64,000 nucleotides of DNA. It comes from an uncultured delta proteobacterium. GTDB lineage: Bacteria > Desulfobacterota > SM23-61. Position 1 is the stretch's first letter; every line of letters begins with the position of its first letter. Where the stretch lies: NCBI GenBank assembly GCA_963712535.1, contig CAVQIK010000017.1, positions 2,451 to 66,450 of the forward strand, in the 5' to 3' direction. The notes under the pieces are model-generated. The model saw only the letters and a program-made list of their open reading frames with translations, did not search any database and was not told the origin of the DNA. Shown here piece after piece: positions 1 to 64,000 of this stretch. The position numbers were made by a program, and so were the translations under genes.

Positions 1-455
1 CGGCATCGAAATGACCTGACGGGAAAGAGAGGCACTCGGCGTCCCCCTGGACGTAATCGACCCATCCCGAGACCGAGGCCATTTTCACCTTGGGCCGGCC
101 TCCTTCGATCATGGCCCGGTTGATGTCGTAAAGGATGACCCGGCCTTCCGGGCCCACGGCCCTGGCTGCCAGGATGGAGAGGTCCGCGGTCCCGCCGCAC
201 ACGTCAAGAACCCGATCTCCCGGCGCCAGGCGCATTCGTTCCACGGCCCATCTTTTCCAGAGGTAGTGCAGGCCGAAGCTCAGCACCGTGTTCATGAAAT
301 CGTATTTCCGGGCGATGGAGTTGAAGTGCCGCAGGACATAGCGGAACTTCTCCCGGGCCGGGACCTTGCGGTATCCGAAGTGGGTCAGCTCTTCGTCGGA
401 ATTGCCGCGGTCGGAAGGCGGACGGAGCGGGGGAGAGGGGGGGAGAATAGCTCAG
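1..455 (-). CDS. ubiE: UbiE/MenG-family SAM-dependent methyltransferase (runs off window start; start codon uncertain)
   Basis: Not in the ORF track. Manual translation gives THFGYRKVPAREKFRYVLRHFNSIARKYDFMNTVLSFGLHYLWKRWAV...PGDRVLDVCGGTADL. There is no in-frame ATG after the upstream TGA. A CTG behind AGGAGAG, with an indel in the C-run at ~431-443, is the likely start. Confidence 0.85.
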
Positions 456-1354
456 GGGCTTACTCTCCTTGCCACGGGATCGGTCTCCTCCGGGATCTTG
501 CCCAGCAGGCTCGCCAGTTCAAATCCCGCTTCCCGGAACAGAGGCCGGAGGTAGGCCAACGTCTCCCGGCCGGCTTCCACGGGCGCATCCGGATAGGTGT
601 AAAGCTCCAGGCTGAGGTCCCCTTCATACCCGGATTTCCGGATGGCGCGGAGAATACCCCGAAAATCGAGCGCTCCCTTCCCCGGGATGAGATGATGGTG
701 AAGCCGCGTCGCGGCGATATCCTCCACGTGAACATGCCCCACCCAGGGCAGGAGATCCTGGAAAGCCCGGACCGGATCTTCGCCGGCGCAGTAGAAATGG
801 CCGATATCGAAATTCAGCCCCACGATGGGGGACCGGATCTCCCGGATGAATTCCATAAACTCGCGAGTGTTTTCCATGAGCAAGCGGGGCTCGGGTTCCA
901 CGAGAACTCTTACCTTCAGCTTTTCGGCTTGGGGAATGACTCTTTCCAGCCCTCCGTAAAACAAAGAAAAAGCTTGATCCCGGGACATCCCCTGGAGAGG
1001 ACCGCCCGGAGGAATCGAGATGTTGCGGCAGCCAAGATAGGAAGCGATTCTCAGACATTCCATGGTGTGTTGAATCCGGATCTCCCGCCGTTTCTCCTCA
1101 GGCTCAATCCAGGAAGGGAGATACGTGTCGCCAACCGCGAACAAGGTGAAGCTGTTCAGGTTGGTGATCGAAAGTCCATTCCTCTCGATCAACTGTTTCA
1201 GCTGCGCGAGCTTTTCCGGACCGAAGTCGGGCGGGTAGAGGTGGGGCCGGTCCCCCATGATTTCGATTCCGCCGAAACCCAGGCGGGAGATCTTTTCCAC
1301 CGCCTCGAAAAGGGAAAATTTCACGAAGGCGTTGGTGCTGTAACCGAAGGTCAT
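452..1354 (-). CDS. Sugar phosphate isomerase/epimerase (xylose isomerase-like TIM barrel)
   Basis: Motifs GFGGIEI, VEPEP, NFDIGH, HVHVED, LSLELY. Confidence 0.9.
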   Translation of the reverse strand: MTFGYSTNAFVKFSLFEAVEKISRLGFGGIEIMGDRPHLYPPDFGPEKLAQLKQLIERNGLSITNLNSFTLFAVGDTYLPSWIEPEEKRREIRIQHTMECLRIASYLGCRNISIPPGGPLQGMSRDQAFSLFYGGLERVIPQAEKLKVRVLVEPEPRLLMENTREFMEFIREIRSPIVGLNFDIGHFYCAGEDPVRAFQDLLPWVGHVHVEDIAATRLHHHLIPGKGALDFRGILRAIRKSGYEGDLSLELYTYPDAPVEAGRETLAYLRPLFREAGFELASLLGKIPEETDPVARRVSP

Positions 1355-1370
1355 TTAAACTCCCTTTCTT

Positions 1371-1436
1371 CGGGGTCGCCGTCGGAATCGCAATCGGAAT
1401 CGAATTCGATACCGATCCCGACCCCGAACCCGACCG
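1371..1436. repeat. Hexamer-built imperfect palindrome (TCGGAA/TCGGGA ... CGATCC/CGACCC)
   Basis: Intergenic; related to the copy at 11143-11215. Confidence 0.6.
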
Positions 1437-1461
1437 ATCGACACCGCCGCTGGTCCCGGGA

Positions 1462-2662
1462 TTACCGTTCCGCTGAGCAAAATGCCGCCAATTCATCCAG
1501 CTTGGCGAGCTGGTCCTGAAAAGTCACCGGCGGATTCGACGCCGAGCGGCTTCTTGAAATAGAAAGCCAATTCCGGGACCAGGCCGGAACGGCCGGCCGA
1601 CTGCAGGCATACCATCCACCTTGCCAGGTCGATGACCAGCGGAGCCGCGAGAACAGAATCCCGGGCGAGGAGGTTCAAGCGGAGGCTCATGGGCAGGCCG
1701 AAGAGACCCGAAAAATCTATCACATCCCAGGCCTCCTTGGAGTCCCCGCGCGGAGGATAATAATCGATTACCACCTTGTGGGCAGGAGCGCCGTTCTGAC
1801 CGCCCACAGGATATCCGAGGACCTCCTCCAGGATCTCCGTTTTGTTGGCCAGCTTCCCCGCAGCCCGTTTCGGGTCGGCCAGGTTTCTGCCGTCTTCGTT
1901 TCCCAGGATGTTCAAGCTGTACCACCCGTCCACCCGAAGGCTCCGCGCTTTCAGGGCGGAGGCCAGGACGACCTTTAAATAAGTTTGACCGGTTTTCCCG
2001 TCGCGCCCGCAGAGGGGGACGCCGGCCTTGGCCGCCTCGCTCACCAGGAAAGGGAGTTCGATTACGTTCGGGGTAAAATTCACGACGGGAACGCCCGAGA
2101 GGATGGCCGCAGTCCCGTAAACAAGATCGGGAAAGGCCGCCGGGTTGGCCCGGGAATAAAGCTCATCCATCCGGCTGCATTCTCCGGGGTTGAGGGATTC
2201 GCAGGCCGGAAGGAGGTTGATGAGAACCGGGCGGGTCCCGGGATACATCTTCTTGAAATCCTGGATGTCCCGGCACAATCGTTCGACCTGCGCCGGGAAA
2301 GAAAGCTCTTCGAAAGGCGCTCGCCGGACCTGGAATGCTTCTAGAAGTTCTTCAAGGGGCCGCACCGTCTCGGGAGGGAGGACGCGGTGATATTCAAAAG
2401 CTTCTCTCAGGGAGCGGGGAGTGACATCCCACCCGGCAAACTCCATCTCCCCCGGGGATCCCAGCCCTTCGAAGCAGGCCGCGGTGGTCAGGCAGGGCTG
2501 GAGCGATTCCGCGTTCTTTTTGAACCCGGCGACGGCAGCCGCGACAGTGGACCCGACGGCCCCTTTCGCGCCCGCCACGAGAAGGAGCGGCGGTTTGCGG
2601 AATACCGGCTTATCCATTACACAAGCCTCGTCTCTGAAGGTCCCACTTCTTCTTTCCGTCAT
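1462..2662 (-). CDS. myo-inositol-1-phosphate synthase family protein (frameshift near 3' end)
   Basis: Motifs GAKGAVG, NFTP, GRDGKTGQT, WYSLNILGNEDG, DSVLAAPL, FYFKKP. A shifted frame near 1535 continues NPPVTFQDQLAKLDELAAFCSAER* to 1462. Confidence 0.85.
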
Positions 2663-2810
2663 CTAAACAATAGGTGTTATAGGTAGAGTAAGCTAGTTGG
2701 TCTGTTTCTTTTCAGAATAAAGGAAACGGGAGCCTTTTTCAATCTTCGAAATAGGCAGGAGAGGAAATGCCATGGCCAGCCGAACAGATGTAGGTCTCAG
2801 GAGAGGAAGA

Positions 2811-2990
2811 ATGGTGCAGGTTTCCGCTTTACTGACCGTACCCGAGTCGGCCAGATACCTGGGGGTCGGGCGCAGGAAGATCTATGAACTCATCGAATGG
2901 GGGGAGCTTAAGGCGGTCAAGCTGGGGCACTCCATACAAATCGAAAAGGAGAGTCTCGACCGCTTCAGGGAAAGCGGGAAAATGACGTAG
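2811..2990 (+). CDS. Excisionase-like HTH_17 DNA-binding protein
   Basis: LLTVPESARYLGVGRRKIYELIEWGELKAVKLG; RBS AGGAGAGG before ATG 2811. Confidence 0.8.
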   Translation: MVQVSALLTVPESARYLGVGRRKIYELIEWGELKAVKLGHSIQIEKESLDRFRESGKMT

Positions 2991-3316
2991 CAAACGTGAG
3001 AGGGAATTGCTCACAGCGGGGTAATGCCTACATTGACCTGCCTCGCTGAATCCAGGGCGATTCGGAGCCGGTCAATTCGCTTCATTCCATTCTGGAGCTT
3101 CCACCGCGATATTTTCAGTCAGCACCAAGGTAAATCGGAAAAATTTTGATGGATGCGGGGGATCGGCGGAGATGAATCCCGGGGTTTCCGGAGGACGGGA
3201 TCGGAGGCCCGGGACTGGGGGTAATGTTCACTGGCGGGGATTTCGGGCGGTTCAGCAGGGCGGGGGAAAGAAGCACCCGGGGCGACACGAGGGCGGGGTT
3301 CCGTCCCCGCTCCACT

Positions 3317-4711
3317 CTAATATTTGCGGGAGGCACGATGAATGCGGTAGAGGGCAGAGAGGGCTTTTACCGCCGCCTCCGGTGAAGAGACGGTGGCGAC
3401 GGCTTCTCCGCAAAGCTCCTTGATGTGTTCGGTCCACCGCTCGTGACCGAGCAGCACGGCAACCGCGGGCTTTCCGCTGGCCTGTTCCCTCAGCACCGGC
3501 CAGTCGCCGAGCATGTCTTTGGCCTTTGCTCCAAGGCGCATGTAGATTTCGATCGCGGCAAAAGGGATCACCGGGACCAGGATGAAGCCGTCCGCGCCCG
3601 GGTCGGCGAATATTTCCCGGCACGCTGCGGGAAAGATCCCGCTCGGGCCGACATCCAGGGGATTCTTTATGTTGACCCAGCCGGGGGCCCGGGACCGTAT
3701 TCCTTTTACCGTATTCTCCTGCCAGCGGGCCAGTTCCATCCCTTCCAGGTAAGCGGCGTCCGCGGTCATGGCCCCAAGAGAACCCGAGGTGGTCAGCACT
3801 CCTATTTTTTTCCCGGCCATGGGCGGCTGGGTCGTCAGGACCCGGGCAATCTCAACCATCTCCTGCAGGCTCGAGGCCCGGACTGCCCCTGCCTGGCGAA
3901 ACGCAGCGTCGTAGAGACGGTCCTCTCCCGAGAGGCTGGCGGTGTGCGAAAGGGTGGCCTCCCGGCCGTAAGGGGTCCTGCCGCTCTTCAGCACGATCAC
4001 CGGTTTTCTCCGGCAGGCGTTCTGGAGCGCGTGCATCAAACGCCGCCCGTCCCGGGTCCCCTCCGCGTAAATCAGGATCACCCGGGTCTCCGCGTCGGCG
4101 ACGAAATATTCAAGCAGGTCAGCTTCGTCGAGGTCGATCTTGTTCCCAAGGGTGGCCACTTTGCTGATCTTGAGCCCCGCGGCCGGGAGATGGTCGAGGA
4201 GGATGTTCCCGAAGACTCCGCTCTGGGCGATGATGGCCACGGGACCGGGCTCCATGGATGCGTCCATGATTTCGATGGTCGCGAACTTTTCCCGGGTGTT
4301 CACCACGCCCACGCAGTTGGGGCCGATCAGCCGGATGCCCATCTCCCGGGCGAGGAGGGCGATCTCGTCCTGCTTTTTCTTTCCTTCTTCTCCGGTTTCG
4401 GCGAATCCTGCGGTCTCGATGATCGCCGCCCGAACTCCTTTCGCGCCCAATTCGACGAGTACCTGGCGCACCGCGGCGGAAGGGACGAGGATCACCGCGA
4501 GGTCAATCCCGTCGGGCAGCTCGGCGATCGACCGGTGCGCCTCTTTTCCGTGGATCTGGCCCCCCTTGGGGTTCACCAGGAAAGCCCGATCCAACCAGCC
4601 GTGCTTCTTCCAGAACAGGGGAATCCCGTACCCGAACCCCGGCGTGGTTGTGGCGCCGATCAGGGCGATGGATTTCGGTCGGAAAAATTTATCCAGAATA
4701 CTTTCTTCCAC
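3317..4711 (-). CDS. Acyl-CoA synthetase (NDP-forming) alpha subunit / CoA-binding protein
   Basis: Motifs PKSIALIGA, GPNCVG, AQSG, LGNKIDLDE, SHTASL (phospho-His), NPLD. Confidence 0.9.
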   Translation of the reverse strand: MEESILDKFFRPKSIALIGATTTPGFGYGIPLFWKKHGWLDRAFLVNPKGGQIHGKEAHRSIAELPDGIDLAVILVPSAAVRQVLVELGAKGVRAAIIETAGFAETGEEGKKKQDEIALLAREMGIRLIGPNCVGVVNTREKFATIEIMDASMEPGPVAIIAQSGVFGNILLDHLPAAGLKISKVATLGNKIDLDEADLLEYFVADAETRVILIYAEGTRDGRRLMHALQNACRRKPVIVLKSGRTPYGREATLSHTASLSGEDRLYDAAFRQAGAVRASSLQEMVEIARVLTTQPPMAGKKIGVLTTSGSLGAMTADAAYLEGMELARWQENTVKGIRSRAPGWVNIKNPLDVGPSGIFPAACREIFADPGADGFILVPVIPFAAIEIYMRLGAKAKDMLGDWPVLREQASGKPAVAVLLGHERWTEHIKELCGEAVATVSSPEAAVKALSALYRIHRASRKY

Positions 4712-4768
4712 CCATTCTCCTCCCGTGGAATCTCAGTACTTGCATCCATCCTTTGTATCTTCTTTTAA

Positions 4769-5250
4769 GGATCATCTCCCATTTAGTTGAGGAAAACAGG
4801 GCGGTATAGTTAAATTGTTCTGTGATTCCAGGGGCCCGAAAGAAAAGCCAGATTGCGCCACAATCATGAGGCACGTATCCCTACTTGGTTCTGGCGGGGG
4901 TGTTCCTCTATCCTCTGAACCCATGCTTTTCATGCCCCCGCTGGGCTTTGCGGAAGACCATTCATTCCTTTGATTGAAGCTCTATCCCGCCAATGCTTGT
5001 GGCCCAATCTGGCTTTTCTTCCGGGCCCTTGTGAGGCTTTCAGTGAATATTCGATCAACTATAGTGAACGTCATAAATAATTTGTCATCGCCAACTCAAC
5101 TCCAATGACCTGTGGGCTGCAGAAATCCCCCCGCGCCCCCCTTTATTAAAGGGGGGTTGGAAGGATTTCGGGAGATGACTGGCTTGATCCCCGTGGTTCT
5201 CTGTTAACGTCGACTTACTTCTGTCGTCTCCTATAAATGGGAGATGATCT
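4769..5250 (+). mobile_element. 310-bp MITE family A, copy 1 (interrupted by a nested family B MITE)
   Basis: TIR GGATCATCTCCCATTT / AAATGGGAGATGATCT; flanks TCTTTTAA / TCTTTTTA (7/8 TSD); homologous to 14377, 47721 and 56546. Confidence 0.85.
5062..5233 (+). mobile_element. 172-bp TA-targeting MITE family B (IS630-like) with internal REP hairpin
   Basis: TA duplicated at 5060-61 and 5234-35; removing it restores the family A end CAACTAAAT; near-identical reverse copy at 23488-23659. Confidence 0.85.
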
Positions 5251-5406
5251 TCTTTTTATAAGCGGAGAGCGATCGAATTGTCAAATGGCGGGACTCCCTT
5301 TGTTCGAGCCGGCGCAAACGGAGACGGGAAGAACGGCAGAGCACGACCGGGCCGGGTTTTCTTTCCGGAGGTGAACGGCGCGGCCGGCTTTGGGCGACCT
5401 CGTGGA

Positions 5407-6280
5407 CTACAGTCCTCTCAGGAATTCAGGGCGCAAGAGGGATGGGTCTTTCGCGGAAGCGACTTTCCGGATTAAAGCGACCACGGCGTCCTTATCCCTG
5501 GGCAATCGCGCCTTGATGGGCAGGTAGTTGGAAGCGTGATTGGAAGTAAAGTAGCAGCGGCTGAAATTGGAATGGCCGACGATCGTGCCGAGTTCTTCCA
5601 GGAGTTGAAAAGGGGAGGGGAGTCTGAAACTCTCCCGCTTTCATCTCATCATCGAGGGGCGTCCCCGGAACGACCATCAGGGTGAGGGCGCTGGCAAAAT
5701 CAGGATCGATGTCGGAGAGGACTCGGGCCGTGGCCCGCGCGTGCCGCTGCCCGCCTTCCACCCCGCCGAGCCCCAGGAGAACCGTTGCCGAAAGAGTGAT
5801 TCCGGCTTCCTTCACCCGTCTCCCCGCCTCGACCATCTGCTCGTAAGACGCCCCTTTCCGTATTTTCTCCAGCAGGGCCGGGTCCCCGGTCTCCACCCCC
5901 AGGTAGACGATCCCCAGCTTTCGTTCCTTCAAGGCTTTCAATTCCTCGACGCTCTTGCGCAGGATGCTCTTGGCGTTCCCGTAAACGCCCACCCGCCGTA
6001 AGCCGGTAAGTTTCTCGTTTAGATGGTCCAGGATGGCCACCAGCTTCGGCTGGGGGATGATCAGGGCGTCTCCATCAGCCAGGAAAACCTTCCGGAAAGG
6101 GCCGTACGGGGCCGCCTCATCGATCTCCTGTTTGATAAGCTCGAGGTCCTTGATGCGAAAGCGGCGGCCTTTGTAAGTGGGGCAGAACGTGCAACGGTTG
6201 TGCGAGCACCCCAGGGTGACCTGGAGGATCAGGCTTTCCGCCTCGCTGGGCGGCCGAATGACGATTCCTTCGTATTGCAT
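5407..6280 (-). CDS. Radical SAM protein (frameshift ~5612)
   Basis: CSHNRCTFC motif, FLADGDAL, YLGVETG. The shifted frame continues FTSNHASNYLPIKARLP...RPEFLRGL* to 5407. Confidence 0.85.
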
Positions 6281-6479
6281 TTTTGAAATCCGTGAGAAGC
6301 GAGTAGTGATTTTGAGGGGTCAACTTTCAAAATCTTAACTTTCTTTCAGGAAATTGGCAATGACGAGAGAAAGGATTCAGGCGTCGGGGCGAAGGTTTCC
6401 ATCTTTTCTTGTCCGGATTCCCGGCTGCTGATTTCGGGCTTTTACCCCTTGCGCTCTCGCGCCCTCGCGCCTCGCGGTT

Positions 6480-7385
6480 TTAGTTGAGTCTTCCTTCCTT
6501 CTTCAGCCGTCCCAGGATCTCGTTTATTTTGGGAAGGGCTTCGACAGCCGCTTTCTCTCCTTCCAGGATCGCCTCGTGTCTCTTGGAAAAATCGCTGGAA
6601 GCGATGTGGCCCACCCTGGGCCTCAGGAGGACGTCCGCCCTGGAGCACTGGAGGCTGACCAGCTGGGAGTACATGATGCTCACCGCCTGAAGGATGGTCT
6701 CCACGGTATTCTCCGGTTTCGGGCTCTCCAGGTCCGAGGAGATGTCGACCGCGATCACGACGTCCGCGCCGAATCTTCTTGCGGCATCCACCGGTACCGG
6801 GCTGACAACCCCCCCGTCCACATAGAAGCGGTCCCCGATTCTTACCGGCCGGAAGATTCCCGGGGTGGAGCAGCTCGCCCTCACCGCGGCTCCCGTGTTC
6901 CCTTTTCCAAAGACGACCTCCTGCCCGCTTTGAATGTCCGCGGCGACCGCGTAAAAGGGGATGTTCAACTTCTCGAGAGGAGTGTTCCTGACCGTCCTGT
7001 TCACATAGTCGGCGAGCCTGATCCCTTGAACAAAGCCGTTGTCCGGAATGATGTAATCGACAATGTCCCCTTTATCCACCGAAAGCGCCAGGCTCTGGAG
7101 CTGAAAAGCGTCGAGACCGTAAGCATAGAAACTGCCGACCAGGCTGCCGGCGCTCGTCCCCACGATCATGTGAATGGGGACTCTGTGAGACTCCAGGACT
7201 TTCAATACCCCGATATGGGCGAACCCCTTGGCTGCCCCTGCGCCCAGGACCAGTGCGATTCTGGCCGGCTTGGGTGGAGGAGGGGAAGGGAAAACCGGCG
7301 GGGGCTGAACCTCCCGGTGAGCGCAGGAGGCGAGGAGGAGAAGGGCGGATAAAGATAATAACTTTAGATTCTTGAACACGGTCAT
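6480..7385 (-). CDS. Patatin-like phospholipase (NTE family), lipoprotein
   Basis: GAGAAKG, GTSAG, DGG motifs; LLLASC lipobox. Confidence 0.92.
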   Translation of the reverse strand: MTVFKNLKLLSLSALLLLASCAHREVQPPPVFPSPPPPKPARIALVLGAGAAKGFAHIGVLKVLESHRVPIHMIVGTSAGSLVGSFYAYGLDAFQLQSLALSVDKGDIVDYIIPDNGFVQGIRLADYVNRTVRNTPLEKLNIPFYAVAADIQSGQEVVFGKGNTGAAVRASCSTPGIFRPVRIGDRFYVDGGVVSPVPVDAARRFGADVVIAVDISSDLESPKPENTVETILQAVSIMYSQLVSLQCSRADVLLRPRVGHIASSDFSKRHEAILEGEKAAVEALPKINEILGRLKKEGRLN

Positions 7386-7417
7386 CTCCTTTCCCGGGGA
7401 ATCCCCGGTTCATCCCC

Positions 7418-7445
7418 ATTCTAACGGGAGGGAGGCATTTGTCAA
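7418..7445 (-). promoter_or_regulatory. Putative sigma70 promoter for the patatin gene
   Basis: TTGACA-16 nt-TAGAAT on the minus strand, just upstream of ATG 7385. Confidence 0.55.
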
Positions 7446-7577
7446 TCCTGGTGTGAATTCCCGGGCTCGTCTCCAATCGAGAGACGAAAATCCCAGTTCC
7501 GGCTCCAGGCATCGGCCCCGCACCGCCGGCGGAGGAAAGCCTTTCAACTGGAAGAGCAGGTATGGAATACCCCTCAA

Positions 7578-7593
7578 TGGCATTAAAATTGCA
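7578..7593 (+). promoter_or_regulatory. Putative sigma54 (-24/-12) promoter
   Basis: TGGCATTAAAATTGCA has GG-N10-GC spacing, ~50 bp upstream of ATG 7645. Confidence 0.6.
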
Positions 7594-7644
7594 CAAGTAA
7601 GCCTGATTCCTAAACCCCAGGAAAAAGGAGACCGCAAGCGAGAG

Positions 7645-8892
7645 ATGAAAAAGGGGCTTCTTCAGGTCGCTCTTTTCTCCCTGGCGGGGCTGCTGATCGG
7701 GGCATGCGCGCCGGCCCTGAAAGAGACCCGTCCCGGAGAAATTGCCGACCCCTATTTTCGGCCGAAGAGGGTTTATGCCCTGGATTTCAATCAGGCCTGG
7801 GATTTGACTCTGAAGGCGCTCAGCCGTGAGGGTATTTCTCTCCGGGCGAGCAACAGAGAGACCGGCCTCATCCAGACGGATTACACGAACGTTTCCGCTC
7901 AGGAAAGGAACAGGTGCGCCCTCCGGTGCACCCGGGAGCCTTACCGAAAAACATTCGTTCACATCCTTTGCCGGCGTGAAGCCAGGACGGAAATGAACGA
8001 GCCGTTCAGGGACATCACTTACACCTATCCCCTGGAGGCGATGAAGGCGGAAGAGAATCTTTACCGGAAAATCGAGCCTTACCTCCTTCCCGCGGAGAGG
8101 TCCCCCCGGGTCCAGCAGGAGATGATCGCGAAAGGGGAACTCTCCCCGGCCGCGGTTCCGGTCGTCCCGGCGGCTTTGTTCGGCAAGGAAAACCCCGGGG
8201 CTGTTCCTCTTCTCCGAACCAGCGCAGCCGCCCAAACATCGCTGACCAGCCCTGCCGCTGTTAACCCCCATGCCTCTCCGGTTCACTCGAACGGAGCAGC
8301 GCCGGAACCCGCGCCAGTCCCTCTCGTGAAAGCCGCGAGCGAGGAAAAACCCCGGATCGCCTATGTGAGCACGATCGAAGCCGCGAACGCGAGAAAGGCG
8401 CCGTCCACCCAGGGTCCCCTCCTGACCGTGTTGAAAAAAGGAGAAAGGGCCGAGCGGGTGGGGGTGTCCGGAATTTGGACCAAGGTTAGACTGCTTTCCG
8501 GCGAGGTTGTCTGGATCCACGGCGACTTCTTAAAAGAGGTGGACTCCGGGGAAGCGTCCTCCGGCATCTTCTCCGCGGAAGCCGCGAGGAATAACGGATC
8601 TCCCCGGCCGGTAAAGGAAAATCCCGCGGCGGCGCGGGACAAAGTTCCTCCCGTTTCGCCGGTAAAAACGGAATCCCCTGCCGGGGGAACGGCCGAGTCT
8701 TCAAAGATGAACCTGGAAACCAGGGCCATTACCAGGATGAGAGCCGAGCCGTCTTCGAATTCCAAAGTGGTCCTGGTTTTAAAAAAAGGGAGAGCGGTAG
8801 AAAAAATTGGCGAGTCCGGGGAATATTCGAAGGTAAAGCTGTCCTGGGGAGATACGGGCTGGGTCCTGAACCGGTCGCTCAAAAGCCGCTGA
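7645..8892 (+). CDS. Lipoprotein with BamC-like N-terminal region and two bacterial SH3 domains
   Basis: LLIGAC lipobox; AWDLTLKAL...ETGLIQTD; two SH3b-like repeats (ANARKAPS..LKKGE..WTKV..WI and RMRAEPS..LKKG..YSKV..GWV). Confidence 0.75.
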   Translation: MKKGLLQVALFSLAGLLIGACAPALKETRPGEIADPYFRPKRVYALDFNQAWDLTLKALSREGISLRASNRETGLIQTDYTNVSAQERNRCALRCTREPYRKTFVHILCRREARTEMNEPFRDITYTYPLEAMKAEENLYRKIEPYLLPAERSPRVQQEMIAKGELSPAAVPVVPAALFGKENPGAVPLLRTSAAAQTSLTSPAAVNPHASPVHSNGAAPEPAPVPLVKAASEEKPRIAYVSTIEAANARKAPSTQGPLLTVLKKGERAERVGVSGIWTKVRLLSGEVVWIHGDFLKEVDSGEASSGIFSAEAARNNGSPRPVKENPAAARDKVPPVSPVKTESPAGGTAESSKMNLETRAITRMRAEPSSNSKVVLVLKKGRAVEKIGESGEYSKVKLSWGDTGWVLNRSLKSR

Positions 8893-9018
8893 GCAAATCC
8901 TGCCGGGAGCAAGAGAGAGAACAAGGCAATTTTTGCCCGGGTGGTTCAACGAAGGGCGGCCAGGAGTCCTGACAAATTCGCCGCAGCGTGATTTCCTCCA
9001 AGTGACGTTCACGTTTTT

Positions 9019-9732
9019 TCAGTAATAAGATTTACCGGCTCCGGGCCAGCCCCTTTGGCTGTTTCCCGACCTCTCCAGAGCTCTTCGAGCCAGCTCGCCG
9101 ATGGTCACGGACCTGAACTTCTGATCTTCGTAGATCCTGATCGCGGACTCCTCTTCCAACAGGGCTTCGATTCCGGCCAGATTTCCTTCAATCCTCACCC
9201 GGGCGCCAGCCCACAGGGCGTGGCCTTTGACCATCGGGTCGGGCGAATCCAGGTATGCTTCCAGATACCGGCCGGCGCGGAGAGATGCCGGCAGGGCGGG
9301 GTGGGCCCCCGCCAGGCGCCCCACGCCCCACAGCGCTCCCCGCTGAAGAGGTCCGAACTGCAGGAAATTTTCCCCGGGCTGAACATAGGAAATCAGTATG
9401 GCGGCATATTCCCGGGCTAAAGCGGGTTGGCGGGCCAGGATTTCCCCCATGGCTTCGGGACTTCCCCAGCCGATTCCGCCCGACTCGTCATTCAGGGACC
9501 AGATCAGGCGCCGCAGGATGTTTCTGGCGGGCTCGAGATCTGTCTGGGCGAGGCGGGCGGTGACCATTCCTACTGCCGTTACGGCATGCCATTTGAGTAC
9601 TTCGTCCATGCTGCACAAGGCGGAAAGGAGGCGGCTCAGGGTTCTGGAGGTGGGGAACTCGTTCCAGGCCTCCAGTTGGGCTTCAAAGTCCGGCGATTTT
9701 AAAATCGCGTAGAGTTTTTCTTTCAGGATCAT
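9019..9732 (-). CDS. HEAT/PBS-lyase repeat protein (DVU0298-like)
   Basis: RRLIWSLNDESGGIGWGSPEAMGEI signature. Confidence 0.75.
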   Translation of the reverse strand: MILKEKLYAILKSPDFEAQLEAWNEFPTSRTLSRLLSALCSMDEVLKWHAVTAVGMVTARLAQTDLEPARNILRRLIWSLNDESGGIGWGSPEAMGEILARQPALAREYAAILISYVQPGENFLQFGPLQRGALWGVGRLAGAHPALPASLRAGRYLEAYLDSPDPMVKGHALWAGARVRIEGNLAGIEALLEEESAIRIYEDQKFRSVTIGELARRALERSGNSQRGWPGAGKSYY

Positions 9733-9785
9733 CGTCCATGTGGTTCAAGGTCGAAAGACCAGCGCAGGGAATTGTGCTTTGATTA

Positions 9786-9938
9786 TAGTGAACGGCTTAA
9801 GTAAGTCGACATCCAGTTGCCTCTTATTGACTTATGTCTCGCCGTAAAATCCCCCCTGCCCCCCTTTGATAAAGGGGGGTTTGGGGGGATTTACCAGGGA
9901 TTGCCCATGCAATGTCCACTTTCTTTGGTCGGGCACTA
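9786..9938 (+). mobile_element. MITE family B variant (153 bp) with internal REP hairpin
   Basis: TA|TAGTGAACGGC...GGGCACTA|TA; internal AATCCCCCCTGCCCCCCTTTGATAAAGGGGGG. Confidence 0.75.
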
Positions 9939-9940
9939 TA

Positions 9941-9968
9941 GTAGGGGCGATTCATGAATCGCCCCTAC
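9941..9968. repeat. GTAG-type REP
   Basis: GTAGGGGCGATTCATGAATCGCCCCTAC, a perfect palindrome. Confidence 0.85.
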
Positions 9969-10028
9969 GATCTATCCGCGCTCAATTTCGGGCGGGGTGC
10001 CCTTCTTTCATTCCTCAAGGAACAGGGA

Positions 10029-10772
10029 TCAGACGACCCGGTTCCGCAGCACGCCGATCCCGGCGATGTCTATTTCCACCTCGTCTCCCCGGTGGATATC
10101 CCCGATGTCCGGGGTCCCGGTCATGATGATGTCGCCCGGAAACAGGGTCATGATCTCCGAAATAAAGCTGACGAGTTCGGCGCAGCTGTAGTACTTCGCC
10201 TGAGTGGACCCGCTGACCCGGACCTCGTTGTTCACCCGGCAGGTAATGACGGTATTATCCGGGTCGAGGTCGGTTTCAATCACGGGACCGATCGGGCAGA
10301 AGGTGTCATAACTTTTTCCGTGAAAGGTGCCGTTGTCGCGGAGGACGAAATCGTAAGCGGTCACGTCGTTCCCGCAGGTGTAACCGAGAATGTACCGGGA
10401 AGCCTCTGCCGGCTTGATGTTTCGGGCGGGTTTCCCCATCACCACGACCAGCTCCGACTCAAAGATCAGGCGCTCGGACTCGGGAGGATAAACGATGTTC
10501 TCGCCGTGGGCGATGACCGAGCTCGGGGGCTTGAAAAATAAAAGGGGCCGGGGAGACCGGGAAGGGTTTTCTCCCCACGGGTAATTTTTCCCCGCGCAGA
10601 TAATCTTCGTGGGTTCGCAGGGGGGGAGGGGTTTAAACTTTTCGAGAAGCCCCAGAGCCGGCCCGCGCTCCGGCCGCCCTTCCAGGGCCGAGCCTTCGAG
10701 CCGGTACAACGTCTCCCCTTCGGCAACGCCGTACTGCTTCCTTCCGTCTTTCTCGAACCGGAGTAGTTTCAT
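10029..10772 (-). CDS. Fumarylacetoacetate hydrolase family protein
   Basis: KIICAGKNY, FFKP, ESEL, GYTCGNDVTA, GKSYDTF, DIIMTGTP. Confidence 0.92.
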   Translation of the reverse strand: MKLLRFEKDGRKQYGVAEGETLYRLEGSALEGRPERGPALGLLEKFKPLPPCEPTKIICAGKNYPWGENPSRSPRPLLFFKPPSSVIAHGENIVYPPESERLIFESELVVVMGKPARNIKPAEASRYILGYTCGNDVTAYDFVLRDNGTFHGKSYDTFCPIGPVIETDLDPDNTVITCRVNNEVRVSGSTQAKYYSCAELVSFISEIMTLFPGDIIMTGTPDIGDIHRGDEVEIDIAGIGVLRNRVV

Positions 10773-10897
10773 GATCTCTCCCCCTCGATCCTTAGTGGGC
10801 ATTTCCATAAATATCGTATCGTATTTTTTCGCTTAAAAGGGTTCACAGTACGGCAGAGTCAGAGACAAGCAAATGGAGTTCCTTGATACGTCCCTTC

Positions 10898-10948
10898 CAG
10901 AAATCCCCCCCGCCCCCCTTTATCAAAGGGGGGAAGGGGGGATTTCTG
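10898..10948. repeat. CAGAAATCCCC...CCCCTTT/AAAGGGG...GGATTTCTG REP hairpin
   Basis: Same family as the hairpins in MITE B and next to the DUF559 gene. Confidence 0.75.
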
Positions 10949-11142
10949 AGGCTTGTTCTCATGGCCAGGGTTTCCTTTTTCCAAACTCAAGAGCCTGCAA
11001 CATAGTACAGAAGCAGGCCGCTGCGTAACCTGAATACGTTAGTGAATTTATGAACTACTGTACTTAGGATAGCCACCGCCGAATCGTACCATTCGGCAAA
11101 GGACGGGGCAACCCGTAATTTTGCGATCAAGGCCCCTTCTCC

Positions 11143-11215
11143 AATCGGCATCGGAATCGGGATCGGGATCGGGATCGGGTTCCATTTTCGATTCCGAACC
11201 CGACCCCGATTCCGA
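11143..11215. repeat. (ATCGGG)n ... (CCCGAT)n imperfect palindrome
   Basis: Tandem hexamers forming an inverted repeat. Confidence 0.7.
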
Positions 11216-11261
11216 AAGAGTGTGGAAGTGGACATGCGAGACTCCCGATCAAGCCGGCCGA

Positions 11262-11307
11262 CGTCTGAGGTCTGTGGTCTGAGGTCTGATGTCCGTCCTC
11301 CGGTCTA
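11262..11307 (+). repeat. Heptamer tandem repeat (GTCTGAG-like)
   Basis: gtctgag gtctgtg gtctgag gtctgat gtccgtc. Confidence 0.65.
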
Positions 11308-11317
11308 ATGTCTATCC

Positions 11318-11346
11318 TTGATTTACCCGTCCACCTCTTATATCAT
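11318..11346 (+). promoter_or_regulatory. Putative sigma70 promoter
   Basis: TTGATT-17 nt-TATCAT ahead of a GGGGAGG RBS and GTG 11378. Confidence 0.5.
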
Positions 11347-11377
11347 TTCTTAGAAGTCTTTTCGGGGAGGGATAACG

Positions 11378-12247
11378 GTGGAAGCCAAAGATTTGCTGGA
11401 AGAGTATCTCGTTTCCGGCCACGGGGCCTGCCCGGGGTGCGCCATGCCGGTGGTCATGCGCCACGCCTTTCACGCGTTGGGCCCGAGGACCGTCTCCGTC
11501 GTCACCGCCAGCTGTTACGGGACGATTATCAGCACGTACCCTTTCTCCCCCGTTAAAATTTGCACCTACACGACTCCCTTCGCGTCGGCCGCTTCCGCTG
11601 CTTCCGGCATAAAGGCCGCCCTGGACCATCACGGGGATTTCCAAACCACTGTTCTCGCCGTCGCCGGGGACGGCGGGACTTTCGACATCGGCATCCAGGC
11701 CCTTTCGGCGGCCGCCGAGCGCAACGACGATTTTATCTTCCTCTGCTATGACAACGAAGCGTACATGAACACGGGGATCCAGCGCTCCTCGGCTACTCCC
11801 TGGGGGGCCTGGACCACCACGACCCCGCCCCTGAACCTCAAGAGCCAGCCCAAGAAAGATATCGTGGAGATCATGGCCGCCCACCGGGTGCCGTACGCGG
11901 CCACAGTCTCCATCGCGTACCCGGAAGATTTTGCCCGAAAGATCCGGAAGGCTAAGGAGACCCGGGGCCTCAAGTTCATCTATGCCCTTTCCCCCTGCCC
12001 GGTAGGCTGGCGGTTCTCTTCGGAGCTGACCATCCGGGTTGCCCGCCTGGCCGTTCAGTCCAAGGTCTTTCCCCTCTACGAAGTGGAGGACGGGGAGCGG
12101 TACCAGCTCACTTTGGAACCTGAGGGGGTCCCGGTGGGCCGGTACTTCGAGCCCCAGGGCCGGTTCTCCTTCTTGCGGGAAGGCGACCTGGAGAGAATCC
12201 AGGAGAACGTGGACCGTGAATGGGGGAGGTTGATGAGGCGGATGTAA
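11378..12247 (+). CDS. 2-oxoacid:ferredoxin oxidoreductase beta subunit (PorB/VorB type)
   Basis: GHGACPGC, AGDGGTFDIG, DNEAYMNTGIQRS, SPCP. Confidence 0.92.
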   Translation: MEAKDLLEEYLVSGHGACPGCAMPVVMRHAFHALGPRTVSVVTASCYGTIISTYPFSPVKICTYTTPFASAASAASGIKAALDHHGDFQTTVLAVAGDGGTFDIGIQALSAAAERNDDFIFLCYDNEAYMNTGIQRSSATPWGAWTTTTPPLNLKSQPKKDIVEIMAAHRVPYAATVSIAYPEDFARKIRKAKETRGLKFIYALSPCPVGWRFSSELTIRVARLAVQSKVFPLYEVEDGERYQLTLEPEGVPVGRYFEPQGRFSFLREGDLERIQENVDREWGRLMRRM

Positions 12248-12306
12248 CCTTTTGCAGAACCGTTCCAACCGGCGCCATGCCTTCCGCGGCCCATCCGGAG
12301 GTGCCC

Positions 12307-13296
12307 ATGAAAAGATTTTCCCTCTCACTCCTTCTGGCCATCTTCCTCTCCTTTCCTGCTCCCGCGAGCGCCGAGCAGGACCTGAAAGAAATATTCAAGG
12401 CCATCGTCAAGGTACATGCCAAGGTTCCGGAACACGCCCGCTCTGCCGGTACCCTGGGAACAGAACGGGAAGGCAGCGGAGTGATCATCGACTCCAAGGG
12501 GCACATCCTGACCATCGGTTATCTCATTACCGAGGCCGAGACGATCGAGGTAACCGGGCCCGAAGGAAAGGCCGTCAGCGCGACCTCCGTGGCTTATGAC
12601 TCAAGGACGGGATTCGGCCTCATACGCGCCGAGAAACCCATTGGCGCCGCTCCCATGGAAATCGGCCGATCATCCGATGTGGAAGAAGGGGACCGGGTGC
12701 TTGCGGCGAGCTATGGCGGGAGAGACTCCGTCCAGGGGGCCCAGGTCATCTCTCGGAAAGAATTTGCCGGCTACTGGGAGTACCTTCTCGAAAGCGCCAT
12801 ATTCACCGCCCCTCCCCACCCGAATTTCGGGGGGGCCGTCCTGATCGACCGGGGAGGGAAGCTGGTGGGGATCGGCTCTCTTTTCACTACGGTCGCCATC
12901 TCCGGGCTGGGATCGATTCCGGGGAACCTGTTTGTCCCCATCGACCTCCTCAAGCCCATCCTGGCAGACCTGATCGCGAAAGGCCGCTCTTCCGAGCCGC
13001 TTCGCCCGTGGCTCGGCGTCTACTCAGAGGAGACCCACGGCCGGGTCATCGTCACCCGGGTCACCCCGGAGGGTCCGGCTGAAAGAGCGGGCCTGAAGAG
13101 CGGCGACGTGATCCTTATGGTGAAACAGAAAGAGGTGAGCGGGCTGGCTGATTTTTACCGTAAAATGTGGGCGCTGGGAAATGCGGGGGTCGAAGTCCCC
13201 CTCACCATCCTCCAGGGGGTCCGGGTCCGCGACCTGGCCGTGAAGTCCGCCGACCGGTACGAGTACATGCCGCTCAAGCCGCGGAAAAAGATATAG
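12307..13296 (+). CDS. Exported S1C (HtrA-like) trypsin-fold protein with PDZ domain; catalytic His/Ser appear substituted
   Basis: Signal peptide; GSGVIID, LTIGYL, HPNFGGA, PWLGV...GPAERAGLKSGDVIL. Confidence 0.85.
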   Translation: MKRFSLSLLLAIFLSFPAPASAEQDLKEIFKAIVKVHAKVPEHARSAGTLGTEREGSGVIIDSKGHILTIGYLITEAETIEVTGPEGKAVSATSVAYDSRTGFGLIRAEKPIGAAPMEIGRSSDVEEGDRVLAASYGGRDSVQGAQVISRKEFAGYWEYLLESAIFTAPPHPNFGGAVLIDRGGKLVGIGSLFTTVAISGLGSIPGNLFVPIDLLKPILADLIAKGRSSEPLRPWLGVYSEETHGRVIVTRVTPEGPAERAGLKSGDVILMVKQKEVSGLADFYRKMWALGNAGVEVPLTILQGVRVRDLAVKSADRYEYMPLKPRKKI

Positions 13297-13334
13297 TTCG
13301 TTCCCATCCGGAAAACAAATTTCCCCTGGAGCTC

Positions 13335-14318
13335 TTATTCGGCCTTCTTTACCCCCATCTTCTTCAAGAAATCCCCGAACATCGTGTAGTCTGCCGGAAT
13401 TTTCTTCTCCAGTTCAGCCTGGTCTTTGTAATCATAAGGAATATCGAAGCTGGCTAGGACCTTTTGGAAGGAAGCCTCTCCGGTTACTTTCCTGATGACC
13501 TCCCCCAACTTCTTGGAAATGTCCGGCGGAAGCCCTTTCGGTGCCACCAAGAGAAGCCCAGCGGGGGGGACGTCCGGGCAGCCGAAATCCTTGGGAATCG
13601 GAGTGTCGGGATACAGGGGGTTCCGCTTTTCCCCTGCGGTCACGAGCATGAGCAGCCGGAACATGCCCTGCTTGACGTATATGATCTGGCTGGAACCGAT
13701 CGAGAAGTCGCAATGCTTGCCCAGGAGGATGTTGCTGGCCTCCGACGCGCCCTTGGTCGGGATGTGTCTAAAGCTGAGTCCTTTGCATTCGATGAACCGC
13801 TCCAGGGCCAGGTGCTGGCGGGTGTACATGCCCGTCGAGCTGTAGGAGAGCCCCGGATTGGCCTTGGCGCGAGCAATAAGCTCCTCCATGTTCTTGATGG
13901 GCGAGTCCTTGTGCACCACGACGACGCCGAGGTAATGGGCGTAGTAGGACAGGTAGGTGAAATCCTTCATGGGATCATAGGCCAGCTTCTGGAGATGAGG
14001 ATTGACGGTCAGGGCTCCCTCGCTGATCGAGCCCAGGGAGTACCCGTCGGGTTTCTTGCTGGCCACGAGGCCCGCGCAGACCGTCGTTGAACCGCCGGGC
14101 TTGTTTTCCACGACCACGGGCACGCCCAGCAATTTTTCCATGCCGCTGCCGATCGCCCTCGCGCTGACATCGGTGCTGGCCCCGGCCGCGTAGCCGCAGT
14201 AGATGGTGATCGGCTTGTCCGGCCAGCCCTGGCCGAAAGCCGGGGAGCAGAACAAAGCGAAAAGAAGGAAAGGGAGGGCGGCCAAACACGACAGCTTGGG
14301 ATGAATTATGGTCATCAT
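13335..14318 (-). CDS. Tripartite tricarboxylate transporter substrate-binding protein (Bug/TctC)
   Basis: WPDKPIT, AGASTD, VENKPGG, PDGY, YDPMKDF. Confidence 0.92.
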   Translation of the reverse strand: MMTIIHPKLSCLAALPFLLFALFCSPAFGQGWPDKPITIYCGYAAGASTDVSARAIGSGMEKLLGVPVVVENKPGGSTTVCAGLVASKKPDGYSLGSISEGALTVNPHLQKLAYDPMKDFTYLSYYAHYLGVVVVHKDSPIKNMEELIARAKANPGLSYSSTGMYTRQHLALERFIECKGLSFRHIPTKGASEASNILLGKHCDFSIGSSQIIYVKQGMFRLLMLVTAGEKRNPLYPDTPIPKDFGCPDVPPAGLLLVAPKGLPPDISKKLGEVIRKVTGEASFQKVLASFDIPYDYKDQAELEKKIPADYTMFGDFLKKMGVKKAE

Positions 14319-14376
14319 AAAAAACCTCCTTCAGGATTTCTTGATCGGCGCCTACCGAATTGTAATTTCATTTGGT

Positions 14377-14686
14377 GGATCATCTCCAATTTGGTTGAAG
14401 GAAAATACGGCGGGACTGGTAAATTGTGCTGGGATTCCAGGGGTTCGGAAGGGAAGACCCATTCCGCCACAATCCTGAGGCACCTATCTGTTCTTGGTTC
14501 TGGCGGGGGTGTTCTTCTGTCCTTTGAAGCAGGCCCGTTCAGGCCCCCGCTGTGCATTGCGGAGAGCCATTAGGTCCTTGTAACCCAAGCTTTATCCCGC
14601 CAAAGCTTGTGGCGGAATGGGTCTTCCCTTCCGAACCCTTGTTAGGTTTTCAAGAAGAATTCGATCAACTAAATTGGAGATGATCC
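14377..14686 (+). mobile_element. 310-bp MITE family A, copy 2
   Basis: Perfect 16-bp TIR GGATCATCTCCAATTT; perfect 32-bp internal inverted repeat 14441-14472 / 14607-14638; no TSD recognisable. Confidence 0.85.
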
Positions 14687-14736
14687 ATAAATTTTAACAT
14701 TTCCGCGAATTTTTCGTGCTCCCACTTGTGTTGTGG

Positions 14737-14952
14737 CCCGGGGGCAAGGGCGGTGCGTGCAGAAAGCCTTGGCGGGTGAAATCCTGAAGATGACTTGTTC
14801 GGGCTTCCGCAGAAAGAGGCGGAGCGACCGGGCACACCCCGAAGCGGTCCTGCATAGCTTAAGACGGGGAGCTTGCGCAGGCAGAAGTTTCGCCCCATCC
14901 AGGAAATGAAAGATGCCTCAGGATTTCTGCGCGCACCGCCCTTGCCCCCGGG
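14737..14952 (-). repeat. Long stem-loop element sharing the internal core motifs of MITE A
   Basis: 29-bp inverted repeat (one mismatch) 14737-14765 / 14924-14952; on the minus strand it encloses AATCCTGAGGCA...TGCGGAAG...CCCGCCAAGGCTT. Confidence 0.7.
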
Positions 14953-15100
14953 TCCTCGCAAGGGCTGGCCACTATCAGGCGGCGAGAATTCAATCCGCCT
15001 TGAGCGGTTCAAGGTTTTCAAGCCCCCACATCTGGTGGAGGGCATGACTTCACCAGGCTTCCAACGCAGAACAGGTTCAATGCGGCCGGGCTATTCCGGC

Positions 15101-16285
15101 TCACAGGACTTTTTGTTTTTTCAACTCCTCAATTTGCTCCCGGGAGTAGCCCAGGAGACCGGACAGGATTTCCCCGGTGTGCTGTCCCAGGGTAGGGGCC
15201 CCTTCGAAGACCTCTTCCTTCACTTTGGACATTTTGATCGGGTTTCCCACCATCTTGATCTCTTCCCCCAGGTGGTTCACCGGAACCACCATGTTGCGGG
15301 CTAACACGGACGGGTCCGACAGGGCCTCGGCGAGGTTGTTCACCGGCCCTGCCGGGACGTCGGCCTTGATGAGCAGATCCAGCCACTCCTCCCGGTCTTT
15401 TTCCAGAAATTTTCGTTCCAGGATGGGCATCAAGGCCTCCCGGTTTTTCAACCTCCCGTTCCGGGTGCTGAAACGAGGGTCTTTTCCCACTTCGGCAATT
15501 CCCAACGCCTGGCAAACTCCCTGGAAGAATTTCTCCTGGGCGGCGTCGATGGTCAGGTATTTTCCGTCCTTCGTCCGAAAGGCCCGGATCGGCACGGAAG
15601 ACACGTGACCCGATCCGATGGGTTCCGGGATGACTTTCTCCAGAAAGTAATACTGCGCCCGGTAGGTCATCAGCGAAATCTGGGCATCCAGCATGGCGAT
15701 GTCCAGTCGCTGCCCCTCCCCGGTCTTCTCCCGGTCGTAGAGCGCCGCAAGAACGGCCATGGCGGCGAACATTCCCCCGCCCAGGTCTCCCATGGGATAG
15801 CCGAGGCGAACGGGCGGTCTCCCGGGTTCCCCCGTAAAGCTCATGACGCCGCCCATCGCCTGGATGAGGAGGTCCAAAGCGGGACGGTCCTTGTATGGGC
15901 TGTTGGAACCAAACCCGGTGACGGAGCAGCAGATGATCTTCGGGTTCACCTTCTTCAGGGTTTCGTAATCGATCTTCAGCTTCTCCGCGGTTCCCGAACG
16001 GAAATTTTCGTACACCACGTCCGAGATTTTCACCAGCCCGTAAAAAGTTTCCCTGGCCTTCTCGTTCCGGAGGTTCAGGGTCATGCTCTTCTTGTTCCGG
16101 TTGAAACTCAGATAGTAGGCGCTTTCCCCCTTGTGGGTGTAGTGGACGGTCGTCCGGCTCAGGTCTCCCCCCTCAGGGTTTTCGATCTTGATCACCTCCG
16201 CCCCGAGATCAGCCAGGAGCAGGGTTCCGTATGGCCCCGCCATAATTTGCGACAAATCCAGGATCCGAACTCCGCGAAGAATCAT
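15101..16285 (-). CDS. CoA-transferase family III (CaiB/BaiF)
   Basis: RILDLSQIMAGP, LGAEVIKIE, NRNKKS, ENFR, catalytic MGDLGG. Confidence 0.93.
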   Translation of the reverse strand: MILRGVRILDLSQIMAGPYGTLLLADLGAEVIKIENPEGGDLSRTTVHYTHKGESAYYLSFNRNKKSMTLNLRNEKARETFYGLVKISDVVYENFRSGTAEKLKIDYETLKKVNPKIICCSVTGFGSNSPYKDRPALDLLIQAMGGVMSFTGEPGRPPVRLGYPMGDLGGGMFAAMAVLAALYDREKTGEGQRLDIAMLDAQISLMTYRAQYYFLEKVIPEPIGSGHVSSVPIRAFRTKDGKYLTIDAAQEKFFQGVCQALGIAEVGKDPRFSTRNGRLKNREALMPILERKFLEKDREEWLDLLIKADVPAGPVNNLAEALSDPSVLARNMVVPVNHLGEEIKMVGNPIKMSKVKEEVFEGAPTLGQHTGEILSGLLGYSREQIEELKKQKVL

Positions 16286-16345
16286 GTCACTCCTCCTAGG
16301 AATTCTCTAGGATTTATTCTTTGAGGAACTTTGTAATTTTCTTTC

Positions 16346-16446
16346 GGACGCAGATGAACGCAGATAGGCGCAGATTTGCAGGATTCAAAAACCTTTATTC
16401 CACGTTCTTAAGATAATCTGCGCAAATCTGCGGAAATCTGCGTCCC
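16346..16446. repeat. CGCAGAT / ATCTGCG tandem-inverted REP-like element
   Basis: 3x CGCAGAT followed by 3x ATCTGCG; related element at 54471-54642. Confidence 0.75.
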
Positions 16447-16453
16447 AATAAAA

Positions 16454-16852
16454 TTAGGCCTTTTTCTTCTGCTCTTCTTCCTCGATCTTCATGAGCGCCC
16501 GAATGCCGGTGTCGAACGCGGGCCCGCCTCCGGGAATGATCATGGTCTCGCAGGCCTCCATGAGCTCCTGCTTCGTCGCGCCGTGCTCAAGGGCCCTTTT
16601 CATGTGGAGGTAAACCCCGGTCTCCCGCCCTCGATACGCGAGGATCGCGATGGCCACGAGTTCCCGCGTCTTCACCGGAAGGGCTTTTCCGGGCCCCAGC
16701 CCGTTGTTGTAGAGATTGTTGTAGGCCTCCATGAAATCGGGGTCCCTCTCCGCAACATAAAACTTCGGGGGAGACCCGTACCCACGGTCCTTCTGCATCT
16801 TCTCTATGAGATCTTTTGCCCTCTTTCCTTTCTTTTCATCCGCCATTTTCAT
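16454..16852 (-). CDS. Carboxymuconolactone decarboxylase (CMD/AhpD-like) family protein
   Basis: LPVKTRELVAIA...HMKRALEHGATKQEL...GGP. Confidence 0.85.
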   Translation of the reverse strand: MKMADEKKGKRAKDLIEKMQKDRGYGSPPKFYVAERDPDFMEAYNNLYNNGLGPGKALPVKTRELVAIAILAYRGRETGVYLHMKRALEHGATKQELMEACETMIIPGGGPAFDTGIRALMKIEEEEQKKKA

Positions 16853-16981
16853 CGTCCTTTCTAAATTCAGGATCCTCTTCGCAAGTTGAGCAACTTCCTT
16901 TGGTTCTGTAGCCAGCGGCAGGCAGGCCTGCCCTTTTTCCAGGGTTACCCCGGCCCAACTTCCTTTCCCGCCCTTTTCCGG

Positions 16982-18133
16982 TCAGCGCTTCAGGATAATC
17001 ACCGTGGACGCCCCGGTGTCGTGGCCGATGAAACCCCCGGAGCAATGGCCCAGGCCGACTTTCGCCCCCTGTACCTGCCGGGCGCCCGCCTCGCCGCGGA
17101 GCTGCCAGACGATCTCGCACACCTGGGCTACCCCCGTCGCGCCGACGGGGTGGCCTTTGCATAGAAGGCCGCCGCTCGGATTGATCGGGAGCTTCCCGCC
17201 GATCTGGGTTTCCCCGGAAGCGACCCAGCGCCCGCCTTCTCCCGGGGGGCAGAGGCAAAGGTTCTCGATGCGGACGATTTCCGCGATGGTGAAGCAGTCA
17301 TGGACCTCCGCGAGGCTCAGGTCCTCCGGGCCGATGCCTGCTTTCTCAAAGGCTTCCTTGGCGGCCCGGGTTTCGAGTTCGTTGACGGCGATGTCCCGCA
17401 GGTTGTCGTAGGTTCCGGACTTGAGGGTGGCGGCTCCCACGTACACAAACTTCGTGGTGTACTTCCTGGCTACTTCCTCGCTGCAGAGGATGGCCGCGGC
17501 TCCTCCGTCCGTCGTGGGGCAGCAATCAAAAAGGGTCAGGGGATAAGAGATCATCGCCGACTTTCTCACCTCTTCGACGGTTACTTCCTTGGGGAGAAAT
17601 GCCCGGGGGTTCAGCTTCGCGTTTTTGCGGTTCTTCACCGCCACCATCGCAAGCTGCTCGAGGGTCGTGCCGTACTGGGCCATATGCCTTTGCGCGCGCA
17701 TCGCCCACACACCGGGAGGCGCGAACCCCGCGATCCCTTCGATGTTGTCGCCGGTGCGCCCGAGGGGAGCGCCTGTGCCGCCCGTTAATTTCTCCACCCC
17801 CAGGGCCATGGCGATGTCGTAGAAACCCGAAGCGACGGCCATATAGGCCTCCCGGAACGCCGTGGAGCCGCTGGCGCAGGCATTCTCCACCCGGGTGATC
17901 GGGATGCTCCGGATACCGACTCCCCTCAGGATCTCCTGACCCACGCAACTGATATGCCCGGTCTCTCTCCGTTCCGTCAGGTTCCCCACATAAGCCACCT
18001 GGATGTCCTTGGGACCCATCCCGGCATCCTTCATCGCGTCCCACGCGGCTTGCCTTCCCAAAACCTCGATGGGGGTCTCGGGAAATTTCCCGAATTTGGT
18101 CATCCCCACTCCGATCACCACAACATTCCTCAT
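16982..18133 (-). CDS. SCP2-type thiolase family protein
   Basis: ENACASG, CCPTTDG, EVHDCF, NPSGGL, GHPVGATG. Confidence 0.93.
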   Translation of the reverse strand: MRNVVVIGVGMTKFGKFPETPIEVLGRQAAWDAMKDAGMGPKDIQVAYVGNLTERRETGHISCVGQEILRGVGIRSIPITRVENACASGSTAFREAYMAVASGFYDIAMALGVEKLTGGTGAPLGRTGDNIEGIAGFAPPGVWAMRAQRHMAQYGTTLEQLAMVAVKNRKNAKLNPRAFLPKEVTVEEVRKSAMISYPLTLFDCCPTTDGGAAAILCSEEVARKYTTKFVYVGAATLKSGTYDNLRDIAVNELETRAAKEAFEKAGIGPEDLSLAEVHDCFTIAEIVRIENLCLCPPGEGGRWVASGETQIGGKLPINPSGGLLCKGHPVGATGVAQVCEIVWQLRGEAGARQVQGAKVGLGHCSGGFIGHDTGASTVIILKR

Positions 18134-18233
18134 GAGATTTCCTCCTCTGCTCTGCGCGCCGGCAGGGCTGAAAATTCGCTCGTCCCTTTCCTCAGCGTTT
18201 TATCCGTGTTCGTCCGCATCCGATCCATTTCGT

Positions 18234-18680
18234 TCAGGCGGCGTTTTCCAGGATCCGAAAACGATAGCCCATCACTTTTTCCCCCGAGGGATCTTCCCGG
18301 AGCGGCTCCAGCACGAATTCCACCGGGGCGTCGATCTTCAGGGTCTCGGGCTTCCAGCCGATGATTTTCGAGAGGACCCTGACCCCTTCGGGGAGCTCCA
18401 CGTAGCCGTAGGAGTACGGGACGGTAAAGCCTTTGGGGGCCAGCGACTCTCTCTCCACAATGGTGAAGGCGTAGAGCTTTCCCCTTGTGCCGAGAGAGCA
18501 TTCCTTCAGCGTGCCTTCCCGGAAACATTCGGTGCACAGGCTTTGCTGGGGAAAGAATACTTTTCCGCAGGCGCTGCACTTGCTCCCCAGAAGGTGGGGT
18601 TGCCCGTCTTCCGGGGCGGCCAGGGCTAATACTCGCGGGTCAAATGAGATCACTTCCTGTCTCCTTTCGTCGATCGCCAC
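18234..18680 (-). CDS. DUF35 Zn-ribbon/OB-fold protein (thiolase partner)
   Basis: CSACG..FFP...CTEC; GKLYAFT; PYSYGYVELPEG. Confidence 0.9.
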   Translation of the reverse strand: MAIDERRQEVISFDPRVLALAAPEDGQPHLLGSKCSACGKVFFPQQSLCTECFREGTLKECSLGTRGKLYAFTIVERESLAPKGFTVPYSYGYVELPEGVRVLSKIIGWKPETLKIDAPVEFVLEPLREDPSGEKVMGYRFRILENAA

Positions 18681-18778
18681 GCGTTTCGCGTAGCAAGGTC
18701 ATATCGTTTTCTCGTATCAGTTTAATGGGTGAGAAGATATCCCTGAAACTGGAGCCGGGAGAGCACAAGCGGCAGAAC

Positions 18779-18804
18779 GTAGGGGCGGATCACCTCGCCC
18801 CTAC
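18779..18804. repeat. GTAG-type REP
   Basis: GTAGGGGCG...CGCCCCTAC. Confidence 0.75.
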
Positions 18805-18836
18805 AACCCTTGCGCGTTACCCGTTGCATCCTTCAT

Positions 18837-19625
18837 TCATCCGCGGGAGGGGCTGGCGATCGTGACCCCGCCGTCCACGATGAGAACGACGCCGGTGATG
18901 AAGCGCGCTTCGTCCGAGGCGAGGAAAAGGGCGGCATATCCGATGTCCCAGCCGGTTCCCTCGATCTTCAAAAGGGTAGCCTGCTTCCGGCGTTCCCGGA
19001 GCTCATTTGTCATCCCCCGGGCGTAAACCATGGGGGTGTACATCGGTCCGGGAACGACGCAGTTTACGCGCACGCCCTGGCCCCCGTGGTCGATGGCCAT
19101 GGCTCGGGTCAACGCGATGACGGCGCCCTTGGAAGTGGTATAGGGCGTGAGCCCGCGCGGCCGGAGGGCGCTGATCGAGGAGATGTTGACGATGGAACCT
19201 CCGCCCCCCGCGCTCATCGCCGGCACGGCAAATTTTCCGGTGAGCATCATGCTCTTCACGTTCACCGCCATGACCCGGTCCCAGTCTTCCTCTTTCACCT
19301 CCACCACGGTGCCGGGGCCCGAGATGCCCACGTTGTTATCGAGAATATCGAGGCGGCCCCAGCGCTTCACCGCCCGCTCCACCATGTTCCGGCAGTCCTC
19401 AACCCGGGAAACATCGCCCAGGAAAACTTCGGCCTCGCCGCCTTCCTTCTTAATTATCTCCAGCGTCGATTCGGCGGCCGCCTGGGAATTGTCCACGAGC
19501 AGAACCTTCGCCCCCTCGCGGGCGAACAGGACGGCCGTGGCCCGGCCGTTCCCGATCCCCTCGGCCCTCGACCCGGCGCCGGTCACGATGGCGACCTTAC
19601 CCTCCAACCTTGGCTTTGACGGCAT
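18837..19625 (-). CDS. Short-chain dehydrogenase/reductase
   Basis: TGAG...GNG, NNVG, YTTSK. Confidence 0.92.
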   Translation of the reverse strand: MPSKPRLEGKVAIVTGAGSRAEGIGNGRATAVLFAREGAKVLLVDNSQAAAESTLEIIKKEGGEAEVFLGDVSRVEDCRNMVERAVKRWGRLDILDNNVGISGPGTVVEVKEEDWDRVMAVNVKSMMLTGKFAVPAMSAGGGGSIVNISSISALRPRGLTPYTTSKGAVIALTRAMAIDHGGQGVRVNCVVPGPMYTPMVYARGMTNELRERRKQATLLKIEGTGWDIGYAALFLASDEARFITGVVLIVDGGVTIASPSRG

Positions 19626-19762
19626 CAGCGTTCTCCTTTCGCCGGGTGTTATAAAACCGGCAGTCAGTTTCTCGGGTGTACACTTTTTTGGGGGGAGAGG
19701 GGGAGGCCTATTCCGTCGTCGAAGCAGAAAGGAACAGCCAGATGAATAAACACCTCAGGGCC

Positions 19763-20530
19763 CTAGGTCAGCGAATATCCTCCATCCACATAAATGGTTT
19801 GACCGGTTACGTATTCCGAGGCATCTGAAGCCAGGTAAATGAGAAGTCCGGTCAGGTCTTCGGGGACGGCCCATCTCTTCAGGGCCGTTCGCTCGCGAAT
19901 TGCCTCGTACTGGTCTGTTTCCTTCTCTTTGAAATGCGCGGTCAATTCCGTCTCCGTGTAACCGGGGGCGATGGCATTCACCCGGATCCCGTGCCGCGCC
20001 CATTCGACCGCCAGCGCTTTGGTCAACTGAGAGACCCCTCCCTTGCTCGCCGTGTAGGCGGAGGCCATAGGGGGAGCAATCAGGCTCCGAAGGGAAGCGA
20101 TGTTTATGATGGCCCCTCTCTTGCTTTTGGCCATTTCTTTCGCCATAGCCTGGCTGCAAAAAAAATAGGCTTTCAGGTTCGTATCCAGAATCCGGTCCCA
20201 CTCCGGTTCGGACAGATCGAGTGCCAGCTTGCGTACGTTCATTCCGGCGTTATTCACGAGGATATCAATCTTGCCCAGTTTTTGGAGGGTCACCTGTATC
20301 AGGTTGGCAAGTTCTTCCGATCGGGTGACATCGGTTTGGCAAACGACGCAGTTTCGACCCAGGGAACGAATCTTTTCGGACAGATCCTCTAATTTCAGCA
20401 GCGTTCGGGCAGCCACCGCCACGTCGGCCCCCGCTTCGGCAAGAGCCAGAGACATTGCTTTCCCGATTCCCCGGCTTGCCCCGGTCACGACGGCCACCCT
20501 CCCTTTGAGAGAAAACTTCTCCAGGATCAT
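19763..20530 (-). CDS. Short-chain dehydrogenase/reductase (KduD/gluconate-5-dehydrogenase-like)
   Basis: TGASRGIG, NNAG, YTASK. Confidence 0.92.
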   Translation of the reverse strand: MILEKFSLKGRVAVVTGASRGIGKAMSLALAEAGADVAVAARTLLKLEDLSEKIRSLGRNCVVCQTDVTRSEELANLIQVTLQKLGKIDILVNNAGMNVRKLALDLSEPEWDRILDTNLKAYFFCSQAMAKEMAKSKRGAIINIASLRSLIAPPMASAYTASKGGVSQLTKALAVEWARHGIRVNAIAPGYTETELTAHFKEKETDQYEAIRERTALKRWAVPEDLTGLLIYLASDASEYVTGQTIYVDGGYSLT

Positions 20531-20583
20531 TTGCCCGCTGTCTTTCTCCCGCTTATCGGAATCAAAAAAATTGCTTTCGGCGG

Positions 20584-21384
20584 CTACCCGATTTTTACGC
20601 TTTCCCCGCCGTCAACGGGCAGCGCCGCCCCGGTGATGAAACCCGCTTCGTCGGAAGCCAGAAAGAGCGCGGCATGGGCGACATCCCAGCCGGTTCCCAT
20701 TTTGCCGCGCAGGGGAACCCTGGCGCCGCGCTCGGCCGCAATTTCCTCGCGGGTTCTCCCCGTGAGTTTCACCCGGGTGTCGACGGCCATGGGAGTGTCC
20801 ATGAGTCCGGGGAGAATGGTGTTCGCGCGGATCCCGTACTTTGCGTTCTGGATGGCGATTTGCTGGGTCAACGCCACGAGGGCCGCCTTGGTCGTCTTGT
20901 AGCCGACCAGCGGGTAATTGGACCAGGCCGCGAGGGAGGAAATGCTGATGATGGCCCCGCTCATCTGGGTCCGCATGACCGGGAGGACATGCTTGCAGGC
21001 CAGGACCATGCCGCGCAAATTGACGGCGACGATCCGGTCAAAGGCCTCCGTGGTGATCTCGGTGATCTGCGCGTCGCCGCCGGCGAGGCTGAAGCCCACG
21101 TTGTAGTGCAGGATATCGATTCTCTTCCACTTTTCCAGGCAGGATGCGATCCCCGCCTTCAGGGAAGCCTCGTCCGTTACATCGGCCTTAAAGGCGTAGG
21201 CCTCTCCCCCTTCTTTCCTGATCATGGCCACCGTGTCCTCGGCGGATGCCAGGTCACGGTCGATCGCCAGCACGCGGGCGCCTTCGCGAGCGAACAGGAC
21301 CGCCGTCGCGCGGCCGTTCCCTATGGTCATTCCGGGCGTCTGCCCGGCGCCTACAATAATCGCCACCTTGTCTTTCAGCCTCAC
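20584..21384 (-). CDS. Short-chain dehydrogenase/reductase
   Basis: GTG start after AAGGAGG; VGAGQ..GNG, YNVG, YKTTK. Confidence 0.9.
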   Translation of the reverse strand: MRLKDKVAIIVGAGQTPGMTIGNGRATAVLFAREGARVLAIDRDLASAEDTVAMIRKEGGEAYAFKADVTDEASLKAGIASCLEKWKRIDILHYNVGFSLAGGDAQITEITTEAFDRIVAVNLRGMVLACKHVLPVMRTQMSGAIISISSLAAWSNYPLVGYKTTKAALVALTQQIAIQNAKYGIRANTILPGLMDTPMAVDTRVKLTGRTREEIAAERGARVPLRGKMGTGWDVAHAALFLASDEAGFITGAALPVDGGESVKIG

Positions 21385-21419
21385 GATGCCTCCTTGCCGG
21401 CCCTTCCCGGGCAGGCCGG

Positions 21420-21447
21420 GTAGGGGCGGTTCGCGAACCGCCCCTAC
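21420..21447. repeat. GTAG-type REP
   Basis: GTAGGGGCGGTTCGCGAACCGCCCCTAC, a perfect palindrome. Confidence 0.85.
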
Positions 21448-21515
21448 ATTGGCCTTTCGATTGTATCCCTTAGGACCCCAGATCAATGAGCCGCCGAGCG
21501 TCTAAGAGAAGCGCA

Positions 21516-22655
21516 TTATTTTGTAAAGAGATGGATCGAGCAGGCGCCATGATCGAGGCCGTATATTCCTCCGCCCGTGCAGTGCGTGAGCCCCACCTTG
21601 GCGTTCTTGACCTGCCGGGCTCCGGCCTGCCCCCGCAGCTGCATCACGATCTCCGTGGTCTGAGCCAGACCCGTGGCGCCGGTCGGATGGCCCTTGGAGA
21701 TGAGCCCTCCGCTGGGATTCACCGGGATCCGGCCGCTTATATCCGTAGCCCCCTCGGCCAGCAGCTTGGGAGCTTCCCCCGGGCCGCAGAAGCCCAACCC
21801 TTCATAATACAGCAGCTCCGCGATGCTGAAGGCGTCGTGAACCTCCGCCAGGCTCACATCCCTGGGGCCCAGCCCGGCCATCTCGTAAGCCATTTTCGAA
21901 GCCCGGACGGTGATCTCCGGCGTGGTCATGTCCCGAAACCCGTTCGTGAATTTCCCGGATACCAGAACCGACCCCTTGATCCAAACGGGATGGCTGCTGT
22001 ACTTCTTGGCCTTCTCGGCGCTGCACAAAACCACCGCCGCGGCTCCGTCACCCGTCGGGCAGCACATGAAGAGCGTCAGCGGGTCGGCGATCATCCGCGA
22101 GCTTAAGACCTGCTCCACCGTCGTCTCTTTGTTGAATTGGGCGTGGGGGTTCTTTGCGGCACACCTCCGGCTCTTCACCACGACCCTGGCCAGGTCCTCG
22201 GCCGTGGCCCCATAATTCTCCATGTACCGCCGCGCGCGCATGGCATAAAGGGCGGGCATCACCATCCCCTGGTTGACCTCCAGGTCTTCCATGGCCAGGG
22301 GCAGGGTCCCCCCGCCCAAGGCGGAAAGCTGCTCGGCTCCCACCGCGATCACCATGTCATACAAGCCGCTGGCCACCCCCAACCAGCCCTCCCGCATCGC
22401 GCTCGACCCGCTGGAGCAGGCATTCTCCATGTTGGAGATGGGGATCCCTGTCATTCCCAGGTCCTTGAAAATCCGCTGTCCCAGCAGCGAACCTCCCAGC
22501 AGCGTGCCCGAATAGGCCGCTTGAATCTCCCTGGGGGGTACGCCGGCATCCTTGATCGCCAAAAGGACGGCTTCCCGCCCCATGGCGGAGAGCATGCGGT
22601 CCGGAAACTTGCCGATCCGGGTCATCCCCACACCGATGACAGCCACATCCCTCAT
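21516..22655 (-). CDS. SCP2-type thiolase family protein
   Basis: ENACSSG, CCPTGDG, EVHDAF, GHPTGATG. Confidence 0.93.
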   Translation of the reverse strand: MRDVAVIGVGMTRIGKFPDRMLSAMGREAVLLAIKDAGVPPREIQAAYSGTLLGGSLLGQRIFKDLGMTGIPISNMENACSSGSSAMREGWLGVASGLYDMVIAVGAEQLSALGGGTLPLAMEDLEVNQGMVMPALYAMRARRYMENYGATAEDLARVVVKSRRCAAKNPHAQFNKETTVEQVLSSRMIADPLTLFMCCPTGDGAAAVVLCSAEKAKKYSSHPVWIKGSVLVSGKFTNGFRDMTTPEITVRASKMAYEMAGLGPRDVSLAEVHDAFSIAELLYYEGLGFCGPGEAPKLLAEGATDISGRIPVNPSGGLISKGHPTGATGLAQTTEIVMQLRGQAGARQVKNAKVGLTHCTGGGIYGLDHGACSIHLFTK

Positions 22656-22752
22656 ATGAAATCTCCTTTCTGCTGAACGGGTATTTTCAGGAGCTTAACC
22701 ACGGAGGCGCAACCCATGAAACGCTCAATTTCCGGCTACCGAATCCTTCCTA

Positions 22753-22913
22753 TAGTGAACGGCTTAAATAAAGTGACATTGGACGAGCGCTCATTGCGAT
22801 TTAAAAATTTCCATACAAAATCCCCCCTTGCCCCCCTTTAATAAAGGGGGGATGGGGGGATTTCTCTTGAGAAAGCTGCACATGCAATGACTACTTTCTT
22901 TTGTCGTCCACTA
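22753..22913 (+). mobile_element. MITE family B variant (161 bp)
   Basis: TA|TAGTGAACGGC...GTCGTCCACTA|TA; internal CCCCCCTTTAATAAAGGGGGG hairpin. Confidence 0.8.
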
Positions 22914-22929
22914 TAGTCAGAATGGAGGT

Positions 22930-22957
22930 GTAGGGGCGACCCGCCGGTCGCCCCTAC
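22930..22957. repeat. GTAG-type REP
   Basis: GTAGGGGCGACC...GGTCGCCCCTAC. Confidence 0.8.
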
Positions 22958-23022
22958 GATAGCAGGGAAGCATTCCCTCTGTGTTCTCTGTGGTTCATTC
23001 TTTTAAGATTTTTGACCGAACT

Positions 23023-23448
23023 TCACAGCGGTCTGAACTTGTAACTCATCACTTCATTTCCCTGTTCGTCTACGGCGACCCTTCCCAGCTCCGCCTGCAC
23101 CTGCGTGTCCACCTTCAACTGCGCCGGGTCGGTGGTGGTGATCTGTCCCAGCACCCTCACCCCTTCGGGGAGATCGACGTACCCGAGGGTGTACGGCGGC
23201 AGAAACCTCTTGGGGGCCACCTGGACCGTGCTGTAGCTGTAAAGCTTCCCCTGGCTGCTCAACTTGACCTTCTCCATCTGGGTCTCTTTCCCCTCGGCAA
23301 AACATCTGGGACAAACCTCCCGGGCGGGGAAATAGCTCTGCTCGCAATTTTTGCAGCGGTTCCCGAGGAGATGAAGCCCGTCCCCCTCGATCACCCACGA
23401 GGATTCGCTCGGGTAGTAAACCGTTTTCTTCTCTTGCGTTCCTTCCAT
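23023..23448 (-). CDS. DUF35 Zn-ribbon/OB-fold protein
   Basis: CKNC..YFP..CPRC; GKLYSYS; PYTLGYVDLPEG. Confidence 0.9.
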   Translation of the reverse strand: MEGTQEKKTVYYPSESSWVIEGDGLHLLGNRCKNCEQSYFPAREVCPRCFAEGKETQMEKVKLSSQGKLYSYSTVQVAPKRFLPPYTLGYVDLPEGVRVLGQITTTDPAQLKVDTQVQAELGRVAVDEQGNEVMSYKFRPL

Positions 23449-23487
23449 GAAAATGTGCCTCCTCTCTTGTCGTCAGTTTCCAATCTA

Positions 23488-23659
23488 TAGGAGACGACAG
23501 AAGTAAGTCGACGTTAACAGGGAACCACGGGGATCAACCCAGTCATCTCCCGAAATCCCCCCAACCCCCCTTTAATAAAGGGGGGCGCGGGGGGATTTCT
23601 GCAGCCCACAGGACATTGGAGTTGAGTTGGCGATGACAAATTATTTATGACGTTCACTA
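23488..23659 (-). mobile_element. MITE family B (172 bp), reverse copy of 5062-5233
   Basis: Near-identical reverse complement; TA on both flanks. Confidence 0.85.
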
Positions 23660-23673
23660 TAACGATCCGCTCG

Positions 23674-24864
23674 CTAAATCACCTTCTCTTGTTTCAAACC
23701 CGCGATCCGTTCTTTGGAGTACCCGAGGTACGCGGACAGGATCTGATCCGTATGCTGGCCCAGGGTGGGAGCGCCCTCGAAGACCTCTTCCCCCATCTCG
23801 GACATCTTGATGGGATTCCCCAGCATCTTGATCTCTTCCCCCAAATGCTCGACGGGCACCACCATCTTCCGGGCAAGAACGGATGGGTCCAGCAGGGCCT
23901 GGGCAACATCGTTCACCGGCCCTACGGGGACGTCGGCCTTGATCAAGAGTTCGACCCACAGATCCCGGTCCTTCTGCAGGAACCTCTTCTCCAGGATTTG
24001 AAAGAGGGCGTCCCGGTTCTTCAACCTCGCCGCCACCGTACTGAACCGTGGGTCCTTCCCCGTTTCAGGAATTCCCAGGGCCTGGCAGACATTCTGGAAG
24101 AATTTGTCCTGGGCCGCGTCGATGGTCAGGTACTTCCCGTCCCTGGCCTTGAAGGCCCGGATGGGCACGGCGGACACGTGCCCCGATCCGACGGGCTCGG
24201 GGATCTCCTTGCCCAGGAGACAGTATTGCGCCCGGTAGGTCATGAGAGAGATTAGCCCATCGAGCATGCCGATGTCCACCTTTTGCCCTTTCCCGGTCAA
24301 CTGACGGAAGTAGAGCGCGCCCAAAACGCCCATGACCGCGAACATGGCCCCGTTCAGGTCTCCCATGGGAATCCCCAGGCGGACCGGCGGCCGGCCGGGC
24401 TCCCCGGTGAAGCTCATCACCCCGGAGTACGCCTGGATCAGGAGATCGAGGGCAGGCCGGTCCTTGTAGGGACTGTCGGACCCGAAACCGGTGACCGAGC
24501 AGGAAATGATCCTCGGGTTTATCTTTTTCAAGCTTTCGTAGTCGATCCGAAACTTCTCGAGCATCCCGCTGCGGAAGTTGTCGTAAACCACGTCCGAGAC
24601 CTTCGCCAGTTCGTAAAAGATCTCCGTGGCCTTGGGATTCCGGAAGTTCAGGGTGAGACTCTTTTTGTTGCGGTTGAAGCTTAAATAATAAGCGCTCTCG
24701 TCCTTGTGGGTGTACTGGCGGAGATTTCGGCTGAGGTCTCCGCCTTCCGGATTCTCAATCTTGATGATCTCGGCGCCCAAGTCTCCCAGGAGCAACGTGC
24801 CGTAGGGTCCGGCGATATACTGGGACAGATCGAGGATTCGCACCCCCTTTAGAATTTCAGCCAT
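23674..24864 (-). CDS. CoA-transferase family III (paralogue of 15101-16285)
   Basis: Same motifs; long identical blocks such as SPYKDRPALDLLIQA. Confidence 0.93.
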   Translation of the reverse strand: MAEILKGVRILDLSQYIAGPYGTLLLGDLGAEIIKIENPEGGDLSRNLRQYTHKDESAYYLSFNRNKKSLTLNFRNPKATEIFYELAKVSDVVYDNFRSGMLEKFRIDYESLKKINPRIISCSVTGFGSDSPYKDRPALDLLIQAYSGVMSFTGEPGRPPVRLGIPMGDLNGAMFAVMGVLGALYFRQLTGKGQKVDIGMLDGLISLMTYRAQYCLLGKEIPEPVGSGHVSAVPIRAFKARDGKYLTIDAAQDKFFQNVCQALGIPETGKDPRFSTVAARLKNRDALFQILEKRFLQKDRDLWVELLIKADVPVGPVNDVAQALLDPSVLARKMVVPVEHLGEEIKMLGNPIKMSEMGEEVFEGAPTLGQHTDQILSAYLGYSKERIAGLKQEKVI

Positions 24865-24989
24865 GGATATCCTCCTTGATGAAATTTCTGCCGGAACGTC
24901 TGACGGCCGCTGGGATCAGGCAAACGCGGCGGGTTCGAAGGCGGGAGGCTAAGCCGGAAGGCTGTCAGGCACGCCACGGCTGCCCTTGC

Positions 24990-26255
24990 TTACCGGGCTT
25001 CGGCAAGGCGTTCCAGGCAGTAGTCCACTTCCTCCCGGGTATTGTAATGGGCCAGGCCGGCCCGAACGACCCCGCCGGTGTCTTCCACGCCGAGGCGCTC
25101 GGTGACCGCCTGGGCGTAAAAGTTTCCCGCCCAGACATAAACCCCGCGGCCGGCCAGAAACTCGGCCACTTGACGGGGGGAGCGGCCGGCCAGGTTGAAA
25201 GCCGCTGTAGGGGTTCGCTGATGGAAGCGCGATGGGTCCTGGATCCCGTAGAAACTCAAACCCGGGACCGCCAGGAGGCCGGCGACAAAATGCTTGAATA
25301 GACCCCGCTCATACACCTGAATGGCTGCCATGGCCTGTTTCAGCTTCCTCCTGCGGCCCTGGAACCCGGGAAAATCCTCCGCGAAAGGAGACCCGGCCTT
25401 CTCCCCGAGTTCCGCGAGGTACTCGACGGCGGCCAGCACTCCGGCTTGAGCTTCATGGTTCTGGGTGCCGGTCTCGAATTTGCCGGGCGGGCGTCCGTCG
25501 GCCGGGCGCACTTTATAGGCCTGCAGCCGGTCCAGCAGATCCTCCCGCCCCCAGACGACCCCCGCGTGGGGGCCGAAAAATTTGTAAGCCGAACAGACCA
25601 GGAAGTCGCATCCGAGGGCCTGGACATCGATGGGCCCGTGAGGGGCGAAGTGAACGGCGTCCACCCAGAGCCAGGCCCCCACGGAATGGGCCATCTCCGC
25701 GATCTTTGCGATCGGGTTGATGGTGCCGACGCAGTTGGATGCATAGCCGACGGCGACGAGCCGGGTGCGGGGGTTCAGAAGGCCGGCCAGCTCGTCCATC
25801 CGAAGGGTGCAGTCGGTTGGGTCGAAGTCGACCTCGCGCACAATCACCCCTCTTTCGCTAAGCGCCTGCCACGGGGACCGGTTCGCGTCGTGGTCCAGGC
25901 GGGTGATGAGGATCTCGTCCCCGGCCGCGAGCTCCCTTCCGATCGCCCGGCTGAACTGAAAGGTGAGGGTGGTCATGTTCGGCCCCATCACGATTTCCCG
26001 GGCTGACGGGGCGTTGAGAAAATCCGCCATCGCCTGGTGGGCGGATTCCAGCACCGAATCACTCCGCCGGCTGGTGAGAAAGGGCCCTCCGTGATTGGCG
26101 TTCGTGTAAGCGAGATAATGAGCCATGGCATCGATGACCTGCTGCGGAACCTGCGTTCCGCCCGGCCCGTCAAAAAAAACCGGCGCTCGCCCTCCATCCA
26201 CCAGGGTTAGAGCCGGGAAGCAGGATCGAACGTAAGATAAGTCTATATCCGGCAC
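24990..26255 (-). CDS. Cysteine desulfurase-like aminotransferase class V protein
   Basis: FDGPGGTQVP, LDHDAN, VDAVH, CSAYKFFGPH, FETGT. Confidence 0.9.
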   Translation of the reverse strand: MPDIDLSYVRSCFPALTLVDGGRAPVFFDGPGGTQVPQQVIDAMAHYLAYTNANHGGPFLTSRRSDSVLESAHQAMADFLNAPSAREIVMGPNMTTLTFQFSRAIGRELAAGDEILITRLDHDANRSPWQALSERGVIVREVDFDPTDCTLRMDELAGLLNPRTRLVAVGYASNCVGTINPIAKIAEMAHSVGAWLWVDAVHFAPHGPIDVQALGCDFLVCSAYKFFGPHAGVVWGREDLLDRLQAYKVRPADGRPPGKFETGTQNHEAQAGVLAAVEYLAELGEKAGSPFAEDFPGFQGRRRKLKQAMAAIQVYERGLFKHFVAGLLAVPGLSFYGIQDPSRFHQRTPTAAFNLAGRSPRQVAEFLAGRGVYVWAGNFYAQAVTERLGVEDTGGVVRAGLAHYNTREEVDYCLERLAEAR

Positions 26256-26354
26256 GGGGACTCCGAAGAAATTGGATTTCGATAGCTGGCTGCTGGAAGC
26301 CGAAATTAACGAGCAAGCGTTCCGGCGCACGGGTTTCCCGGGGAAAACTAGTTG

Positions 26355-26383
26355 ATTATCCGGGGAGGGGATTGGAGTGTCAA
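26355..26383 (-). promoter_or_regulatory. Putative sigma70 promoter
   Basis: TTGACA-17 nt-GATAAT. Confidence 0.55.
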
Positions 26384-26423
26384 GGAAAAAGGTTAGGCGG
26401 ATCCCGCGAACCATGCGCTCTAT

Positions 26424-26452
26424 GTAGGGGCGACCCGCCGGGCCGCCCCTAC
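26424..26452. repeat. GTAG-type REP
   Basis: GTAGGGGCGACCC...GGCCGCCCCTAC. Confidence 0.75.
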
Positions 26453-26563
26453 TGCCCCTGTTCGTCGCCGGGCCTGGTGCCTGAGAAGCATTTGGAATGG
26501 AGAATTTTCTTTGTTAAACTTTAAGCAGGTCACGGTTCTACCTCCCTCCGAAAGGATCGCACC

Positions 26564-27451
26564 TTGGCGGACAAGAGGATCCATATTCCCTCCGATTGGG
26601 AGAAAATAGATATTCCTCAACTCTCCGGGATCTCCATGATCGTTGGCGGCCCGGACGTGGGAAAGAGCACTCTGACCCTCTACCTGTACAGCCGTCTGCG
26701 CGAGGTCTTCCCGCGGCTCGGCTACCTGGATGGAGACCCCGGGCAGTGCGGCCTGGGGCCCCCGGGCTGCATGACCTTGGCTTTCGATGGGCAAGGACAA
26801 GAGGCCTTTCCGCCCGATGGGAAATCCTGGAAGGTCTTTACGGGTTCGACTTCCCCGCGTGGGCACATGGTCCAATTCCTCTCCGCCACCTACCGCCTTA
26901 CCCGGGCGGCCCTCCAGGAGGGCGCTCAGGCAATCGTGTGCGACACCAGCGGCTTCGTGAGTCCTTCCGGCGGCGGGACGACGCTCAAATGGGCCAAGAT
27001 CGAGCTTCTTCGGCCGAAGACGCTCATCGCCATTCAAAGAGAAGAAGAGCTGGAGCCTCTTCTCGCCCCTCTGAGGCGAAGCCGGCGCATGCGGATGATC
27101 GTTATCCCTCCGTCTCCGGAGGCGGTTCGGAGGGATGCGGCGGCTCGCCGGGCCCACCGAACGGAAAAATACAGGGAGTATTTCGCCGGGGCCGGTCCCC
27201 TGCGAGTCCGGTGGACGCGGCTCGCGGTTTTCCCAGGCCCCTCTTTTGAACCCGGCCGCCTGGTAGCGCTGGAGGATGAGGATGGGTTTACTGCCGGGCT
27301 TGGCGTCGTCCAGGAAGTCGAGCGCGAATCACAGGGTCTCGTCCTGTTGTCCCCCTTGAAATCGCTGAAAAATGTCGAGGCCTTACGCGTGGGCGATTTG
27401 CTCGTGGACCCGGTGACCTTTTCCGACCGTCTGGTACCGCTGTACCGGTAA
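26564..27451 (+). CDS. Clp1/Grc3/Nol9-family polynucleotide 5'-hydroxyl kinase
   Basis: Walker A GGPDVGKST, DGDPGQ, FTGSTSP, DTSGFV, lid RDAAARRAHR. Confidence 0.85.
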   Translation: MADKRIHIPSDWEKIDIPQLSGISMIVGGPDVGKSTLTLYLYSRLREVFPRLGYLDGDPGQCGLGPPGCMTLAFDGQGQEAFPPDGKSWKVFTGSTSPRGHMVQFLSATYRLTRAALQEGAQAIVCDTSGFVSPSGGGTTLKWAKIELLRPKTLIAIQREEELEPLLAPLRRSRRMRMIVIPPSPEAVRRDAAARRAHRTEKYREYFAGAGPLRVRWTRLAVFPGPSFEPGRLVALEDEDGFTAGLGVVQEVERESQGLVLLSPLKSLKNVEALRVGDLLVDPVTFSDRLVPLYR

Positions 27452-27622
27452 TAGATGGTGAGAAATCAGGGCTTGTCAGGCATCTTACTCTGCCCCTTTT
27501 CCGGGTGAGAAGGAACGAGACAGGCGGCGGGATGAGAGGCACATTTCTATTGCTCGAAGAGGTTTATTCGATTAACATCTCAGATCGTGAAACGAGGGTC
27601 GGCCATGTTTGGAGAGGAATCC

Positions 27623-27856
27623 ATGGAAGAATACAAAAAAGTTCTCGTACTCGAAAATGAAATCGAGGCCCGGCTGCTCGATTCCGTGCTGGATGAACGG
27701 GACATCCCGCACCGCATCCGGAGCTATCACGATTCCGCCTACGACGGAATTTATCAGGCCCAGAAGGGCTGGGGAATCGTGGAGGCGCCCCTGAAATGGG
27801 AAGAGGAGATCCGCTCCATCTACCGAGGATCTCCCTTTGCAGGATGCGGATCTTAA
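27623..27856 (+). CDS. Small DUF2007-like protein (3' end possibly frameshifted)
   Basis: ENEIEARLLDSVLDERDIPH..SYHDSAYDG..GWG. Confidence 0.65.
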   Translation: MEEYKKVLVLENEIEARLLDSVLDERDIPHRIRSYHDSAYDGIYQAQKGWGIVEAPLKWEEEIRSIYRGSPFAGCGS

Positions 27857-27902
27857 TAATGATGAAGAGAACCCCTGAAGGTTCCCGCGAGGAAAGATCG
27901 GC

Positions 27903-28871
27903 ATGAAAAGAATTGAAACGATTCGCGGGGCGAGGACCATCGTGGAGACCTGCGCCGGGGTGAAGCCCGGGGAAAGCGTGCTCATCCTCACGGACACCAA
28001 CATGGTAAGCATCGCCGAGGTTCTCGCCATGGCCGTGAGGGAGAGAGATGCCGAACCCATTCTCACGATCCTCATCCCCCGGAAGGGCCATGGGGAAGAG
28101 CCTCCAGCCTGCGTGGCCGAGGCGATGAAGAAAGCCGATGTCATCCTGATCCCGGTCAGCACCTCGATCACCCACACGCGGGCGGTGAAGGAAGCGGCGG
28201 CCGCGGGCTCGCGGGCCATCGCGCTGACCGCGTTCACCGAAGACCTTTTGATTCGCGGAGGGATCCAGGCGGATTTCAGGAAGCTGAAACCCATCTGCCT
28301 CGAGGTGGCCCGCCGGTTCGGGGAAGCGAAATCGGTAACGCTGACCTCCCCGGCGGGCACTTCCCTCTCCCTGGAGAAGAAGGGAAGGAGGGGGAACGCC
28401 CTTTACTGCATCGTGGAACCCGGGCAATTCTCTCCGCTGCCGAACGTGGAGGCCAATTTTTCACCCCTGGAAGGCACGGCGGAAGGGGTCATCGTGGCGG
28501 ATGCGAGCATCCCCTACCTGGGGATCGGGCTCTTGAACGAGCCGGTCCGCTGCAAGGTGGAAAAAGGCTTCATCGTGCGGATCGAAGGAGGGGCACAGGC
28601 GGAGGTCCTGAGGAGAGATCTTCAGGCGAGAAAAGATCCGAACTGCTACAACATCGCCGAGCTGGGAGTCGGCCTGAATCCCGAGTCGCGAATGACCGGC
28701 ATCATGCTGGATGACGAGGGCGTCTGGGGTTCGGTTCACATCGGGATCGGGTCGAATCTGACCCTGGGCGGGGAAATCAAGGCTGCCGTTCACTATGACC
28801 TCCTCATGTGGGGCGCAACCATTGAGCTGGATGGAACGCCCATTCTGGAGAGAGGGGAATTGAAAATCTGA
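27903..28871 (+). CDS. Peptidase M29 (aminopeptidase T)/NicX-like metalloprotein
   Basis: VKPGESVLILTD, IAELGVGLNP, DDEG, VHIGIG, HYDL. Confidence 0.8.
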   Translation: MKRIETIRGARTIVETCAGVKPGESVLILTDTNMVSIAEVLAMAVRERDAEPILTILIPRKGHGEEPPACVAEAMKKADVILIPVSTSITHTRAVKEAAAAGSRAIALTAFTEDLLIRGGIQADFRKLKPICLEVARRFGEAKSVTLTSPAGTSLSLEKKGRRGNALYCIVEPGQFSPLPNVEANFSPLEGTAEGVIVADASIPYLGIGLLNEPVRCKVEKGFIVRIEGGAQAEVLRRDLQARKDPNCYNIAELGVGLNPESRMTGIMLDDEGVWGSVHIGIGSNLTLGGEIKAAVHYDLLMWGATIELDGTPILERGELKI

Positions 28872-28933
28872 TATTCGACCGTCGAGCTTTGGTTCACCCC
28901 GCGACTCTGAAGCCGCGGGCAGGGAGGCGCTTT

Positions 28934-29746
28934 ATGGGACGGCGAAATAATCTGTGCGTTCGGTTGCTGGGGGGAATCTGCCTGGCGGCTTCCGCCTTTC
29001 TGTCGGCGGAATTCGCGGGGGCACAACCACCGGTGCCGCCGGAATTGAAAGACCTCATCCAGGTCAATATTCACCAGCTGATCGTAGACCCGGCCAGCAT
29101 GCAACCGGTGGTCTTCCTCGCCGATCCCGACGGGGAGCGGGCCCTCCCGATCTGGATCGGGCCGTGCGAAGCCAATTCTCTGAGCGCCGAGATGGAAGGC
29201 ACCAAGCCCGTCCGGCCCCTCACCTACGACTTCACGGCGACCCTCGTTGAAAAGCTGAAGGGAAAAGTCCGGCGGGCCGTCGTGACCCACGCGAAGGACG
29301 GCATCTATTACTCGGCCCTGATCATCGACCGGGAAGGAGCGTCGGTCGAGATCGACGCCCGCCCGAGCGATTCCATCATCCTGGCCACGAAGGTCAAGGC
29401 CCCTATCTTCGTCTCCGCCAAGCTCTTCAACGAAAATTCCATTCCCCTGAAAGAGGCGAAGGGGCCCGAGGCCTCCTACGGACTCACGGTCCAGGAACTC
29501 AATTCCTCCCTGGCCCATTCCTTTTCCTTTCAATCCACCAAGGGAGCGCTGGTGGCGGATGTGCGAGGAGGAAGCCAGGCGGAAAAGGACGGAGTCCAGC
29601 GGGGGGACATCTTCGTCGATGCGGGGGGTGAGGCGGTATCCGATCTTACCTCCCTACGGAACACTCTTGCAAAGCGCAAGGCCCCCCTGAAGGCCAGGGT
29701 CTTCCGCAAAGGGAAATTTGTATCCCTCACCCTTAATCCCAAGTGA
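28934..29746 (+). CDS. Bifunctional nuclease (DUF151) domain plus PDZ domain, with N-terminal signal-like peptide
   Basis: LPIWIGPCEA, RPLTYD, IDARPSDSI; C-terminal YGLTVQEL..GALVADV..GSQAEKDGVQRGDI. Confidence 0.8.
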   Translation: MGRRNNLCVRLLGGICLAASAFLSAEFAGAQPPVPPELKDLIQVNIHQLIVDPASMQPVVFLADPDGERALPIWIGPCEANSLSAEMEGTKPVRPLTYDFTATLVEKLKGKVRRAVVTHAKDGIYYSALIIDREGASVEIDARPSDSIILATKVKAPIFVSAKLFNENSIPLKEAKGPEASYGLTVQELNSSLAHSFSFQSTKGALVADVRGGSQAEKDGVQRGDIFVDAGGEAVSDLTSLRNTLAKRKAPLKARVFRKGKFVSLTLNPK

Positions 29747-29818
29747 AGCGTTCCATGCGATTAATGAGTCTGCGGATTGGGGTAATATCGGCCGCGGCGA
29801 AAGCACACGCAGCTTTTC

Positions 29819-30136
29819 CTAACTCTGAATCTTGATCTCGCTCACCTGAATGATAGGCTGAATCGGGGTGTAGTTCGGTATGTCGGCCATAATTGCCGCC
29901 GCATGCGGCCCAAAAGCAGCCTGAAAAGCCTCGACCGATTCACAATAGATATGCCCCATTGCAACGTAGGTCGGCTTTGTTCCCGGCGCTCCTCCCGCAA
30001 GACCCTGTTCCACGGCGATGCTCTTGCAGGCGCTGCCCATCTTTTGCTTAACCATCGGCATGTGCTTCTCGCAGTAATACTTCATGTCGAAGCCCTTACC
30101 CTCCGTATACGGATACAGCACGCTTACCTTGATCAT
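29819..30136 (-). CDS. EthD family protein
   Basis: MIKVSVLYP..FDMKYY..HMP..DIPNYT. Confidence 0.88.
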   Translation of the reverse strand: MIKVSVLYPYTEGKGFDMKYYCEKHMPMVKQKMGSACKSIAVEQGLAGGAPGTKPTYVAMGHIYCESVEAFQAAFGPHAAAIMADIPNYTPIQPIIQVSEIKIQS

Positions 30137-30512
30137 GGGCGACCTCCTTCCGGTGATTTCTTGGAAGCCAAAAAAACCCTCCTCCTAATATACCACAATG
30201 GCCGATACCCCCCAATCTACGCCATCGATAGCAACCTGTCACGCGATAATTTCAAGGACGACGTGTCGGGTTAGGAAAGCAAATTCCGCACGATACGCGG
30301 TTTTGAAAATTACACCTACAACTATTCAGCGGAGGGGTGCTTAGGAGGTTGAGGATTACTGAAAGAAATGACGCATCCCAATTCAATAGATGAAAATCAT
30401 ATCGAAACCTTTTTGATGGTCCGAAAACAGAGGAGATATAGCAGATATCTATACCAGCATCCTTGCCAAAAACTCTATTTTTCTTCCACCCTCTTTCGTG
30501 GGCTCATTTGGA

Positions 30513-33004
30513 TCATTTCTGGTCCAATACACGCCGCACGAGTTCGGCCCCCTCTCGCACGGTAAACGGCTTCATGATGTACCCCCGGAATCCCATAGCC
30601 GTGGCCTTTTCAGACGAAATCAAGTCACTGTATCCGGTGCACAGAATGACCGGAATATCAGGCCGCATGCGCATGAGCTCCTTTCCTAAATCCTCGCCGG
30701 TCATGAACGGCATCGTTTGATCCGTAATCACCAGGTCGAATTGAGAAGGATTTTCGGAGAAAAGTCTCAATGCCTCCTGACTGTCCATGAGCGCTGTAAC
30801 CTTGTATCCAAGATGTTGCAGCATATTCTGGACGGTTTTAATATTGAAATCCTCATCGTCCACCAGCAGGATCCGTTCATTTCCCCTGGGGATCGGTTTA
30901 GGGGTTTCTGGCGTCCACCGAAGTTCTGGTATCAACCTTGGGAAGATAAACTTTAAAAATGGAGCCTTTGCCCGGCTCACTGTAGACGGTGATGCCTCCC
31001 TTGTGATTCTTTACGATCCCATAGACTACCGATAGCCCAAGTCCCGTCCCTTCTCCGACCGGTTTCGTGGTGAAGAAAGGCTCAAAAATCCGTTTCTTAA
31101 CCTCTTCGTCCATACCGGACCCGGTATCCTTTACCGAAAGGACCAGGTAGTCTCCCGGTTGCATATCCGCCTCGGGCAGATCAGTCGAACCGAAGGTAAT
31201 GCCTTGAAGGGAGATGTCGATCGATCCCGTGGTTCCCCGCATGGCATAAGCCGCATTCGTGCAGAGATTCATGATCACTTGCTGGATCTGAGAAGGGTCA
31301 GCAGAAACTGCATCCGATTCCGTCTCCAGGATGAAGTTTCATTTGGATGGTGGTCGGAATGGAAGATCGCAGTAGTTTGAAAGTTTCTTTTATGAGGGGG
31401 GTCAAAGTCAAGACCTCTTGCTTCTTTTCGGACTTGCGGCTGAACAAAAGCATTTGCTTCACCAGGTCTTTGCCGCGCAGCCCAGATTTGAGAATCAGGT
31501 CCAGATTCGTGCGGACACCAGATCCCCCGGGGAGGTCAAAAAGAGCCATTTCTGAATTAATTACAATCGCCGCAAGGATGTTGTTGAAATCATGGGCGAT
31601 GCCCCCGGTCAGGGTGCCAATGGCCTCCAGCTTCTGAGCTTGGCGCAGTTGTTGCTCGGCTTTTTCGCGCCTGACCATTTCCTCTTGTAATTCCTTATTG
31701 ACTCTGGCCAGGTCAGCGGTCCGCTTCTGGACACGAATTTCCAACTCGTCACGGGATCTGCGAAGTTCCTCCTCTGCCCGCTTGCGCTCCATGATGTCGC
31801 GGCACAGCGCAAGAATCAACGGCGTTCCGTTTTTTTCCACTATCGTCGCATTGATCTCAACGGGAGTAATTGTGCCATATTTATCAATGTAATCGATTTG
31901 CAAATTCCTGATATATCCATCCCTGGCACACTTGGCGACGGCCTCTGCATTTTTCTCCTTCTCATAATCAGCGGTCCACTCAATGACAGTTCTGCCGCGT
32001 ATTTCGTCTAGACCGGTATGTCCGGTAAAGCGGACGTATTCCGCATTTGCATCAATAACCCTGCCTTCTGTATCGATAATCACATAGCCGGTATCAGTCG
32101 TTTCAACAAGAGTCCTGTATATACCCTCACTCTCGCGTAACATGTTCTCCGCCTTTTTGCGCTCGGTGATGTCAAAGAAGAAAGAGAGGATATACCGCTG
32201 GCCGTCCATGACGAACATTTCACCGCCCGCGACGGTGTTGATGAACTCCCCGTTCTTCTTCCTCAAGGTCAGCTCGACGTTCTCAAGATGACCCTTCTGA
32301 GCGAGCTCAGTGACCACGCGCTGGCGTTCCTCCGCCGAGGTCCAGATGTTCAGTTCCACCGTCGTCTTACCAATAAGCTCCTCCCGCGTGTATCCAACGA
32401 GTTTGGCGTAGGCCTCATTAGCGTCCACACATCTTCCATCCGCCCACCAACTTAGGATCGTCGCCGCCGGGTTTACCCGGAAGATGGAGGAGAACAACTG
32501 CTGCGACCGCTGCAAAGCCTCCTCTGTCCGCTTACGCTCGGTGATGTCGCGTACGACACTCACCCAACCAATTCGTTTGCCCTGATCATCTTCAAGAGGC
32601 ATCACGCTGTGGTTCGTAAAAAACACCTCGCCGTTCCTTCGCTTCATTTGAAACTCGGGCAGATCAAGACAGCCATTCTCCTCTACCGCGGCGAAAAGTC
32701 TCTTCCTAAACTCTTCCAACTTTTCTTCGTCAACGTGAAGGAAATTGGTCGTTTGACCTAACATTTCCTCTTTCCTGTATCCGAAAATCTGCGACGCAGC
32801 TGGGTTGCAGTTCAGAATCCGAGTAGTCTTTGCATCGAGGATGAAAACCGCCTCGCGCAAACTGGCAAAGGTCTTTTCTAATAATTGAAGGCTGTTCTTA
32901 TACTGACGGAAGAGTTGAGGGTCTTGCTTCATTAAACCTTCTCCGTCTGCGACTTCTTCCGCCCGCTGACGAAGCAATTTGGTATCGTGTTGTTCCCTTT
33001 TCAT
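30513..33004 (-). CDS. Hybrid sensor histidine kinase (3 PAS-HisKA-HATPase-REC), split by two frameshifts
   Basis: PAS/PAC repeats (DITERK), GGIAHDFNNIL, NLCTNA, DTGSGM, EPFFTTK, GTGLGL; receiver ILLVDDE/DQTMP/KP. Pieces are in ORFs 31298-33097, 30898-31278 and 30513-30980. Confidence 0.88.
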
Positions 33005-33571
33005 GCTTGGGGCGTCCGTTCCTATGAGCCCAGGTTTTTGGTACCAGGTTATGGAGGAAGATGGAATCAGGATACTCTCCCGCGAACGGACAATCAAGAG
33101 GGGAAAAAGCTACCCAGTTGTCCCCTTTCCCCCCGCTGCAATCAATGATTCCCCTTTGAACTATTGTATTCTGAAGAGAAAAAACAAAAACTCGACTTCA
33201 GGAAGGAAGGTTGCATGGGAACGGCCCAAAACCTCTCTAATACAGAGGTCCTCGGGGCAAGATTTTCTGGATTCACGCCGCCAAGACCGAGGAGTTCAAT
33301 TGATAATTCTCGGCTTCAAACGCCCTACCCTGGCAATCCCCAAAGTAATCCCTTAGACCACCTACTGACTTCCGGTCGTAAGCGTGAATTTTCCAGCGTG
33401 CCTCGAATGATGGAATCATGACCAAATGGAATAAAAAAATAGTCGTTCATCTGTTATTCCTTTCGTTAATTCTCCGCGCTCTCTGCGATCTCGGCGAGAT
33501 TCATTCTGAGGGGCATGGTTCCGCGCAGGAACTCATGCCCCTGCCTTCCCTAAGGTCTCCGGCGGAGGCGC

Positions 33572-34168
33572 CTATTTTTTCTCGGGCTTGGGCTTGGGTT
33601 TGTCGAGAGCAATGGCCAATGCCTGGGTGTAAGTGATGACCACCTCATCCCCCGCCTTTAGACCCTCTATGTTCTTGGGATCCATCACTTTGACGTCCAC
33701 GATATTTCCCTTCGGCCCTTTGAGAGTCACATAGTTCTTCTGGGGGGAAATCTCCATGACCGTAGCGGTTACCGTCACCTGGTTCGCCTTGGCGGCGGCC
33801 GGTGGTTCCCCGAGTTTGGCCCCCGTCGTAGCCTGCTCGGTTTTCACTCCTTCGGCCTCTCCCGGCTTCTTCAGGCGGTAGGCGATGGACTCATAATATT
33901 TAGCCACAACTTTGTCCCCCACCTTCACCTGGTCCAGATTTTTGGCTTGCTGCTCTACTTTCAACTCTACGATTTTCCCACCCGACCCCTTGATCGTCAC
34001 CACCCGGTTGGGGATGTCTACGGCTTCCACCGTACCCGTAAGAGTCACCACTCTCTCCCGCTTAGCCTCCGGTTTGGCCTTTGCGGGAGCCTTCTCCTGG
34101 GCCATGGCCCCGACCCCTACTGCAAGGGCAAAAAGAACGACCAGCACATAAACGACTCCTCTTTTCAT
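33572..34168 (-). CDS. Exported protein with two OB-fold-like repeats
   Basis: Signal peptide; duplicated TV..VD..RVVTIKG..G...KV...NL..VKVGD.V..Y. Confidence 0.75.
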   Translation of the reverse strand: MKRGVVYVLVVLFALAVGVGAMAQEKAPAKAKPEAKRERVVTLTGTVEAVDIPNRVVTIKGSGGKIVELKVEQQAKNLDQVKVGDKVVAKYYESIAYRLKKPGEAEGVKTEQATTGAKLGEPPAAAKANQVTVTATVMEISPQKNYVTLKGPKGNIVDVKVMDPKNIEGLKAGDEVVITYTQALAIALDKPKPKPEKK

Positions 34169-34689
34169 CGGACTCCTCCCTTCTGAAATGCCCCATTTTC
34201 ATGGGTTTATTCCTGCTCTCCGATGGTCTTACGCCAGGCCTTCCGCTGAGTCTGTGATCAGCCGAATCGAGAGCCGCCTTATTTACAATGTAATCATCCG
34301 CTTGCAGGAAGACATGGGGCAAATAACCCATTGTTCAAGCCAGGATCAAATTTGTAAAAAGGGGAGCCATAGGAATCCGTTTATAGGGGCCGATCAAGGA
34401 AAAGACAGGTGGTATAGGCAGATCAGCATAAAGGGGTGGTTCAACTGGTGCAACGCCTTGCCAAGATATGCTTGTTATCGGAATGAAGATATCCAATTGA
34501 AACGTTCACAATTTTGAGAAGGAGGCTCGGCAAGGACTTCAGGAAGGAAATCCTCATCCGCCAAAGAATTCGCTACCTTTTAAATTCCCTAACCCCTTAT
34601 TTCACCGGGGACGAGTCCTCACTTTCAAAGCTATTCGGTACCGCACCTTTTGTGACCTCCTCTCGTGAAGTCCAAATTGAAATTCTCAC

Positions 34690-34860
34690 GGCTTCTTTTC
34701 AAAATTCCCGACACTCTTTTGGGCCGCCACCTCATCTGGAAGATAAATAGCAGGACCAGGCCTGTTTTTCAGCCCGAGAGGTTTCACTTTAAGCCTATAG
34801 GCGCGGGAACTTGACCAAGGGTGATCCTGCGATGATTCAACCAATGCAGGCGCGAAAAAG
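34690..34860 (-). pseudogene. C-terminal remnant of a REP-associated tyrosine transposase (RAYT)
   Basis: ALVESSQDHPWSSSRAY resembles the RAYT AGLV..PEDYPWSS motif; no N-terminus present. Confidence 0.45.
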
Positions 34861-35154
34861 ACTGAGGTGAATATCCCCCGATTATGAATTAGTGAAAAAA
34901 TAATGAATTTGTGGTATTTTTGCCCATAAAAAATTTCCAATCGGGTCCCGCGCGAGGGAAACACCCGAAACAAAGGGGCCCTCATTTAAAAGCTCAACTT
35001 CACCGTTGAAAGAAAGAGGAGGTGATGCCCGAGATTTTTGCCAGCTGAACATGTTCATTCAGGGTTAGGGTAAATCATCAAGCTTCAATGCAGGAAACAG
35101 GGGGGTTCATTCAGATCCATTTGATCTGGTTGAGAAAAAGGAAAGGAGATCCCG

Positions 35155-36726
35155 ATGAAAAGCGGCTTCACGAAGATTTTGCTGGTGATGGTTCTGATCT
35201 GTGCGGTAGCCACTCCCGCGATGGCCGAGAAGGTCCTGCGCTGGGCCAGCCAGGGAGACGCCCTGACCTACGATCCCCATTCGGCCAACGAGTCCCCGAC
35301 CAACCTGGCCATGCAGCAGGTGTATGAGACTCTGGCCATCCGAAATCCGAAGTATGAAATCGTTCCCTGCCTGGCCACGAGCTGGAAAGCACTCGATCCC
35401 AAAACGTGGGAGTTCAAGCTTCGCCAGGGAGTTACTTTCCATGATGGGACCCCGTTTACCGCCGAGGACGTGGCCTTCACCATCACCCGGGCCAAAGGGC
35501 CCACCTCGGAATTCCGCAATTACCTGACCACGGTCACCGGCACCAAGGTAATCGACGACCATACCATCCACATCCTGACCTCCGGGCCCGACCCGGTCCT
35601 GATCAACAACCTGTGCTACGTTTTCATCATGTCCAAGAAGTGGTGTGAGCAGCACGGGGCGACGGCAGCGCAGGATTTTAAGGCCAAGGAGGAGAAATAC
35701 ACGGTTCGCCACGAGAACGGGACCGGGCCGTACGTCCTCCAGATCCGCGAGCCGGATATCAAGACCATCCTGGTGAAGAACCCGAAGTGGTGGAATGCCA
35801 AAACGTACCCCTACGAGATCGACAAGATCATCTATACGCCCATCGCCAACCCTGCCACGCGGGTTGCCGCCTTGCTGTCCGGAGAGGTGGATTTCCTCCT
35901 GGACCCGCCTTTCCAGGATCTGGACCGGTTGAAAAAGAACCCCAATCTCAAAGTGGGCCAGATCGCCCAGAACCGCAGCATCTTCTTCGGGCTCGAGCAG
36001 GCCAGGGACGAGCTGCGCTCCTCGAACATTAAAGGTAAAAACCCGTTCAAGGACAAGCGGGTGCGCCAGGCCATGAATCTGGCCATCGACGGTAATGCCA
36101 TCCAAAAGGTGATCATGCGCGGGTTGTCCCAGCCGGCCAACGTCATCACCGCACCCATGGTGCATGGGTACCCCAAAAACCTGGACAAGCGTCCCCCCCC
36201 TGACCTGAAGAAGGCGAAAGAGCTCCTGGCCGAGGCCGGGTATCCCAACGGTTTTGAAGTGAAGCTGGATTGCCCCAACAACCGCTACAACAACGACGAG
36301 AAGATCTGCCAGGCGGTCGTGGGGATGCTGGGCAAGGTGGGCATCAAGGTCAACCTGGACGCCCAGTCCAAGACTCTTCATTTCCCCAAGATCACCAACA
36401 GAACGTCTGATTTTTACATGCTGGGCTGGGGGGTGGCCACGGTGGACTCCCACTACGTCTTCACCTACCTGACGATCAAGGACGGTCCCTGGAACGGATC
36501 GGGCTACACCGATCCGCGGGTGGAAGAACTCACCCAGGCCATGAGCGTGGAGATGGACCAGGCCAAGCGCGACGCCATGATCGCCGAGGTCTGGAAAAAA
36601 CTCACCGATGATGTGGTCTATCTCCCCCTCCACCATCAGGTGATCGTCTGGGCGATGAACAAGAAGCTGGATATGCCCATGCAGCCCGACGACCAGCCCC
36701 AGTTCTGCTGGGCCAGGATGAAATAG
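35155..36726 (+). CDS. ABC transporter substrate-binding protein, family 5 (Dpp/Opp)
   Basis: WEFKLRQGVTFHDG, NGTGPY, DKRVRQAM, AKELLAEAGY. Confidence 0.93.
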   Translation: MKSGFTKILLVMVLICAVATPAMAEKVLRWASQGDALTYDPHSANESPTNLAMQQVYETLAIRNPKYEIVPCLATSWKALDPKTWEFKLRQGVTFHDGTPFTAEDVAFTITRAKGPTSEFRNYLTTVTGTKVIDDHTIHILTSGPDPVLINNLCYVFIMSKKWCEQHGATAAQDFKAKEEKYTVRHENGTGPYVLQIREPDIKTILVKNPKWWNAKTYPYEIDKIIYTPIANPATRVAALLSGEVDFLLDPPFQDLDRLKKNPNLKVGQIAQNRSIFFGLEQARDELRSSNIKGKNPFKDKRVRQAMNLAIDGNAIQKVIMRGLSQPANVITAPMVHGYPKNLDKRPPPDLKKAKELLAEAGYPNGFEVKLDCPNNRYNNDEKICQAVVGMLGKVGIKVNLDAQSKTLHFPKITNRTSDFYMLGWGVATVDSHYVFTYLTIKDGPWNGSGYTDPRVEELTQAMSVEMDQAKRDAMIAEVWKKLTDDVVYLPLHHQVIVWAMNKKLDMPMQPDDQPQFCWARMK

Positions 36727-36761
36727 TCCTGATGGGGAGACGGTCTTTCCCGCGGGCGGCC

Positions 36762-36814
36762 TTCACCCCCACCCAAACCCTCCCCCCTCGAGGGGGAGGG
36801 GCGGGGTGGGGGAG
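36762..36814. repeat. CCCTCCCCC-N5-GGGGGAGGG REP hairpin
   Basis: Intact version of the hairpin that is interrupted at 45394-45905. Confidence 0.75.
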
Positions 36815-36899
36815 ATTGATTTCCTGCCGGGCTCGGATAATAAACACAGAATCTTTGTAACTGTTTACTTTTAACTGTTTCAGAATTGCCAGGAAACCT

Positions 36900-36975
36900 C
36901 AGAAATCCCCCCCCTTTTTCAAAGGGGGAAGTATATCTCCTCCCTTTGAAAAAGGGAGGCCGGGAGGGATTTCTG
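36900..36975. repeat. Double REP hairpin (REPIN-like)
   Basis: CAGAAATCCC...CCCTTT/AAAGGG x2...GGGATTTCTG; related to 39123 and 50576. Confidence 0.75.
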
Positions 36976-37030
36976 GGAAGACTTTTCAAAGCGGTGAATT
37001 GATACAAATCTTTCTTCCACCCAAGGGGTC

Positions 37031-38014
37031 ATGCTCTCCTACATCTTAAAACGCCTGCTGCAATCCGTCGTCGTGATGCTCTTCGTGGCCTTCATCTGCT
37101 TCGTTCTCTCCAACTACGTGGGGGACCCGGTGAATAACATGGTGGGCCAGGAGGCCACCATCGCGGACCGGGCCGCCCTGCGGCAGGAGCTGGGGCTGAA
37201 CGACCCGATTGTGTTCCAGTTCGGGCGTTTTGTCGGCCGGGCGGTTCAGGGAGATTTCGGAATTTCATATCGCCAGCAGAGGCCGGTCAAAGTCCTGCTC
37301 CGGGAAAGGCTTCCGGCAACCCTGGAGCTGGTGTTCGTTTCGGCGATCCTGGCCCTTTGTATCGGGGTGCCCTGCGGCGTGTACACCGGCCTGCACCGCG
37401 ACAACTGGTTGAGCCGGGTGTTCCTCTCCACCTCCCTGGTGGGGGTGTCTCTGCCGACCTTCGTCACTGGCATCCTCCTCATATACATCTTCGCGGTTAC
37501 CTTCAACCTGCTTCCGTCCTATGGGCGGGGAACGGTCGTGAAGGCGGGATTCTGGACCACCGGTTTTCTCACCGCCAGCGGCTGGAAGGCCCTCATCCTG
37601 CCTTCCATCACCCTTTGCCTTTACCAGTTGGCCCTGATTCTGCGTATCGTCCGGTCGGAAATGCTCGAGGTGCTGCGGACCGACTACATCAAGTTTGCCC
37701 GGGCCCGGGGGCTTACCGACCGGGTCATTCACTTCGGCCACGCCCTCAAAAACACCCTCATCCCGGTCATTACCGTGACCGGCCTCCAGGTGGGATCGCT
37801 GATCGCCTTTTCCATCATCACCGAAACCGTTTTCCAGTGGCCGGGAATGGGATTCTTATTCATCCAGGCCGTGCTCTTCGCCGACATCCCCATCATGGCC
37901 GCTTATATGACCCTGGTGGCCCTGTTTTTTGTCATCATCAACCTCATCGTGGACCTGCTTTATTTCGCCGTGGACCCCAGGCTGCGGATCGAAAGGCGGG
38001 CGGCGGGAGTGTGA
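37031..38014 (+). CDS. ABC peptide permease (DppB-like)
   Basis: GDFGISY, ATLEL, ARARGL, ETVFQWPG. Confidence 0.93.
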   Translation: MLSYILKRLLQSVVVMLFVAFICFVLSNYVGDPVNNMVGQEATIADRAALRQELGLNDPIVFQFGRFVGRAVQGDFGISYRQQRPVKVLLRERLPATLELVFVSAILALCIGVPCGVYTGLHRDNWLSRVFLSTSLVGVSLPTFVTGILLIYIFAVTFNLLPSYGRGTVVKAGFWTTGFLTASGWKALILPSITLCLYQLALILRIVRSEMLEVLRTDYIKFARARGLTDRVIHFGHALKNTLIPVITVTGLQVGSLIAFSIITETVFQWPGMGFLFIQAVLFADIPIMAAYMTLVALFFVIINLIVDLLYFAVDPRLRIERRAAGV

Positions 38015-38159
38015 AAGAAAGCAAAAAGCAATAGGCAACGGGCAACAGAGCAATTCTTTGCGGGCTTTTGATCAATCCGCCCTGCACTACGTTGAGTGCA
38101 GGGCAGCCCTGAACCTCACATGGTTCAGGGCGCAATCGGCAATCTGGAAATCCAGAATT

Positions 38160-39071
38160 ATGGGCTGGCTGAAACGAGTGATCGACCACGACATTTTCTA
38201 CAGCTTCACCCGCTCGTGGGTGATCATGCTGGCGGCCTTTGTCACTCTGTTCATCGTCGTCACCTCATTATTCGCCCCCTGGGTCACGGTCCACGATCCT
38301 TTCAACCCCAGCAGTCTGAATCTCATGGATGCCTTTACCCCGCCCATCTGGGTTGACGGGGGCAAATGGACCTATCCCCTCGGAACCGATGACCAGGGAC
38401 GGGACATTCTGTCCACCATCCTGTTCGGCAACCGGATCTCCCTGCTGGTGGGCTTTCTATCGGTTCTCCTGGCCATGCTTATCGGGGTCAGCCTGGGGAC
38501 GGCGAGCGGATACATCGGGGGATGGCTGGATTCCCTGATCATGCGGCTGGCCGACGCCCAGCTCACCGTTCCCCCGATCCTGATCGCGCTCCTGGTGAAC
38601 GGAGTAGCGCGGGCCTCGCTGATGAACGAGCTGCAGGAAGGCCTCGCGATATATGTCCTGGTCTTCTCCATCGGGATCGCCGCCTGGCCGCAGTACGCGC
38701 GGGTGACCCGGAGCGGTGCCCTGGTGGAAAGGAACAAAGAGTACATCGCGGCGGCAAAGGTGATCGGCGTGCATCCGGTGATGATCATGGTGCGCCACAT
38801 CGTCCCTAACGTGATGGGGCCCACTCTGGTCATGGCCACCATCGGCGTTCCGCTGGCGATCATCATCGAAGCAACTCTTTCCTTCCTGGGGGTGGGGGTT
38901 CCTCCGACCACTCCTTCCCTGGGCACGCTGATCCGGATCGGGAATGAGTTTCTTTTTTCCGGGGAATGGTGGATCACGATTTTTCCCGCCGTGGCCCTCG
39001 TGCTGCTGGTGCTCTCGGTGAACTTGATCGGGGACTGGCTGCGCGACACCTTCAACCCCAAGCTGCGCTAG
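38160..39071 (+). CDS. ABC peptide permease (DppC-like)
   Basis: LGTDDQGRD, EYIAAAKVIG, EATLSFLGVG. Confidence 0.92.
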   Translation: MGWLKRVIDHDIFYSFTRSWVIMLAAFVTLFIVVTSLFAPWVTVHDPFNPSSLNLMDAFTPPIWVDGGKWTYPLGTDDQGRDILSTILFGNRISLLVGFLSVLLAMLIGVSLGTASGYIGGWLDSLIMRLADAQLTVPPILIALLVNGVARASLMNELQEGLAIYVLVFSIGIAAWPQYARVTRSGALVERNKEYIAAAKVIGVHPVMIMVRHIVPNVMGPTLVMATIGVPLAIIIEATLSFLGVGVPPTTPSLGTLIRIGNEFLFSGEWWITIFPAVALVLLVLSVNLIGDWLRDTFNPKLR

Positions 39072-39122
39072 CAGAAACAGTTCGGTCGTATGATGAATAA
39101 TTTCCAAAATTGCCAGGATTCC

Positions 39123-39234
39123 CAGAAATCCCCCTTGATCCCCCTTTTTCAAAGGGGGAATTTGACTCTATTATCTGACTCAAATTCAAAAAGCTCTCCT
39201 CCCTTTGAAAAAGGGAGGACGGGAGGGATTTCTG
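39123..39234. repeat. Double REP hairpin (REPIN-like)
   Basis: Same architecture as 36900-36975. Confidence 0.75.
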
Positions 39235-39301
39235 AGAAAGCTTTTCAAATAGCTAAACCGTTGCGCGTTTGTTCAAACGCTGAGTTGGTAGCTGTAAGCT
39301 T

Positions 39302-40285
39302 ATGACTGCCTTGCTCGAAGTGGACTGTTTGCGAATCGAATTCCCGACCCGGCGCGGCATTCTCGTTGCCGTGGATGACATCTCTTTTTCTATTGAGGAG
39401 GGAGAGGTCCTGGGGGTGGTGGGCGAATCGGGCGCGGGCAAATCGGTCACCGGGGCGGCGGTCATCGGCCTCTTGGAGCCGCCGGGGCGGATCGGCGAGG
39501 GAGACATCCGCTTTGAGGGGCGGCAGCTCATCGGCCTGCCTCACGAGGCGATGCGCAGGATCCGGGGCGCGAAGATCGGGGCGATCTTCCAGGACCCCCT
39601 GACCAGCTTGAACCCTCTTTACCCGATCGGCCGCCAGATCATCGAGACCCTCACGACCCATACTGAGCTTTCTCATTCCCAGGCGCGGTTCAGGGCCGTC
39701 GATTTATTGAATGAGGTTGGCATTCCTGCCGCGGAACAAAGGCTGGATTCCTACCCCCACGAATTTTCCGGGGGAATGCGTCAGCGCGTGGTGATCGCGC
39801 TGGCGATCTGCTGCAACCCCCGGCTCATCATTGCCGACGAACCCACCACGGCTCTGGATGTGTCGATCCAGGCGCAGATCATCGCACTCCTGAAAAACCT
39901 CTGCCATGAGCACCGCACGGCGATCATGCTGATCACCCACGACATGGGAGTCATCGCCGAGATGTCCGACCGGGTGGCGGTGATGTACGCCGGCCGGATC
40001 ATGGAGATCGGCCCTTTGCACGACGTGGTGAAAACCCCCAGGCACCCTTACACCTTGGGTCTCATGGAATCCATTCCCAAGGTAGGCCAGGACAAAGATC
40101 AGCTCTCTCATATTCGGGGGTCCATGCCCCGGCTGCAGGAAATTCCGCCGGGCTGCCCTTTCCATCCCCGCTGCCCGGATGCGTTTGACCGCTGTCAGGT
40201 TGACCGACCCGATCTGATGGACACCGGGCACCCCCGCCAGGGCGCTTCCTGCTGGAAATACGCGAGGACGGGTTCCCATGTTTGA
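39302..40285 (+). CDS. ABC peptide ATPase (DppD-like)
   Basis: GESGAGKS, FSGGMRQR, DEPTTALD, CPFHPRC. Confidence 0.93.
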   Translation: MTALLEVDCLRIEFPTRRGILVAVDDISFSIEEGEVLGVVGESGAGKSVTGAAVIGLLEPPGRIGEGDIRFEGRQLIGLPHEAMRRIRGAKIGAIFQDPLTSLNPLYPIGRQIIETLTTHTELSHSQARFRAVDLLNEVGIPAAEQRLDSYPHEFSGGMRQRVVIALAICCNPRLIIADEPTTALDVSIQAQIIALLKNLCHEHRTAIMLITHDMGVIAEMSDRVAVMYAGRIMEIGPLHDVVKTPRHPYTLGLMESIPKVGQDKDQLSHIRGSMPRLQEIPPGCPFHPRCPDAFDRCQVDRPDLMDTGHPRQGASCWKYARTGSHV

Positions 40286-41301
40286 CCCGATCGCGAACCC
40301 CTCGGTTCCCCCTCCATTGCTCAGGGTCGAGCAGCTCTCGAAATACTTCGTCCTCTCGGTGCCCTGGCTCAGCCGGATCTTCGGCCGCCAGTCCCTCCCC
40401 ATCCTCAAGGCGGTGGACGGGGTCAGCTTCGAAATCCAGCGGGGCCAGACGTTTGCCCTGGTAGGAGAGTCGGGTTGCGGGAAATCGACCGTGGCCCGGG
40501 TGATCGTGGGCCTTTATCAGCCCACAGGCGGGGATATTTGTTTCCGGGGAAAGAGTCTGAAGGATCCTGCGGTAAAGTCTTCACCGGAGTCTCGCACCCG
40601 GATGCAGATGATCTTTCAGGATCCCTATGCCAGCCTGGATCCCCGCTGGCGGGTGCGCGACATTATCGCCGAGCCGATCCGGACCTTTCATCTGGTGAGG
40701 AATCGGTCCGAGGCGGGGGAACGGGTCTCCGAGCTGCTCGTGCAGGTGGGTCTCTCCCCCAGCGACGGGGAAAAATACCCCCATGAGTTCAGCGGGGGGC
40801 AGCGCCAGCGGATTTCCATCGCCCGGGCCCTTTCCAGCAATCCCGACTTCCTGGTCTGCGACGAGCCCACTTCAGCCCTGGATGTCTCCGTCCAGGCTCA
40901 GATCCTGAACCTGATGAAGGAGCTGCAGCGCCGTCTCGGGCTCACCTATTTATTCATCAGCCATAACCTGGCGGTGGTGAACCATATCTCGGACCACGTG
41001 GGGGTCATGTACCTGGGCCGCCTTTGCGAGGTGGCTCCCAAGAAGACCCTTTTCAACCGGCCGCAGCATCCCTACACGCGGCTGCTCCTCGACACCATCC
41101 CCGATCTCGACCTCTCCGGGCGCAGGCGCCAGCCCGTAACCGGGGAAGTGCCAAATCCCATCCACCCTCCTTCGGGATGCGCCTTTCCATCCCCGCTGTT
41201 ATGCGGCGGTCGAGCGATGCCAGGCGGAAAAACCCCTGCCCAGGTCAGTGAAAGAAAGCATCGTGGCCTGCCACGCCGTCGAAGAAGGCCGCCTGCAGTA
41301 A
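40278..41301 (+). CDS. ABC peptide ATPase (DppF-like), frameshift ~41187
   Basis: GESGCGKST, FSGGQRQR; the shifted frame continues HPRCYAAVERC...VACHAVEEGRLQ*. Confidence 0.9.
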
Positions 41302-41668
41302 TTTTCATCACCGAAATTATTCAAGGGCATATCATCAGGGCGGTGAGGCTGCCGATCTTTGGAGATGATCACGCCGTAACGATTACTCGGGGTCCTTGGG
41401 GAAAGTCGTAAAAAGAAGCGAACACCTTCTTCTGAATGGGTTCTTAACCAATCATGCCTTATGCCAACCTCATCCCGCACAGGGTTTCCCAGCGATAATA
41501 CATTTTGCTAAATTTTGCTAAAATGCCCTTGACACACGATTGCCTTTTCCATATATATAGGCCATGCAAGGCGAAATTTTAATCTTTAATTTCCTGAACC
41601 GTCTACAAGCGGCACAGAATGCCGGAAGCAACGAGATTGTTCGATAAATCATCCAGGAGGAGGGCACA

Positions 41669-42274
41669 ATGAAACGCATGTCTGGTATCACCATCGGATT
41701 GTTGTTATTCGCATTCGCCGTAGCTGGCTGCGTTCAGCAGGTGTCCCGCTCGGGTTGGGTCACGCTGATTGACGGCGAAACGGGCCTGGACAACTGGAAC
41801 CGTGTCGGGGGAGCCAACTGGCGAGCGCAGAGTGGGGCCATCGTGGCCGACAAGAGTACCACCGAAGGCAGCAGCTTCCTGGTCACAAAGAACTCCTACA
41901 AGGATTTCGAGATCCGGGCCGAGTTCTGGGCCGAATCCAATACCAACAGCGGCATCTTCATCCGATGCAGCGACCCCAGCAAGATTACCGGCGACAATGC
42001 CTACGAGGTAAACATCTGGGATACGCGCCCCGATCCCAGCTATGGCACCGGCGCCATCGTCAATGTCGCCAGGGTGCCAGTACCCATCATCTATAAAGCC
42101 GGCGGGAAGTGGAACACGTTCCAGATCACGGCCAAGGGACCGGAATTGACGGTCCTGTTCAACGGGGTCCTGACCGTCAACGTCCAGGATAGCAAGTTCG
42201 CCGAAGGGCCGTTTGCGCTTCAGTTCGCCGGGGGCCCCATCAAGTGGCGCAAGGTGCAGGTCAGGCCGCTGTGA
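41669..42274 (+). CDS. DUF1080 (3-keto-disaccharide hydrolase-like) lipoprotein
   Basis: VAGC lipobox; YKDFEIRAEF, NSGIFIR, YEVNI, GKWNT, IKWRKV. Confidence 0.87.
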   Translation: MKRMSGITIGLLLFAFAVAGCVQQVSRSGWVTLIDGETGLDNWNRVGGANWRAQSGAIVADKSTTEGSSFLVTKNSYKDFEIRAEFWAESNTNSGIFIRCSDPSKITGDNAYEVNIWDTRPDPSYGTGAIVNVARVPVPIIYKAGGKWNTFQITAKGPELTVLFNGVLTVNVQDSKFAEGPFALQFAGGPIKWRKVQVRPL

Positions 42275-42398
42275 GTAGCTTCGTGATTCAATGCATCTTG
42301 GCTAAGATTGATTCGTGATCCGAGAGGTATCCGGTATGGGTATGAGTCGTCGCTGTTTTCCGGTCCATATAGAACGCTGGTGTCCTTGGCTCTCAAGG

Positions 42399-42848
42399 TT
42401 AATAGCACGGAACAACTTCCCAATATCCGTCTGGCACCTGAACGTTATATAAATTCCCGGTATTGGGGTCCTGCCTCGTTTCCGTGTGATAGCTGCCGGT
42501 GGGCACCCACCTTTGGCACACGCCGTAATAGGGGTAAGTGTAGTAGGAGCCGTCCGACCAGTACCCTCCGTACAATCCAACCCCGAACCCGAAGAACGGA
42601 CCATAACCGAAATGTCCCCCGTGGTGAGAAGGATAGCCGTGGAATCCTCCGTAGGATCCTCCGTGGAATCCTCCCGGGTGTCCTCCAAAGCCCCCACCCT
42701 GAAACCCCCCGCCGTGAGACCCGCCGCCATGAAACCCGCCCCCATGAAATCCCCCGCCGAATCCGCCGTGAGCGTCCAGGATTAGGGGCGCGAGGATGAA
42801 AAAGACACTCACGAAACAAGCGACTAAAACGACTATTAATTTTTTCAT
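42399..42848 (-). CDS. Exported Gly/His-rich hypothetical protein
   Basis: Signal peptide, GGGFH repeats, Tyr-rich tail with 2 Cys. Confidence 0.7.
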   Translation of the reverse strand: MKKLIVVLVACFVSVFFILAPLILDAHGGFGGGFHGGGFHGGGSHGGGFQGGGFGGHPGGFHGGSYGGFHGYPSHHGGHFGYGPFFGFGVGLYGGYWSDGSYYTYPYYGVCQRWVPTGSYHTETRQDPNTGNLYNVQVPDGYWEVVPCY

Positions 42849-43131
42849 TCTTCATCCCCCCTAGGATGAATGAAGCACAACCCGGTTATTAGATTAATAT
42901 TTTCGAAGGAAAAGTCAATACCCGCAACCGGGGAGTTTGGTCATTCTGTTTAACGCATCCATACTGCCGAACGACAACCCTTTTATGCATGGGGAAGGAG
43001 CGAACTGGGAAGACCTACTTCTCGACTGTAAAATTGGAAATTGTGACCTTCCCATCCGTCGTGGGAATCTTCCTTTTCAGCGCTGATTTCCGTCCCGCAT
43101 TGCTCGTAAACCCCGCATCGTATCCACCGGG

Positions 43132-43926
43132 TTATCGAAACCGGGAAAAATCCGGCGGCCGTTTTTCATTGAAGGCGTTCAAGCCTTCTTTAGCCTCGTC
43201 GGTTTTTACAAAGAGCTCCAGGTTGATATGGGACAGCGCCCCGATTCCGGCAATCGATTCGCTGTCGGCGTTGAACGAGGTTTTCAAAGCCCGGAGCGCC
43301 GTCGGGCTCTTGTCCAGCATATCATCGGCCCAGCGGCGCACTTCCGCTTTCAATTCGGACAAAGGCACCACTTGATTCACCAGGCCCCAGTCTTTCATCG
43401 TCGCGGCGTCATACTGGCGGCAGCAGTACCAGAACTCCCGGGCCCGTTTGTCGCCGATGATTCGCGCCAGGAACGCGGTGCCAAACCCTGCGTCAAACGA
43501 GCCGACCCGGGGACCGGTCTGGCCGAAACGGGCATGGTCGGCGGCGATGGTGATGTCGCAGAGGACATGAAACACATGCCCCCCGCCGATGGCAAATCCG
43601 TTCACCGCCGCGATGACCGGCTTGGGCACCTCCCGGATGAGACGGTGAAAATATACGATTTCCGGCACTCCCGTCTCCATGGGCCCGTAATCCCCGGTTT
43701 CTTTGCGCTGCTTTTGATCCCCTCCCGTGCAAAATGCCTTGTCGCCCGCCCCGGTCAAGGCGATCACACCCACCCCGGGATCAGCCCAGGCAGCCTTGAA
43801 ACAGCAGATCAGTTCGTCAATCGTCCGGTTGGTAAAGGAGTTGTAACGGTGCGGCCGGTTGATCGTGATCCAGGCCAGGCCGCGGTCGACTTCATACAGC
43901 ACATCGGTGAGTTCGCTCAGTTTCAT
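43132..43926 (-). CDS. Crotonase-family C-C hydrolase (BadI / MenB-like)
   Basis: AFCTGGDQK, GFAIGGG, FGQTGPRVGSFDAGFG. Confidence 0.85.
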   Translation of the reverse strand: MKLSELTDVLYEVDRGLAWITINRPHRYNSFTNRTIDELICCFKAAWADPGVGVIALTGAGDKAFCTGGDQKQRKETGDYGPMETGVPEIVYFHRLIREVPKPVIAAVNGFAIGGGHVFHVLCDITIAADHARFGQTGPRVGSFDAGFGTAFLARIIGDKRAREFWYCCRQYDAATMKDWGLVNQVVPLSELKAEVRRWADDMLDKSPTALRALKTSFNADSESIAGIGALSHINLELFVKTDEAKEGLNAFNEKRPPDFSRFR

Positions 43927-44020
43927 TCTTTCTCTCCTTCGCTGTTTCTTGCGTTAAGTTTTGAGATTTGAGGCTTGGGCCATAACCCCTCTGCGTGCTT
44001 TCGATCCCTCCGTTTCATTT

Positions 44021-45333
44021 TCACTTCTCCGGCGCGAGCGCCACTCTTTCGACTTTAGCCAGATCCCGTTGGTAAAAGCGGGAGCCGATATAGAAGAGAA
44101 GGAATGAGATCAGGGCCATGGAGCAGGCCATCTTCAAAGCCGGAGCGATCCCATAACGGTCGGAGAGTGCGCCGGTCACGAGCGGCCCGAGAGAGCTGCC
44201 GAGAAGGTTTTGGACGACCACGCACAAGGCGTAGGAAATCGCCCTCAATCCCGGGTGAACGACATCCTGGGTGACCGCGATGGCCGAGGAAGCCCAGGCG
44301 ATGGAGGCGATCCCGCCGAGGAGGAAGATTCCGTACTGGACCGCTCCGCCGGAGAAAAAGTGAATCGCGCTGAAATACAGCGCCACCGTGAGCACCGCGG
44401 AGATGGAAGGGACCAGCAAACGGGCCTGGATTCTCTTTTTCATCCAGGAATCCGCAATCCAACCACCCAGAGGAGAACCGACAATGGCGGTAAGCATGAT
44501 TCCGCTGGTCAAAAACGTGGCTTTCTGCAATCCCACCGACTGGACCCTTTGAAAATAGGTGGGCAAAAAAGAGGACATGGATATGGAGACGAACATCATC
44601 CCGGCGAACCCGAAGTACGTGAAGAGAAGGGAAGGGGTCCGGGAAAAAGTCCGGACGATATCCATCCGGGACATCTTTTTCTTCACCCCCTCGGCTGTTT
44701 GCTTCAACCCTTCCGGGCCGATCGTTTGTTCCAGGCCGACGGTCCGGTAATCCTTTATGAAGAAGAACAGAAGGGCGACGAACAGGCCCGGGAGGGCCAC
44801 CACACCGAAAGCGCGGCGCCAACCCCAGTGGGTGGCGATAATCCCCCCGAGGACGATTCCCGCGGCCATGCCGATGGGAATGGACATGTTCCAGATCCCC
44901 ACCATGAATGCCCGCCTCTTCTCCGGGTACAAGGCAGAGATCATGGCCGTTCCACCGGGCGCATAGCCGGCTTCCCCCAACCCAATCGCCGTCCGCGCGC
45001 CGAACAGCTGGCCAAGTTTTTGGTCAGGGCGCAAGCTGCCGTCGCCAGACTCCACAGCACGGCCATGATGCCGATGCTCTTCTTCCGGCTCCAGCGGTCG
45101 ATTACAATGGATATGGGAAAAGAGAAGACGATGATCGCCCAGTACACGGCGGATACGAGGGCGCCGCACTGGGTGTCGGTCAGTCCCCAATCGGCCTTCA
45201 GAAAAGGGAAGAGGGAGACGACCACCATTCGATCGACATAATCAAAGAAATAAAGGAGCCAGAGCAGGAGGAAGATATAGGAGGTGTAAGCTTTCGAGAA
45301 AAGGTAACCTTCGGGAGGCGGCGCTTTCGTCAC
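44021..45333 (-). CDS. Spinster-like MFS transporter (frameshift ~45010)
   Basis: YFFDYVDR...LTDTQCG..DRWSRK..LWSLAT then ARTAIGLGEAGY..WGWR; GTG start after GGAGGA. Confidence 0.82.
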
Positions 45334-45398
45334 GGCGGGTCCTCCGGCACACAAGAATTTAAATTTTTATCACCCCCGCCCTCACTCTCCCCCGTCGA

Positions 45399-45900
45399 GG
45401 GCATAAGCGCTAACTTAGGATTTTTTTCTTCAATTCCCCCCTTTGCAAAGGGGGGCCAGGGGGGATTTCTGCTGATAGGTTCTCTTTAAGGGTACGGTAG
45501 ATAACCTCCGCCACCGCCTCCCTTTCCTTCAGAACTTCTCTGCTGGTAAATCGCAAGACTTTGAACCCAAGAGAGGCCAAATAGTCATCGCGATTTTTAT
45601 CTTTCTTGGCTTGTTTTTCTTCCACGTGCTGTGATCCATCAACTTCTATGACCCACTTTGCCCGTGGCGCGAAGAAATCCACGATATATTCGCCAATGGG
45701 TTTCTGACGATAAAATTGGACACCAAGGACCTGTTTACTCCGCAATCCTGACCAAAGAGCTCTTTCGCTCTCTGTCAAATTACTTCGCAATTGGCGGGAT
45801 CTGGCTTTGAGATTTGCCCAGTACTTCAACACGGCTCGGCTCCCACTGAAAATCCCCCCTCCCCCTTTTTCAAAGGGGGGTTAAGTTAGCGCCTATGCCC
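45399..45900. mobile_element. 502-bp non-autonomous element carrying DUF559
   Basis: 19-bp TIR GGGCATAAGCGCTAACTTA / TAAGTTAGCGCCTATGCCC (18/19); 5-bp TSD GTCGA at 45394-98 and 45901-05. Confidence 0.85.
45410..45832 (-). CDS. DUF559 (Vsr-like PD-(D/E)xK) endonuclease domain protein
   Basis: LRSNLTESERALW..LR..Q..G.QFYRQKPIGEYIVDF..VIEVDGSQH..D..RD..L..GFKVLRF. Confidence 0.9.
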   Translation of the reverse strand: MLKYWANLKARSRQLRSNLTESERALWSGLRSKQVLGVQFYRQKPIGEYIVDFFAPRAKWVIEVDGSQHVEEKQAKKDKNRDDYLASLGFKVLRFTSREVLKEREAVAEVIYRTLKENLSAEIPPGPPLQRGELKKKILS

Positions 45901-45977
45901 GTCGAGGGGGAGAGTAAGTTTGGGTCTCGGGATGTGGACTAAATTTCCCATTGACTGTACCCTTTCTGCTCTTCCCT

Positions 45978-47693
45978 CTATACTCCTTTCAAAAACCTGG
46001 AAATGTCTGCTCCCCCGATCATGGCCAGCCCGATGCTCCCGGGGCTGATCGGTTTGGGGTCGGTGAGGACATTCAGGCACACCGGAACATTCGCGGCAAA
46101 GGCTTCTTCCAGGGCCGGCCGGAGGTCGTCGGGGTTCTCCACCAGAATACCCTTTCCGCCCAGGGCCTCCACGGCCTTATGGTAATTGACCATCCCGATC
46201 TCCGCTCCTTCCCGGATATATCGGCCCAGCTTCACTTCCTGCGAGTGGCGGATCATTCCCCAATGCTGGTCGTTGCATATGACGGTGACGGTCGGCAGAT
46301 GCTTCCGGATAGCGGTCTCGAATTCCATGAAGTTGAACCCGATGGACCCGTCCCCCGTCACCAAGCAGACTCTCTTCTCCGGGTAGAGGAGCTTGGCGGC
46401 GTTGGCATAGGGAAGGCCGCAGCCCAGGCAGCCGAACAGATCGGCGTCCAGGTAGTGCCCCGAGCGCCGAGCCGTCCGGGTCATGGACATCCAGACCCGC
46501 GTGTCCCCTCCGTCGCTGATCACGAGGTCCTCTTCCCGGTCCAGAAATTTGTCGATCTCCGAGCAGATGCGCATGTGGTGGGCCGGGACGGCCTTGCTCT
46601 CCCAGGCCAGGGCCCCGAATTTCTTCTTTTCCCTCTCTTTGGTTTTGAGAAAATCGACCCAGGACGCAAACCGTCGCCGCAGCCCGGCGCCCTTGCCCCG
46701 CTCGGAGACCATCCGGTTCAGGGCCCCGAGAAACGCCCGGATGTCGCTGTGGATTCCGAGGTGAATGGCGCGATTTCTCCCGATCTCCTCCGGCTGGATG
46801 TCCACCTGGACCAGCCTGGCCTTGGAATTAAGCATCTCCCCGTAGGCATAATACAGGCTCAGGCGATTGCCCAAAAGCACGATGAGGTCGCCGCCGGTCA
46901 GAGCATCGGCGCCGGCGCCGGGGCGGATGGATGATGAGGCCTGAAAACACAAAGGGTGGGTGTCGGGAATCAGCCCGCGACCCATGCTGGCGGTAAATCC
47001 AGGGGCGCCCGACATTTCGATGAACTCGAGGAATTCTTTCTCCGCCCCCGAATAATACGCGCCGCTCCCGGCGATGAAGACCGGCCTCTCCGCCCTCTCG
47101 AGCAGGTCGAGCAGCTCGCCGGCCTTTTCCAGGTCCACCGCCCGCGAGGTGAAAACCGTGTTGGGTCTTTTAACCGTGTTCTCCTCGACCTGGGCGCTCC
47201 AGATGTCCACGGGCAGCTCCAGGTACACGGGCCCGGGCCGGCCGCTCGCCGCCGTCCGGTAAGCCAGGTCGATGTATTCGGGGATTCTCTCGGTCCTGTT
47301 GCAGCAGAGGGCGGTCTTGACCAGCGGCTCGACAACCGGAAGCTGGCGCATGTCCTGCAGGTCCAGTTTTTCCCGGGCCCTGAGCCCGACGGCGCCCGCG
47401 ATGAGGAGCAGGGGGGAGTTGGCCATCTGGGCGTTGGCGACCGCGCTGATCGAGTTGCTGAAGCCGGGGCCGGCCGTCACCAGGGCCACGCCGGGTCTCC
47501 GGGTTAATTTCCCCCAGGCCTCGGCCATGAACACGGATGCCTGTTCATGGCGGGTGGTAAAGATCTCGAGGAGGGACCCTTCGGCGGATTCATAGAGAGG
47601 ATTGATGTGTCCTCCGGAAAGGCTGAATACCTTCGTAACACCCTTCTCGATCAAGGCGTCAACCGCGAGCTGACCGCCGGAAATCATGGGCAT
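45978..47693 (-). CDS. TPP-dependent enzyme, 2-hydroxyacyl-CoA lyase/IlvB-like
   Basis: FSLSGGHI, RHEQ, TAGPG, GPVYLELP, GDGSIGF..ND motif. Confidence 0.88.
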   Translation of the reverse strand: MPMISGGQLAVDALIEKGVTKVFSLSGGHINPLYESAEGSLLEIFTTRHEQASVFMAEAWGKLTRRPGVALVTAGPGFSNSISAVANAQMANSPLLLIAGAVGLRAREKLDLQDMRQLPVVEPLVKTALCCNRTERIPEYIDLAYRTAASGRPGPVYLELPVDIWSAQVEENTVKRPNTVFTSRAVDLEKAGELLDLLERAERPVFIAGSGAYYSGAEKEFLEFIEMSGAPGFTASMGRGLIPDTHPLCFQASSSIRPGAGADALTGGDLIVLLGNRLSLYYAYGEMLNSKARLVQVDIQPEEIGRNRAIHLGIHSDIRAFLGALNRMVSERGKGAGLRRRFASWVDFLKTKEREKKKFGALAWESKAVPAHHMRICSEIDKFLDREEDLVISDGGDTRVWMSMTRTARRSGHYLDADLFGCLGCGLPYANAAKLLYPEKRVCLVTGDGSIGFNFMEFETAIRKHLPTVTVICNDQHWGMIRHSQEVKLGRYIREGAEIGMVNYHKAVEALGGKGILVENPDDLRPALEEAFAANVPVCLNVLTDPKPISPGSIGLAMIGGADISRFLKGV

Positions 47694-47720
47694 TCATTCT
47701 CCTTCTATCCTTCAATTTTA

Positions 47721-48026
47721 GGATCATCGCCAATTTGCGTGAAGAAAAATAGGGTGGCAAAGGTAACTTGTGCTGCTTCCAGGGGCCCGGAAGGAAAGGC
47801 AGATTCCGCCACAATCCTGAGGCACGTATTCCTTCTTGGTTCTGGCGGGGATGTTCTTCTATCCTCCGAATCAACCCTTTCCTGTCCCCGCAGCGCCTTT
47901 CGGAAAGTTCGCCAGCCCTTTGACCGAAGCTTTATCCCGCCAAGGCTTGCGGCGGAATCTGCCTTTCCTTCCGGACCCTTGTGAGGCTTTAAGCAAATAT
48001 TCGATCACGTAAATCGGAGATGATCC
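47721..48026 (+). mobile_element. MITE family A, copy 3
   Basis: TIRs; perfect 8-bp TSD CAATTTTA; internal 32-bp stem with 2 mismatches. Confidence 0.88.
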
Positions 48027-48073
48027 CAATTTTATTAAAGGCAGTTAAACACCGGTAAGCCCGGCAATCCGGA

Positions 48074-49099
48074 TCAGAACTCTTCTCCGATCCGCAGCAT
48101 CGCCTTCACGGCCTTCCCGGCATGTATCCGCTGCTCATAGACTCGGGGTAAGGAGTCCAGGGGAATCAGGTCGGTAATCAAGGGCCGGGCGTCGATCTTG
48201 CCTTCAGACATCAAATCAAGGATACGAACATTTTCCGAGTGCGTGTTCGAATAAGAACCGGCAACCCGGATTTCTTTGAAATTCAGGGCCGTAGGCTGGG
48301 GGATCGCCACACTCTTGAAGATGATGCTGATGATACAGAGGCAGCCCCTTTTCGCCGCAAGCTCAATACCCAGGGGGACGTTTTCGGGCAGCCCGGAGCA
48401 CTCCAGGATGGTATCGAAGCCGATTCCCCGAGTCCATTGCTGGGTGCTCTCTCTCAGGTTTTCGTGGAGAGGATCGATGGTGAAATCAGCGCCGAAAAGC
48501 CGGGCTATATCCCGCTTCTCCTTCAAGGGCTCGGAAAGCGCTATTGGGCCGAAACCCTGGAGCTTCAGGAGTTTGACGGCGGCCAGGCCGATCGGCCCCC
48601 CGCCGACCACGAGGACGGAACCGCCTTCCGCCCCTGCGTAGCGGATCCCGTGGAGGGCGGAGGCAAATGTCTCCGCGAGGGCCGCGTTCCGGGAATCCAC
48701 CCCCTTGGGCACGGGGATCACCATTTGAGGATAGACTTTCACGTATTCGGCAAACCCCCCCGGAAGATCCCCGATTCCGATCGTCCGCCGGCCTTCTTTG
48801 CACAGGTGAGGCCGGCCCAGGAGGCACTCCCGGCACCCTCCGCAGAAGGTCGGGCGGATCACGACCCGCAGCCCACTTTCCATTTCGTTGACCCGCTTAC
48901 CCCAGGCAGCGACCGTTCCGCTGACCTCGTGGCCCAGGATGATTCCGTCGGGGAGCAACCCGCTTTCCAGCAGGGAATGATCCGACCCGCAGAACCCGGT
49001 GTCGGAGACCTTAACCAACACCCCGTCTGACCCGGGATCCGGAATCGGGAGGTCTTCTAAAACCAGTCCTTTCGATCGGCGGAACACGGCGGCTTTCAT
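48074..49099 (-). CDS. Zn-dependent medium-chain alcohol dehydrogenase
   Basis: GFCGSD, GHE, CGGCRECLLGRPHLC, GGGPIG. Confidence 0.92.
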   Translation of the reverse strand: MKAAVFRRSKGLVLEDLPIPDPGSDGVLVKVSDTGFCGSDHSLLESGLLPDGIILGHEVSGTVAAWGKRVNEMESGLRVVIRPTFCGGCRECLLGRPHLCKEGRRTIGIGDLPGGFAEYVKVYPQMVIPVPKGVDSRNAALAETFASALHGIRYAGAEGGSVLVVGGGPIGLAAVKLLKLQGFGPIALSEPLKEKRDIARLFGADFTIDPLHENLRESTQQWTRGIGFDTILECSGLPENVPLGIELAAKRGCLCIISIIFKSVAIPQPTALNFKEIRVAGSYSNTHSENVRILDLMSEGKIDARPLITDLIPLDSLPRVYEQRIHAGKAVKAMLRIGEEF

Positions 49100-49180
49100 G
49101 TATGCGTATTCTTCCGGTGCGAGGGAAAATTCTCTGCGCAAATGAGACTCATAAATTAGAAATTTAAAATCTTAAAAAAA

Positions 49181-50509
49181 TCATTTCAAACTATATAAAT
49201 CATTCAAGTATTCCACTGCGAGGTTTTGAGCCGCTTTCCTGTCGGGCATGGTTCCTATCATGCCATACATTGCGGCTTCCCCCGAAGGCGCTGCCGACCC
49301 GGTCCGTAAAGTCTCGGCGGCAGTTTCCCGGAGATCCTTAAGAAACTGCTTTGCGATTTTCTCGTGGTAAGGGGAGACGGTCAGGTGAAGGCTGGGCGGG
49401 CGATGCTGGGCATGCAGATGCCACCGCCGTTCTTTCAGCTTCACCGCCAGCTCGTAAAGATTGAGGCTGTGTGAACCGATGGCAAAGACGGTCGCCGGGG
49501 GTTCTCCGAGGACAAACAGGCCGGGGATGCTGCCGACCCCTTCCATCATCTCCACCGTGGCCTCCCGGGCCGCCCCAGCGAGCTTCAAAAATCCCTCTTC
49601 CCCCAGGTAACGCAGCATCGCCCACGCGGAGGCAATCGCGCCCCCGGGCCTGGCTCCGGCCAGGGAAGGGGTGGCATAGATTCCGCCGGGCCAGTCCGCG
49701 TAAACGAAGAACTGGTGGCGGCGAAGCTCCCTGTTCCGGTAGAGAACGGTCGAGGCCCCCTTGGAAACGTAACCGTACTTGTGAATATCCACGGAAAGGG
49801 ACTTGACCCCCGGCACGGAAAAGTCGTAAAGCGGAATTGCGTGGCTCAATTTCTTGAGGAAGGGGAGCATGTAACCGCCCAGGCAGGCATCGACGTGGAA
49901 CCAGAGGTTCTTCCCGGCAGCCAGGCCGCCGATTTCGGCGATCGGATCTATGATCCCGTGAGGGTACGTGACCGCGGTAGCCGCCACCATGACGGTGTTC
50001 CCGGTGATGGCCTGCTTCATGGCTTCAACATTCGCCCGAAACGCCCCATCGACGGGGGTTTGTACGATCCTCAGCCCAAGGTAATGCGCGGCCTTATTGA
50101 AAGCCGGATGGGCGGTTACCGGCGCGACCAGCTCCGGACTTTGAACCTCGGGCCGGTGAACCCTGGCCCAGTCTCTTGCCGCCTTTACGGCCATGAGAAT
50201 GCTCTCCGTGCCTCCCGAGGTCATGGACCCGGCGGTCTCCTCGTCTCCGCCGAATAACCCGGCGGCCATGGAGATGAATTCGGTCTCCATCTTTACCAGG
50301 CTCGGAAAATCGAAGGGGCTCAGGGCGTTCTCGAACAGGTAGGCGGAATACGCGTCCCCCGCCATTTCTTCCACTTCCCTCCCGGCGTAGTAGATTAACC
50401 CGAACATGCGCCCGTCATGCCAATCCGAATCGCCCGCCTTGAAAGAACGGAGCAAAGAAAGAACTTTCTCTTTTGGCAATCCCTTTTCGGGTAGTGATAA
50501 CCGTTTCAT
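49181..50509 (-). CDS. Sphingosine-1-phosphate lyase-like PLP enzyme (group II decarboxylase)
   Basis: NALSPFDFPSL, TSGGTESIL, AHPAFNKAA, HVDACLGG, SVDIHKYG, WPGGIYATP..G.RPG. Confidence 0.85.
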   Translation of the reverse strand: MKRLSLPEKGLPKEKVLSLLRSFKAGDSDWHDGRMFGLIYYAGREVEEMAGDAYSAYLFENALSPFDFPSLVKMETEFISMAAGLFGGDEETAGSMTSGGTESILMAVKAARDWARVHRPEVQSPELVAPVTAHPAFNKAAHYLGLRIVQTPVDGAFRANVEAMKQAITGNTVMVAATAVTYPHGIIDPIAEIGGLAAGKNLWFHVDACLGGYMLPFLKKLSHAIPLYDFSVPGVKSLSVDIHKYGYVSKGASTVLYRNRELRRHQFFVYADWPGGIYATPSLAGARPGGAIASAWAMLRYLGEEGFLKLAGAAREATVEMMEGVGSIPGLFVLGEPPATVFAIGSHSLNLYELAVKLKERRWHLHAQHRPPSLHLTVSPYHEKIAKQFLKDLRETAAETLRTGSAAPSGEAAMYGMIGTMPDRKAAQNLAVEYLNDLYSLK

Positions 50510-50575
50510 AAAAATCCTGTATCTTCCGTAAGTCGTTTACCCCCTGACCAGTTTTCCAAGGTTGCCATGAAGCCT

Positions 50576-50659
50576 CAGAAATCCCCCTTAATCCCCCTTT
50601 TTCAAAGGGAGAAACCATAACTCCTCCCTTTGGAAAAGGGAGGTTGGGAGGGATTTCTG
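50576..50659. repeat. Double REP hairpin (REPIN-like)
   Basis: Same architecture as 36900 and 39123. Confidence 0.75.
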
Positions 50660-50687
50660 GATCGCGTTTCAAACATCGAAGTCTTTC

Positions 50688-50718
50688 AATCCGTAATCCG
50701 TAATCCGCAATCCGCAAT
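50688..50718 (+). repeat. Heptamer tandem repeat AATCCG(T/C) x4
   Basis: Read directly from the sequence. Confidence 0.8.
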
Positions 50719-51554
50719 TACACTGCCATCAGCAGCCCACCGTCCACGTTGATCGCCTGCCCGGTGATGTAGCCCGATTCCTTGGAGGCCAGATAGGCGG
50801 TGACGTCGGCGACGTCTGCGGGGGCGCCGATTTTCCCCTGAGGGACCTCGTTGGCCCAGAATTTTTCCCGCTCCTCAACCGTCTGGCGCAGGAACTTGGC
50901 TTCCATTTCAAAACGATAGACCTGCAGATCGGTCATGACAATCCCGGGACAGACGGCGTTCACCCGAATCCCCTGCCGGGCCAGTTCCAGGGCCATGACC
51001 TTGGTGAGCATGATCACTCCCGCTTTGGCGACGGCGTAGGCGCCGTTTGCCAGAGGGGGGGTCTTCCCGGCCCTAGAGGCAATGTTAACAATCGAGGCCG
51101 GCTTCCGGGTCATCAGCGGAAGGACAGCCCTGGACACGCGAAAGGTGCCGTGCAGATTCACGTCGATGGTCTTCATCCAGGCTTCTTCATCGTAGGCGTG
51201 GGCCGGGCTGGGGGCGCCGAAGGTCGCGCCGGCGTTGTTGACGAGCACATCCACCCGATCGAACCCGTCTTTTATTTTCGCGACCATCTCCCGGATGGAG
51301 TCGCCGCTGGTCACGTCCAGGTCCAGGGCGACCGCTTGAACCCGGTATTTATCCATGAGACCTCCGGCAATGCTCTCCATCTCCTGCCGCAGGCCCCTCC
51401 GGACGCCGCCCACCGCCTCGGGCCCCTTCCCCAGGTCGGCGATGATCACGTTCGCGCCGCATGAGGCGATCTTCTCGGCGATCGCAAAACCGATTCCGGT
51501 CCTCTTTCCCGCCCCAGTAATGAGGGCTGTGTTCTCTTTCAGGTCCTCATACAT
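50718..51554 (-). CDS. Short-chain dehydrogenase/reductase
   Basis: TGAG..GIG, NNAG, YAVAK. Confidence 0.92.
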   Translation of the reverse strand: MYEDLKENTALITGAGKRTGIGFAIAEKIASCGANVIIADLGKGPEAVGGVRRGLRQEMESIAGGLMDKYRVQAVALDLDVTSGDSIREMVAKIKDGFDRVDVLVNNAGATFGAPSPAHAYDEEAWMKTIDVNLHGTFRVSRAVLPLMTRKPASIVNIASRAGKTPPLANGAYAVAKAGVIMLTKVMALELARQGIRVNAVCPGIVMTDLQVYRFEMEAKFLRQTVEEREKFWANEVPQGKIGAPADVADVTAYLASKESGYITGQAINVDGGLLMAV

Positions 51555-51558
51555 GCTG

Positions 51559-51996
51559 TCATCCTTTTCTCGAAGCGGCGGGTTTCTCAAGGTAAACCTT
51601 CATCAGGATTTTTCCCCATCCCCCTTTGTCGAGGCCCACGTCCGCGCACTGGACGACGTGGAACCGTTCGAACCCCGGGTCGGATCCGTTCATCAGCCGC
51701 TCGGATATGGCCGGCAAAACGTGGCTGACCGGAACCAGGGCGGAGAGGCATATATTTCGGGGGCTCTCCTCCGTGAGCAGTTGGCCTCCGGGGGTGAGCA
51801 CGAAACGGTCGCCGACCTTGTGGCGGGCATGGCACCCGTGGGATTCGATCACCTCGGCGATGACCCGGCATTTGATGAACTCGGGGGTTCCGGTCACCAT
51901 CTTAACTTTCACGGGGTCGGACCGGAAAACTTTCATCTCTTCGTCCGTGTATCCCATGTGTATTTGAAACCTTCCCCAGATTTCATTCGTATCCAT
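51559..51996 (-). CDS. Small Cys-rich protein (TIGR04076-like)
   Basis: EVIESHGC..HKVGDRF..ICLSAL..QCADVG; RBS AGGAGG. Confidence 0.7.
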   Translation of the reverse strand: MDTNEIWGRFQIHMGYTDEEMKVFRSDPVKVKMVTGTPEFIKCRVIAEVIESHGCHARHKVGDRFVLTPGGQLLTEESPRNICLSALVPVSHVLPAISERLMNGSDPGFERFHVVQCADVGLDKGGWGKILMKVYLEKPAASRKG

Positions 51997-52233
51997 TTTC
52001 CATCCCTCCTTCGAAGGCTTTCGCTCGAACCGGCTTCCAATCCGCTCCATTCGGAATATATATAATTTCTCCTTTGCCGTCCAGGCGATTTTCTTAATGC
52101 CGTGGAACCTGGGGCGTGACTCCAGAAAACTAGGCGGATTCAGGGAAGGGGATTTTCCCAGTTGATCGCCGTCTTCTTTTGGGTTAGGCTATTCAAGAGA
52201 TTAAGCCAGATGCTGCGGGAGCCAGGAGGTAGG

Positions 52234-53458
52234 ATGTCGAAACCGATTGTCTCGATCGTGAAAGCGGGGGAGGATGTGGAGCTCGCCGTCCGGGAAGCCG
52301 TTGCCCTGGCCGGAGGCTTGGGGGATATCTTGACCTCCAGGTCGAGGGTATTGATTAAGCCCAACATTGCCTCGCGCGACCGGTCGGGAACGGGAAAGAT
52401 CACCGATGCCCGGGTGACCCGCGCCATCACTAAAATGGTGCTGGAATATAAACCCAAGAGCGTAACCATAGGAGAGGGCTCTGCCGTGGGCTTTGACTTT
52501 CCCGAGCTCCAGGATACGACTTCGGCTTTGGAAGAATCGGGGACCAAAGACGTTGCGGAGGAACTGGGGGTTCCGCTCGTCGATTTGAACACGGACGATC
52601 ACGAGGAGGTGGAGGTCTCCCAGTCCTCTGGTGATGAATTCTGTGAAGATCGCCCAGACGGTCCTGGACAGCAACGTGATCATCAGCGTGCCGGTATTGA
52701 AAACCCACATTCGGTCCGCCGTTACCCTCTCCCTGAAGAATATGAAGGGAGCGATGCCGGGGGAGGAGAAGAAGAAAACGCACCGGCTGGGGCTGGAAAT
52801 GGCCATCGCCGATTTGAACTCCGTCATCCGGCCTCATTTCGTAGTCGTCGATGCGCTGATGGGCATGGAGGGGCTTTGGGAATACCCGGACGATTGCGTG
52901 CCCATGGGTTTGATCGGGGCCGGGCGGGATCCCGTGGCCGTCGACGCGACCTTCGCCCGGGTGGCGGGAGTCAGCCCGGGCGAGATCTCGCACCTTCGGA
53001 ACTGCCAAAAGAAGGGGCTGGGGGTCTTCGACCCAGAGGAGATCGAAGTTGCGGGGGTACAGGTTTCCGAAGTGCGGCGCCCATTCCGCAGGGCTTTTGA
53101 GGTCCTGCAGAACCGCTACCCCGGGTTGAAGATCATGGCCGAGAAAGCCTGCACCGGGTGCACCAACGAATTCATCAGCACGCTGATTTATCTCCGCGAA
53201 GCACAACAGGTCGACAAGCTGAAGGATTTGACGGTCATCATGGGCGAGGGCGTGCAGAATCTCAAGGGCGGGAAAGCCGTTGTCCTCGGAACCTGCGGCC
53301 GCAACGGGAATGAAAATCTCCCCCATGTGCCCGGCTGCCCGCCGAGCCCGGACGACATCACCCAAAAAATCTGCCAGGTGTGCGATATCGATGTCCAGCT
53401 CGTCTTTGGGAAGCGGGATGAACTTCACCGCATGACCGCCGGGAAAGGGCTTCACTAG
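52234..53458 (+). CDS. DUF362 Fe-S protein (frameshift ~52625)
   Basis: VLIKPN, IGEGS, PVLKTH, LSLKNMKG, DPVAVD; C-terminal CTGC/GTC/GCPP. Confidence 0.85.
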
Positions 53459-53555
53459 CCCTGGGTTCCAATTCCGTGTGCCTTGACCGGAGGCAGCTTT
53501 CCGGGCGCACACGTTTTCTCCCGGGCTCCCGCCGGCCATTCGGAAATACCTCAGC

Positions 53556-54461
53556 ATGGAGAACCCGATTTACCCAAAGATTGCCGTGATCGTGAACTCC
53601 TCTTTGGGTTCGAAATCCTACCGAAATTTGAGCGCCGAAGGTCTTCGCGCGCTTCTTCCCAAAGACAAACCCATGGAAGTCACCATTGCGAACGGGAACG
53701 ATTTGAGGGAAATCACCCGGCGCCTGGCTTTATCCGGTGCCGACCGGATCGTGGCGGCCGGCGGAGACGGCACGGTCAGCGCCGTTGCCGGGGTCCTGGC
53801 CGGGAAAGACATCCCCATGGGCATCCTGCCGCTGGGCACCTTCAATCATTTCGCCCGGGATAATGGGATCCCTTTTGACTTGCCGTCGGCGATACGGACG
53901 GCGGCGGAAGGCCTGCCGCGCGCGGTCGACGTCGGGGAGGTAAACGGGCGCGTCTTCATCAACAGCTGCTCCGTGGGAATTTATCCGGCGGCGATCAAAC
54001 GGCGGGATGATTACATGAACCGCATGAGAGTGAGAAAACTCGTGGCCATGGCGCTCGGATTGGTCAGCGTCTTTCGCCGATTTTCCCCGTTTACGGTCAA
54101 ACTGGAGACGGAAACGGTAACGATCGAGCGAATCACTCCCTTCGTGTTCGTGGGAAACAACGCCTATTCTTTCGACCTGCTGAAACTGCTCCGGCGCTTC
54201 ACCCTCACCGGCGGGCAATTGGGCCTGTACACCTCCCATTGGAACGGAAGGTGGAGCATCCTCCGCCTCGCCTTAATGGCTATCCTCGGGCTTCTCCGGC
54301 AGGAGAAGGACTTTGAAATGTATGCCGCCGAGGAAGTCCGGCTGGAGACCCGCAGGACAAGGGTGAGGGTCGCCGCCGACGGCGAGATTTTTCACCTGGC
54401 CACCCCGCTGCATTTTCGAATCCGGCCCGGCGATCTCAAAGTCATCGTGCCTCCTGCCTGA
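53556..54461 (+). CDS. Diacylglycerol/sphingosine kinase family lipid kinase
   Basis: GGDGTV, LPLGTFNHFARD, VDVG, ADGE. Confidence 0.9.
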   Translation: MENPIYPKIAVIVNSSLGSKSYRNLSAEGLRALLPKDKPMEVTIANGNDLREITRRLALSGADRIVAAGGDGTVSAVAGVLAGKDIPMGILPLGTFNHFARDNGIPFDLPSAIRTAAEGLPRAVDVGEVNGRVFINSCSVGIYPAAIKRRDDYMNRMRVRKLVAMALGLVSVFRRFSPFTVKLETETVTIERITPFVFVGNNAYSFDLLKLLRRFTLTGGQLGLYTSHWNGRWSILRLALMAILGLLRQEKDFEMYAAEEVRLETRRTRVRVAADGEIFHLATPLHFRIRPGDLKVIVPPA

Positions 54462-54470
54462 GAAGGTATT

Positions 54471-54642
54471 CAACCGCAGAGAGCGCAGAGGACGCAGAGA
54501 AAGCATTTATATGACCGATGCGGGTAAAAGATCCCGTAAATACCCAGAAGAATCACTGCCATGATAGGGTTTTTTGTTTCCTGGATTCGGCGTGCTCTGC
54601 GCTCTCTGCGGTGAAGAAACGATCTGCGAAAATCTGCGTCCC
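54471..54642. repeat. CGCAGAG / CTCTGCG tandem-inverted REP-like element
   Basis: 3x CGCAGAG ... CTCTGCG x2, ATCTGCG x2. Confidence 0.7.
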
Positions 54643-54653
54643 AATCCAAATAA

Positions 54654-55461
54654 ATGAAAACCATCGCCCACCTTTCCGACCTGCACTTCGGCGCCGAGGA
54701 TGAGAAGATCGCCCAAGCTCTGAAGGAGGAAGTTCTGCGCTCCGGGCCCGATCTGCTTGTAATCAGCGGGGACCTTACCCAGCGGGGCCGAAAAGGACAG
54801 TTCGCGGCCGCGAAAGAATACCTGGGCGGATTTCCGTTTCCCCGATTGATCGTTCCCGGAAATCACGATCTTCCTCTGGTGAACCTATTCCGCCGAAGCT
54901 TGTCGCCCCTGGCGCGCTATCGCCGCTATATCAGCAACGAACTGGACCCATTTTACCGCGACGACGAAATCGCGGTCTGCGGGGTGACTTCGCCGAGGCG
55001 GCTAAGCTGGAAATCGGGCAGGGTCTCGCTGGAGCAGATGGAAGGGATGAGGGAAAAGCTGTGCCCGCTTCCGGGTTCCGTCTTCAAAATGGTCGCGACC
55101 CATCACCCTTTCATCCCGCCGCCCGAGGATGAAGGCGTCAAAAGTGATCGGCCGTTCCTGGAGGGCCCTGGAGGTGATGGAGGAATGCGGGGTGGAACTC
55201 GTGCTCACCGGTCATCTCCACCACGAGTATTCCGGGGACATCCGGCCTTACTACCCGCAGGCCCGCCGCTCGATCATCGTGGTCCAGGCGGGGACCTCCA
55301 TCTCGACGAGAACTCGAGAACACCCCAACGGCTATAACCTGGTCCTTGTTTCTTTGGACCGGATTGACATCCAGGTGCGGGGATGGGACGGGAGCCGTTT
55401 CGAGGACGGTTTGAAGACCTCGTATGTCAAGGAGGGCCAGGAGTGGAAGCGGATGAAGTAA
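54654..55461 (+). CDS. Calcineurin-like metallophosphoesterase (frameshift ~55143)
   Basis: SDLHFG, SGDLT, PGNHD, THHP, then LTGHLH in the next frame. Confidence 0.87.
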
Positions 55462-55522
55462 AGCGGGAATGCCTTTCCGGAGAAGCCCCTCATGGGCACG
55501 GGTCGGTCCAAGGGTGCTGGCA

Positions 55523-55726
55523 TCAAAAGGACTTTGACCAGAGGACTTGGAGCGCGCTCCCCGCCGTGCCGTCCCGAAGGAAACCTGTGTCCCAGGCGTA
55601 TTCGATATAAATTTGAGAGTTCCAGAAGAAACCGGTGGTCAGGCCGATGGATGCGGCCTGGCCCGTCTTGCTCACGAACCCGATCTGGTTTGACGCAACT
55701 ATGGTTTCGCGGTCGGCCCATCTCAT
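55523..55726 (-). pseudogene. Probable C-terminal fragment of an outer-membrane beta-barrel protein
   Basis: Amphipathic strands QIYIEYAWD...LQVLWSKSF with terminal Phe; too short for a complete barrel. Confidence 0.4.
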
Positions 55727-56487
55727 GGCACATGCCCGAAACCGAGCAGCTTGTCAATCCGGCTGAACACATAGGAAAACCCGTGAACACTGGATGTTTT
55801 GTTCCCTTCGATGGTGTACAGCCAGCCATCTTTTACTTGATGGACCAAACCCACATGTCCCAGCCACCCCTCCAACTTTTCCCGCCACCAGACCACAATA
55901 TCTCCTGGCTTTGGCTCGTATCCGCTGTTCGGCGGGTATGCAAAACCTTTCTCTTTGAACTCCTGCAAAAGCGCCCTGGCCCCCGGGCAATAGGCAAAGG
56001 GCATGCTGCCTTGATCTCCCCCACTTGCCTGGAGGTAACACCAGCTTACGAAAGAGGCGCACCATGAATTCCCCTCCGGAAGTCCAACGGGAGCCAGATA
56101 TTTTTTCACCCAGGGACCGCAGTTGTCTCCTCCTATCTCGCAGGCTCCGGCATTGAGCTCGCGGATTGCGGTTTTCAACGCAGCCCGTCCCAAGATGCTG
56201 CCCCCTAGTTCGGGAGCAGGCATCTTTCCGAAATCGATTGGGCCTGGTGAGACAATCACCGGTTTTGGATGGGAGAGGCTCCACCAGGTGAGCGGCCCCA
56301 CCTTTCCGTCCACGACCAGCGGCTGTGCATGATCGTCGAGGTTCTGGGCCTGGAAAGCACGCACTGCCCGGTATGTCTGCAGTTCGAACTTGCCATCGAT
56401 ATCTACCGGATAGCCCCGCTTCACCAAAAGCTTCTGGACTTCGCGCACATCCGATCCTCTATCACCCCGTTTCAGAGTTCCCTGCAT
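55723..56487 (-). CDS. Peptidoglycan-binding domain + CHAP amidase
   Basis: LKRGDRGSDVREVQ..DGKF..AVRAFQ..DGKVGPLTW; WCASFVSW, PKPGDIV, GHVGLV, TIEGN. Confidence 0.9.
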   Translation of the reverse strand: MQGTLKRGDRGSDVREVQKLLVKRGYPVDIDGKFELQTYRAVRAFQAQNLDDHAQPLVVDGKVGPLTWWSLSHPKPVIVSPGPIDFGKMPAPELGGSILGRAALKTAIRELNAGACEIGGDNCGPWVKKYLAPVGLPEGNSWCASFVSWCYLQASGGDQGSMPFAYCPGARALLQEFKEKGFAYPPNSGYEPKPGDIVVWWREKLEGWLGHVGLVHQVKDGWLYTIEGNKTSSVHGFSYVFSRIDKLLGFGHVP

Positions 56488-56545
56488 GATACCTTCCCTC
56501 CTGTAAAGAAAAATCCGGCGAGTTTGACTGGCGATTATTTTTTCT

Positions 56546-56855
56546 GGATCATCTCCAATTTAGTTGATCGAATTCTTCTTGAAAACCTAACAAGGGTTCG
56601 GAAGGAAAGGCAAATTCCGACACAAGCATTGGCGGGATAAAGCTTCGGTACCAAGGACCGAATGGCTCTCCGCGATGCGCAGCGGGGGCCTGAACGGGCC
56701 TGCTTCGAAGGACAGAAGAACATCCCCGCCAGAACCATGAACGGATAGGTGCGTCATGATTGTGGCGGAATTTGCCTTTCCTTCCGGACCCCTGGAACCC
56801 CAGCACAATTTACCAGTCCCGCCGTATTTTCCTTCAACTAAATTGGAGAGGATCC
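56546..56855 (-). mobile_element. MITE family A, copy 4 (reverse orientation)
   Basis: TIRs; flanks TTTTTTCT / TTTTTTCC (7/8); closest to copy 2. Confidence 0.87.
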
Positions 56856-56918
56856 TTTTTTCCTTGAGGGTCGCTAGTGTGGTGTTTCTGAGATACCTTT
56901 ACAATGGATCCGAAAGCT

Positions 56919-56990
56919 GTCATTCCTGCGAAAGTAGGAATACAGGATATTTAAAGGTATTTCTGGATTCCGGGTCAAGCCGGGAATGAC
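56919..56990. repeat. GTCATTCC..GGAATGAC double hairpin (dRS3-like REP)
   Basis: GTCATTCCTGCGAAAGTAGGAAT...ATTCCGGGTCAAGCCGGGAATGAC. Confidence 0.7.
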
Positions 56991-57099
56991 GATATGTAAA
57001 CCTTCGCTGAAACAATAGAGTAGCGCATTTCTGAAGCCTGCCTTTCACGACTGCGATCTATGTGCTGAGCAGCGCGCCCTTTCACGCGGGCTTGCCCTA

Positions 57100-60000
57100 C
57101 TAGGCGATGCTGGTCAGAGCCACGAAATCACCCAGGCTGAGCTCATCTTCCGCTTCCAAACGGCGAATCAGGTCCTCGCGCTTTGGGGAACGCTCACTTT
57201 CGGTGCCGGAGGCCAGGCACAACTGGACGACCTGGAGGGCGGCACGCCAAACTGCCGTCTGACCCATTGGACGGTATCCTCGATCGCCTTCCCGTCGAGG
57301 GGTAGAGTCATGTGCTGCTCATTAACCTCGGTGCTCTGCGCCAGGAGCTTGCCCCCATTCAATGCGCTGTTGGCTGAAACCGTGCCGTCACCCGCGACAC
57401 ACCTCGAGTAATCCACGGTCCCGTCCTCCTGTACTTCCACCGCGCCGATGGTTTTCCTCGACGTGCAGACAATTGCGCGGGTGCGTTCCAGCATGGCCTG
57501 AGGCAGAGAACGCTCAAGGGTCAGCGGCGAGGTCAGTCGAGCGTCTCCGGGTGAAAGGCGCGAGAGCGGCCCCGGTTCGAAGACGGCGGGGTTGAGGAGT
57601 TTCTCCTGATCGACGGGCAGCAGGTCAAACAATCCCCTGAAGGTCTGGACCGTGTTCAGGATTTCCCGCGGCGACTTATGCCGCAGAATGTTCAGGAGAC
57701 ATAATTCCCTTTTTTCACCGCGCAGGGCCTGGAGCGCGCAGCCGGACCCGAGGAACGGGGTCCCTAAAAAGACGAGGGCCTTGACGGCGTCGAGCGCAGA
57801 GGTCTTCGCACCTCCCAGCTTCGTGAGGGCATCGGCCGCCACGAGCCCGCCCATGGAGTGGGCCACAAGGGCGATTTCTATGCCGGGGTTTTCACGGGTG
57901 AGGGCTTCGATTCGGTCGGCCAGGCCCTTGCCCAGATAGCGTATGGGCTGGCGCCAATCATAAGGGGCGTATTCAACCACGGGCCCGAATTCGTGCATCA
58001 ACGCCAGGGCCATTCGATCGAAGATGAGAGGTATGACCCCATAGGCTTCAATCTTAACCGAGGCGTCCGCGTCCGGTATGCGTTCGGCAGAAGTGACCGG
58101 TTCCACGCCGGCTTTTCCTCTCCCAGCGTCCCGAGGCGTCTCCCATTTGAGTTTCAGCGCGTCGAAATCATCGCCGAAGACCAGATTCCAGGGATCGAGC
58201 CACACTGCCCCCAGATTGCCCGAGCGGTCGTGGAGAAGCGACCCCATGATGCCCGGCAAAATCAGAATGCGACGCTCTTTACCCGGGAATCCGCCGCTTT
58301 TTGTCTCTCGCCCAGACTCGAACCGTTCACGGAGAGAGTCGAACCTGTCCAGATGGTCCGACAGGGATGCAACCATATCCTCGCAAGGGCCAAGGACCTC
58401 GCCGCGCAGATGGTCCATCCAACCCTCGCTTGCTTCCGACCGCACGGCAGCCAGAACACGCCGGGCATTGAATCGGTCCAGGGCGGATACGGGTGTCGGT
58501 TTCGGAAGGCTATCGACAACACGGGCAGCGAATGGCACGAGAGGATAGACTCTCCCCAGAAAATTTCCCCATTCCGTTTCCCTCGCGAAGTCTAAACTCA
58601 TGTACAAGGCATCCTTGCCTCCGGCCTTCTGGGGATTGAAGTTCCCGGGTGCATAGATCGTAAGCCCGCTTGCGCTCCCGCACGAGGCAATCACAGCCTT
58701 CTTGAGAGCCTTCCGGGCGCTGTTCGCCTCCTTGGACCCCTTGTCTTTGGGGTCTGCCGCAGCTTCGAGGAAAGAACCGAGATCGCAGTAGCCTTCATCA
58801 GGCCTCGGGCTGCAATCGATGGCGCAGCGGCGCACACGATGATAGGCAGCCGGTTCGGCCACTGTCGACCACGCCCGGACAGTCTCGGCGAGCAGCGGAA
58901 TCTGTTCCAGATCGATTGCGCTCAAGGTCATTTCGTCTTTGTACAGCTTCTTGAACGAGCCGACGATGCTCTTGACGAGCTCCTGGGGCGTTGTTTCGGG
59001 ATGAATGGGAAGACCCTGGAAAGCACGGCTGTACCACCAGCCGTCGCCGGGCTCGGTCCTTTCGCTCCCCACGAGGATGTTGGCGGCTCCTTGGATCTGG
59101 TACGCAATTTCGATCATGGCCATGAGACAGGCGTCGAACCCCAGGATATCGATCTTTCGGCCGAGGATCTCTTTTATTTGCAGCAGGGCCTTGCGGAGCT
59201 CGGCGTTGTCAAGGAAGTCTCTGGAGGTATCATCGTAGCCGTAGCCTCGCGTTGGGCCCTGTTCGAGGATGGCCCGTCTCGTGCCGCTGAAGAAACCGAG
59301 CCGCCTTTGGGCGAGCCGGGCAGCCGTCCGGGGGCTCATCGATCCACGAGCGGTGCGATAAACATCTTGATCGTCGTGACCGCTGCCGTGGCCCCAGAGC
59401 ACCAGGGCGTTCCGCTCCGCAGGGAAGAGGTGGTGAGCCCATTTGCACGAAGTCGACGAGAGTTTTGGTGCTCCCCGTGTTGAGTTCGCCGTTGAACCGC
59501 TCGATCCGGTCCGCATCGAGATCTGTTTCCTTCAGGAGACGGTACCGGTAGCTCGCGTTCCCGGTGGCATCGTCCGTCTGCACAATGAAATGGACGGAAT
59601 CCGTCGAGCCGACCTGCTTCATTTCCATGAGATCCTGGGAGATGGCGTACTCAATGCCGCGGGGGTTACGGTCATCCCCTGCCATGTAGACGAGTATGGC
59701 CCATTTCGCCGGTTGGGGCAGCGGGCTCAGGGGCTTCAGCACCTCGAACCGCCGATGAGGATTGGCCGAATACCCGGGGCTTGTTGCGGCCATTTCTTTC
59801 ATTCTCGCAACCCGTCGGTTTTGGATCTGCTCCAGCACCCGGGACAGAACGACTTCCCGGTCCCAGCGCACAGGGTCCGGCTTCGGCTTAATGGTCTTAT
59901 ATTTTTTCCCCGCGGCCTTATAGTCGAGGATGCCATGATCGATGTCCCAGCCGCCGGGGTGAACCTCCTTACTGCGTTTTTCGAAAGGGCCCAGTCTTCC

Positions 60001-60585
60001 GTCCCCGTCATGATTCCGCAGCCGATCGAATCCATCCTGTCCCAGGGCATTCCGCACAGCGTCGAGCATGCGGCGGGCATACACATAGGAAAGGGCAACG
60101 TCGGCGGCTTCAAAGTCGGGATTATTTGCCGCAGAGGCGTGCTCGCCGTTGGTGATCCCTTTGTGCACCGCCAGGTCTTCGATACCGTGGAGCGCGTACC
60201 CCAGCCAGTAGAGGGACAGACGCACGTTCCCCATCTGCAGGGCGGACGTGCATTTCTGAAACTGGGCATGGACCCATTTCACGTAATCGTCGATGGCTTT
60301 ATTGATGATCGCGGTGCGTTTCGCCGTGTCCGTTCCGCAGAGATCCGCCTTATCAGGCGTCTGGGCATGGGCCGGAACGGTCTCGAAATCGTAGAAATCC
60401 GGGTCCTGAGCGGCGTCACAAAGGATATCGACTGACTGAGCCGAGAACCCCATTTCTTCTGTGATCTTGCCGGTAACCTCCCAGTGCCCGATGTGCCCGT
60501 AGGGCGGGTAAATACCGCCCGATGGGAGCCTCGTCCCCGGGGCAGACTTGACCTTGAAATTCCAGTCTTTCGGTGATTTTTGCAT
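57100..60585 (-). CDS. Multidomain protein: Zn-PLC/S1-P1-like domain + clostripain (C11) peptidase + alpha/beta-hydrolase lipase (two apparent frameshifts)
   Basis: N-terminal H..DPD..H..LGYALHGIEDLAVH; C11 motifs YMAGDD, NTG, WGHGSG, FDACLM, GSE; lipase motifs PGIMGS, YDWR, AHSMGG, GTPFLGS, GDGTV. A one-base shift at ~59443 joins ORFs 59230-60585 and 57168-59516; a second near 57230 extends the frame to TAG at 57100. Confidence 0.78.
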
Positions 60586-60831
60586 GGTTGCCCTCCATTT
60601 CCTATGGAATATTCCTGCCCCCCGGCCTCTCTGTCAATTCAGGGCTTTCCCCTCCTACCGCGGTTCCGAATGTTACGACTTTCGAAAATTACCATTCAAC
60701 TGCCGGGGGGACAACACTTATCTTCAACCGGCAGTACGCCACTTTCATAACTCAGGATCAGGAAACAACTTTGACATTGCGATGCGGGATCCGGAACCTA
60801 AAAGGATCTCGCTCCCATACATTCTTCGCGC

Positions 60832-60945
60832 AGACACCTGAAGCTGCGAGGAAGAACATTGAGAACCATCGACAGTCTGATCATCGCCTCAGGCATGGTC
60901 AACGGCGTAGAAAAAATCTTTTCCTAGGACGCCCATTTCCGCGCC
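60832..60945 (+). pseudogene. PIN/VapC toxin C-terminal remnant
   Basis: LRTIDSLIIASGMVNGVEKIFS*DAHF with an in-frame stop. Confidence 0.5.
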
Positions 60946-61188
60946 TCCATCCCGGCAGGGGTGTCTTTTTCCTTCGAATGGAATCCTGAGCGACCGCCCA
61001 TCTGATGAATGCTCCGAGGGATAAAGATTGCCTGGCAAGATATTGGAAAATTTAAGGACTACCCTGTGGATTCAAGGTGAACATTTAATTTCCAGGATCA
61101 GCCGCGGTAGAACGGAAAAGCGGCTCAGACTTATGCGTTCCAGAACCAATTTCCCCACCCGTGGTATTGGGCTAAGCTCACCAAAGCA

Positions 61189-61197
61189 TGCTATAAT
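61189..61197 (+). promoter_or_regulatory. Extended -10 promoter of the toxin-antitoxin operon
   Basis: TGCTATAAT followed by an AGGAGG RBS. Confidence 0.6.
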
Positions 61198-61211
61198 GCG
61201 CACAGGAGGAT

Positions 61212-61466
61212 ATGATCATGAAAGACCAGGAATTGCTTGAGAGAATCACTATCGATCCTCAAGTCATGGTTGGTAAGCCCGTTATCCGGGGGACGAGGTT
61301 GACGGTTGAATATATTTTGAATCTTCTTGCCCATGGGGCAACGGCAAGCGACATCCTGACCGAGTATAATGCCCTGACTCAGGAAGATATTCAGGCGTGT
61401 ATTTTGTTCGCAACCAAGTCACTGGAAAATACCACCTTTATGCCGCTGGGACTGGAGACAACATAG
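61212..61466 (+). CDS. DUF433 antitoxin-like protein
   Basis: RITIDPQVMVGKPVIRGTRLTV..IL..Y..LT.EDI.A. Confidence 0.92.
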   Translation: MIMKDQELLERITIDPQVMVGKPVIRGTRLTVEYILNLLAHGATASDILTEYNALTQEDIQACILFATKSLENTTFMPLGLETT

Positions 61467-61820
61467 ATGCGGTTTCTGGTGGACGAATCCACAGGCCCGG
61501 CGGTCGCGGCATGGCTGCGTCAGAAAGGGCATGAAGTTTTTTCAGTTTACGATAATTCTCGCGGCATGGCGGATGAAGAGATCATTCGCAAAGCGTTCAG
61601 CGAAAATTGGATACTGATGACCAATGATAAGGATTTTGGAGAGAAGGTATACCGCGAAAAGCGGCCGCACAAGGGCATCGTCTTGCTGCGGCTTGAAGAC
61701 GAACGTGCATTAGTCAAAATAGAGATTGTGAAGCGACTCTTGGAACGCTACGCCGACGGACTGTCAGGTCGATTTGTGGTTGTCACCGAAAGCGGTGTTC
61801 GTTTTGCCCGCCCCTTGTAA
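61467..61820 (+). CDS. DUF5615 PIN-like (Mut7-C) toxin
   Basis: MRFLVDES..LRQKGHEV..DEEI..TNDKDFGE; directly abuts DUF433. Confidence 0.9.
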   Translation: MRFLVDESTGPAVAAWLRQKGHEVFSVYDNSRGMADEEIIRKAFSENWILMTNDKDFGEKVYREKRPHKGIVLLRLEDERALVKIEIVKRLLERYADGLSGRFVVVTESGVRFARPL

Positions 61821-61899
61821 ACCCCCTCCCCGAACTTCGTTCCCCTATCTCTCGTGCCTGATGGCGCCTGTTTTTTTCGAAGGCAAATGCCGGAGGAAG

Positions 61900-62395
61900 C
61901 AGTTGCCAATTAAGAGTCTTAGAAGGCTGGCGTGAGATCATCGAATCCAAACCTCGCTTGACCCTGGCTCGCTTGATTGAACCTACCGTTCCCTGGCCCA
62001 GAATCTCCAACCCTTTACCAGGGCCGGTCAAGTCCTTGCTCATCGATGCAGACATTCTGCAAGAAGCCCGGTACATTCACTTAAACCCGCTGAGTATTCG
62101 AGAGGTCGTGGATCTCTCCACCGAGGCGAAGAGCATCTTCTCTTTAAATACCCCTGGAGCAGCGATCATGGGTACCATAGCCGAAGGAAGCGCAGGGATT
62201 TTCTTCGGGCGGGGGGAACTTTTGGTTTTTTGGTGGAAGGGACGGACAGGGCCGAAGGGCGTATGAACGCTTCGTAACGGAGGTCTGGAGCGGAAGGTGA
62301 CTAGCCCCTTGGCGAAAGGGGCGGGCCATTGGATCGTTGGGGAGGTGGTGTCTTTCCAAGGCCTAAAAGAGCGATTCTTGAAGAAATCGATACGG
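61900..62395 (+). pseudogene. Degraded RAYT/Y1 tyrosine transposase
   Basis: Across shifting frames: KSLLIDAD..ARYIHLNP; KYPWSS; GRRAYERFV..SPLAKG..IVGE. Confidence 0.7.
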
Positions 62396-62449
62396 CCGGA
62401 GAATGGGTCTTCAAACTTATGCGTCCTGGGAACCAACGTCCCGGCCGCA

Positions 62450-63329
62450 TTCATCGAGCACCGGATCGGGGACCGGCGCATCGTGCGGCTGATCCAGAAA
62501 TGGCTCAGGGCCGGTGTGCTGGAAGACGGGGAGCACACGCGCGGGGAGGTAGGAACGGTTCAGGGCGGAAGTATCAGCCCGCTGTTGGCCAATATCTATC
62601 TTCACTACGTGCTCGACCTGTGGGTCCAGCAATGGAGGACGAGGCGGGCGAAGGGCGATGTGATCATCGTGCGCTACGCCGACGACTTCATTGTGGGATT
62701 CGAGCATCGGTCGGAAGCCGAGCAGTTCCAAGAGCGATCTTCGGCAGCGGATGGCGAAGTTCGGACTGGAAGTGCACCCGGACAAGACCCGGCTGATCGA
62801 GTTTGGGCGGTTCGCCGCCCAGGATCGAGACCGCCGGGGCCGGGGGAAAGCCCGAGACCTTCAACTTCCTTGGTTTCACTCATAGCTGCGGGACCAACGA
62901 AGCGGGGAGGTTCGAGGTGCGGCGGCAGACGATGCGCCAGAAGTGGCAGGCCAAGCTGAAGGAAGTGTATGCGACGCTTCGGAGCAAAATGCATTCGCCG
63001 GTACCGGAGCAGGGGTGTTACCTGCAGGCGGTGATGCGCGGGCACATCGAGTATTACGGGGTGCCCGGGAACCGACCGTCGATCGCTGCCTTCCGCTTCC
63101 GTCTGGGCTGGCTCTGGTGGAAGGTGCTTCGGCGCCGAAGCCAGAGGACGACCGTCACGGCGGAACGGCTGTGCCGCTTGGTAGAGAGGTGGATTCCCGA
63201 GCCTTATCTCAGCCATCCCTTACTTTCCTAGAGGCCCGAGCGTCTGACCCGAGGCAGGAGCCGTATGAGGGAAAGCCTCACGTACGGATCTGTGCGGGGG
63301 GCGCCGGGCGACCGGCGTCCCTACCGCGA
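62450..63329 (+). mobile_element. 5'-truncated group II intron (RT/maturase 3' half + domains V-VI)
   Basis: HRIGDRRIVRLIQKWL, QGGSISPLLANIYLH, YADD, HPDKT, FLGFTH, domain X; two frameshifts; followed by DV/DVI. Confidence 0.9.
63258..63329 (+). ncRNA. Group II intron domains V and VI
   Basis: GAGCCGTATGAGGGAAAGCCTCACGTACGGATC (AGC triad, GAAA loop); DVI GGGGCGCCGG-GCGA-CCGGCGTCCCTACC with bulged A. Confidence 0.9.
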
Positions 63330-63789
63330 AGAATGACGTCCCTGCTTAGGAAGAGGGTTTTTTCCGCAAAGTTTTAATGAATAATGGGTAGGGAAGCGAT
63401 GAAGAGGTGGGGCGGGGGAACATAAGAAATTTTCAACCTGTCAGGGCAAACGTCCACTTCTTTAATCCTCCGCAATGCACGTTCTGCATGAACGTCCCCT
63501 TTCTCAGGCTGGGTCCACGCGACTGTTTTTCATTACCCCCTGAGGTGGTCTGCTAGATAGCCCCGGAATATTGGATGCGAAGTGGCCGAGCCATAAATAA
63601 CCTTCATCACACTTTCGCAACTGACGCTAACAAAATAGACCTGACCCCATCGTCAGAATGGAATAATATACCCTTATCCCCATTCAGGTCACAACCAGAA
63701 GTTTATGGAGGGGCTTTGAAAGAGCGCTAAGAAATGTGAGGGAAACAGCGGGTCGGAGATGGAGAGTTGAGGGTAGGAGCGCAGGGCAG

Positions 63790-63912
63790 GAGGGTTTCAC
63801 AAGCCCTTTTCGAGGTGGCTTGGCGATTTTAGTCCGGAGTATGGGATTCTCGCTGGCAGAGATGGCACGGAAATTAGCGGTGTGCACCTCCGATGTCGCC
63901 GACGCTGTTTGA
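63790..63912 (+). pseudogene. HTH-like C-terminal remnant of a RAYT-type transposase
   Basis: LVRSMGFSLAEMARKLAVCTSDVADAV* resembles the HTH tail of long RAYTs. Confidence 0.5.
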
Positions 63913-64000
63913 AAACGAGAGACACAGATTGGGTACAAATTTTCTACCACGTCGCCCTGATCCTAGAAACAGGTGCGAACATAGACGATTCCCGAAATAT

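Follow-up and report, generated by a model that had tools for sequence, protein, structure and literature searches.

A small repeated element in the genome of an uncultured delta proteobacterium carries an internal stem that differs in sequence from copy to copy and yet stays paired, which raises the question of whether a folded single strand is being maintained here, and if so whether as RNA or as DNA, or whether the pairing follows from the mechanics of the DNA alone. The window analysed, a stretch of 64,000 nucleotides (64 kb) of assembly GCA_963712535.1, contains four copies of about 310 bp each at the positions given in an earlier note on this DNA (4769, 14377, 47721 and 56546). The features to which we refer are as follows.

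4769..5249, + strand: copy 1, older 'D' subtype
14377..14686, + strand: copy 2, young 'A' subtype
14437..14641, - strand (the wobble-favoured strand): folded core of copy 2, taken as the example, with a long bulged stem (P1) closing a junction
47721..48026, + strand: copy 3, 'C' subtype, folded core at 47779-47981
56546..56855, - strand (reverse orientation): copy 4, young 'B' subtype, folded core at 56591-56795

Copies of the element in the window

Copy 1 consists of a left end (4769-4790), a folded core (4828-5031) and a right end that is split by a nested TA-type repeat at about 5062-5235, with its remainder at about 5236-5249, and its target duplication is found across the nested insertion (4761-4768 and 5251-5258, 7/8 identical, TCTTTTAA and TCTTTTTA). 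Copy 2, which shares 96-98% identity with 12 other copies, has its ends at 14377-14398 and 14665-14686, and a comparison of its flanks gave no target duplication (CATTTGGT and ATAAATTT). Copy 3 is bounded by a perfect 8-bp duplication, CAATTTTA, at 47713-47720 and 48027-48034, and copy 4 by one matching at 7/8 positions (56538-56545 and 56856-56863). The earlier description of 8-bp AT-rich duplications, one perfect and two 7/8, therefore holds. The terminal inverted repeats begin with GG as described, but they measure about 22 bp (GGATCATCTCCAATTTAGTTGA) and not 16 bp. All four pairs of stem arms that had been quoted occur in the window as written; the closing junction, which had been called invariant, is near-invariant, reading ATGACGC in copy 4 and ATGAGGC in the other three.

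Contigs from four DNA runs were compared with positions 4000-20000, and no precise empty site was found among them; a contig of a relative lacks 14340-15048, a span exceeding the element. One DNA-run contig connects 4782 to 9783.

A non-autonomous transposon with ISL3-type ends

The source genome (G000) holds 61 near-full copies (nhmmer score >200) of 302-342 bp, every one of them intergenic. Both ends could be located in 47 of these, and the 8-bp duplication was perfect in 28, had one mismatch in 10 and 2-7 mismatches in the remaining 9. A+T makes up 84% of the flanks of the element, while the genome has a G+C content of 56.9%. When the 22-bp end pattern was searched in this genome with up to 2 mismatches, 46 forward and 46 reverse matches were obtained against 0 for the reversed control, and the repeat pattern is far beyond chance. 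With inverted ends, fixed 8-bp duplications, a short multi-copy body and no transposase gene, the repeats are, as had been proposed, a non-autonomous transposon (MITE), with ISL3-type ends and 8-bp AT-rich target duplications. A protein-coding reading was considered, since in most copies the reading frame that begins at a conserved ATG runs on for 55-70 codons, but it is rejected because the frame is not conserved: beyond column ~135 the longest-ORF frame splits three ways and the conserved bases fall in different frames.

Duplications of 8 bp in AT-rich DNA are a property of the ISL3 family in ISfinder-type summaries. The earlier note had offered ISL3-, IS1595- and IS256-type transposases for such ends; ISL3 fits and IS1595 does not. 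The ends agree at 19/22 positions with the right end of L154, an element that belongs to the ISL3 family and lies in a sister genome; its 413-codon ORF matches PF01610 at 221.5 bits and is flanked by GGTTCTTCTCCATTTTAGTGGG on one side and GGTTCATCTCCAATTTAGTGGG on the other, the latter being the 19/22 match, and this end match makes the element an ISL3-type MITE. With ISL3 insertion sequences and their MITE derivatives it thus shares GG-starting ends, 8-bp AT-rich duplications and the end match, whereas its interior has no similarity to the L154 insertion sequence (nhmmer, E up to 10) and also occurs between ends of other kinds. ISL3 elements and MITEs stand as separate entries in one published paper. 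PF01610 has 0 matches in the source genome, which is 75.55% complete by markers, though young copies are present there; the profile matches 4 of 16 other genomes of the family. An autonomous insertion sequence with matching inverted repeats, to be sought according to the earlier note, was likewise not found in the source genome, where no end pairs lie 0.6-3.3 kb apart and solo ends have no adjoining transposase, and the matching ends are those of L154 in the sister genome. Two other partners were rejected: for IS1, PF03400 gave short fragments only, in 2 of 17 genomes, and for IS1595, PF12762 occurs once in the source genome with no end-like sequence beside it.

Architecture and covariation of the folded core

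In the core model P1 comprises 28 pairs. Inside the junction that it closes lie P2, a GC-rich hairpin (GCGGGGG/CCCCCGC), and the conserved unpaired motifs AUCGGCGGGA, UUCCGCAAAG and UGCCUCAU. Two mismatches and a bulge in the middle of the stem are conserved in most genera, so pairing is not at its maximum everywhere, and variable hairpins are inserted at fixed sites of the core. GCGGGA/UUCCGC is a candidate further helix. Folding energy does not separate the strands (z of -4.30 and -4.09 for the two strands of one copy). Rfam 15 returned only a group II intron domain elsewhere in the window when the whole window was searched at gathering thresholds, and only sub-threshold chance rows when two copies were searched at E up to 10; the Infernal comparison suggested earlier thus places the element in no Rfam family.

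The earlier claim that the stem is kept paired by compensatory changes is borne out well beyond shuffled and slid controls. Stem cells are paired in 97.2% of cases (shuffles 90.8), both partners have changed in 21 of 35 pairs (shuffles 12.2+-1.8; slid controls 6-12) and in 189 cells (shuffles 32; slid controls 13-57), and the stem covariation score is 0.213 (shuffles 0.090; slid controls 0.036-0.074). As mutual information was dominated by the split between the source genome and other genomes, it was dropped for counts on a tree of 133 copies, which gave 32 same-branch double changes in the stem against 2-12 in ten slid controls, 23 of them from pair to pair (0-3 in the same controls). A tree scan of all column pairs had a high background (225 pairs with 2-4 events) from which single pairs do not stand out, and the covariation signal is therefore that of the summed stem against slid controls.

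Structural constraint is not limited to the first stem: it takes in a second helix and holds across five element types that have diverged. In the main type the outer helix is CGGAAGGAAAGG/CCUUUCCUUCCG, in the 340-bp type CGGGCAAAAAGG/CCUUUUUGCCCG, in type g7a CGGGAGGAGAG/CUCUCCCUCCCG, and in the abundant type of genome G008, which has more than 100 copies there, GGGGGCC/GGCCCCC, while the inner helix passes across types from GCAA/UUGC to UUAA/UUAA and to GGAA/UUCC, and one P2 pair is G-C, A-U, U-A or A-U by lineage. Helix sequences thus vary among the five types, and their pairing is retained. Covariation within palindromic mobile DNA is, taken alone, no proof of an RNA gene.

The arms might instead be mirror-image sites in double-stranded DNA for a dimeric protein, a transposase or host factor, with which they co-evolve, the single-stranded fold having no part. 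The outer helix sequence CGGAAGGAAAG is near-invariant inside the main type, and the motifs CGGAAGG and GGCGGG occur three times each per element, both points in favour of such sites. We nevertheless consider this very unlikely, as helix sequences differ between types with pairing kept, as the core also lies between unrelated ends and hence probably meets different transposases, and as the strand-biased G.U pattern described below is given no reason.

Strand bias and the level of selection

Among stem events that leave a standard pair, 72 lead to A.C on the strand in which the earlier note had read the element, which is G.U on the opposite strand, against 17 to G.T, while the end-repeat control gave 76 against 59; the lean is in one direction at 21 stem pairs and in the opposite direction at 5, an asymmetry that comes from few independent polymorphisms and event counts that tree errors can inflate. 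P2 has the same lean. Variants present in at least 3 copies are of the A.C type at about 13 pairs and of the G.T type at 2, and among rare stem variants the lean is absent (21 vs 19). Wobble tolerance thus favours the strand opposite to that first read. We know of no strand-specific single-stranded step in ISL3-type DDE transposition, which makes a strand-biased constraint hard to place.

When columns are graded by their conservation in other genera, the private mutations of two young subfamilies (n=51) amount to 0.160 per column in the highly, 0.169 in the moderately and 0.178 in the weakly conserved class (p=0.84). Since these mutations are spread evenly over the columns, the constraint seems, on 51 mutations, to act on multiplying lineages rather than on resident copies.

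Copying between the arms

The stem also carries traces of another process. Three copies (L040, L043 and L054) have a 15-nt hairpin insertion in the right arm, and one of them, L043, has the insertion reverse-complemented in its left arm as well; at least 5 copies of the source genome lack 1 nt in both arms, and one copy lacks it in the right arm alone. An insertion and a deletion mirrored between arms are templated copying from arm to arm. Three or four clustered base changes are likewise mirrored on one branch between subtypes of the source genome, and the terminal repeats are mirrored too, with 11 compensatory events against 0-5 in slid controls. As templated copying occurs, part of the apparent compensation is a one-step DNA event and in itself no proof of RNA. 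The earlier note had set gene conversion within the element against its own structural reading; copying between arms does occur, and the covariation of the stem beyond controls stands.

Template switching can mimic compensatory evolution (PMC8794818). The stems may accordingly be a by-product of events in a quasi-palindrome, either template switching or repair templated by the hairpin, with a functionless interior and no selection on the fold, and the mirrored insertion and deletion can arise only by copying, a course with which the clustered changes and the mirrored terminal repeats agree. What the element shares with template-switch (quasi-palindrome) mutation is one-step changes of several bases or indels that restore or keep pairing (PMC8794818); it differs in that such mutation is a mechanism and not a function, and leaves the junction motifs and the strand bias unexplained. 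Nor would copying account for unpaired motifs that are invariant in sequence across five diverged types, or for the conserved mid-stem mismatches and bulge, which it would erase. Mismatches also persist in resident copies, so correction is not continuous. We therefore hold mechanics alone to be quite unlikely as the whole explanation.

Distribution of the core

As the ends vary, we searched for the core itself with a covariance model of its ~200 nt. Each of the 10 tested genomes of this family, whose members are uncultured and sulfate-reducer-like, gave between 11 and 141 matches to the model, and the 146 genomes searched in 74 other families of the phylum gave 0; the core is found between at least 4 kinds of element ends. 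BLAST matches in other genomes that seemed to consist of the right arm only are full copies with diverged centres and not insertion sequences. Occurrences of the 22-nt pattern in MAGs of Pseudomonadales, Jatrophihabitantaceae and Chthoniobacteraceae are taken as chance, no profile match being present, and one in an Endomicrobiales MAG, merely a 15-bit fragment, is taken as chance. An Acidobacteriota MAG has one contig with two true copies, the result of either transfer or mis-binning.

Gene context and expression signals

A role as a mobile 5'-leader had been suggested by minus-strand ORF starts beside all four copies (4711, 14318, 47693 and 56487), and these do lie 28-59 bp off the element ends by a crude ORF caller. 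Genome-wide this picture is not supported: distances to the facing start codon are scattered between -22 and 1512 bp, the median being 120 bp, and starts face 70 of 122 boundaries, which is no enrichment. The orientation of the element relative to genes is not fixed, and the weak bias present opposes the wobble-favoured strand, which is antisense to its neighbours in 25 of 36 tandem contexts of the source genome and in 8 of 10 in other genomes. Scans in and beside the core gave neither a conserved sigma-70-type promoter nor a conserved intrinsic terminator.

These results bear on the reading of the core as a structured non-coding RNA cargo, a small RNA or cis-regulatory leader serving the host or neighbouring genes, with the ends as a mere vehicle. 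Helices that covary next to junction motifs of invariant sequence typically mark functional RNA, tolerance of G.U is specific to one strand, variable hairpins sit at fixed insertion sites, the same core recurs with at least 4 kinds of ends in all ten family genomes tested, and in 3 of the 4 window copies the wobble-favoured strand points into the adjoining gene. A published precedent is bcr1, which is transcribed and has compensatory changes (PMC3184786). Set against this are the lack of a conserved promoter or terminator and of an Rfam match reported above, the scattered start-codon distances, the antisense placement in tandem contexts, and private mutations of young copies that are not depleted in conserved columns, and we regard an RNA cargo as unlikely.

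A proposed requirement of the fold for multiplication of the element

The reading that we prefer, at a probability of roughly 45%, is that of a MITE carrying a fold of ~200 nt which is needed in cis for the multiplication of its lineage and to which copying between arms supplies changes. The element would carry a module of ~200 nt that folds as a single strand, either a single-stranded DNA intermediate or a transcript of the element itself, and this folded strand would be required in cis for the lineage to keep multiplying, presumably being recognised through the conserved junction motifs. Many of the 'compensatory' changes may arise in a single step when replication switches template from one arm to the other, and the paired versions would then be retained by selection among lineages that multiply, while individual inserted copies would have no role for the neighbouring gene.

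The core may further be a self-standing folded module, an RNA or a single-stranded DNA recognition structure, which is confined to one family of uncultured Thermodesulfobacteriota-like bacteria at tens to >100 copies per genome, rides on at least 4 unrelated kinds of ends and has its junction motifs read by a family-specific partner. We regard this as possible but doubtful; if true, it would be a new class of structured element with a logic comparable to that of REPIN/RAYT or integron attC sites.

Among known systems, REPINs, which are moved by RAYT tyrosine transposases, similarly form populations of short hairpin-forming mobile DNA that persist in families. A REPIN, however, is built from two REP sequences of ~35 nt and depends for its movement on an HUH enzyme that acts on single strands; the present element has DDE-type hallmarks, namely 8-bp duplications and inverted ends that match those of an ISL3 element. 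The repeat bcr1, one of the group A bcr repeats in the Bacillus cereus group, is likewise small, mobile, non-autonomous and present in many copies; direct repeats flank it, and compensatory base-pair changes preserve its predicted secondary structure (PMC3184786). It is about 155 bp long, has 5-bp direct repeats and is transcribed. Our element differs in its length of about 310 bp, its 22-bp inverted ends, its 8-bp duplications and its three-part core, and the likeness is one of description to an element known here from DNA alone.

MITEs with folds kept by compensatory change are thus already known, as bcr1 and REPINs, but they are few and the role of the fold is not agreed. Here one core extends across five diverged types and at least 4 kinds of ends; one family has it in each genome tested, and the other families searched gave no match. 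The data separate two usual confounds, selection on multiplying lineages from selection on resident copies, and true compensation from one-step copying between arms. The element thereby offers a concrete case in which a role of these folds in transposition can be tested against a role as RNA.

Element copies in the window

The earlier note had described four related elements, and reading of all four places bore this out, with every stem arm pair that it quoted found in the window sequence. The ends of these copies, read from the sequence, are GGATCATCTCCAATTTAGTTGA and its inverted copy, and the 8-bp duplications (one perfect and two with 7/8 positions) agreed with that description.

Copy 1, start 4769: right end split by another, nested repeat, remainder at ~5236-5249; 8-bp duplication 7/8
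Copy 2, 14377-14686: no 8-bp duplication
Copy 3, 47721-48026: perfect 8-bp duplication
Copy 4, 56546-56855, reverse: 8-bp duplication 7/8

The repeat nested within the right end of copy 1 is TA-flanked and palindromic with CCCCCC...GGGGGG hairpins, and is present in the window at ~5060-5242 and 23479-23661 (inverted, 96%). Its junction with the element end, TCAACTA|TAGTG..., was found again in 5/61 genome copies, and therefore this site in the element end looks like a hot spot of the TA-flanked repeat. Short GC-hairpin repeats, CCCCCCTTTATTAAAGGGGGG then GGGGGGATTTCT, have up to 9 window copies (5116-5175, 9839-9898, 10893-10952, 22811-22870, 23545-23604, 36909-36978, 39118-39237, 45436-45475 and 50593-50660), at least some of which are parts of the TA-flanked repeat.

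Contigs from two DNA sequencing runs differed from the window at these places. In one from run X1 (904 nt, depth 18.5, 2 mismatches), position 4782, which lies barely within copy 1, is followed directly by 9783, so that 5000 bases are left out; either a structural variant or an assembly join caused by repeats may explain this. Another, from a ~95%-identical relative (run X2), is without 14340-15048, comprising copy 2 and ~360 further bases, and this together with the missing target duplication of copy 2 suggests a rearrangement at its site. Elsewhere in the window, direct repeats of ~75% identity (15108-15407 / 23681-23980 and 15999-16282 / 24572-24855) are both spaced by 8573 bp and so are probably a duplicated gene block, and a match to the group II intron catalytic domain (Rfam RF00029) lies at 63256-63330 on the plus strand (46.5 bits, gathering score 40).

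Genome-wide copies and transposase identity

A profile built from the four window copies and searched against the window's genome, G000 (5.95 Mb, 22 contigs), recovered 61 near-full copies and about ten fragments. Both ends were located in 47 of the 61, with a perfect 8-bp duplication in 28/47 and one mismatch in 10/47; the flanks were 84% A+T in a genome of 56.9% G+C, and all 61 copies were intergenic on a crude ORF map. Most copies have an open frame of 55-70 codons beginning at a conserved ATG; a protein-coding interior was rejected, as the frame is not conserved past column ~135.

Six G000 copies (C12:8102-8450, C22:33480-33831, C1:241087-241440, C4:163975-164325, C11:77694-78009 and C5:563952-564267) carry a 27-nt hairpin-forming insertion directly after CCCGCCAA, which is a second site tolerant of extra stem-loops. 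Two derivatives were also observed in G000, one of 114 bp consisting of the left end and the inverted copy of the left arm (C6:51949-52062), and one of 201 bp in which a precise deletion between AATC repeats removed the centre while a 7/8 duplication was kept (C11:62232-62432).

Neither paired ends 0.6-3.3 kb apart nor a transposase beside solo element ends was found in G000. Searches for IS1 (PF03400) and IS1595 (PF12762) as partners gave nothing fitting and both were rejected, and ISL3 (PF01610) had no match in the G000 assembly, which is 75.55% complete. PF01610 was found in 4/16 sister genomes, and at the sister-genome locus L154 a 413-codon transposase ORF lies between inverted ends, with an interior unrelated to the element. 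ISL3 elements generate 8-bp duplications. The element is an ISL3-type MITE, because the right end at L154 is identical to its own end at 19/22 positions and its duplications are 8-bp and AT-rich.

Covariation and arm-to-arm copying

That stem pairing is kept through compensatory changes, as first proposed, was confirmed. Double changes were counted at mirrored stem positions with parsimony states on a maximum-likelihood tree of 133 distinct copies (58 from G000 and 75 from other family genomes), and 32 fell on the same branch, 23 of them from a standard pair to another, against 2-12 double changes and 0-3 pair-to-pair in ten slid controls (partner shifted by 1-5 columns). A pair counter was run on A1, a separate alignment of 102 cores (the folded interior) with 35 pairs and 500 shuffles. 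The observed values were matched by 0/500 shuffles on every measure, a comparison in which kinship alone, with no structure, can lift sequences above shuffles; this caveat is answered in part by the slid controls and the tree counts.

Table. Pair-counter measures for A1: observed; shuffles; slid controls
Paired cells: 97.2%; 90.8%; 40.2-53.7%
Pairs with both sides changed (of 35): 21; 12.2+-1.8; 6-12
Cells with both sides changed: 189; 32; 13-57
Covariation score: 0.213; 0.090; 0.036-0.074

Gene conversion within the element had been named as a process that could account for arm identity, and signs of such copying were present. Three copies, drawn from two genomes, have a 15-nt hairpin insertion in their right arm, and in one of these copies the left arm bears the exact reverse complement of the insertion at the mirrored position. 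A 1-nt deletion is shared by both arms in at least 5 copies of one G000 subfamily, and one copy has it in the right arm alone. Three mirrored base changes lie inside four positions on a single branch, and the inner left arm in G000 resembles an inverted right-arm copy where other genera retain two mismatches and a bulge. Such features are typical of quasi-palindromes that undergo template switching, a process known to create multi-base 'compensatory' changes (PMC8794818). So the objection holds in part: copying between arms took place, but it leaves unexplained why junction motifs are invariant, why mismatches are conserved and where the strand bias comes from. The same shortfall bears on the view of the core as a functionless palindrome maintained by DNA mechanics, which we consider improbable.

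Level and strand of constraint

Among 51 private mutations in two young G000 subfamilies (10 and 11 distinct copies), rates per column were 0.160, 0.169 and 0.178 at columns conserved at >=90%, 70-90% and <70% in other genera (p=0.84), and older G000 copies had one or two arm mismatches each. Since private mutations are even over these classes, resident copies decay as if neutral, and conservation must therefore stem from which lineages keep multiplying.

On the strand on which the stem arms were first written (reader's strand), 72 departures from a standard pair went to A.C, equivalent to G.U on the opposite strand, against 17 to G.T, a bias based on few independent polymorphisms; the corresponding counts in the terminal repeats, which served as control, were 76 and 59. 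Counted by pair, 21 leaned in one direction and 5 in the opposite one (p=0.0025), the GC-rich hairpin P2 leaned in the same direction as the stem, and no general G-to-A excess was found elsewhere in the element. Variants in one or two copies were without bias (21 vs 19), and folding energies gave no separation of the two strands. Set beside this lean, the idea that the arms are mirror-image duplex binding sites appears very improbable.

We favour, with a probability of roughly 0.45, an ISL3-type MITE carrying a folded module that would be required in cis, as a single strand, for propagation of the element. Matched changes would arise by templated copying between arms, and the paired versions would be retained through selection among multiplying lineages.

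Gene context

All four window copies lie 28-59 bp from minus-strand ORF starts, as the earlier note had observed in proposing a mobile 5'-leader. Genome-wide, distances to facing starts were scattered (median 120 bp, range -22 to 1512) and those to facing gene ends had a median of 91 bp, while starts made up 70/122 flanking boundaries against about half expected. As near-start placement is no genome-wide rule and no conserved sigma-70-type promoter or intrinsic terminator was found in the element, the leader proposal is not supported. In tandem contexts of G000 the reader's strand ran with genes 25 times and against them 11 times (p=0.029), and orientation at 14 usable loci of other genomes leaned likewise, 8 against 2; the wobble-favoured strand is antisense to neighbour genes in most such contexts. 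None of the Rfam families matches the element. We regard it as unlikely that the core is RNA carried as cargo and acting for the host or in regulation.

Diverged types and distribution

Further diverged types were revealed by R1, the covariance model from A1, together with direct alignments:

340-bp type in sister genome G008: same ends as the element, 8-bp duplications
First type of genus g7: ends CTGACCGTC..., duplication ~9 bp
Second type of genus g7: ends GAGACTGTGTC...
Abundant G008 type: ends GTATCAGTTTAGAG..., 8-bp duplications

Between types, both strands of the long stem, in its outer and inner parts, differ at many positions with complementarity retained, and one P2 pair occurs in four different standard forms; the motifs AUCGGC.GGGA, UUUCCGC, GCGG.., CCGCC and UGCCUCAU are constant in all. 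A 507-bp MITE in sister genome G006 (locus L172 263-769, G006:C100) has ISL3-type ends, a perfect 8-bp duplication (TAAAATTT) and an unrelated GC-rich interior, in which R1 gave no match. With the core found between different ends and these ends around an unrelated interior, core and ends are therefore separable modules.

By DNA search, full-length relatives were found in 13/16 other family genomes, and the 24 genomes searched from other families gave a single weak match. R1 matched 10/10 family genomes tested (11 to 141 each). Outside the family, 74 other families of the phylum were searched through 146 genomes with stricter filters meant for large sets, and gave 0 matches (E up to 0.001). 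Public records with the element are titled Deltaproteobacteria, uncultured Syntrophaceae or Thermodesulfobacteriota MAGs, and two true copies lie on one contig of a MAG titled Acidobacteriota; short-pattern matches in four other phyla were judged to be chance.

Closest among published systems are bcr1 (PMC3184786) and REPINs (PMC3116915), each a mobile repeat whose hairpin shows compensatory changes. New here are the three-part build of the core and its invariant junction motifs, the presence of this core between four or more kinds of ends, its confinement to a single bacterial family, and a constraint at the level of lineages told apart from one at the level of copies.

Follow-up and report, generated by a model that had tools for sequence, protein, structure and literature searches.

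The window, a stretch of 64,000 nucleotides from an uncultured delta proteobacterium, carries on its minus strand a conserved five-gene cassette, formed by an SDR, a PLP lyase of the S1P-lyase family, a Zn-dependent dehydrogenase (Zn-ADH), a ThDP enzyme and a Spinster-like MFS transporter. The cassette genes also co-occur in related genomes and in metagenome contigs, in two gene orders. It is possible, though we hold this with somewhat less than even confidence, that the set is an accessory catabolic cassette by which a sphingoid-type amino alcohol is imported, cleaved by a retro-aldol reaction and further processed at the level of the aldehyde, independently of oxygen and without the kinase/HACL route. 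If true, an imported amino alcohol, perhaps a lipid, would probably be cleaved without oxygen in an anaerobic bacterium. The original prediction had described a larger cluster for sphingoid-base degradation, and all genes named in it are present at the coordinates given, seven on the minus strand and a kinase on the plus strand; however, the kinase, a crotonase and a TIGR04076-like protein are neighbours of the cassette and not members of it.

Gene order and co-occurrence of the cassette genes

The synteny was compared in 43 non-duplicate loci with a PLP gene that is at least 66% identical. The MFS gene occurs with the PLP gene in 18 of 20 assessable loci, the ADH gene in 25 of 31, the SDR gene in 24 of 32 and the ThDP gene, on either side of the PLP gene, in 10 of 15. 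Loci were assessable when the flank was long enough or the gene was present, a rule that biases these shares upward, and the related loci are kin and therefore not independent. Since the ThDP gene is missing in five of its 15 loci, and the ADH or SDR gene in some, the minimal pair consists of the PLP and MFS genes. One order is SDR-PLP-ADH-ThDP-MFS (for example in L009, L012 and L014) and the other is ThDP-SDR-PLP-ADH-MFS, as seen in G002 and also, with no MFS gene within the DNA covered, in L103 and L105. The clustering and the co-occurrence elsewhere that had been expected thus hold for these five genes, but not for the kinase, the crotonase and the small Cys protein. The distribution is patchy, the PLP gene being present in 8 of the 17 genomes of the order, and genome G004 has intact SDR and ThDP-MFS genes but, between them, no more than remnants of the PLP and ADH genes, which is the decay expected for an accessory unit.

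In three loci (L004, L015 and L103), an aldehyde:ferredoxin oxidoreductase gene adjoins the gene set, which fits an oxygen-independent route via an aldehyde; this part of the predicted route finds support, whereas its kinase and HACL steps are not borne out. Some loci also have a gene for an acyl-CoA dehydrogenase (L009, L014, L102) or for a patatin-like phospholipase (L092-L094) nearby, and TetR regulators are located upstream in L088, L089, L103 and L105. No acyl-CoA synthetase is conserved in the gene set across the loci compared.

The more distant members of the PLP clade (42-60% identity) have other partners, namely a DUF819 permease in 6 of 12 assessable loci and a TauE/SafE-family permease in 6 of 17. 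Three-gene DUF819-PLP-TauE/SafE modules are found in L010, L011 and L083, and PLP-TauE pairs in L086 (with little upstream flank), L099 and L127. DUF819 is described, in the accessible part of PMC8396727, as a member of the CPA/AT superfamily, which comprises carriers of ions and charged solutes. These partners suggest a small charged substrate in those distant clades.

The PLP enzyme and its phosphate site

The PLP enzyme (49181..50509, minus strand, 442 aa) is the core of the cassette and belongs to a non-canonical short clade of the S1P-lyase family. The predicted family assignment is confirmed by the comparison with solved structures, in which human SGPL1 scores 376 bits and the S. thermophilum enzyme (StSPL) 374 bits, versus 114 bits for MfnA. 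When the functional residues of StSPL, as listed in the accessible part of PMC10243590, are mapped onto the alignment, K311, K317, Y105, N126, D274, H310, G168 and T169 are kept (StSPL numbering), and also H201, as the alignment was read. Of the 19 clade members, 18 have all of the first eight residues, and the alignment of the remaining one, L021, has a gap at the three C-terminal sites. Different residues are found at H129 (S64 in the window enzyme), S353 (A286) and A103 (L38). His129 and Ser353 are phosphate-site residues in StSPL (PMC10243590, in part), and in the Burkholderia enzyme, Ser353 additionally binds the PLP phosphate (PMC5234717, in part). All 19 aligned clade members have substitutions at two of the four phosphate-site positions (S or N for H129; A, T or G for S353), and in the tree, the starred branches separate the PLP enzyme from the clade with the canonical H/S motif. 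The checks that the original prediction had proposed, on the phosphate-binding residues and on the phylogeny with characterised S1P lyases, therefore both go against a canonical enzyme, and this makes S1P itself doubtful as the substrate. Judged from the residues, Ser plus Ala or Thr at these two positions could still permit phosphate binding.

It is very improbable that the PLP enzyme is an amino-acid decarboxylase, kept as such or reverted, that forms a decarboxylation/exchange system with its permease. Such an enzyme would explain the match to Pfam Pyridoxal_deC (88 bits), the score on the MfnA model (228.8 bits) and the fact that permease genes are the most constant neighbours of the PLP gene, but the MfnA score does not reach the cut-off of 299.4, the solved S1P lyases outscore the decarboxylases threefold, Y105 and K317, which are lyase-specific substrate residues, are retained, and the dehydrogenases, the ThDP enzyme and the oxidoreductase would be left with no role.

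The dehydrogenases, the transporter and the ThDP enzyme

The SDR gene (50718..51590, minus strand; adh_short_C2, 194.5 bits) is located directly upstream of the PLP gene and probably starts at Met13; the best solved matches of its product are glucose 1-dehydrogenase (139 bits) and FabG (127 bits). The Zn-ADH (48074..49141, minus strand), probably starting at Met15, is a medium-chain dehydrogenase of the threonine/polyol type with ADH_N and ADH_zinc_N domains. It scores 173.8 bits on the Tdh model (cut-off 458) and, among solved structures, matches 4ej6 (164 bits), threonine 3-dehydrogenases (128-141 bits) and sorbitol dehydrogenase (110 bits). Dehydrogenases of the threonine/sorbitol type act mostly on small polar substrates, which speaks against a lipid as the substrate of the cassette.

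The MFS gene (44021..45333, minus strand) is present as predicted, but is split over two reading frames by a 1-nt shift near 45013/45014: orthologues of 434-437 aa, which have the full MFS_1 domain, align to 45333-44956 in one frame and to 45022-44027 in another. One extra base is found at 45013/45014 in the contigs of two runs, and the frameshift probably arose in the assembly. Among solved structures, the full-length L004 orthologue is closest to 6e8j (111 bits), which we take to be a bacterial Spinster homologue, followed by human spinster homolog 1 (70 bits), the D-galactonate transporter DgoT (62 bits) and SPNS2 (51 bits), and the Spinster-like assignment is thereby upheld. The truncated ORF of the window scores 109.8 bits on TIGR00893. 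Because Spinster-family proteins are exporters in animals, the cassette transporter could run in either direction, and the DgoT match keeps an anion:cation symporter-like function possible.

These properties bear on a serious, if somewhat unlikely, rival, in which the cassette would break down a small polar amino alcohol, or an amino-polyol, whose head group is anionic (a sulfonate or carboxylate, for example). The compound would enter through an anion-type permease and be cleaved by the PLP enzyme, and the polyol-type dehydrogenases and the ThDP enzyme would handle the short hydroxy-carbonyl fragments. This rival would be in agreement with the threonine/sorbitol/galactitol-1-phosphate dehydrogenase type of the ADH, with the DgoT and TIGR00893 matches of the transporter, with the DUF819 and TauE modules of the distant clade members and with the clade-wide alteration of the phosphate site. 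However, the presumed Spinster homologue 6e8j scores nearly twice as high as DgoT, the lyase is very similar to the lipid-cleaving S1P lyases, the clades with the DUF819/TauE modules are distant enough to have other substrates, and the known anaerobic route for D-cysteinolate uses other enzymes, namely a racemase, HpsN and CuyA (PMC12814064, in part).

The ThDP enzyme (45978..47693, minus strand) belongs to the BAL/HACL/OXC group, as had been predicted in broader terms (HACL/IlvB-like), but within this group it is BAL-like. Among solved structures, it matches BAL with 266 bits (co-linear, residues 1-554 to 1-554), HACS with 261 bits and catabolic ALS with at most 197 bits, and an acetolactate synthase, the outcome against which the original prediction had been set, is rejected. 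On the HACL model, the score is 312, versus a cut-off of 600. The C-terminal 132 aa score 78.8 bits with BAL, 55 with HACL1 and 45 with AcHACL, and the C-terminal pyrophosphate domain aligns to BAL gap-free over 115 residues. His29 and Gln113, presumably the positions with a catalytic role in benzaldehyde lyase, are found in seven of seven orthologues. By its sequence, the enzyme is no less similar to benzaldehyde lyase than to 2-hydroxyacyl-CoA lyase.

BAL-type enzymes work well as carboligases, and this would suit a biosynthetic cassette, in which the ThDP carboligase, the PLP enzyme working in the aldol direction and two reductases would make an amino-diol or hydroxy-ketone for export by the Spinster-type MFS under TetR control. 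The export of lipids by Spinster proteins in animals, the upstream TetR regulators and the patchy distribution of the PLP gene are consistent with such a cassette, which we nevertheless consider unlikely: the aldehyde:ferredoxin oxidoreductase neighbours point to breakdown, the single-enzyme modules with two permeases in the distant clades look like the conversion of imported compounds, and the activating and tailoring enzymes typical of biosynthetic clusters are not conserved.

Neighbouring genes and intergenic repeats

The lipid kinase (53556..54461, plus strand; DAGK_cat, 87.9 bits) is of the YegS/BmrU/MamU type and scores 205 bits on the MamU model (cut-off 400). A DAGK_cat gene does lie on the divergent strand, as had been predicted, but all eight solved matches are bacterial DgkB/YegS-type enzymes, with no sphingosine kinase among them, and none of the 16 other genomes of the order has an orthologue (1 of 17 overall, E <= 1e-30). 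The crotonase (43132..43926, minus strand) is MenB/BadI-like, scoring 344 bits on the MenB model (cut-off 380), 311.5 on BadI (cut-off 467.6) and 319 bits against solved MenB. It had been counted as a pathway member, but its gene adjoins the PLP gene in none of the four assessable loci, and there is no orthologue at E <= 1e-60 in the seven other PLP-bearing genomes. Likewise, a gene for the TIGR04076-like small Cys protein (51559..52050, minus strand, 163 aa; 27.5 bits, below the cut-off of 33) is within 8 kb of the PLP gene in none of 21 assessable loci, the sole homologue near a PLP gene being 8.5 kb away in L012. A DUF362 gene (52162..53458, plus strand, profile match) lies between the operon and the kinase and is split by a frameshift, with 52162-52700 covering profile positions 1-84 and 52631-53458 positions 87-199; the contig of run X1 has one base fewer at 52618. 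A 375-aa minus-strand ORF at 52430-53557 is spurious.

These data make it quite improbable that the route operates as first written, that is, with a kinase forming a 1-phosphate, a true S1P lyase releasing phosphoethanolamine and a (2-hydroxy) fatty aldehyde, and oxidation, CoA activation and shortening of the aldehyde by 2-hydroxyacyl-CoA lyase, with the crotonase downstream. The gene families match, the eukaryotic phytosphingosine route is known to run via a 2-hydroxy fatty acid and HACL1/2 (PMC10398889, in part), and within the order only this genome has two serine-palmitoyltransferase-like genes together with the lipid kinase, so that a full phosphate route is conceivable in this one organism. 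Against this stand the rarity and bacterial type of the kinase, the missing crotonase in the other PLP-bearing genomes, the replaced H129 and S353 in a lyase outside the canonical-motif clade, the low HACL score and BAL-like C-terminal domain of the ThDP enzyme and the lack of a conserved acyl-CoA synthetase.

Three multicopy repeats are insertions in the intergenic regions of the cassette, and their predicted nature as repeats is genuine, as seen from the genome copies of at least 80% length. A 538-nt element with 37-nt inverted ends (45381..45918, minus strand) separates the ThDP gene from the MFS gene and codes for a 140-aa DUF559 protein (123.7 bits); it has 15 copies on 10 contigs, the best with 98-99% identity. 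A MITE-like 274-nt element with 39-nt inverted ends (47777..48050), between the ThDP and ADH genes, has 62 copies on 19 contigs; the contig of a related strain (run X3) is without 47698-48037 and has 25 other letters at the junction. An 84-nt palindrome (50576..50659), between the PLP and SDR genes, has 92 copies on 20 contigs.

Proposed working of the cassette and known systems

In the preferred reading, the MFS transporter would bring in an amphipathic sphingoid-type amino alcohol with a 2-amino-3-hydroxy motif. The S1P-lyase-family enzyme would form a PLP aldimine with this putative substrate and cleave the C2-C3 bond, generating an aldehyde and a small C2 amine, a retro-aldol chemistry suggested by the conserved catalytic residues. 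The substrate probably carries a head group other than phosphate, or one that is bound otherwise than in S1P; the two replaced phosphate-site residues and the absence of a travelling kinase point to ATP-free cleavage of a base that is free or carries another substituent, although a kinase elsewhere in the genome may still supply the phosphate. The two dehydrogenases, with the aldehyde:ferredoxin oxidoreductase in some relatives, would oxidise or interconvert the aldehyde, and the ThDP enzyme, where present, would shorten a 2-hydroxy carbonyl product in the manner of BAL, without CoA. A lipid-like substrate is favoured by the characterised members of the lyase and MFS families, which act on S1P or lysolipids, and by the acyl-CoA dehydrogenase, patatin-like phospholipase and TetR genes seen near the cassette in some loci.

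Like the S1P lyases SGPL1, StSPL and Burkholderia S1PL2021, the window enzyme is a fold-type I PLP enzyme, matching them with 312-376 bits over nearly the full length and sharing the Schiff-base Lys, the second Lys, Tyr105, Asn126, Asp274, His201 and the PLP-phosphate ligands Gly168, Thr169 and His310; as in S1PL2021, there is no membrane anchor. It differs in having Ser for His129, Ala for Ser353 and Leu for Ala103, in its position apart from the H/S-motif clade and in the surrounding dehydrogenase, ThDP and MFS genes, a gene set that the accessible parts of PMC10243590 and PMC5234717 do not mention. The only bacterial locus for sphingoid-base metabolism found in the literature searched is sphBCD of the aerobe Pseudomonas aeruginosa, with a periplasmic oxidase and a cytochrome c (PMC11398299, in part), whose enzyme families are unrelated to those of the cassette. 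Pseudomonas fluorescens BAL, with the designed formolase, is the best solved match of the ThDP enzyme and shares His29 and Gln113, but the similarity is moderate and there are no aromatic-compound genes around the cassette gene. The presumed bacterial Spinster homologue 6e8j and the human proteins SPNS1 and SPNS2 are matched by the cassette MFS orthologue with 111, 70 and 51 bits, respectively; to our knowledge, bacterial Spinster-like proteins have no established substrate. Eukaryotic phytosphingosine degradation combines the same lyase family with a ThDP enzyme from the same broader group, and the logic is shared: release of an aldehyde, followed by its shortening by one carbon. However, the eukaryotic route has a kinase, an aldehyde dehydrogenase and a CoA ligase, none of them conserved in the cassette, and uses HACL1/HACL2, whereas the cassette ThDP enzyme fails the HACL model and looks BAL-like, and some cassette loci have a ferredoxin-dependent aldehyde oxidoreductase.

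Gene content, repeats and frameshifts of the region

According to the ORF listing and the family scans of the window, the minus strand carries, in this order, a TIGR04076-like protein (51559-52050; its 27.5 bits do not reach the cut-off of 33), an SDR (50718-51590), a Pyridoxal_deC-family PLP enzyme of 442 aa (49181-50509), a Zn-dependent medium-chain dehydrogenase, referred to as the ADH (48074-49141), a three-domain ThDP enzyme (45978-47693), a DUF559 ORF of 140 aa (45410-45832), an MFS transporter in two reading frames (44021-45190 in the ORF listing, the gene extending to 45333) and a MenB/BadI-like crotonase (43132-43926). The plus strand carries a DUF362 gene that is split in two pieces (52162-53458), a lipid kinase with a DAGK_cat domain (53556-54461) and a metallophosphoesterase (54654-55337). 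The gene inventory of the original prediction is correct; added to it here are the splits of the MFS and DUF362 genes and a spurious ORF of 375 aa (52430-53557, minus strand), which overlies the DUF362 gene and matches no family. The promoter and terminator scan is uninformative on operon breaks, as it finds 14 terminator-like sites where 13.3 are expected and 8 promoter-like sites where 3.9 (sd 2.1) are expected. At the edges of the region, the final ~60 residues of the metallophosphoesterase ORF look out of frame, which may be another frameshift, and the anti-phage phosphoesterase models match this ORF weakly, with scores far under their cut-offs. A run of 12-nt direct repeats (24-nt unit, 4 copies) is found at 42637-42765, within overlapping ORFs (42302-42848) that have no family match.

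All three long intergenic gaps contain inverted-repeat elements, and each of these is multicopy in the window's genome when copies of at least 80% of the element length are counted. They are a MITE-like element of 274 nt with 39-nt inverted ends (47777-48050; 62 copies on 19 contigs), a near-perfect palindrome of 84 nt (50576-50659; 92 copies on 20 contigs) and a DUF559-encoding element of 538 nt with 37-nt inverted ends (45381-45918; 15 copies on 10 contigs). The sole coding content of the latter is the 140-aa DUF559 protein (Vsr-like endonuclease fold), and its best genome copies are 98-99% identical; it looks like a small mobile element that was active recently. The MITE-like element has a second site in the window (56522-56797) and a very high word depth in four metagenome runs, and the word depth of the palindrome is up to 4404 in the run X2. 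The region was compared with contigs from four public metagenome runs, and a contig of the run X3 passes from position 47698 to 48037 over 25 letters of other sequence, so the MITE is missing from this site in a close relative.

The same comparison bears on the two split genes. The alignment of the MFS orthologues, which are 434-437 aa long, covers 45333-44956 in one reading frame and changes to a second frame for 45022-44027. At this frameshift site a single extra base is present in the contigs of X2 (45014) and of X3 (45013); the contigs of the run X1 end at 45014 and restart at 45073. The pieces of the DUF362 gene, 52162-52700 and 52631-53458, correspond to the profile positions 1-84 and 87-199, and an X1 contig is one base short at the frameshift site (52618). 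As independent contigs show a one-base difference at either site, an assembly indel or a lesion specific to the strain is a likelier cause of both frameshifts than an old pseudogene; for the MFS gene this is less certain in the window's strain, as no contig of X1, the best run, bridges the site. Further genes in pieces are present in the window's genome (C4:59886-60906, C9:46892-47797 and C15:599722-600206), and indel errors may be the cause of the low completeness estimate (75.55%) of this 22-contig genome.

A conserved, patchily distributed five-gene unit

Scans of species-representative genomes and metagenome contigs give 72 non-duplicate PLP loci (37-77% identity) after the removal of nine duplicates, and the neighbour shares refer to the 43 loci in which the PLP enzyme is at least 66% identical. 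A locus is assessable if it has enough flank or if the gene is found, which biases the shares upward, and the loci are kin; read in this way, the PLP gene is accompanied by the MFS gene in 18 of 20 assessable loci, by the ADH gene in 25 of 31, by the SDR gene in 24 of 32 and by the ThDP gene in 10 of 15. The co-occurrence elsewhere that was called for in the original prediction is therefore observed for these genes. The crotonase (0/4 assessable loci) and the small Cys protein, which is the TIGR04076-like gene (0/21), had also been counted as members and drop out, and the kinase is likewise absent (0/4). Within the order, crotonase matches at E <= 1e-60 are found only in the genomes G007 and G011, both without the PLP gene.

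The ThDP gene is located downstream of the ADH gene in the loci L009, L012, L014, L087, L089 and L111 and upstream of the SDR gene in L080, L103, L105, L115 and the genome G002, and the occurrence of the five genes in two arrangements is good evidence that they form a functional unit. Reduced versions (SDR-PLP-ADH-MFS, PLP-ADH-MFS, SDR-PLP-MFS and PLP-MFS) exist as well. Of the 17 genomes of the order, 8 carry the PLP gene and 8 a ThDP orthologue (at least 59% identity); 7 of the latter have the PLP gene too. The genome G004 has, in locus L184 (G004:C104, 6675-7490), remnants of the PLP gene (residues 1-94 and 127-219) and of the ADH gene (49-142), which are flanked by intact SDR and ThDP-MFS genes. 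The five-gene unit is conserved and its distribution is patchy.

Several other genes are found at some of the loci. An aldehyde:ferredoxin oxidoreductase gene is positioned after the MFS gene (L004), directly before the PLP gene (L015) or before the ThDP gene (L103). TetR regulators are encoded at the head of the gene set in L088, L089, L103 and L105, with remnants in four further loci, an acyl-CoA dehydrogenase gene precedes the SDR gene in L009, L014 and L102, and a patatin-like phospholipase gene is found upstream in L092-L094. The pairing of the PLP enzyme with the permease is constant and its pairing with the ferredoxin-dependent aldehyde oxidoreductase is occasional; no kinase, CoA ligase or oxygenase is conserved with the gene set.

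The PLP enzyme and its partner proteins

When the PLP enzyme is compared with solved structures, ten S1P lyase chains score from 376 to 222 bits, including human SGPL1 (376), the Symbiobacterium enzyme (373-374), yeast Dpl1p (323), the Burkholderia enzyme (312) and the Legionella enzyme (222). The scores are 114 bits for the decarboxylase MfnA and at most 84 for glutamate decarboxylases. As judged from these comparisons, the PLP enzyme belongs to the S1P-lyase family and not to the decarboxylase branches. Its residues were compared using the alignments and the residue list of StSPL, the S1P lyase of Symbiobacterium thermophilum (PMC10243590), the chain index being the residue number plus one, as verified on D274, H310, K311 and K317; the PLP, substrate and phosphate sites are those assigned in section 5 of that paper. 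The StSPL residues K311, K317, Y105, D274, H201, H310, G168 and T169 are all kept in the window enzyme. In the clade (19 members from 18 other loci), the scored PLP-binding and catalytic sites, as well as N126, are kept in 18/19 members, L021 being gapped at the C-terminal sites; the conservation of H201 refers to the alignment of the window protein only.

The head-group (phosphate) site is different. Of the StSPL residues Y105, N126, H129 and S353, the window enzyme keeps only the tyrosine and the asparagine, with Ser64 at the position of H129, Ala286 at the position of S353 and also Leu38 at the position of A103. The position of H129 is S in 16/19 clade members and N in 3/19; at the position of S353, 18/19 members have A, T or G, and L021 is unread (X). 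The human and StSPL chains have His and Ser at these two positions, and the Burkholderia enzyme, as described in PMC5234717, has Ser at the position of S353.

The phylogeny also sets the window enzyme apart. When all representatives at 50% identity are searched, 1359 proteins match at E <= 1e-30. The alignment comprises 156 rows, of which nine are proteins from the window and the loci and 147 are representatives with a length of 380 aa or more. The His/Ser pair is found in 50 rows, and most of these are, by their match coordinates, long forms with an N-terminal extension. After removing eight fragmentary or aberrant rows, the FastTree phylogeny of 148 rows, rooted at the midpoint, groups 49 of the 50 His/Ser rows in one starred clade (support 97). 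The window enzyme is found in a six-row clade (support 95), which falls outside a 77-row clade (support 95) containing all the His/Ser rows, and in this tree it is not placed within the clade with the His/Ser motif; the representatives are unnamed, so 'canonical' can refer here only to the motif of the characterised enzymes. The original assignment as an S1P-lyase-like enzyme therefore stands for the family and for the catalytic apparatus, which is intact, and not for the head-group site, which is altered. What is new here would be a distinct subfamily of the S1P-lyase family, standing apart with a remodelled head-group pocket, in a new conserved gene context. A word-indexed search lists 120 relatives (60-100% identity, 363-477 aa), labelled 'sphinganine-1-phosphate aldolase', 'aspartate aminotransferase family protein' or 'glutamate/tyrosine decarboxylase-like'. 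The first of these labels, carried by many of the closest relatives listed (JGI), is probably wrong for the clade, even if the substrate is small and polar, and such automatic labels should not be taken for signs of S1P metabolism in metabolic reconstructions.

Among the solved matches of the ThDP enzyme, benzaldehyde lyase (BAL) scores 266 bits and is co-linear (1-554 to 1-554), a 2-hydroxyacyl-CoA lyase/synthase structure scores 261, and catabolic acetolactate synthases score at most 197. The enzyme passes no curated model, whether for HACL (NF058623, 312 bits, cut-off 600), for oxalyl-CoA decarboxylase (284.6 versus 557 and 263.8 versus 739) or for acetolactate synthase (biosynthetic TIGR00118, 274.7 versus 538; AlsS, 269.9 versus 510); the best-scoring model is PRK05858, 'acetolactate synthase' (409.6, cut-off 587). 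The HACL identity that had been proposed is not borne out by these scores, and neither is acetolactate synthase, the identity that would have spoken against the original prediction. The C-terminal 132 aa match BAL/formolase without gaps (78.8 bits), HACL1 with 55 bits and actinobacterial HACL with 45 bits. The enzyme has Gln at position 113 and, like the BAL chain, His at position 29. The two residues are shared by 7/7 sequences (the window protein and six orthologues), and we take them to be the catalytic pair of BAL, on which a literature search for His29/Gln113 found no relevant paper. The full-length co-linear similarity and the His29/Gln113 pair suggest that the ThDP enzyme is BAL-like. 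The catalytic glutamate of actinobacterial HACL, E493, is described as being on a short helix (PMC8760513), and opposite to it the ThDP enzyme has Ile in a W-G-M-I-R stretch, a weak comparison that was made by eye.

In the full-length MFS orthologues, the MFS_1 domain scores ~200 bits. The solved matches are 6e8j (111 bits), human spinster homolog 1 (70), DgoT (62) and SPNS2 (51), of which we take 6e8j to be a Spinster homologue, although its entry title is only 'Major facilitator family transporter'. As it has the MFS fold and its nearest solved structures are Spinster proteins, the transporter is best described as Spinster-like. The ADH is of the threonine/sorbitol dehydrogenase type (tdh model, 174 bits versus 458; solved threonine 3-dehydrogenases, 128-141 bits), and the SDR is FabG/glucose-dehydrogenase-like.

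The original prediction also listed the lipid kinase as a DAG/sphingosine kinase-family gene, and its full route would run by kinase, S1P lyase, HACL and crotonase. The window's genome does carry the kinase. Its eight solved matches are all bacterial and of the DgkB/YegS/BmrU type (best 68 bits), and none of the eight indicates a specific similarity to sphingosine or ceramide kinases; a search of the order at E <= 1e-30 finds the kinase in none of the 16 other genomes, and no kinase is found within the flanks of the related loci, so that it is unlinked to the lyase elsewhere. As a general description of the cassette, the full route is very unlikely; for the window's genome, which has the kinase as well, it is conceivable.

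Proposed working of the cassette and its setting

In the working that we propose, an amino alcohol would be imported by the permease and cleaved between C2 and C3 by the PLP enzyme in a retro-aldol reaction, generating an aldehyde and a C2 amine. The aldehyde would be handled by the dehydrogenases and the oxidoreductase, and the BAL-like enzyme would take one carbon off a 2-hydroxy carbonyl product, without CoA. An amphipathic, sphingoid-type substrate is tentatively favoured, short of being probable, because the characterised members of the lyase and MFS families handle S1P or lysolipids and because the lyase is very close to lipid-cleaving enzymes. A small and polar substrate is a real rival, possible if somewhat unlikely, and it is in agreement with the polyol type of the ADH and with the pairing of sister clades with small-solute permeases. 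In the distant PLP clades (42-60% identity) the partner genes differ: a compact three-gene module, in the order DUF819 permease, PLP enzyme and TauE/SafE-family permease, is found in L010, L011 and L083 (Dehalococcoidia-like and other contigs), PLP-TauE in L099, L127 and L086 (the last with scant upstream flank), and DUF819-PLP in L019 and L114. PMC8396727 places DUF819 in the CPA/AT group, whose members transport ions and charged compounds, and the module may mark a different substrate for the sister clade.

Returning to the sphingoid-type substrate, a more specific proposal is that this widespread S1P-lyase-family clade of anaerobes cleaves non-phosphorylated long-chain amino alcohols and, jointly with an importer of the Spinster type, two dehydrogenases and a BAL-like ThDP enzyme, constitutes a sphingoid-base degradation that is free of kinase, ATP, CoA and oxygen. 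As a whole this proposal is unlikely to hold. The candidate substrates would be sphingoid bases, either free or sulfonated (capnine, for example), yielding ethanolamine or taurine. Common anaerobes, Bacteroidota among them, synthesise sphingolipids and sulfonolipids, and the proposal, if true, would explain how these lipids, derived from Bacteroidota and from eukaryotic detritus, are mineralised in anoxic sediments, soils and digesters. The D-cysteinolate pathway was considered separately and rejected, as it uses a racemase, HpsN and CuyA in the description of PMC12814064.

The window's genome is alone in its order in having two serine-palmitoyltransferase-like genes. The first (600 bits with a betaproteobacterial-type model, cut-off 500) is part of a lipid-type cluster on contig C20 (C20:71359-84246; L183:6359-19246), in which the genes of a fatty acyl-AMP ligase, of an NAD-dependent epimerase-like reductase, of this transferase and of an MsbA-like ABC exporter form a row; LptG, a CDP-alcohol phosphatidyltransferase-like protein and a metallophosphoesterase are encoded nearby. 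The second (560.7 bits, cut-off 640) is beside a similar reductase (C13:5038-7220; L182). At E <= 1e-80 such genes are found in none of the 16 other genomes of the order, including the seven that carry the PLP gene. The window's organism may make sphingolipids itself, and the gene distribution suggests a recent acquisition of this synthesis in a Syntrophales-like anaerobe. Turnover of its own sphingolipids is rejected as the general role of the cassette, because the seven other cassette genomes are without such genes at this threshold.

The literature searches found no description of the cassette gene set or of anaerobic sphingoid-base breakdown, no paper pairing 'sphinganine-1-phosphate aldolase' with 'Syntroph', and none in which an enzyme of this kind degrades capnine or sulfonolipids. 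The cassette is a concrete candidate for anaerobic sphingoid-base breakdown; it would also provide a bacterial Spinster-like transporter with a plausible physiological partner, and it places a BAL-like ThDP enzyme in a non-aromatic context. The nearest bacterial case is sphBCD of Pseudomonas, from which the cassette differs in that the sphBCD proteins, as described in PMC11398299, are unrelated periplasmic redox proteins.

Follow-up and report, generated by a model that had tools for sequence, protein, structure and literature searches.

Background

RAYT genes and their REPs combine a small nuclease gene, placed between inverted hairpin repeats, with a repeat that is dispersed in hundreds of copies, inverted doublets included. 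The mobile element described here, found in an uncultured delta proteobacterium, has the same general layout, and its likeness to RAYT systems is plausible but unproven. It differs from them in the fold of its nuclease, which is PD-(D/E)xK (DUF559) rather than Y1 HUH (PF01797), in its gene, which is present in 15 copies plus fragments and is patchy across phyla whereas RAYT genes are single-copy and vertically kept, in the enclosure of that gene within a TIR/TSD shell, and in its repeat, which is devoid of the GTAG/CGTC tag of RAYT-associated REPs.

Insertion into REP hairpins is itself a described behavior. IS1397 is a REP-targeting IS, and ISPpu9 is presented as another in the report devoted to it (PMC8450116). 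Both resemble the present element in that they insert in REP hairpins with a short duplication, but they exceed 1 kb and encode a DEDD or DDE transposase, whereas the element spans 502 bp and encodes a Vsr-like nuclease only. With classical IS elements in general it shares TIRs and a copy-variable 5-bp TSD, but it carries no transposase of a known family. Mobile insertion cassettes and MITEs likewise have TIRs, a TSD, no recognizable transposase and ORF-less miniatures. In contrast to these, the genome of origin and five others (G212-G216; all incomplete assemblies) yielded no cognate IS whose TIRs match, the cargo gene is under element-level purifying selection, and the gene has its own inverted end-units that are conserved across phyla.

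Homing leaves neither TIRs nor a TSD, unlike the element. The homing endonuclease I-Bth0305I, the product of a selfish gene, has the same nuclease fold and, according to the report on that enzyme (PMC3239194), acts as a dimer whose cuts in a pseudopalindrome produce 5' overhangs of 2 bases. It is a two-domain protein encoded in a phage group I intron, whereas the element's protein consists of a bare domain and a tail. Within the DUF559 family itself, E. coli YcjD and NGO0050 (PDB 3HRL) are the relatives best suited for comparison. The ycjD frame likewise ends within a G-rich hairpin repeat, but ycjD is single-copy and has neither R units (see below) nor a TIR shell. DUF559 is a large family for which a structure has been solved but, to our knowledge, no role is known. 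In the literature that we searched on DUF559, ycjD, RAYT/REPIN endonucleases, very-short-patch repair in connection with REPs, and the tail motif, we found no prior description of DUF559 mobility or of a nuclease-only element in REP loops.

Results

Anatomy of the locus

The locus is a real, previously undescribed, nuclease-only mobile element, nested in another repeat and present as one copy of many. Within the 64,000-nucleotide stretch of DNA analyzed here (the window), it occupies 45399-45900 and is bounded by 19-bp TIRs that pair at 18 of 19 positions (Table 1). Read along the window, the sequence runs CTCACTCTCCCCC-GTCGA, then GGGCATAAGCGCTAACTTA ... TAAGTTAGCGCCTATGCCC, then GTCGA-GGGGGAGAGTAAG, so that the unit splits a hairpin whose complementary arms lie on either side. 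On the coding strand the order is TIR - H - n - GGGGGGATTT - SD - ORF - AAATCCCCCC - nnn - H - spacer - TIR, in which H stands for CCCCCCTTT-loop-AAAGGGGGG. The internal hairpins belong to a 32-nt unit, R (the hairpin plus a GGGGGGATTT tail), two inverted copies of which bracket the ORF: on the coding strand the 5' copy, R, reads H-n-GGGGGGATTT and stops 17 nt short of the start codon, and the 3' copy, R', reads AAATCCCCCC-nnn-H and translates to the tail EIPPGPPLQRGE.

Much of this had been proposed in a first-pass annotation made from the sequence alone, and its structural claims were reproduced by our analysis: the 502-bp unit with 19-bp TIRs and a GTCGA duplication, the identity of that duplication with the loop of the split hairpin, the two hairpins around the ORF, one of them read through by it, and the stop codon (TAG, 45410-45412) supplied by the left TIR. 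An intact relative of the split hairpin, said to lie near 36780, was located at 36778-36800 with the loop CTCGA. The annotation had also counted eight other loci of the CCCCCTTT/AAAGGGGG hairpin in the window; the hairpin does recur, but a regular-expression search returns seven (5136, 9859, 10913, 22831, 23565, 36907 and 39140).

Table 1. Coordinates of the element, its target hairpin and related units within the window
Feature	Position	Strand	Remarks
Half-unit	5124-5144		
Solo full module inside another MITE	9848..9891	+	DNA fold -21.3 kcal/mol, z -4.2
Further solo full module	10902-10944		
Further solo full module	22819-22862		
Further solo full module	23554-23597		
Unoccupied member of the target family, two-tier hairpin	36762..36816	+	Outer stem CACCCCCACCC/GGGTGGGGG, inner CCCTCCCCC/GGGGGAGGG, loop CTCGA; DNA fold -23.5 kcal/mol, z -4.4
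Left arm of split target hairpin (REP1 family), CTCACTCTCCCCC	45381..45393	+	12/13 complementarity to 45906-45918
TSD copy 1, GTCGA (target hairpin loop)	45394..45398	.	
Left TIR, GGGCATAAGCGCTAACTTA, holding the ORF stop codon	45399..45417	+	Near-invariant across 12 diverged elements
DUF559 (Vsr-like PD-(D/E)xK) nuclease ORF, 140 aa, GTG start	45410..45832	-	Pfam match
3' end-unit R' of the core: H (45436-45455) and tail CCAGGGGGGATTT	45436..45468	+	Third codon positions constrained
SD of the DUF559 ORF, GGGAG	45840-45844		
5' end-unit R of the core: AAATCCCCCCT and H (45861-45880)	45850..45880	+	
Right TIR, TAAGTTAGCGCCTATGCCC	45882..45900	+	Public-run contigs stop at exactly 45900
TSD copy 2, GTCGA	45901..45905	.	
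Right arm of split target hairpin, GGGGGAGAGTAAG	45906..45918	+	Pairs with left arm

Contigs of public sequencing runs break precisely at 45399 and 45900. In one run (X1) the element has a depth of 37.7 as against 4-6 for its flanks, and the loose ends of public-run contigs run into other hairpins of the target family. Near-identical words from the stretch are present in 20 runs from 13 studies. A contig from an RNA library (X18) spans 45715-45900 and continues into another REP1 arm, which is no proof of transcription. Neither an empty-site joint nor a TIR-to-TIR circle junction was seen among the contigs of four public runs, a kind of data that cannot prove absence; two apparent joints in run contigs ('skips 392' and 'go back') were discarded as other repeats with extra letters between the sides. 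A consensus scan detected no promoter or terminator within the element, and Rfam returned nothing for it beyond a chance-level twister-P1 match (E 0.37).

Copies in the genome and choice of target

The window's genome (G000; 5.95 Mb in 22 contigs, completeness rated 75.6%) contains 15 full-length copies of 502-504 bp that are 96-100% identical. All 15 lie between CCCTCCCCC and GGGGGAGGG arms, so that each occupies a hairpin of the form CCCTCCCCC-N5-GGGGGAGGG at its apical loop, and they occur in both orientations relative to the asymmetric outer tier of that hairpin. The TSD is perfect in 11 copies, perfect after a 1-nt register shift in two, and has one mismatch in one; in the remaining copy it is degenerate. 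The duplicated pentamers vary by copy (GTCGA, GTCAA, TCGAC, GTTGC, TCGAG, GCGGA, CTTTG, CTCGC and GCAAG) and are the commonest loops of unoccupied target hairpins, a family with 135 intact members genome-wide. When the genome was scanned for duplication-flanked inserts between the target arms, 14 of 53 candidates bore this TIR; the other 39 had unrelated ends, with 4-6-nt matches at a chance-like level. The structure of the locus is that of a multicopy insertion, far beyond chance. Paralogous regions on contigs C8 and C9 were considered as a filled/empty pair and rejected, their intergenic stretches being unrelated.

Two unrelated hairpin families are involved, the target REP and the element's own 32-nt inverted end-units. 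The earlier idea of a REP family cognate to DUF559 is partly supported: the gene is bracketed by hairpins, but these internal hairpins are unrelated to the target REP, and the conserved partner is the 32-nt end-unit.

The DUF559 protein

The DUF559 gene is the sole sizeable ORF in the element, in agreement with the initial claim that no transposase is encoded, and no methyltransferase gene accompanies it within the element. Its product matches Pfam DUF559 (PF04480) over residues 7-115 with an E-value of 3.9e-36 (123.7 bits, cut-off 20.6), and neither Pfam nor NCBIfam yielded a transposase match. The GTG start codon lies seven bases past the GGGAG, and relatives carry ATG at that place; the ORF is intact in 13 of the 15 genomic copies. 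Every small DUF559 gene in this genome is a copy of the element; the only DUF559 domain besides these is part of a fusion with an 876-codon frame.

Four residues of the EVDGSQH core (E63, D65, G66 and H69) are invariant among 22 aligned sequences, and E63, D65 and H69 would be catalytic by analogy with Vsr and I-Bth0305I. The solved DUF559 protein 3HRL aligns with an E-value of 2.8e-25, these residues included, and a profile match (E 0.005) links the ORF to I-Bth0305I, a Vsr-fold homing endonuclease (PDB 3R3P). NCBIfam PRK09767 is matched at E 8.5e-23, under its cut-off. The Vsr HMM (PF03852) gave no match, and apart from DUF559 the sole Pfam entry was MTES_1575, with a sub-threshold score; 'very-short-patch-repair endonuclease', the name given by JGI, is an automatic label, and the protein falls outside the Vsr family. 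PADLOC reported weak matches to DpdF, mREase_II and HEase. The predicted structure has a pLDDT of 60 overall and below 50 for residues 119-140. The protein is a bare domain of 117 aa followed by a hairpin-encoded tail that is probably disordered.

Inverted end-units beside DUF559 genes across phyla

The R unit was searched for at 80 loci whose DUF559 proteins are relatives at 49-72% identity, on contigs drawn from one genome per species. The titles of their records name Desulfobacterota, 'Deltaproteobacteria', NC10/Methylomirabilota, Gamma- and Betaproteobacteria, Dehalococcoidia/Chloroflexota, Bacteroidetes, Omnitrophota, Binatia, Latescibacterota, Myxococcales and Caldithrix, so that about ten phyla, patchily distributed, are represented among the R-flanked loci. 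With a strict motif, R is found in the correct orientation upstream of 36/80 genes, at the 3' end of 42/80 and on both sides of 23/80; with a relaxed motif these numbers rise to 60/80, 62/80 and 43/80. The enrichment of hairpins beside DUF559 genes that the first reading had suggested looking for is borne out, since 79 of the 80 loci have a correctly oriented unit on at least one side (relaxed motif). Units in the wrong orientation number 4/80 and 3/80, and the background amounts to 10 units per 162 kb of far flank, or 0.01 per 160 bp. Spacing is fixed as well: the upstream R mostly terminates 8-19 nt ahead of the start codon, and the downstream R mostly starts 30 nt before the protein match ends. 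In the genome of origin, all 15 copies are flanked on both sides.

The C-terminal peptide EIPPGPPLKKGG is the hairpin translated. Third-position entropy in the hairpin codons is about 0.5, compared with 1.34 in amino-acid-conserved columns of the body of the protein, and the frame that passes through the R motif differs among loci. The varying frame, the low-confidence tail and the frozen third positions together indicate that constraint acts on the nucleic acid and not on the peptide. The recurrence of gene and hairpin unit together across many phyla suggests what the DUF559 family is for.

Conservation of the shell and selection on the gene

The TIR shell has a narrower distribution than the core. 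Among 80 metagenome loci, where protein identity is at least 65% the shell TIR is present upstream at 18/23 loci and downstream at 14/20; these proportions fall to 6/29 and 3/25 at 60-65% identity and to 1/22 and 1/24 below 60%. The link between shell and gene can be traced to about 62% protein identity, and distant relatives consist of the R-ORF-R' core without the shell, which indicates that the core is older and that the shell is a lineage-specific outer layer. Complete metagenome elements measure 504-509 bp, apart from one of 533 bp that occurs at two loci and a TIR pair 628 bp apart that is doubtful, its TIR matches having four and two mismatches; REP1-like loops are where most of the complete elements sit. 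When 12 of these elements are aligned, near-invariance is seen in the TIRs, in H and in the tails, whereas the spacers and synonymous sites have diverged (dS 0.7-3).

Within the genome of origin, distinct substitutions among the 15 copies number 20 at nonsynonymous and 5 at synonymous sites, and two frameshifts occur, which is a pattern of neutral decay after insertion. Between shell-bearing lineages the median dN/dS is 0.16 (range 0.08-0.31; 53 pairs, residues 2-117). Neutral decay within a genome combined with strong constraint between lineages is expected of a protein without which its element would not spread, and is hard to reconcile with an inert cargo held in 15 copies.

Dispersed units and shortened derivatives

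R-related sequences are found far beyond the element. The genome holds 387 half-units, against none for a reversed-pattern control, and these mostly lie within other MITEs; they make up 138 full modules (tail'-H-tail) and 17 doublets of the form R-22 nt-R'. Modules and doublets are embedded in several unrelated MITE-like families with TIRs of their own. Thirteen unit pairs lie about 383 nt apart, as in the cassette, and represent DUF559 elements, and DUF559 is the sole type of gene flanked by units in this genome; two further pairs at that spacing (C11:20598 and C12:184368) were dismissed as chance neighbors belonging to other MITEs.

A scan of the same genome for the TIR, allowing at most 4 mismatches, gave 46 hits. 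They comprise 15 pairs separated by 483-485 bp and two by 307 bp, the latter bounding a 326-bp derivative, while the minis of 77 and 80 bp account for pairs separated by 58 and 61 bp. A pair 114 bp apart, a rearranged one 494 bp apart, two ends without a partner and two hits no better than chance make up the rest. The 77-80-bp minis have the structure TIR-spacer-H-TIR and correspond to the full element minus [tail-ORF-tail-H]; minis and 326-bp derivatives occupy separate sites with TSDs of their own. Genome G212, to which an NC10-titled locus belongs, likewise contains a full element of its own, together with an 80-bp mini flanked by the TSD CGCGT and three copies that lie where contigs end. 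The minis of G000 and G212 each carry the sequence of their own lineage, from which it follows that recombination between hairpins, by deletion or insertion, arose independently twice. In G059, the one genome inspected out of five that are rich in units but gave no PF04480 match (see below), a further TIR MITE encloses copies that consist of R, in some cases with its tail repeated in tandem, and a degenerate R'; these look like ORF-deleted cores.

Search for a mobilizing enzyme

No larger element bounded by these TIRs was found in the genome of origin, where all pairs bound the element or a shorter derivative, and self-comparison revealed no multicopy IS of at least 600 bp; repeats of 2.6 kb in the self-BLAST proved to stem from segmental duplication and from large proteins with domains in tandem, and none is an IS. 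The TIR scan of five other genomes gave full elements, an 80-bp mini and unpaired ends only, some at contig ends, and a transposase-bearing element with this TIR was detected neither there (G212-G216) nor in G000, the assemblies being incomplete. Other elements with this TIR, for which the first reading had proposed to look, came to light as minis, derivatives and metagenome elements. Two of the five genomes (G213/G214) contain three unpaired TIR-like ends with an unrelated interior, in REP1-like targets, a hint that the shell forms a MITE family in its own right, served by another enzyme. The genome of origin has 9 DDE_Tnp_1 hits and 12 Y1_Tnp (PF01797) hits, and neither a unit nor a REP1 hairpin was found within 2.5 kb of the 12 Y1/RAYT-like genes.

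Co-occurrence was assessed in 201 genomes of the phylum. Of these, 42 have the half-unit and 54 the protein (E <=1e-5). The two coincide in 25 genomes, 17 have the unit but no protein, 29 the protein but no unit, and the remaining 130 have neither, giving an odds ratio of about 6.6 that overstates the association, as related genomes are not independent. Five unit-rich genomes (25-157 half-units each) had no PF04480 match. Unit and protein are associated in presence, but the link is not obligate, 17 of the 42 unit-bearing genomes having given no DUF559 hit. Short-read MAGs may drop 500-bp repeats, which weakens the point made by such genomes, and the short contigs on which relatives mostly lie are of the kind discarded in binning, which softens these counts further, as do the ORF-deleted cores seen in G059: for only 37 of the 120 relatives listed did the longest contig exceed 2.5 kb (hand count).

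Discussion

The observations to be explained are the anatomy of the element, its copy number, its TSDs, its choice of target, the deep conservation of R and the TIRs, and the selection on the ORF. We propose that the DUF559 nuclease works for its own element, cutting the palindromic target, the hairpin ends or both, with host repair completing the copy, and we judge this account to stand at even chances of being right. The ancient core is the DUF559 gene between inverted R units (CCCCCCTTT-loop-AAAGGGGGG-nn-GGGGGGATTT) that would act as IS-like terminal repeats, and in the present lineage this core sits within the shell of 19-bp TIRs. The shell inserts in the apical loop of the host's two-tier REP hairpin and duplicates the 5-nt loop. 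The nuclease may act like its Vsr-fold relative I-Bth0305I, cutting palindromic DNA to leave 5' overhangs, its substrate being the boundaries of the target loop and/or the element's hairpin ends, and host repair and recombination would complete the copying. ORF-less derivatives (77-80-bp minis, R-spacer-R' MITEs and solo modules) may arise by recombination between hairpins and be served in trans. Which DNA DUF559 cuts, and how the strands are rejoined, is what we infer here rather than observe. Several considerations count against this account. TIRs with a TSD of fixed length are the signature of DDE transposases, a nuclease by itself cannot join strands, and we know of no transposon that relies on a PD-(D/E)xK nuclease alone. 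In a genome of 75.6% completeness an unlinked transposase could be missing, and there are the unit-bearing genomes without a DUF559 hit, the TIR ends with unrelated interiors in G213/G214, and the four public runs that revealed neither an empty-site joint nor a circle junction.

In a different account, the shell is a non-autonomous MITE, or mobile insertion cassette, moved by an unlinked and unseen DDE transposase that prefers REP loops, and DUF559 is a cargo or helper. The gene may then have entered the central hairpin of the shell by recombination, and may aid retention, for instance by homing-like cutting of empty sites. Such cassettes are a described class and REP-targeting IS elements exist (ISPpu9, IS1397); the TIRs with their 5-bp TSD, the presence elsewhere in the genome of 326-bp derivatives and ORF-less minis that each have a separate site and TSD, the shell-like ends around different interiors in REP1-like targets and the nine DDE_Tnp_1 hits all fit. 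Yet no transposase element with this TIR was found in G000 or G212-G216, purifying selection (dN/dS 0.16) on a 15-copy gene is hard to explain if the protein is useless to the element, shell and gene stay linked down to about 62% protein identity, and in most of the distant loci the R-ORF-R' core is free of any shell. Taken whole, the cassette account is in our view a serious but less probable one. That the hairpins are instead expression signals, namely promoter or mRNA-end structures, around a host-useful repair or defense nuclease that hitch-hikes, we regard as very improbable: the 5' unit does end 8-19 nt ahead of the start codon at most loci, the loop TTGAAA is by our reading similar to a -35 box and PADLOC gives weak matches to DpdF, mREase_II and HEase, but neither a promoter nor a terminator matching consensus was found in the element, 15 decaying copies are not what one would expect of a gene useful to the host, and the TSDs, the conservation of the TIRs and the solo units would be left unexplained.

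A further possibility, which overlaps with our proposal, is that DUF559 is a full analogue of RAYT, chiefly mobilizing the 35-45-nt modules and the REPIN-like R-spacer-R' doublets, its own multiplication in the shell being secondary. The abundance of half-units, full modules and R-22nt-R' doublets (387, 138 and 17) agrees with it, as do the lack of any other gene flanked by units, the distance of the Y1 genes from the units, and the association across 201 genomes (odds ratio about 6.6); the occurrence of units within several unrelated MITE families would mean that the unit itself moves. Modules could, however, spread as mere parts of the MITEs that carry them, kinship among the genomes inflates the association, and unit-rich genomes exist without any DUF559. 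The first-pass annotation had suggested that DUF559 may be a RAYT-analogous mobilizer, and in favor of this are the bracketing by hairpins, the association in presence and the remoteness of the Y1 genes; the gene is multicopy and housed in a TIR shell, not a single domesticated one. On these genomic comparisons the claim that DUF559 mobilizes the dispersed hairpins is not supported, and we hold the full analogy to be doubtful.

A broader and more tentative proposal, which we think rather unlikely, can also be entertained. The DUF559 clade would found a new class of prokaryotic transposable elements, IS elements of about 480 bp with a Vsr-fold PD-(D/E)xK nuclease only and with hairpin-plus-tail ends, and would also seed REP-like repeats independently of RAYTs. 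DUF559 proteins at large, including E. coli YcjD by its BoxC-like hairpins, would then be selfish hairpin-directed nucleases.

Conclusion

For the DUF559 family, the conserved DNA partners identified here (the R unit, the shell TIR and the REP loop) make function open to a direct cleavage assay. If the nuclease drives mobility, the element would represent an additional way of transposing or homing, one that makes use of a restriction-enzyme fold, and would offer a mobilizer for hairpin repeats in RAYT-less settings. At 502 bp, with one gene and a defined target, it would approach the minimum size for self-mobilizing elements, and its small size makes it a handy system for the study of target choice at DNA hairpins.

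Deleted and truncated copies of the element

Two sites in the genome that carries the window (G000) hold the same 326-bp derivative of the element from which the open reading frame has been deleted; the two copies lie in opposite orientation, share the target site duplication GCGAG, and have similar flanks over approximately 135 nt on the left and 31 nt on the right. This pair could have arisen by duplication followed by an in-place inversion between the terminal inverted repeats, or by two insertions in paralogous hairpins. A further copy breaks off after approximately 250 bp, where it adjoins a frame of the DDE_Tnp_1 type, and a single open frame of 546 codons covers both; its truncation was probably caused by insertion of an IS or by a deletion.

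Coordinates of the features described in this section
Feature	Sequence	Position	Remark
326-bp ORF-deleted derivative	G000 contig C10	251837-252162	opposite orientation to C5 copy
326-bp ORF-deleted derivative	G000 contig C5	270759-271084	opposite orientation to C10 copy
Truncated element copy and DDE_Tnp_1-type frame	G000 contig C11	146503-147473	
DUF559 domain at end of 876-codon open frame	G000 contig C10	221753-222067	
Solo hairpin modules	window	5124-5156, 9848-9891, 10902-10944, 22819-22862, 23554-23597	
ycjD region (DUF559 gene)	E. coli K-12, NC_000913 (locus L138)	7041-7828 of locus; 1351040-1351827 of record	

DUF559 and Y1_Tnp genes outside the element

Only one DUF559 domain of G000 lies outside the element, and since it is the terminal part of a much longer open frame it represents a fused form. 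Matches to Y1_Tnp (IS200/RAYT-like) were found at 12 loci of this genome (for instance C15:543053, C5:372807 and C7:15756), all but one within open frames that are 180-440 codons long, and neither the target REP (REP1) nor the end-unit R occurs near any of the 12.

In E. coli K-12, the final codons and the stop of the DUF559 gene ycjD fall within a G-rich hairpin, CACCCTCTCCC-TGAAAGAG-CGAGGGGG. Approximately 60 nt downstream lies what looks like the remnant of another DUF559 3' end (METVLENIRQGLNR...), followed by a repeat, CCCCTC..GGGAGAGGGTTAGGGTGAGGGG, that is similar to REP1 of the window. Repeats of this kind are probably those termed 'BoxC'.

Hairpin units within other repeats

Solo hairpin modules, in which the hairpin and its tails stand without the open reading frame, occupy the centres of other MITE-like families in the window. 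One such family is approximately 150 bp long, with the ends TATAGTG...CACTATA, while another, of approximately 220 bp, has an R-22nt-R' doublet adjoining its left end. It appears that repeats of several unrelated kinds have been invaded by the hairpin unit. In G059, a genome rich in the unit and devoid of DUF559, the tail of the R unit is repeated in tandem, two or three times with a period of 25 nt (for example at loci L231 and L221), and a MITE of approximately 230 bp with GGGTCTGCGACAAATTTATGG ends encloses this multi-tail unit. In two metagenome loci (L162 and L163), one diverged element of 533 bp contains an additional hairpin-plus-tail insert inside its 3' end-unit, and is a case of the hairpin unit nested in itself.

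Follow-up and report, generated by a model that had tools for sequence, protein, structure and literature searches.

Positions 57100 to 60585 of the 64,000-nucleotide window (the whole stretch of DNA analysed, from an uncultured delta proteobacterium) carry, on the minus strand, sequence resembling three different hydrolases within a gene that appears broken. Does this locus encode a single protein, and if so, what might a chain of three such enzymes do?

One gene in three reading frames

The gene is spread over three minus-strand ORFs. The ORF at 60585..59230 is homologous to its relatives as far as ...TLVDFV (380 aa), homology in the ORF at 59516..57168 begins at KWAHHLFP and ends at ...VPQS (755 aa), and a small ORF at 57267..57100 holds the last 25 codons (EDLIRRLEAEDELSLGDFVALTSIA). 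BLASTP against P0001, an intact homologue of 1161 aa, showed residues 1-380 to be 89% identical and residues 370-1135 to be 88% identical, and no internal stop was found in any of the three segments. The comparison with P0001 places two single-base frameshifts in the gene (Table 1). The initial annotation had proposed one protein of ~1160 aa interrupted by a single one-base shift inside the C11 protease domain. The single protein holds up against the alignment to P0001 and the shift is present at 59445, but a second shift, at 57180/57179, was absent from its text. The interval delimited by that annotation does span the second shift.

Position 60585 is the first start codon downstream of an in-frame stop, and the encoded N-terminus is hydrophilic; the product is therefore considered to have no signal peptide, as had been claimed, and none was found in 52 aligned homologues. 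A promoter-like match lies just upstream of the start codon, in a region with 4 matching sites against 1.7 expected.

Contigs from other metagenomes were compared with the window, with runs X1 and X3 leaving parts of the stretch uncovered. The surplus base at 59445 is missing from the contigs of runs X2 and X5, which are both of the informative runs (2/2), and the X1 contig stops at this site. At 57179/57180 the extra base is carried by the contigs of X1, X2 and X5, all three of the covering runs. In the same genome, four of seven housekeeping genes are split (rpoC, secA, uvrA in six pieces and valS in five), while rpoB, dnaE and gyrA are unbroken; the source assembly comprises 22 contigs with a completeness of 75.55%. 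Because contigs from other metagenomes lack both indels and housekeeping genes are broken at equal density, the indels were read as assembly errors, and the inactivating lesions that the initial annotation had raised against its own reading were not borne out.

If the gene were a decaying pseudogene, both frameshifts would be real and the organism would make no full-length protein. Decay would fit the lack of a long homopolymer at either indel, the 1-10% divergence of the indel-free contigs from the window, which marks them as other strains, and the mobile-element remains that adjoin the gene. We nevertheless regard it as extremely improbable, since an equal indel density disrupts the essential genes rpoC, secA and valS, plus uvrA, the three stop-free segments carry no other lesions, and 88-89% identity to P0001 is maintained throughout with all catalytic residues retained. 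Both indels are almost certainly assembly errors, and 57100-60585 almost certainly encodes one signal-less protein of ~1161 aa whose apparent breakage comes only from them. Gene calls in this genome are widely broken by assembly indels, and its apparent pseudogenes are not to be trusted.

Table 1. Positions of the gene, its predicted domains and residues, and adjacent features in the window
Feature	Position	Strand	Basis or remark
Whole gene, 1161 codons plus stop (57100-57102)	57100..60585	minus	three frames, two single-base indels
Sigma-70-like promoter match, TTGACA-18-AATATT, 10/12	60608..60637	minus	consensus match only
N-domain, aa 1-265, putative divergent Zn-phospholipase C / S1-P1 nuclease fold	59791..60585	minus	fold, ligand positions, homologues
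Peptidase C11 (clostripain, PF03415), aa 294-681	58542..59706	minus	Pfam, PDB C11 chains
Frameshift 1, one surplus base (c, minus strand) at the V380/K381 boundary, inside the C11 domain	59445	minus	P0001 comparison
Catalytic His399 (LWGHGSG)	59388..59390	minus	alignment
Arg413 (YRTARG), 14 residues past the catalytic His	59346..59348	minus	alignment to clostripain Arg190
S1-pocket Asp484 and catalytic Cys486 (GFDACLM)	59127..59135	minus	alignment, PMC4850288
Helical inter-domain region, aa 682-770	58275..58541	minus	conserved LDRxNAR and WxDRLR
LCAT/LPLA2-like alpha/beta-hydrolase (lipase), aa 771-1112	57249..58274	minus	Pfam, structures, motifs
Lipase Ser910 (AHSMGG)	57855-57857	minus	triad by motif
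Lipase Asp1066 (GDGTV)	57387-57389	minus	triad by motif
Lipase His1091 (HMTLP)	57312-57314	minus	triad by motif
Frameshift 2, one base missing in codon 1136, 26 codons ahead of the stop	57179..57180	minus	P0001 comparison
Conserved C-terminal tail, acidic helix then hydrophobic end	57103..57179	minus	both family clades
DUF433 / DUF5615 (PIN-like) pair, toxin-antitoxin-like	61212-61820		
Group II intron remains	62297-63330		

Three predicted hydrolase domains

The central domain matched the C11 profile PF03415 with 102.3 bits for the window fragment and 135.2 bits for P0001 (cut-off 25.8), as did 37/37 relatives, and PDB C11 chains matched with E-values down to 7e-23. In alignments, the dyads of 6mzo, 6n9j and clostripain 9cip fall on LWGHGSG and GFDACLM, and none of His399, Cys486, Asp484 and Arg413 varies among 52 homologues. 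The intact clostripain His/Cys dyad claimed earlier is thus present, together with the S1 Asp and an Arg at the processing site. PMC4850288 describes clostripain Arg190 and PmC11 Lys147 as the self-processing site on which full activity depends, and an acidic S1 residue two positions before the Cys as giving Arg/Lys specificity. Arg413 aligns to Arg190 (equivalent to Lys147) and opens a loop that was modelled with low confidence (P0001 398-458), and the C11 domain is predicted to cleave after Arg or Lys. This domain resembles clostripain and PmC11, of clan CD, in its profile, dyad, S1 Asp and basic residue 14 past the His. It differs from them in that it sits in the middle of a protein of 1161 aa, with an enzyme on either side and no signal peptide, and in its His-to-Cys segment, which in this family spans ~87 residues, is Arg-rich and is strongly conserved.

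The helical inter-domain region that follows (residues 682-770) is bordered by variable, low-confidence linkers. The LCAT profile (PF02450) matched the lipase domain with 36.4 bits in the window and 41.7 bits in P0001 (cut-off 21), and 37/37 relatives match. The LPLA2 structure 4x90 matched with an E-value of 3e-9, and LCAT structures matched too. Ser910, Asp1066 and His1091 are present in the window and invariant in 37 homologues; across the set of 52 they vary only in P0039, whose C-terminus is scrambled. Asp1066 and His1091 are putative triad members, assigned by motifs. With the profile above cut-off and Ser-Asp-His kept, the AHSMGG lipase proposed in the initial annotation was confirmed. 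The domain shares the AHSMGG (GxSxG) elbow, the GDGTV Asp and the His with LCAT/LPLA2 and DUF676/PGAP1-like lipases. In contrast to LCAT and LPLA2, with which its sequence aligns only around the nucleophile (profile positions 852-962), it is fused to a protease and ends in a conserved tail of ~26 residues. This tail could be an export signal, which would favour an exported enzyme.

The N-domain is the weakest of the three assignments. Its model has a pLDDT of 83, with residues 1-31 disordered and a conserved K/R19-LPSGG within them. VIA-align against 48161 chains placed members of the PLC/S1-P1 superfamily in all of the top six rows (Z 9.1, 8.4, 8.0, 6.3, 6.0 and 5.5; next 4.7), with 135-144 residues aligned at an rmsd of 3.2-4.6. 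The PLCs account for Z 9.1-8.0 and the nucleases for 6.3-5.5, although a Z of 8-9 for the model is modest given its helical fold, and PLC and nuclease are not separable by sequence. Foldseek with the same model returned nothing at E <= 0.001, with alpha-toxins ranking first at E 0.1-0.4, and a family-profile sequence search against solved structures returned C11 and lipase chains but none matching the N-domain at E <= 1. The Zn_dep_PLPC profile (PF00882) scored 16.3 bits against a cut-off of 26.8; it matched 7/37 relatives, all weakly (best E 0.0073), and its gathering score was passed, at 28.3-39.1 bits, by six of 40 phmmer homologues of the N-domain, which had been hand-picked across length classes from 255. 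In a protein atlas, P0001 residues 1-270 (features only) returned Zn_dep_PLPC (12% of one cluster), VWA7_N and Het-C, with scores of 0.89-0.93.

The same residues occupy eight positions (H34, D63, H73, H133, D137, H141, H149 and D157) in all of 31 diverse homologues, the PF00882-positive ones among them. These five His and three acidic residues are putative metal ligands whose order appears to be that expected for the superfamily. We take them to match the ligands of the B. cereus PLC one to one, from their order and the VIA-align ranges. Canonical Zn-PLCs require a free N-terminal Trp whose amine binds metal. Here the aligned aromatic is an internal residue, Tyr29, with 28 residues ahead of it; it is Trp in some relatives and aligns with the Trp of signal-peptide-bearing homologues. 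Because the protein as encoded has no free N-terminal Trp, the N-domain was placed in the superfamily and not in PF00882 itself. It is like B. cereus PC-PLC, Listeria PlcB, the clostridial alpha-toxin N-domain and S1/P1 nucleases in its all-helical fold and ligand order. Unlike them, it scores below the Pfam cut-off, has a compact last-ligand spacing, no signal peptide and an internal Tyr29, and carries ~80 extra residues past the core (aa 185-265). The PLC/S1-P1-like N-domain of the initial annotation is nonetheless backed by the fold, the eight invariant positions and the homologues that pass PF00882, and all of the motifs it had listed (the His/Asp cluster, LWGHGSG, GFDACLM and AHSMGG) were found in the window.

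Distribution, neighbourhood and protease fusions

This architecture is common to at least 57 cluster representatives of 1081-1199 aa. Ten full-length genomic loci were located in MAGs of Syntrophorhabdus, other delta-proteobacteria, Myxococcota and Planctomycetota. No full-length copy was found in 40 genomes of relatives, and the gene is accordingly considered accessory; among 73 matching plasmid records, none covers at least 80% of it. The family is conserved and uncharacterised. A literature search, with subscription journals outside its reach, found no paper on the architecture, judging by titles and abstracts, and "phospholipase C" was missing from the orthocaspase/metacaspase papers listed. 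In databases, some 57 relatives are misleadingly named, for example as "pimeloyl-ACP methyl ester carboxylesterase".

The neighbours of the gene in the window are mostly metabolic, with a diacylglycerol-kinase-like gene and a metallophosphoesterase among them. Toxin-antitoxin genes and mobile debris had been reported beside it, with a defence island in mind. The DUF433/DUF5615 pair and the intron remains are indeed there, but they are peculiar to the window, and a defence island was not recovered: across the ten full-length loci there is no conserved neighbour and no conserved adjacent immunity gene, and ORFs are shared only as synteny of the closely related L017-L020. In PADLOC-DB 2.0, P0001 and both window fragments matched 0 families at E <= 0.01. 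Matches were obtained for 8/139 neighbour ORFs in the ten loci, all generic (radical SAM, ATPase, cyclase, kinase) and forming no shared system. The pVip-like matches beside the gene in L017-L019 are to a radical SAM + SPASM protein, have modest scores and are missing there in L020; they were set aside as generic similarity. The gene is bracketed only by short, chance-like repeats and by none that would mark a cassette, and no tRNA genes occur in the window.

Among the 40 scanned homologues, five join the PLC-like domain to Peptidase_C14 and four to Transglut_core. LCAT-like domains are fused to CHAT in P0097, in L027 (with TPR-S) and in a Rhizobium plasmid protein, which adjoins SIR2 and an endonuclease. 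The PLC-like domain is thus also joined to caspase (C14) and transglutaminase-like proteases, and the lipase type to CHAT, which is new. The PLC fusions, to three cysteine-protease families, and the lipase-CHAT fusions lend indirect support to the suggestion that the protease may control the flanking enzymes.

A possible protease-gated mechanism and its alternatives

The reading that we favour, tentatively and at somewhat short of an even chance, is a protease-gated lipolytic zymogen used in conflict and built as a chain of three hydrolases. The C11 module would first cleave itself in the activation loop, at the Arg aligned with Arg190/Lys147, and would then trim or free both neighbours at basic, flexible linkers around residues 266-292 and 748-770. 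The freed N-domain, as a divergent trinuclear-metal phosphodiesterase of the Zn-phospholipase C / S1-P1 superfamily, and the C-terminal domain, as an LCAT/LPLA2-like serine (phospho)lipase, would attack membrane phospholipid at phosphodiester and acyl-ester bonds. The flanking enzymes probably cut membrane lipids, and the family may be a self-activating membrane-destroying weapon. A precedent is described in PMC10576769, where Listeria PC-PLC is an inactive proenzyme until a protease removes its N-terminal propeptide. Self-cleavage, the lipid substrates, a trigger and the biological role are all things that we infer. No trigger can be named, as the family lacks both a sensor domain and a conserved partner. 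Several features speak against the zymogen reading: the N-domain falls short of the PF00882 cut-off, Foldseek gave it no hit at E <= 0.001, PLC and nuclease are not separable by sequence, the protein has no PADLOC match, most other PLC-like homologues carry signal peptides and the tail could be an export signal. In addition, Tyr29 is preceded by Pro-Pro, where a protease of the predicted Arg/Lys specificity would not cut, so that the N-domain has no evident way of being activated. A C11 cut after K/R19, a basic residue that is near-invariant across the C11-fused family, was considered as a way of making a metal-binding N-terminus; Tyr29 lies ten residues further on, behind the Pro-Pro, which makes this a weak possibility.

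We lean towards a cytoplasmic zymogen, for cell suicide or a damage response, over an exported toxin, because there is no signal peptide in the 52 homologues, no secretion domain and no conserved immunity neighbour. An exported toxin or lytic exoenzyme would leave by a Sec-independent route (through vesicles, on lysis or with the tail acting as a type I-like signal) and process itself outside or in its target. We judge this somewhat unlikely, but several observations speak for it. Zn-PLC relatives are typically secreted, and signal peptides are present in most other PLC-like homologues, including PF00882-positive ones and the C14 fusions. The acidic-then-hydrophobic tail is kept in both clades, some hosts, among them Myxococcota and Planctomycetota, belong to predatory or surface-attached lineages, and a zymogen needs no immunity gene, consistent with the absence of a conserved neighbour. 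On the other side stand the 0/52 signal peptides, the absence of PAAR, VgrG, Rhs, LXG and RTX domains from 37 members by Pfam (Tle3 matched 2/37, weakly, at E 0.0063) and the lack of a transporter gene conserved beside the gene in the ten loci, and it is an impression only that the tail looks like a type I signal. Anti-phage abortive infection, in which phage would trigger C11 and both hydrolases would be unleashed so that the cell dies before release, is in our estimate quite unlikely. Clan CD protease-effector fusions do recur in conflict loci (L027 and the Rhizobium lipase-CHAT protein), the gene is accessory, with a patchy distribution, and in the window it adjoins the toxin-antitoxin-like pair and the intron. 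However, PADLOC matched neither the protein nor any system common to its neighbours, the window neighbours are mostly metabolic, Pfam found no sensor, NTPase or TPR domain in the family, and the gene is not carried whole on plasmids.

A role in housekeeping lipid or protein turnover, such as membrane remodelling, would make the protease a maturation or quality-control module and involve no conflict. The ordinary, variable neighbourhoods, with the kinase-like gene and metallophosphoesterase of the window, and the stable length and architecture of the family would suit this; we hold it to be very unlikely, as the absence of full-length copies from the 40 relatives' genomes is unlike a housekeeping function, and three degradative enzymes placed behind a zymogen-type protease are not known from lipid housekeeping. 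A bolder extension of the zymogen reading, which we rate as unlikely, is that the PLC-like domain was joined independently to C11, C14 and transglutaminase-like proteases, giving recurrent protease-gated Zn-PLC zymogens. The C11 and LCAT-like version would then be a sensor-less cell-death executioner that dissolves its own membrane on a cue such as Ca2+ entry upon envelope damage. For Listeria PlcB a protease, Mpl, acts in trans; recurrent zymogens would do likewise in cis.

Effector domains of MARTX and of large clostridial toxins are freed by an internal protease of clan CD, and MARTX effectors include an alpha/beta-hydrolase phospholipase. The present protein is similar in having a clan CD protease between effector enzymes that it could release, with no homology claimed. 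It differs in having C11 and not C80, in lacking repeat or translocation regions and nearby secretion genes, and in its far smaller size. The CHAT/caspase proteins that multicellular bacteria use in conflict (Kaur et al. 2020, PMC7159879) resemble the family through the lipase relatives with CHAT and TPR-S (L027) and the lipase-CHAT protein beside SIR2 and an endonuclease, whereas the family itself is without NTPase, TPR or other sensor. Clostripain, LCAT and lipase were not mentioned in the main text of PMC7159879 by term search.

If the protease does gate both lipid hydrolases, a single gene would encode a compact device for membrane destruction built on a caspase-clan protease, a bacterial counterpart of death effectors that proteases activate. 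Known Zn-phospholipases C are secreted virulence enzymes, and a new activation route for them would be implied. The apparently independent fusions of PLC-like domains to three cysteine-protease families make the coupling testable with simple mutants.

One gene behind two frameshifts

The gene under study is distributed over three ORFs. BLASTP aligned ORF 1 with residues 1-380 of P0001, an intact 1161-aa database homologue used as reference, at 89% identity, and ORF 2 with residues 370-1135 at 88% identity; ORF 3 encodes the C-terminal 25 residues of the P0001 type (EDLIRRLE...). At the DNA level, the codons for V380 and K381 are separated by one surplus base, at 59445, which confirms the one-base shift that the initial annotation had placed inside the C11 domain. 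A second frameshift, one base missing between 57180 and 57179 at codon 1136, lies within the interval covered by that annotation and is absent from its description. None of the three segments (380, 755 and 25 codons) contained an internal stop.

The gene stretch was compared with contigs from four public metagenome runs of four studies. All three covering runs (X1, X2 and X5) have the extra base behind 57179 in their contigs, and the base at 59445 was missing from the contigs of X2 and X5; the X1 contig stops exactly there and X3 gave no cover. Both differences leave the frame open and yield the P0001 residues, in contigs that are 90-99% like the window and represent related strains, not the same DNA. 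The assembly comprises 5.95 Mb in 22 contigs, yet its completeness is only 75.55%. Four of seven housekeeping genes searched (rpoC, secA, uvrA and valS) were broken in it and rpoB, dnaE and gyrA were unbroken, giving at least 11 frame changes in ~21.6 kb, a density equal to that of the two in the 3.5-kb gene under study. Since the metagenome contigs lack the indels and housekeeping genes are broken at equal density, it is almost certain that the assembly's consensus is wrong at both indels and that the gene is intact in the organism.

Genes of this genome that look like pseudogenes deserve distrust, wherever they lie. Elsewhere in the window, a histidine kinase, a metallophosphoesterase and the intron reverse transcriptase are also split; the kinase split (30898-33097) is most likely another assembly indel. 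Single-base indels were abundant on three contigs of the same assembly outside the window (C4, C7 and C10).

Features in the window and broken genes elsewhere in the assembly
Feature	Location	Strand	Remarks
ORF 1	60585..59230	-	451 aa; overlaps next frame
ORF 2	59516..57168	-	782 aa
ORF 3	57267..57100	-	55 aa
Promoter-like site	in window		own to gene under study
PG_binding_1 + CHAP protein	55723-56487	-	endolysin-like, without signal peptide; directly downstream of gene, same strand
Nested inverted repeats	56546-56855		palindromic element, ~310 bp, in low-GC spacer downstream of gene
Inverted repeat, 39-nt arms	56591-56629 / 56756-56794		90% complementary
Inverted repeat, 27-nt arms	56546-56572 / 56829-56855		89% complementary
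DUF433 (84 aa) + DUF5615/PIN-like (117 aa) pair	61212-61820	+	abutting head to tail
Group II intron remains	62297-63330	+	reverse-transcriptase pieces 62297-62959 and 62803-63231, at least two frames
Intron_gpII (Rfam)	63256-63330		46.5 bits; after reverse-transcriptase pieces
Histidine kinase, PAS/HisKA	31298-33097	-	HATPase_c domain in separate ORF 30898-31278
Response regulator	30513-30980		after split histidine kinase
Calcineurin-like metallophosphoesterase	54654-55461	+	two overlapping frames, 54654-55337 and 55129-55461
Diacylglycerol-kinase-like gene	53556-54461		adjoins split metallophosphoesterase
Patatin-like phospholipase	6480-7385	-	weak PADLOC 'phospholipase effector' matches (E 2.5e-5)
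DUF559 endonuclease-like protein	45410-45832	-	partial DpdF match (PADLOC, E 4.7e-10)
rpoC	assembly		spread over two frames
secA	assembly		two pieces, two TGA read through
uvrA	assembly		six pieces, three frames
valS	assembly		five pieces
Second valS-like (aminoacyl-tRNA synthetase) locus	C10:351272-353570		likewise five pieces

Three enzyme domains and their family

Peptidase_C11 scored 135 bits on P0001 (Pfam cut-off 25.8). In HMMER alignments with three solved C11 chains, clostripain (9cip) among them, LWGHGSG and GFDACLM coincide with the catalytic His and Cys, respectively. According to one study, the S1 Asp of C11 proteases lies two residues N-terminal of the Cys, PmC11 requires self-cleavage at Lys147 for full activity, and clostripain is cleaved at Arg181 and Arg190, the latter aligning with PmC11 Lys147 (PMC4850288). 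Two residues do not vary in the family: the S1-type Asp (window D484) and R413 (YRxxRG), which lies 14 residues past the catalytic His and was aligned with clostripain residue 190. The His-to-Cys segment of 87 residues is conserved and Arg-rich, and in the full-length model its pLDDT drops below 50 (residues 398-458 of P0001). Such low confidence is what an exposed activation loop would be expected to show. For the lipase domain, LCAT was above its Pfam cut-off in all 37 members scanned, the family profile matched LPLA2 (E 3e-9) and LCAT structures, and S910 (AHSMGG), D1066 (GDGTV) and H1091 were invariant in 37 sequences.

On the N-domain, the Pfam match to Zn_dep_PLPC was below threshold (16.3 bits, cut-off 26.8), and it was weak in 7 of 37 relatives. 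AlphaFold modelled residues 1-290 of the window's protein at pLDDT 83, with residues 1-31 disordered, and Foldseek with this model gave no significant match, with alpha-toxins in first rank. In an exhaustive VIA-align search of 48161 chains, the best six all came from the PLC/S1-P1 superfamily, namely Zn-phospholipases C (Z 9.1, 8.4 and 8.0) and S1/P1-type nucleases (6.3, 6.0 and 5.5), with an unrelated next row at 4.7; Z values of such size, taken alone, are modest for helical folds. HMMER, run in full against 1.84 billion representatives, found 255 N-domain homologues at E <= 0.001, of which 40, hand-picked across length classes, were scanned with Pfam; six exceeded the Zn_dep_PLPC cut-off, at 28.3-39.1 bits, and another five matched below it. 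H34, D63, H73, H133, D137, H141, H149 and D157 were invariant in an alignment of 31 diverse N-domain homologues, and these five His and three Asp agree in number and order with the side-chain ligands of the superfamily's trinuclear site. Because of the VIA-align ranking, the homologues passing Zn_dep_PLPC and the eight invariant residues, the N-domain was placed in the PLC/S1-P1 superfamily, closer to the PLCs.

The 782-aa fragment retrieved 320 proteins at E <= 0.001 in a word-indexed search with 8000 candidates scored. At least 57 full-length relatives (1081-1199 aa, 87-98% query coverage) were present among the 120 matches listed; Peptidase_C11 was found in all 57 and LCAT-type Pfam matches in 55 (exceptions P0042 and P0047). 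In databases they go by 'Clostripain family protein', 'alpha/beta fold hydrolase' or 'pimeloyl-ACP methyl ester carboxylesterase'. Alignment of 52 of them (omitting P0008, P0010, P0018, P0031 and P0037) revealed two clades, with 60-88% versus 40-45% identity to P0001. A scan of species-representative genomes yielded 10 full-length loci, hosted by four Syntrophorhabdus MAGs, three 'delta proteobacterium' MAGs, one Planctomycetota, one Myxococcota and one Polyangiaceae. None of 40 genomes related to that of the window held a full-length copy, the best being a C11-only match, and the window's genome has one C11-only paralogue (38% identity). A published description of this three-enzyme architecture was not found in open-access text.

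Coupling to proteases and site of action

Among the 40 scanned N-domain homologues, five carried a caspase (Peptidase_C14) in front of the PLC-like domain (633-684 aa) and four had Transglut_core in the leading position (465-507 aa); signal peptides were present in the C14 fusions and absent from the transglutaminase fusions. On the lipase side, P0097 combines LCAT with CHAT, a C11 protein adjoins a DUF7379-LCAT-CHAT-TPR-S protein in two Acidobacteriota MAGs (L027 and L028), and residues 694-1108 are matched by a CHAT-annotated protein of a Rhizobium plasmid that has SIR2 and endonuclease genes beside it. Each flanking enzyme thus independently tends to neighbour cysteine proteases. This recurrent pairing is the strongest indication in the analysis that the protease acts on the flanking enzymes.

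The uncharacterised PLC-like fusions are P0168, P0201, P0214, P0216 and P0248 (C14 type) and P0133, P0140, P0147 and P0160 (transglutaminase-like type). In L027 (6560-16628) and L028, a TPR/PASTA protein is followed by a 1542-aa protein with a C11 domain at its end and by the 1812-aa DUF7379/LCAT/CHAT/TPR-S protein. The arrangement looks like a large conflict-type locus in which this lipase type is paired with two proteases of clan CD. On the Rhizobium leguminosarum plasmid (NZ_CP071627.1, 5908-11370), the N-terminal part of the CHAT protein matches the lipase region, and the genes that follow encode a SIR2-family protein and a DNA/RNA non-specific endonuclease.

As judged from sequence, one gene encodes three catalytically complete domains with a clostripain-type activation site, and its enzymes are recurrently coupled to proteases. 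The best-supported reading of the protein is a protease-gated lipolytic zymogen, in which the C11 domain would cleave itself and the flanking domains would act on lipid substrates; the trigger, and action inside the producing cell versus export, likewise belong to what we infer. We lean towards a cytoplasmic role because signal peptides were absent from all 52 aligned homologues, Pfam detected no trafficking domains and no immunity gene was found beside the gene in the full-length loci. Export is a serious rival, favoured by the habitual secretion of PLC-like relatives and by the invariant C-terminal tail. The residue aligned with the N-terminal Trp of signal-peptide-bearing homologues is the internal Tyr29, so that the protein as encoded lacks this defining feature. 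Listeria PC-PLC is reported to be made as a proenzyme from which the protease Mpl removes a 26-residue propeptide, and even one extra residue ahead of Trp1 switches it off (PMC10576769).

Genomic neighbourhood

The protein had been proposed as a protease-activated lysis or defence effector. Apart from the gene itself, no ORF cluster was common to the 10 full-length loci; the only shared neighbours were those within the close relatives L017-L020 and one pair common to L015 and L018. No PADLOC model matched the protein under study, and the matches in 8 of 139 neighbour ORFs were all generic, with no shared system. These results leave a defence-island context unsupported. In the window, the CHAP/peptidoglycan-binding gene flanks the gene on one side and is not conserved beside it in the other 10 loci; the opposite side holds the DUF433/DUF5615 pair and the remains of a group II intron. 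The remaining neighbours are mostly metabolic. The DUF433/DUF5615 pair resembles a type II toxin-antitoxin module, with no PADLOC match for either protein. For the palindromic element, a miniature mobile element and a large hairpin are both conceivable. PLSDB yielded no whole copy of the gene on a plasmid, as none of 73 matching records covered >= 80% of it. The patatin-like and DUF559 genes are each isolated amid metabolic genes.

In three closely related Syntrophorhabdus-type loci, a radical SAM + SPASM protein follows the gene on the same strand (L017:7944-9005, L018:13786-14856 and L019:13640-14722); L020 has no radical SAM gene at that position. Their matches to pVip models of PADLOC (E 1e-20 to 1e-23) probably reflect generic radical-SAM similarity.
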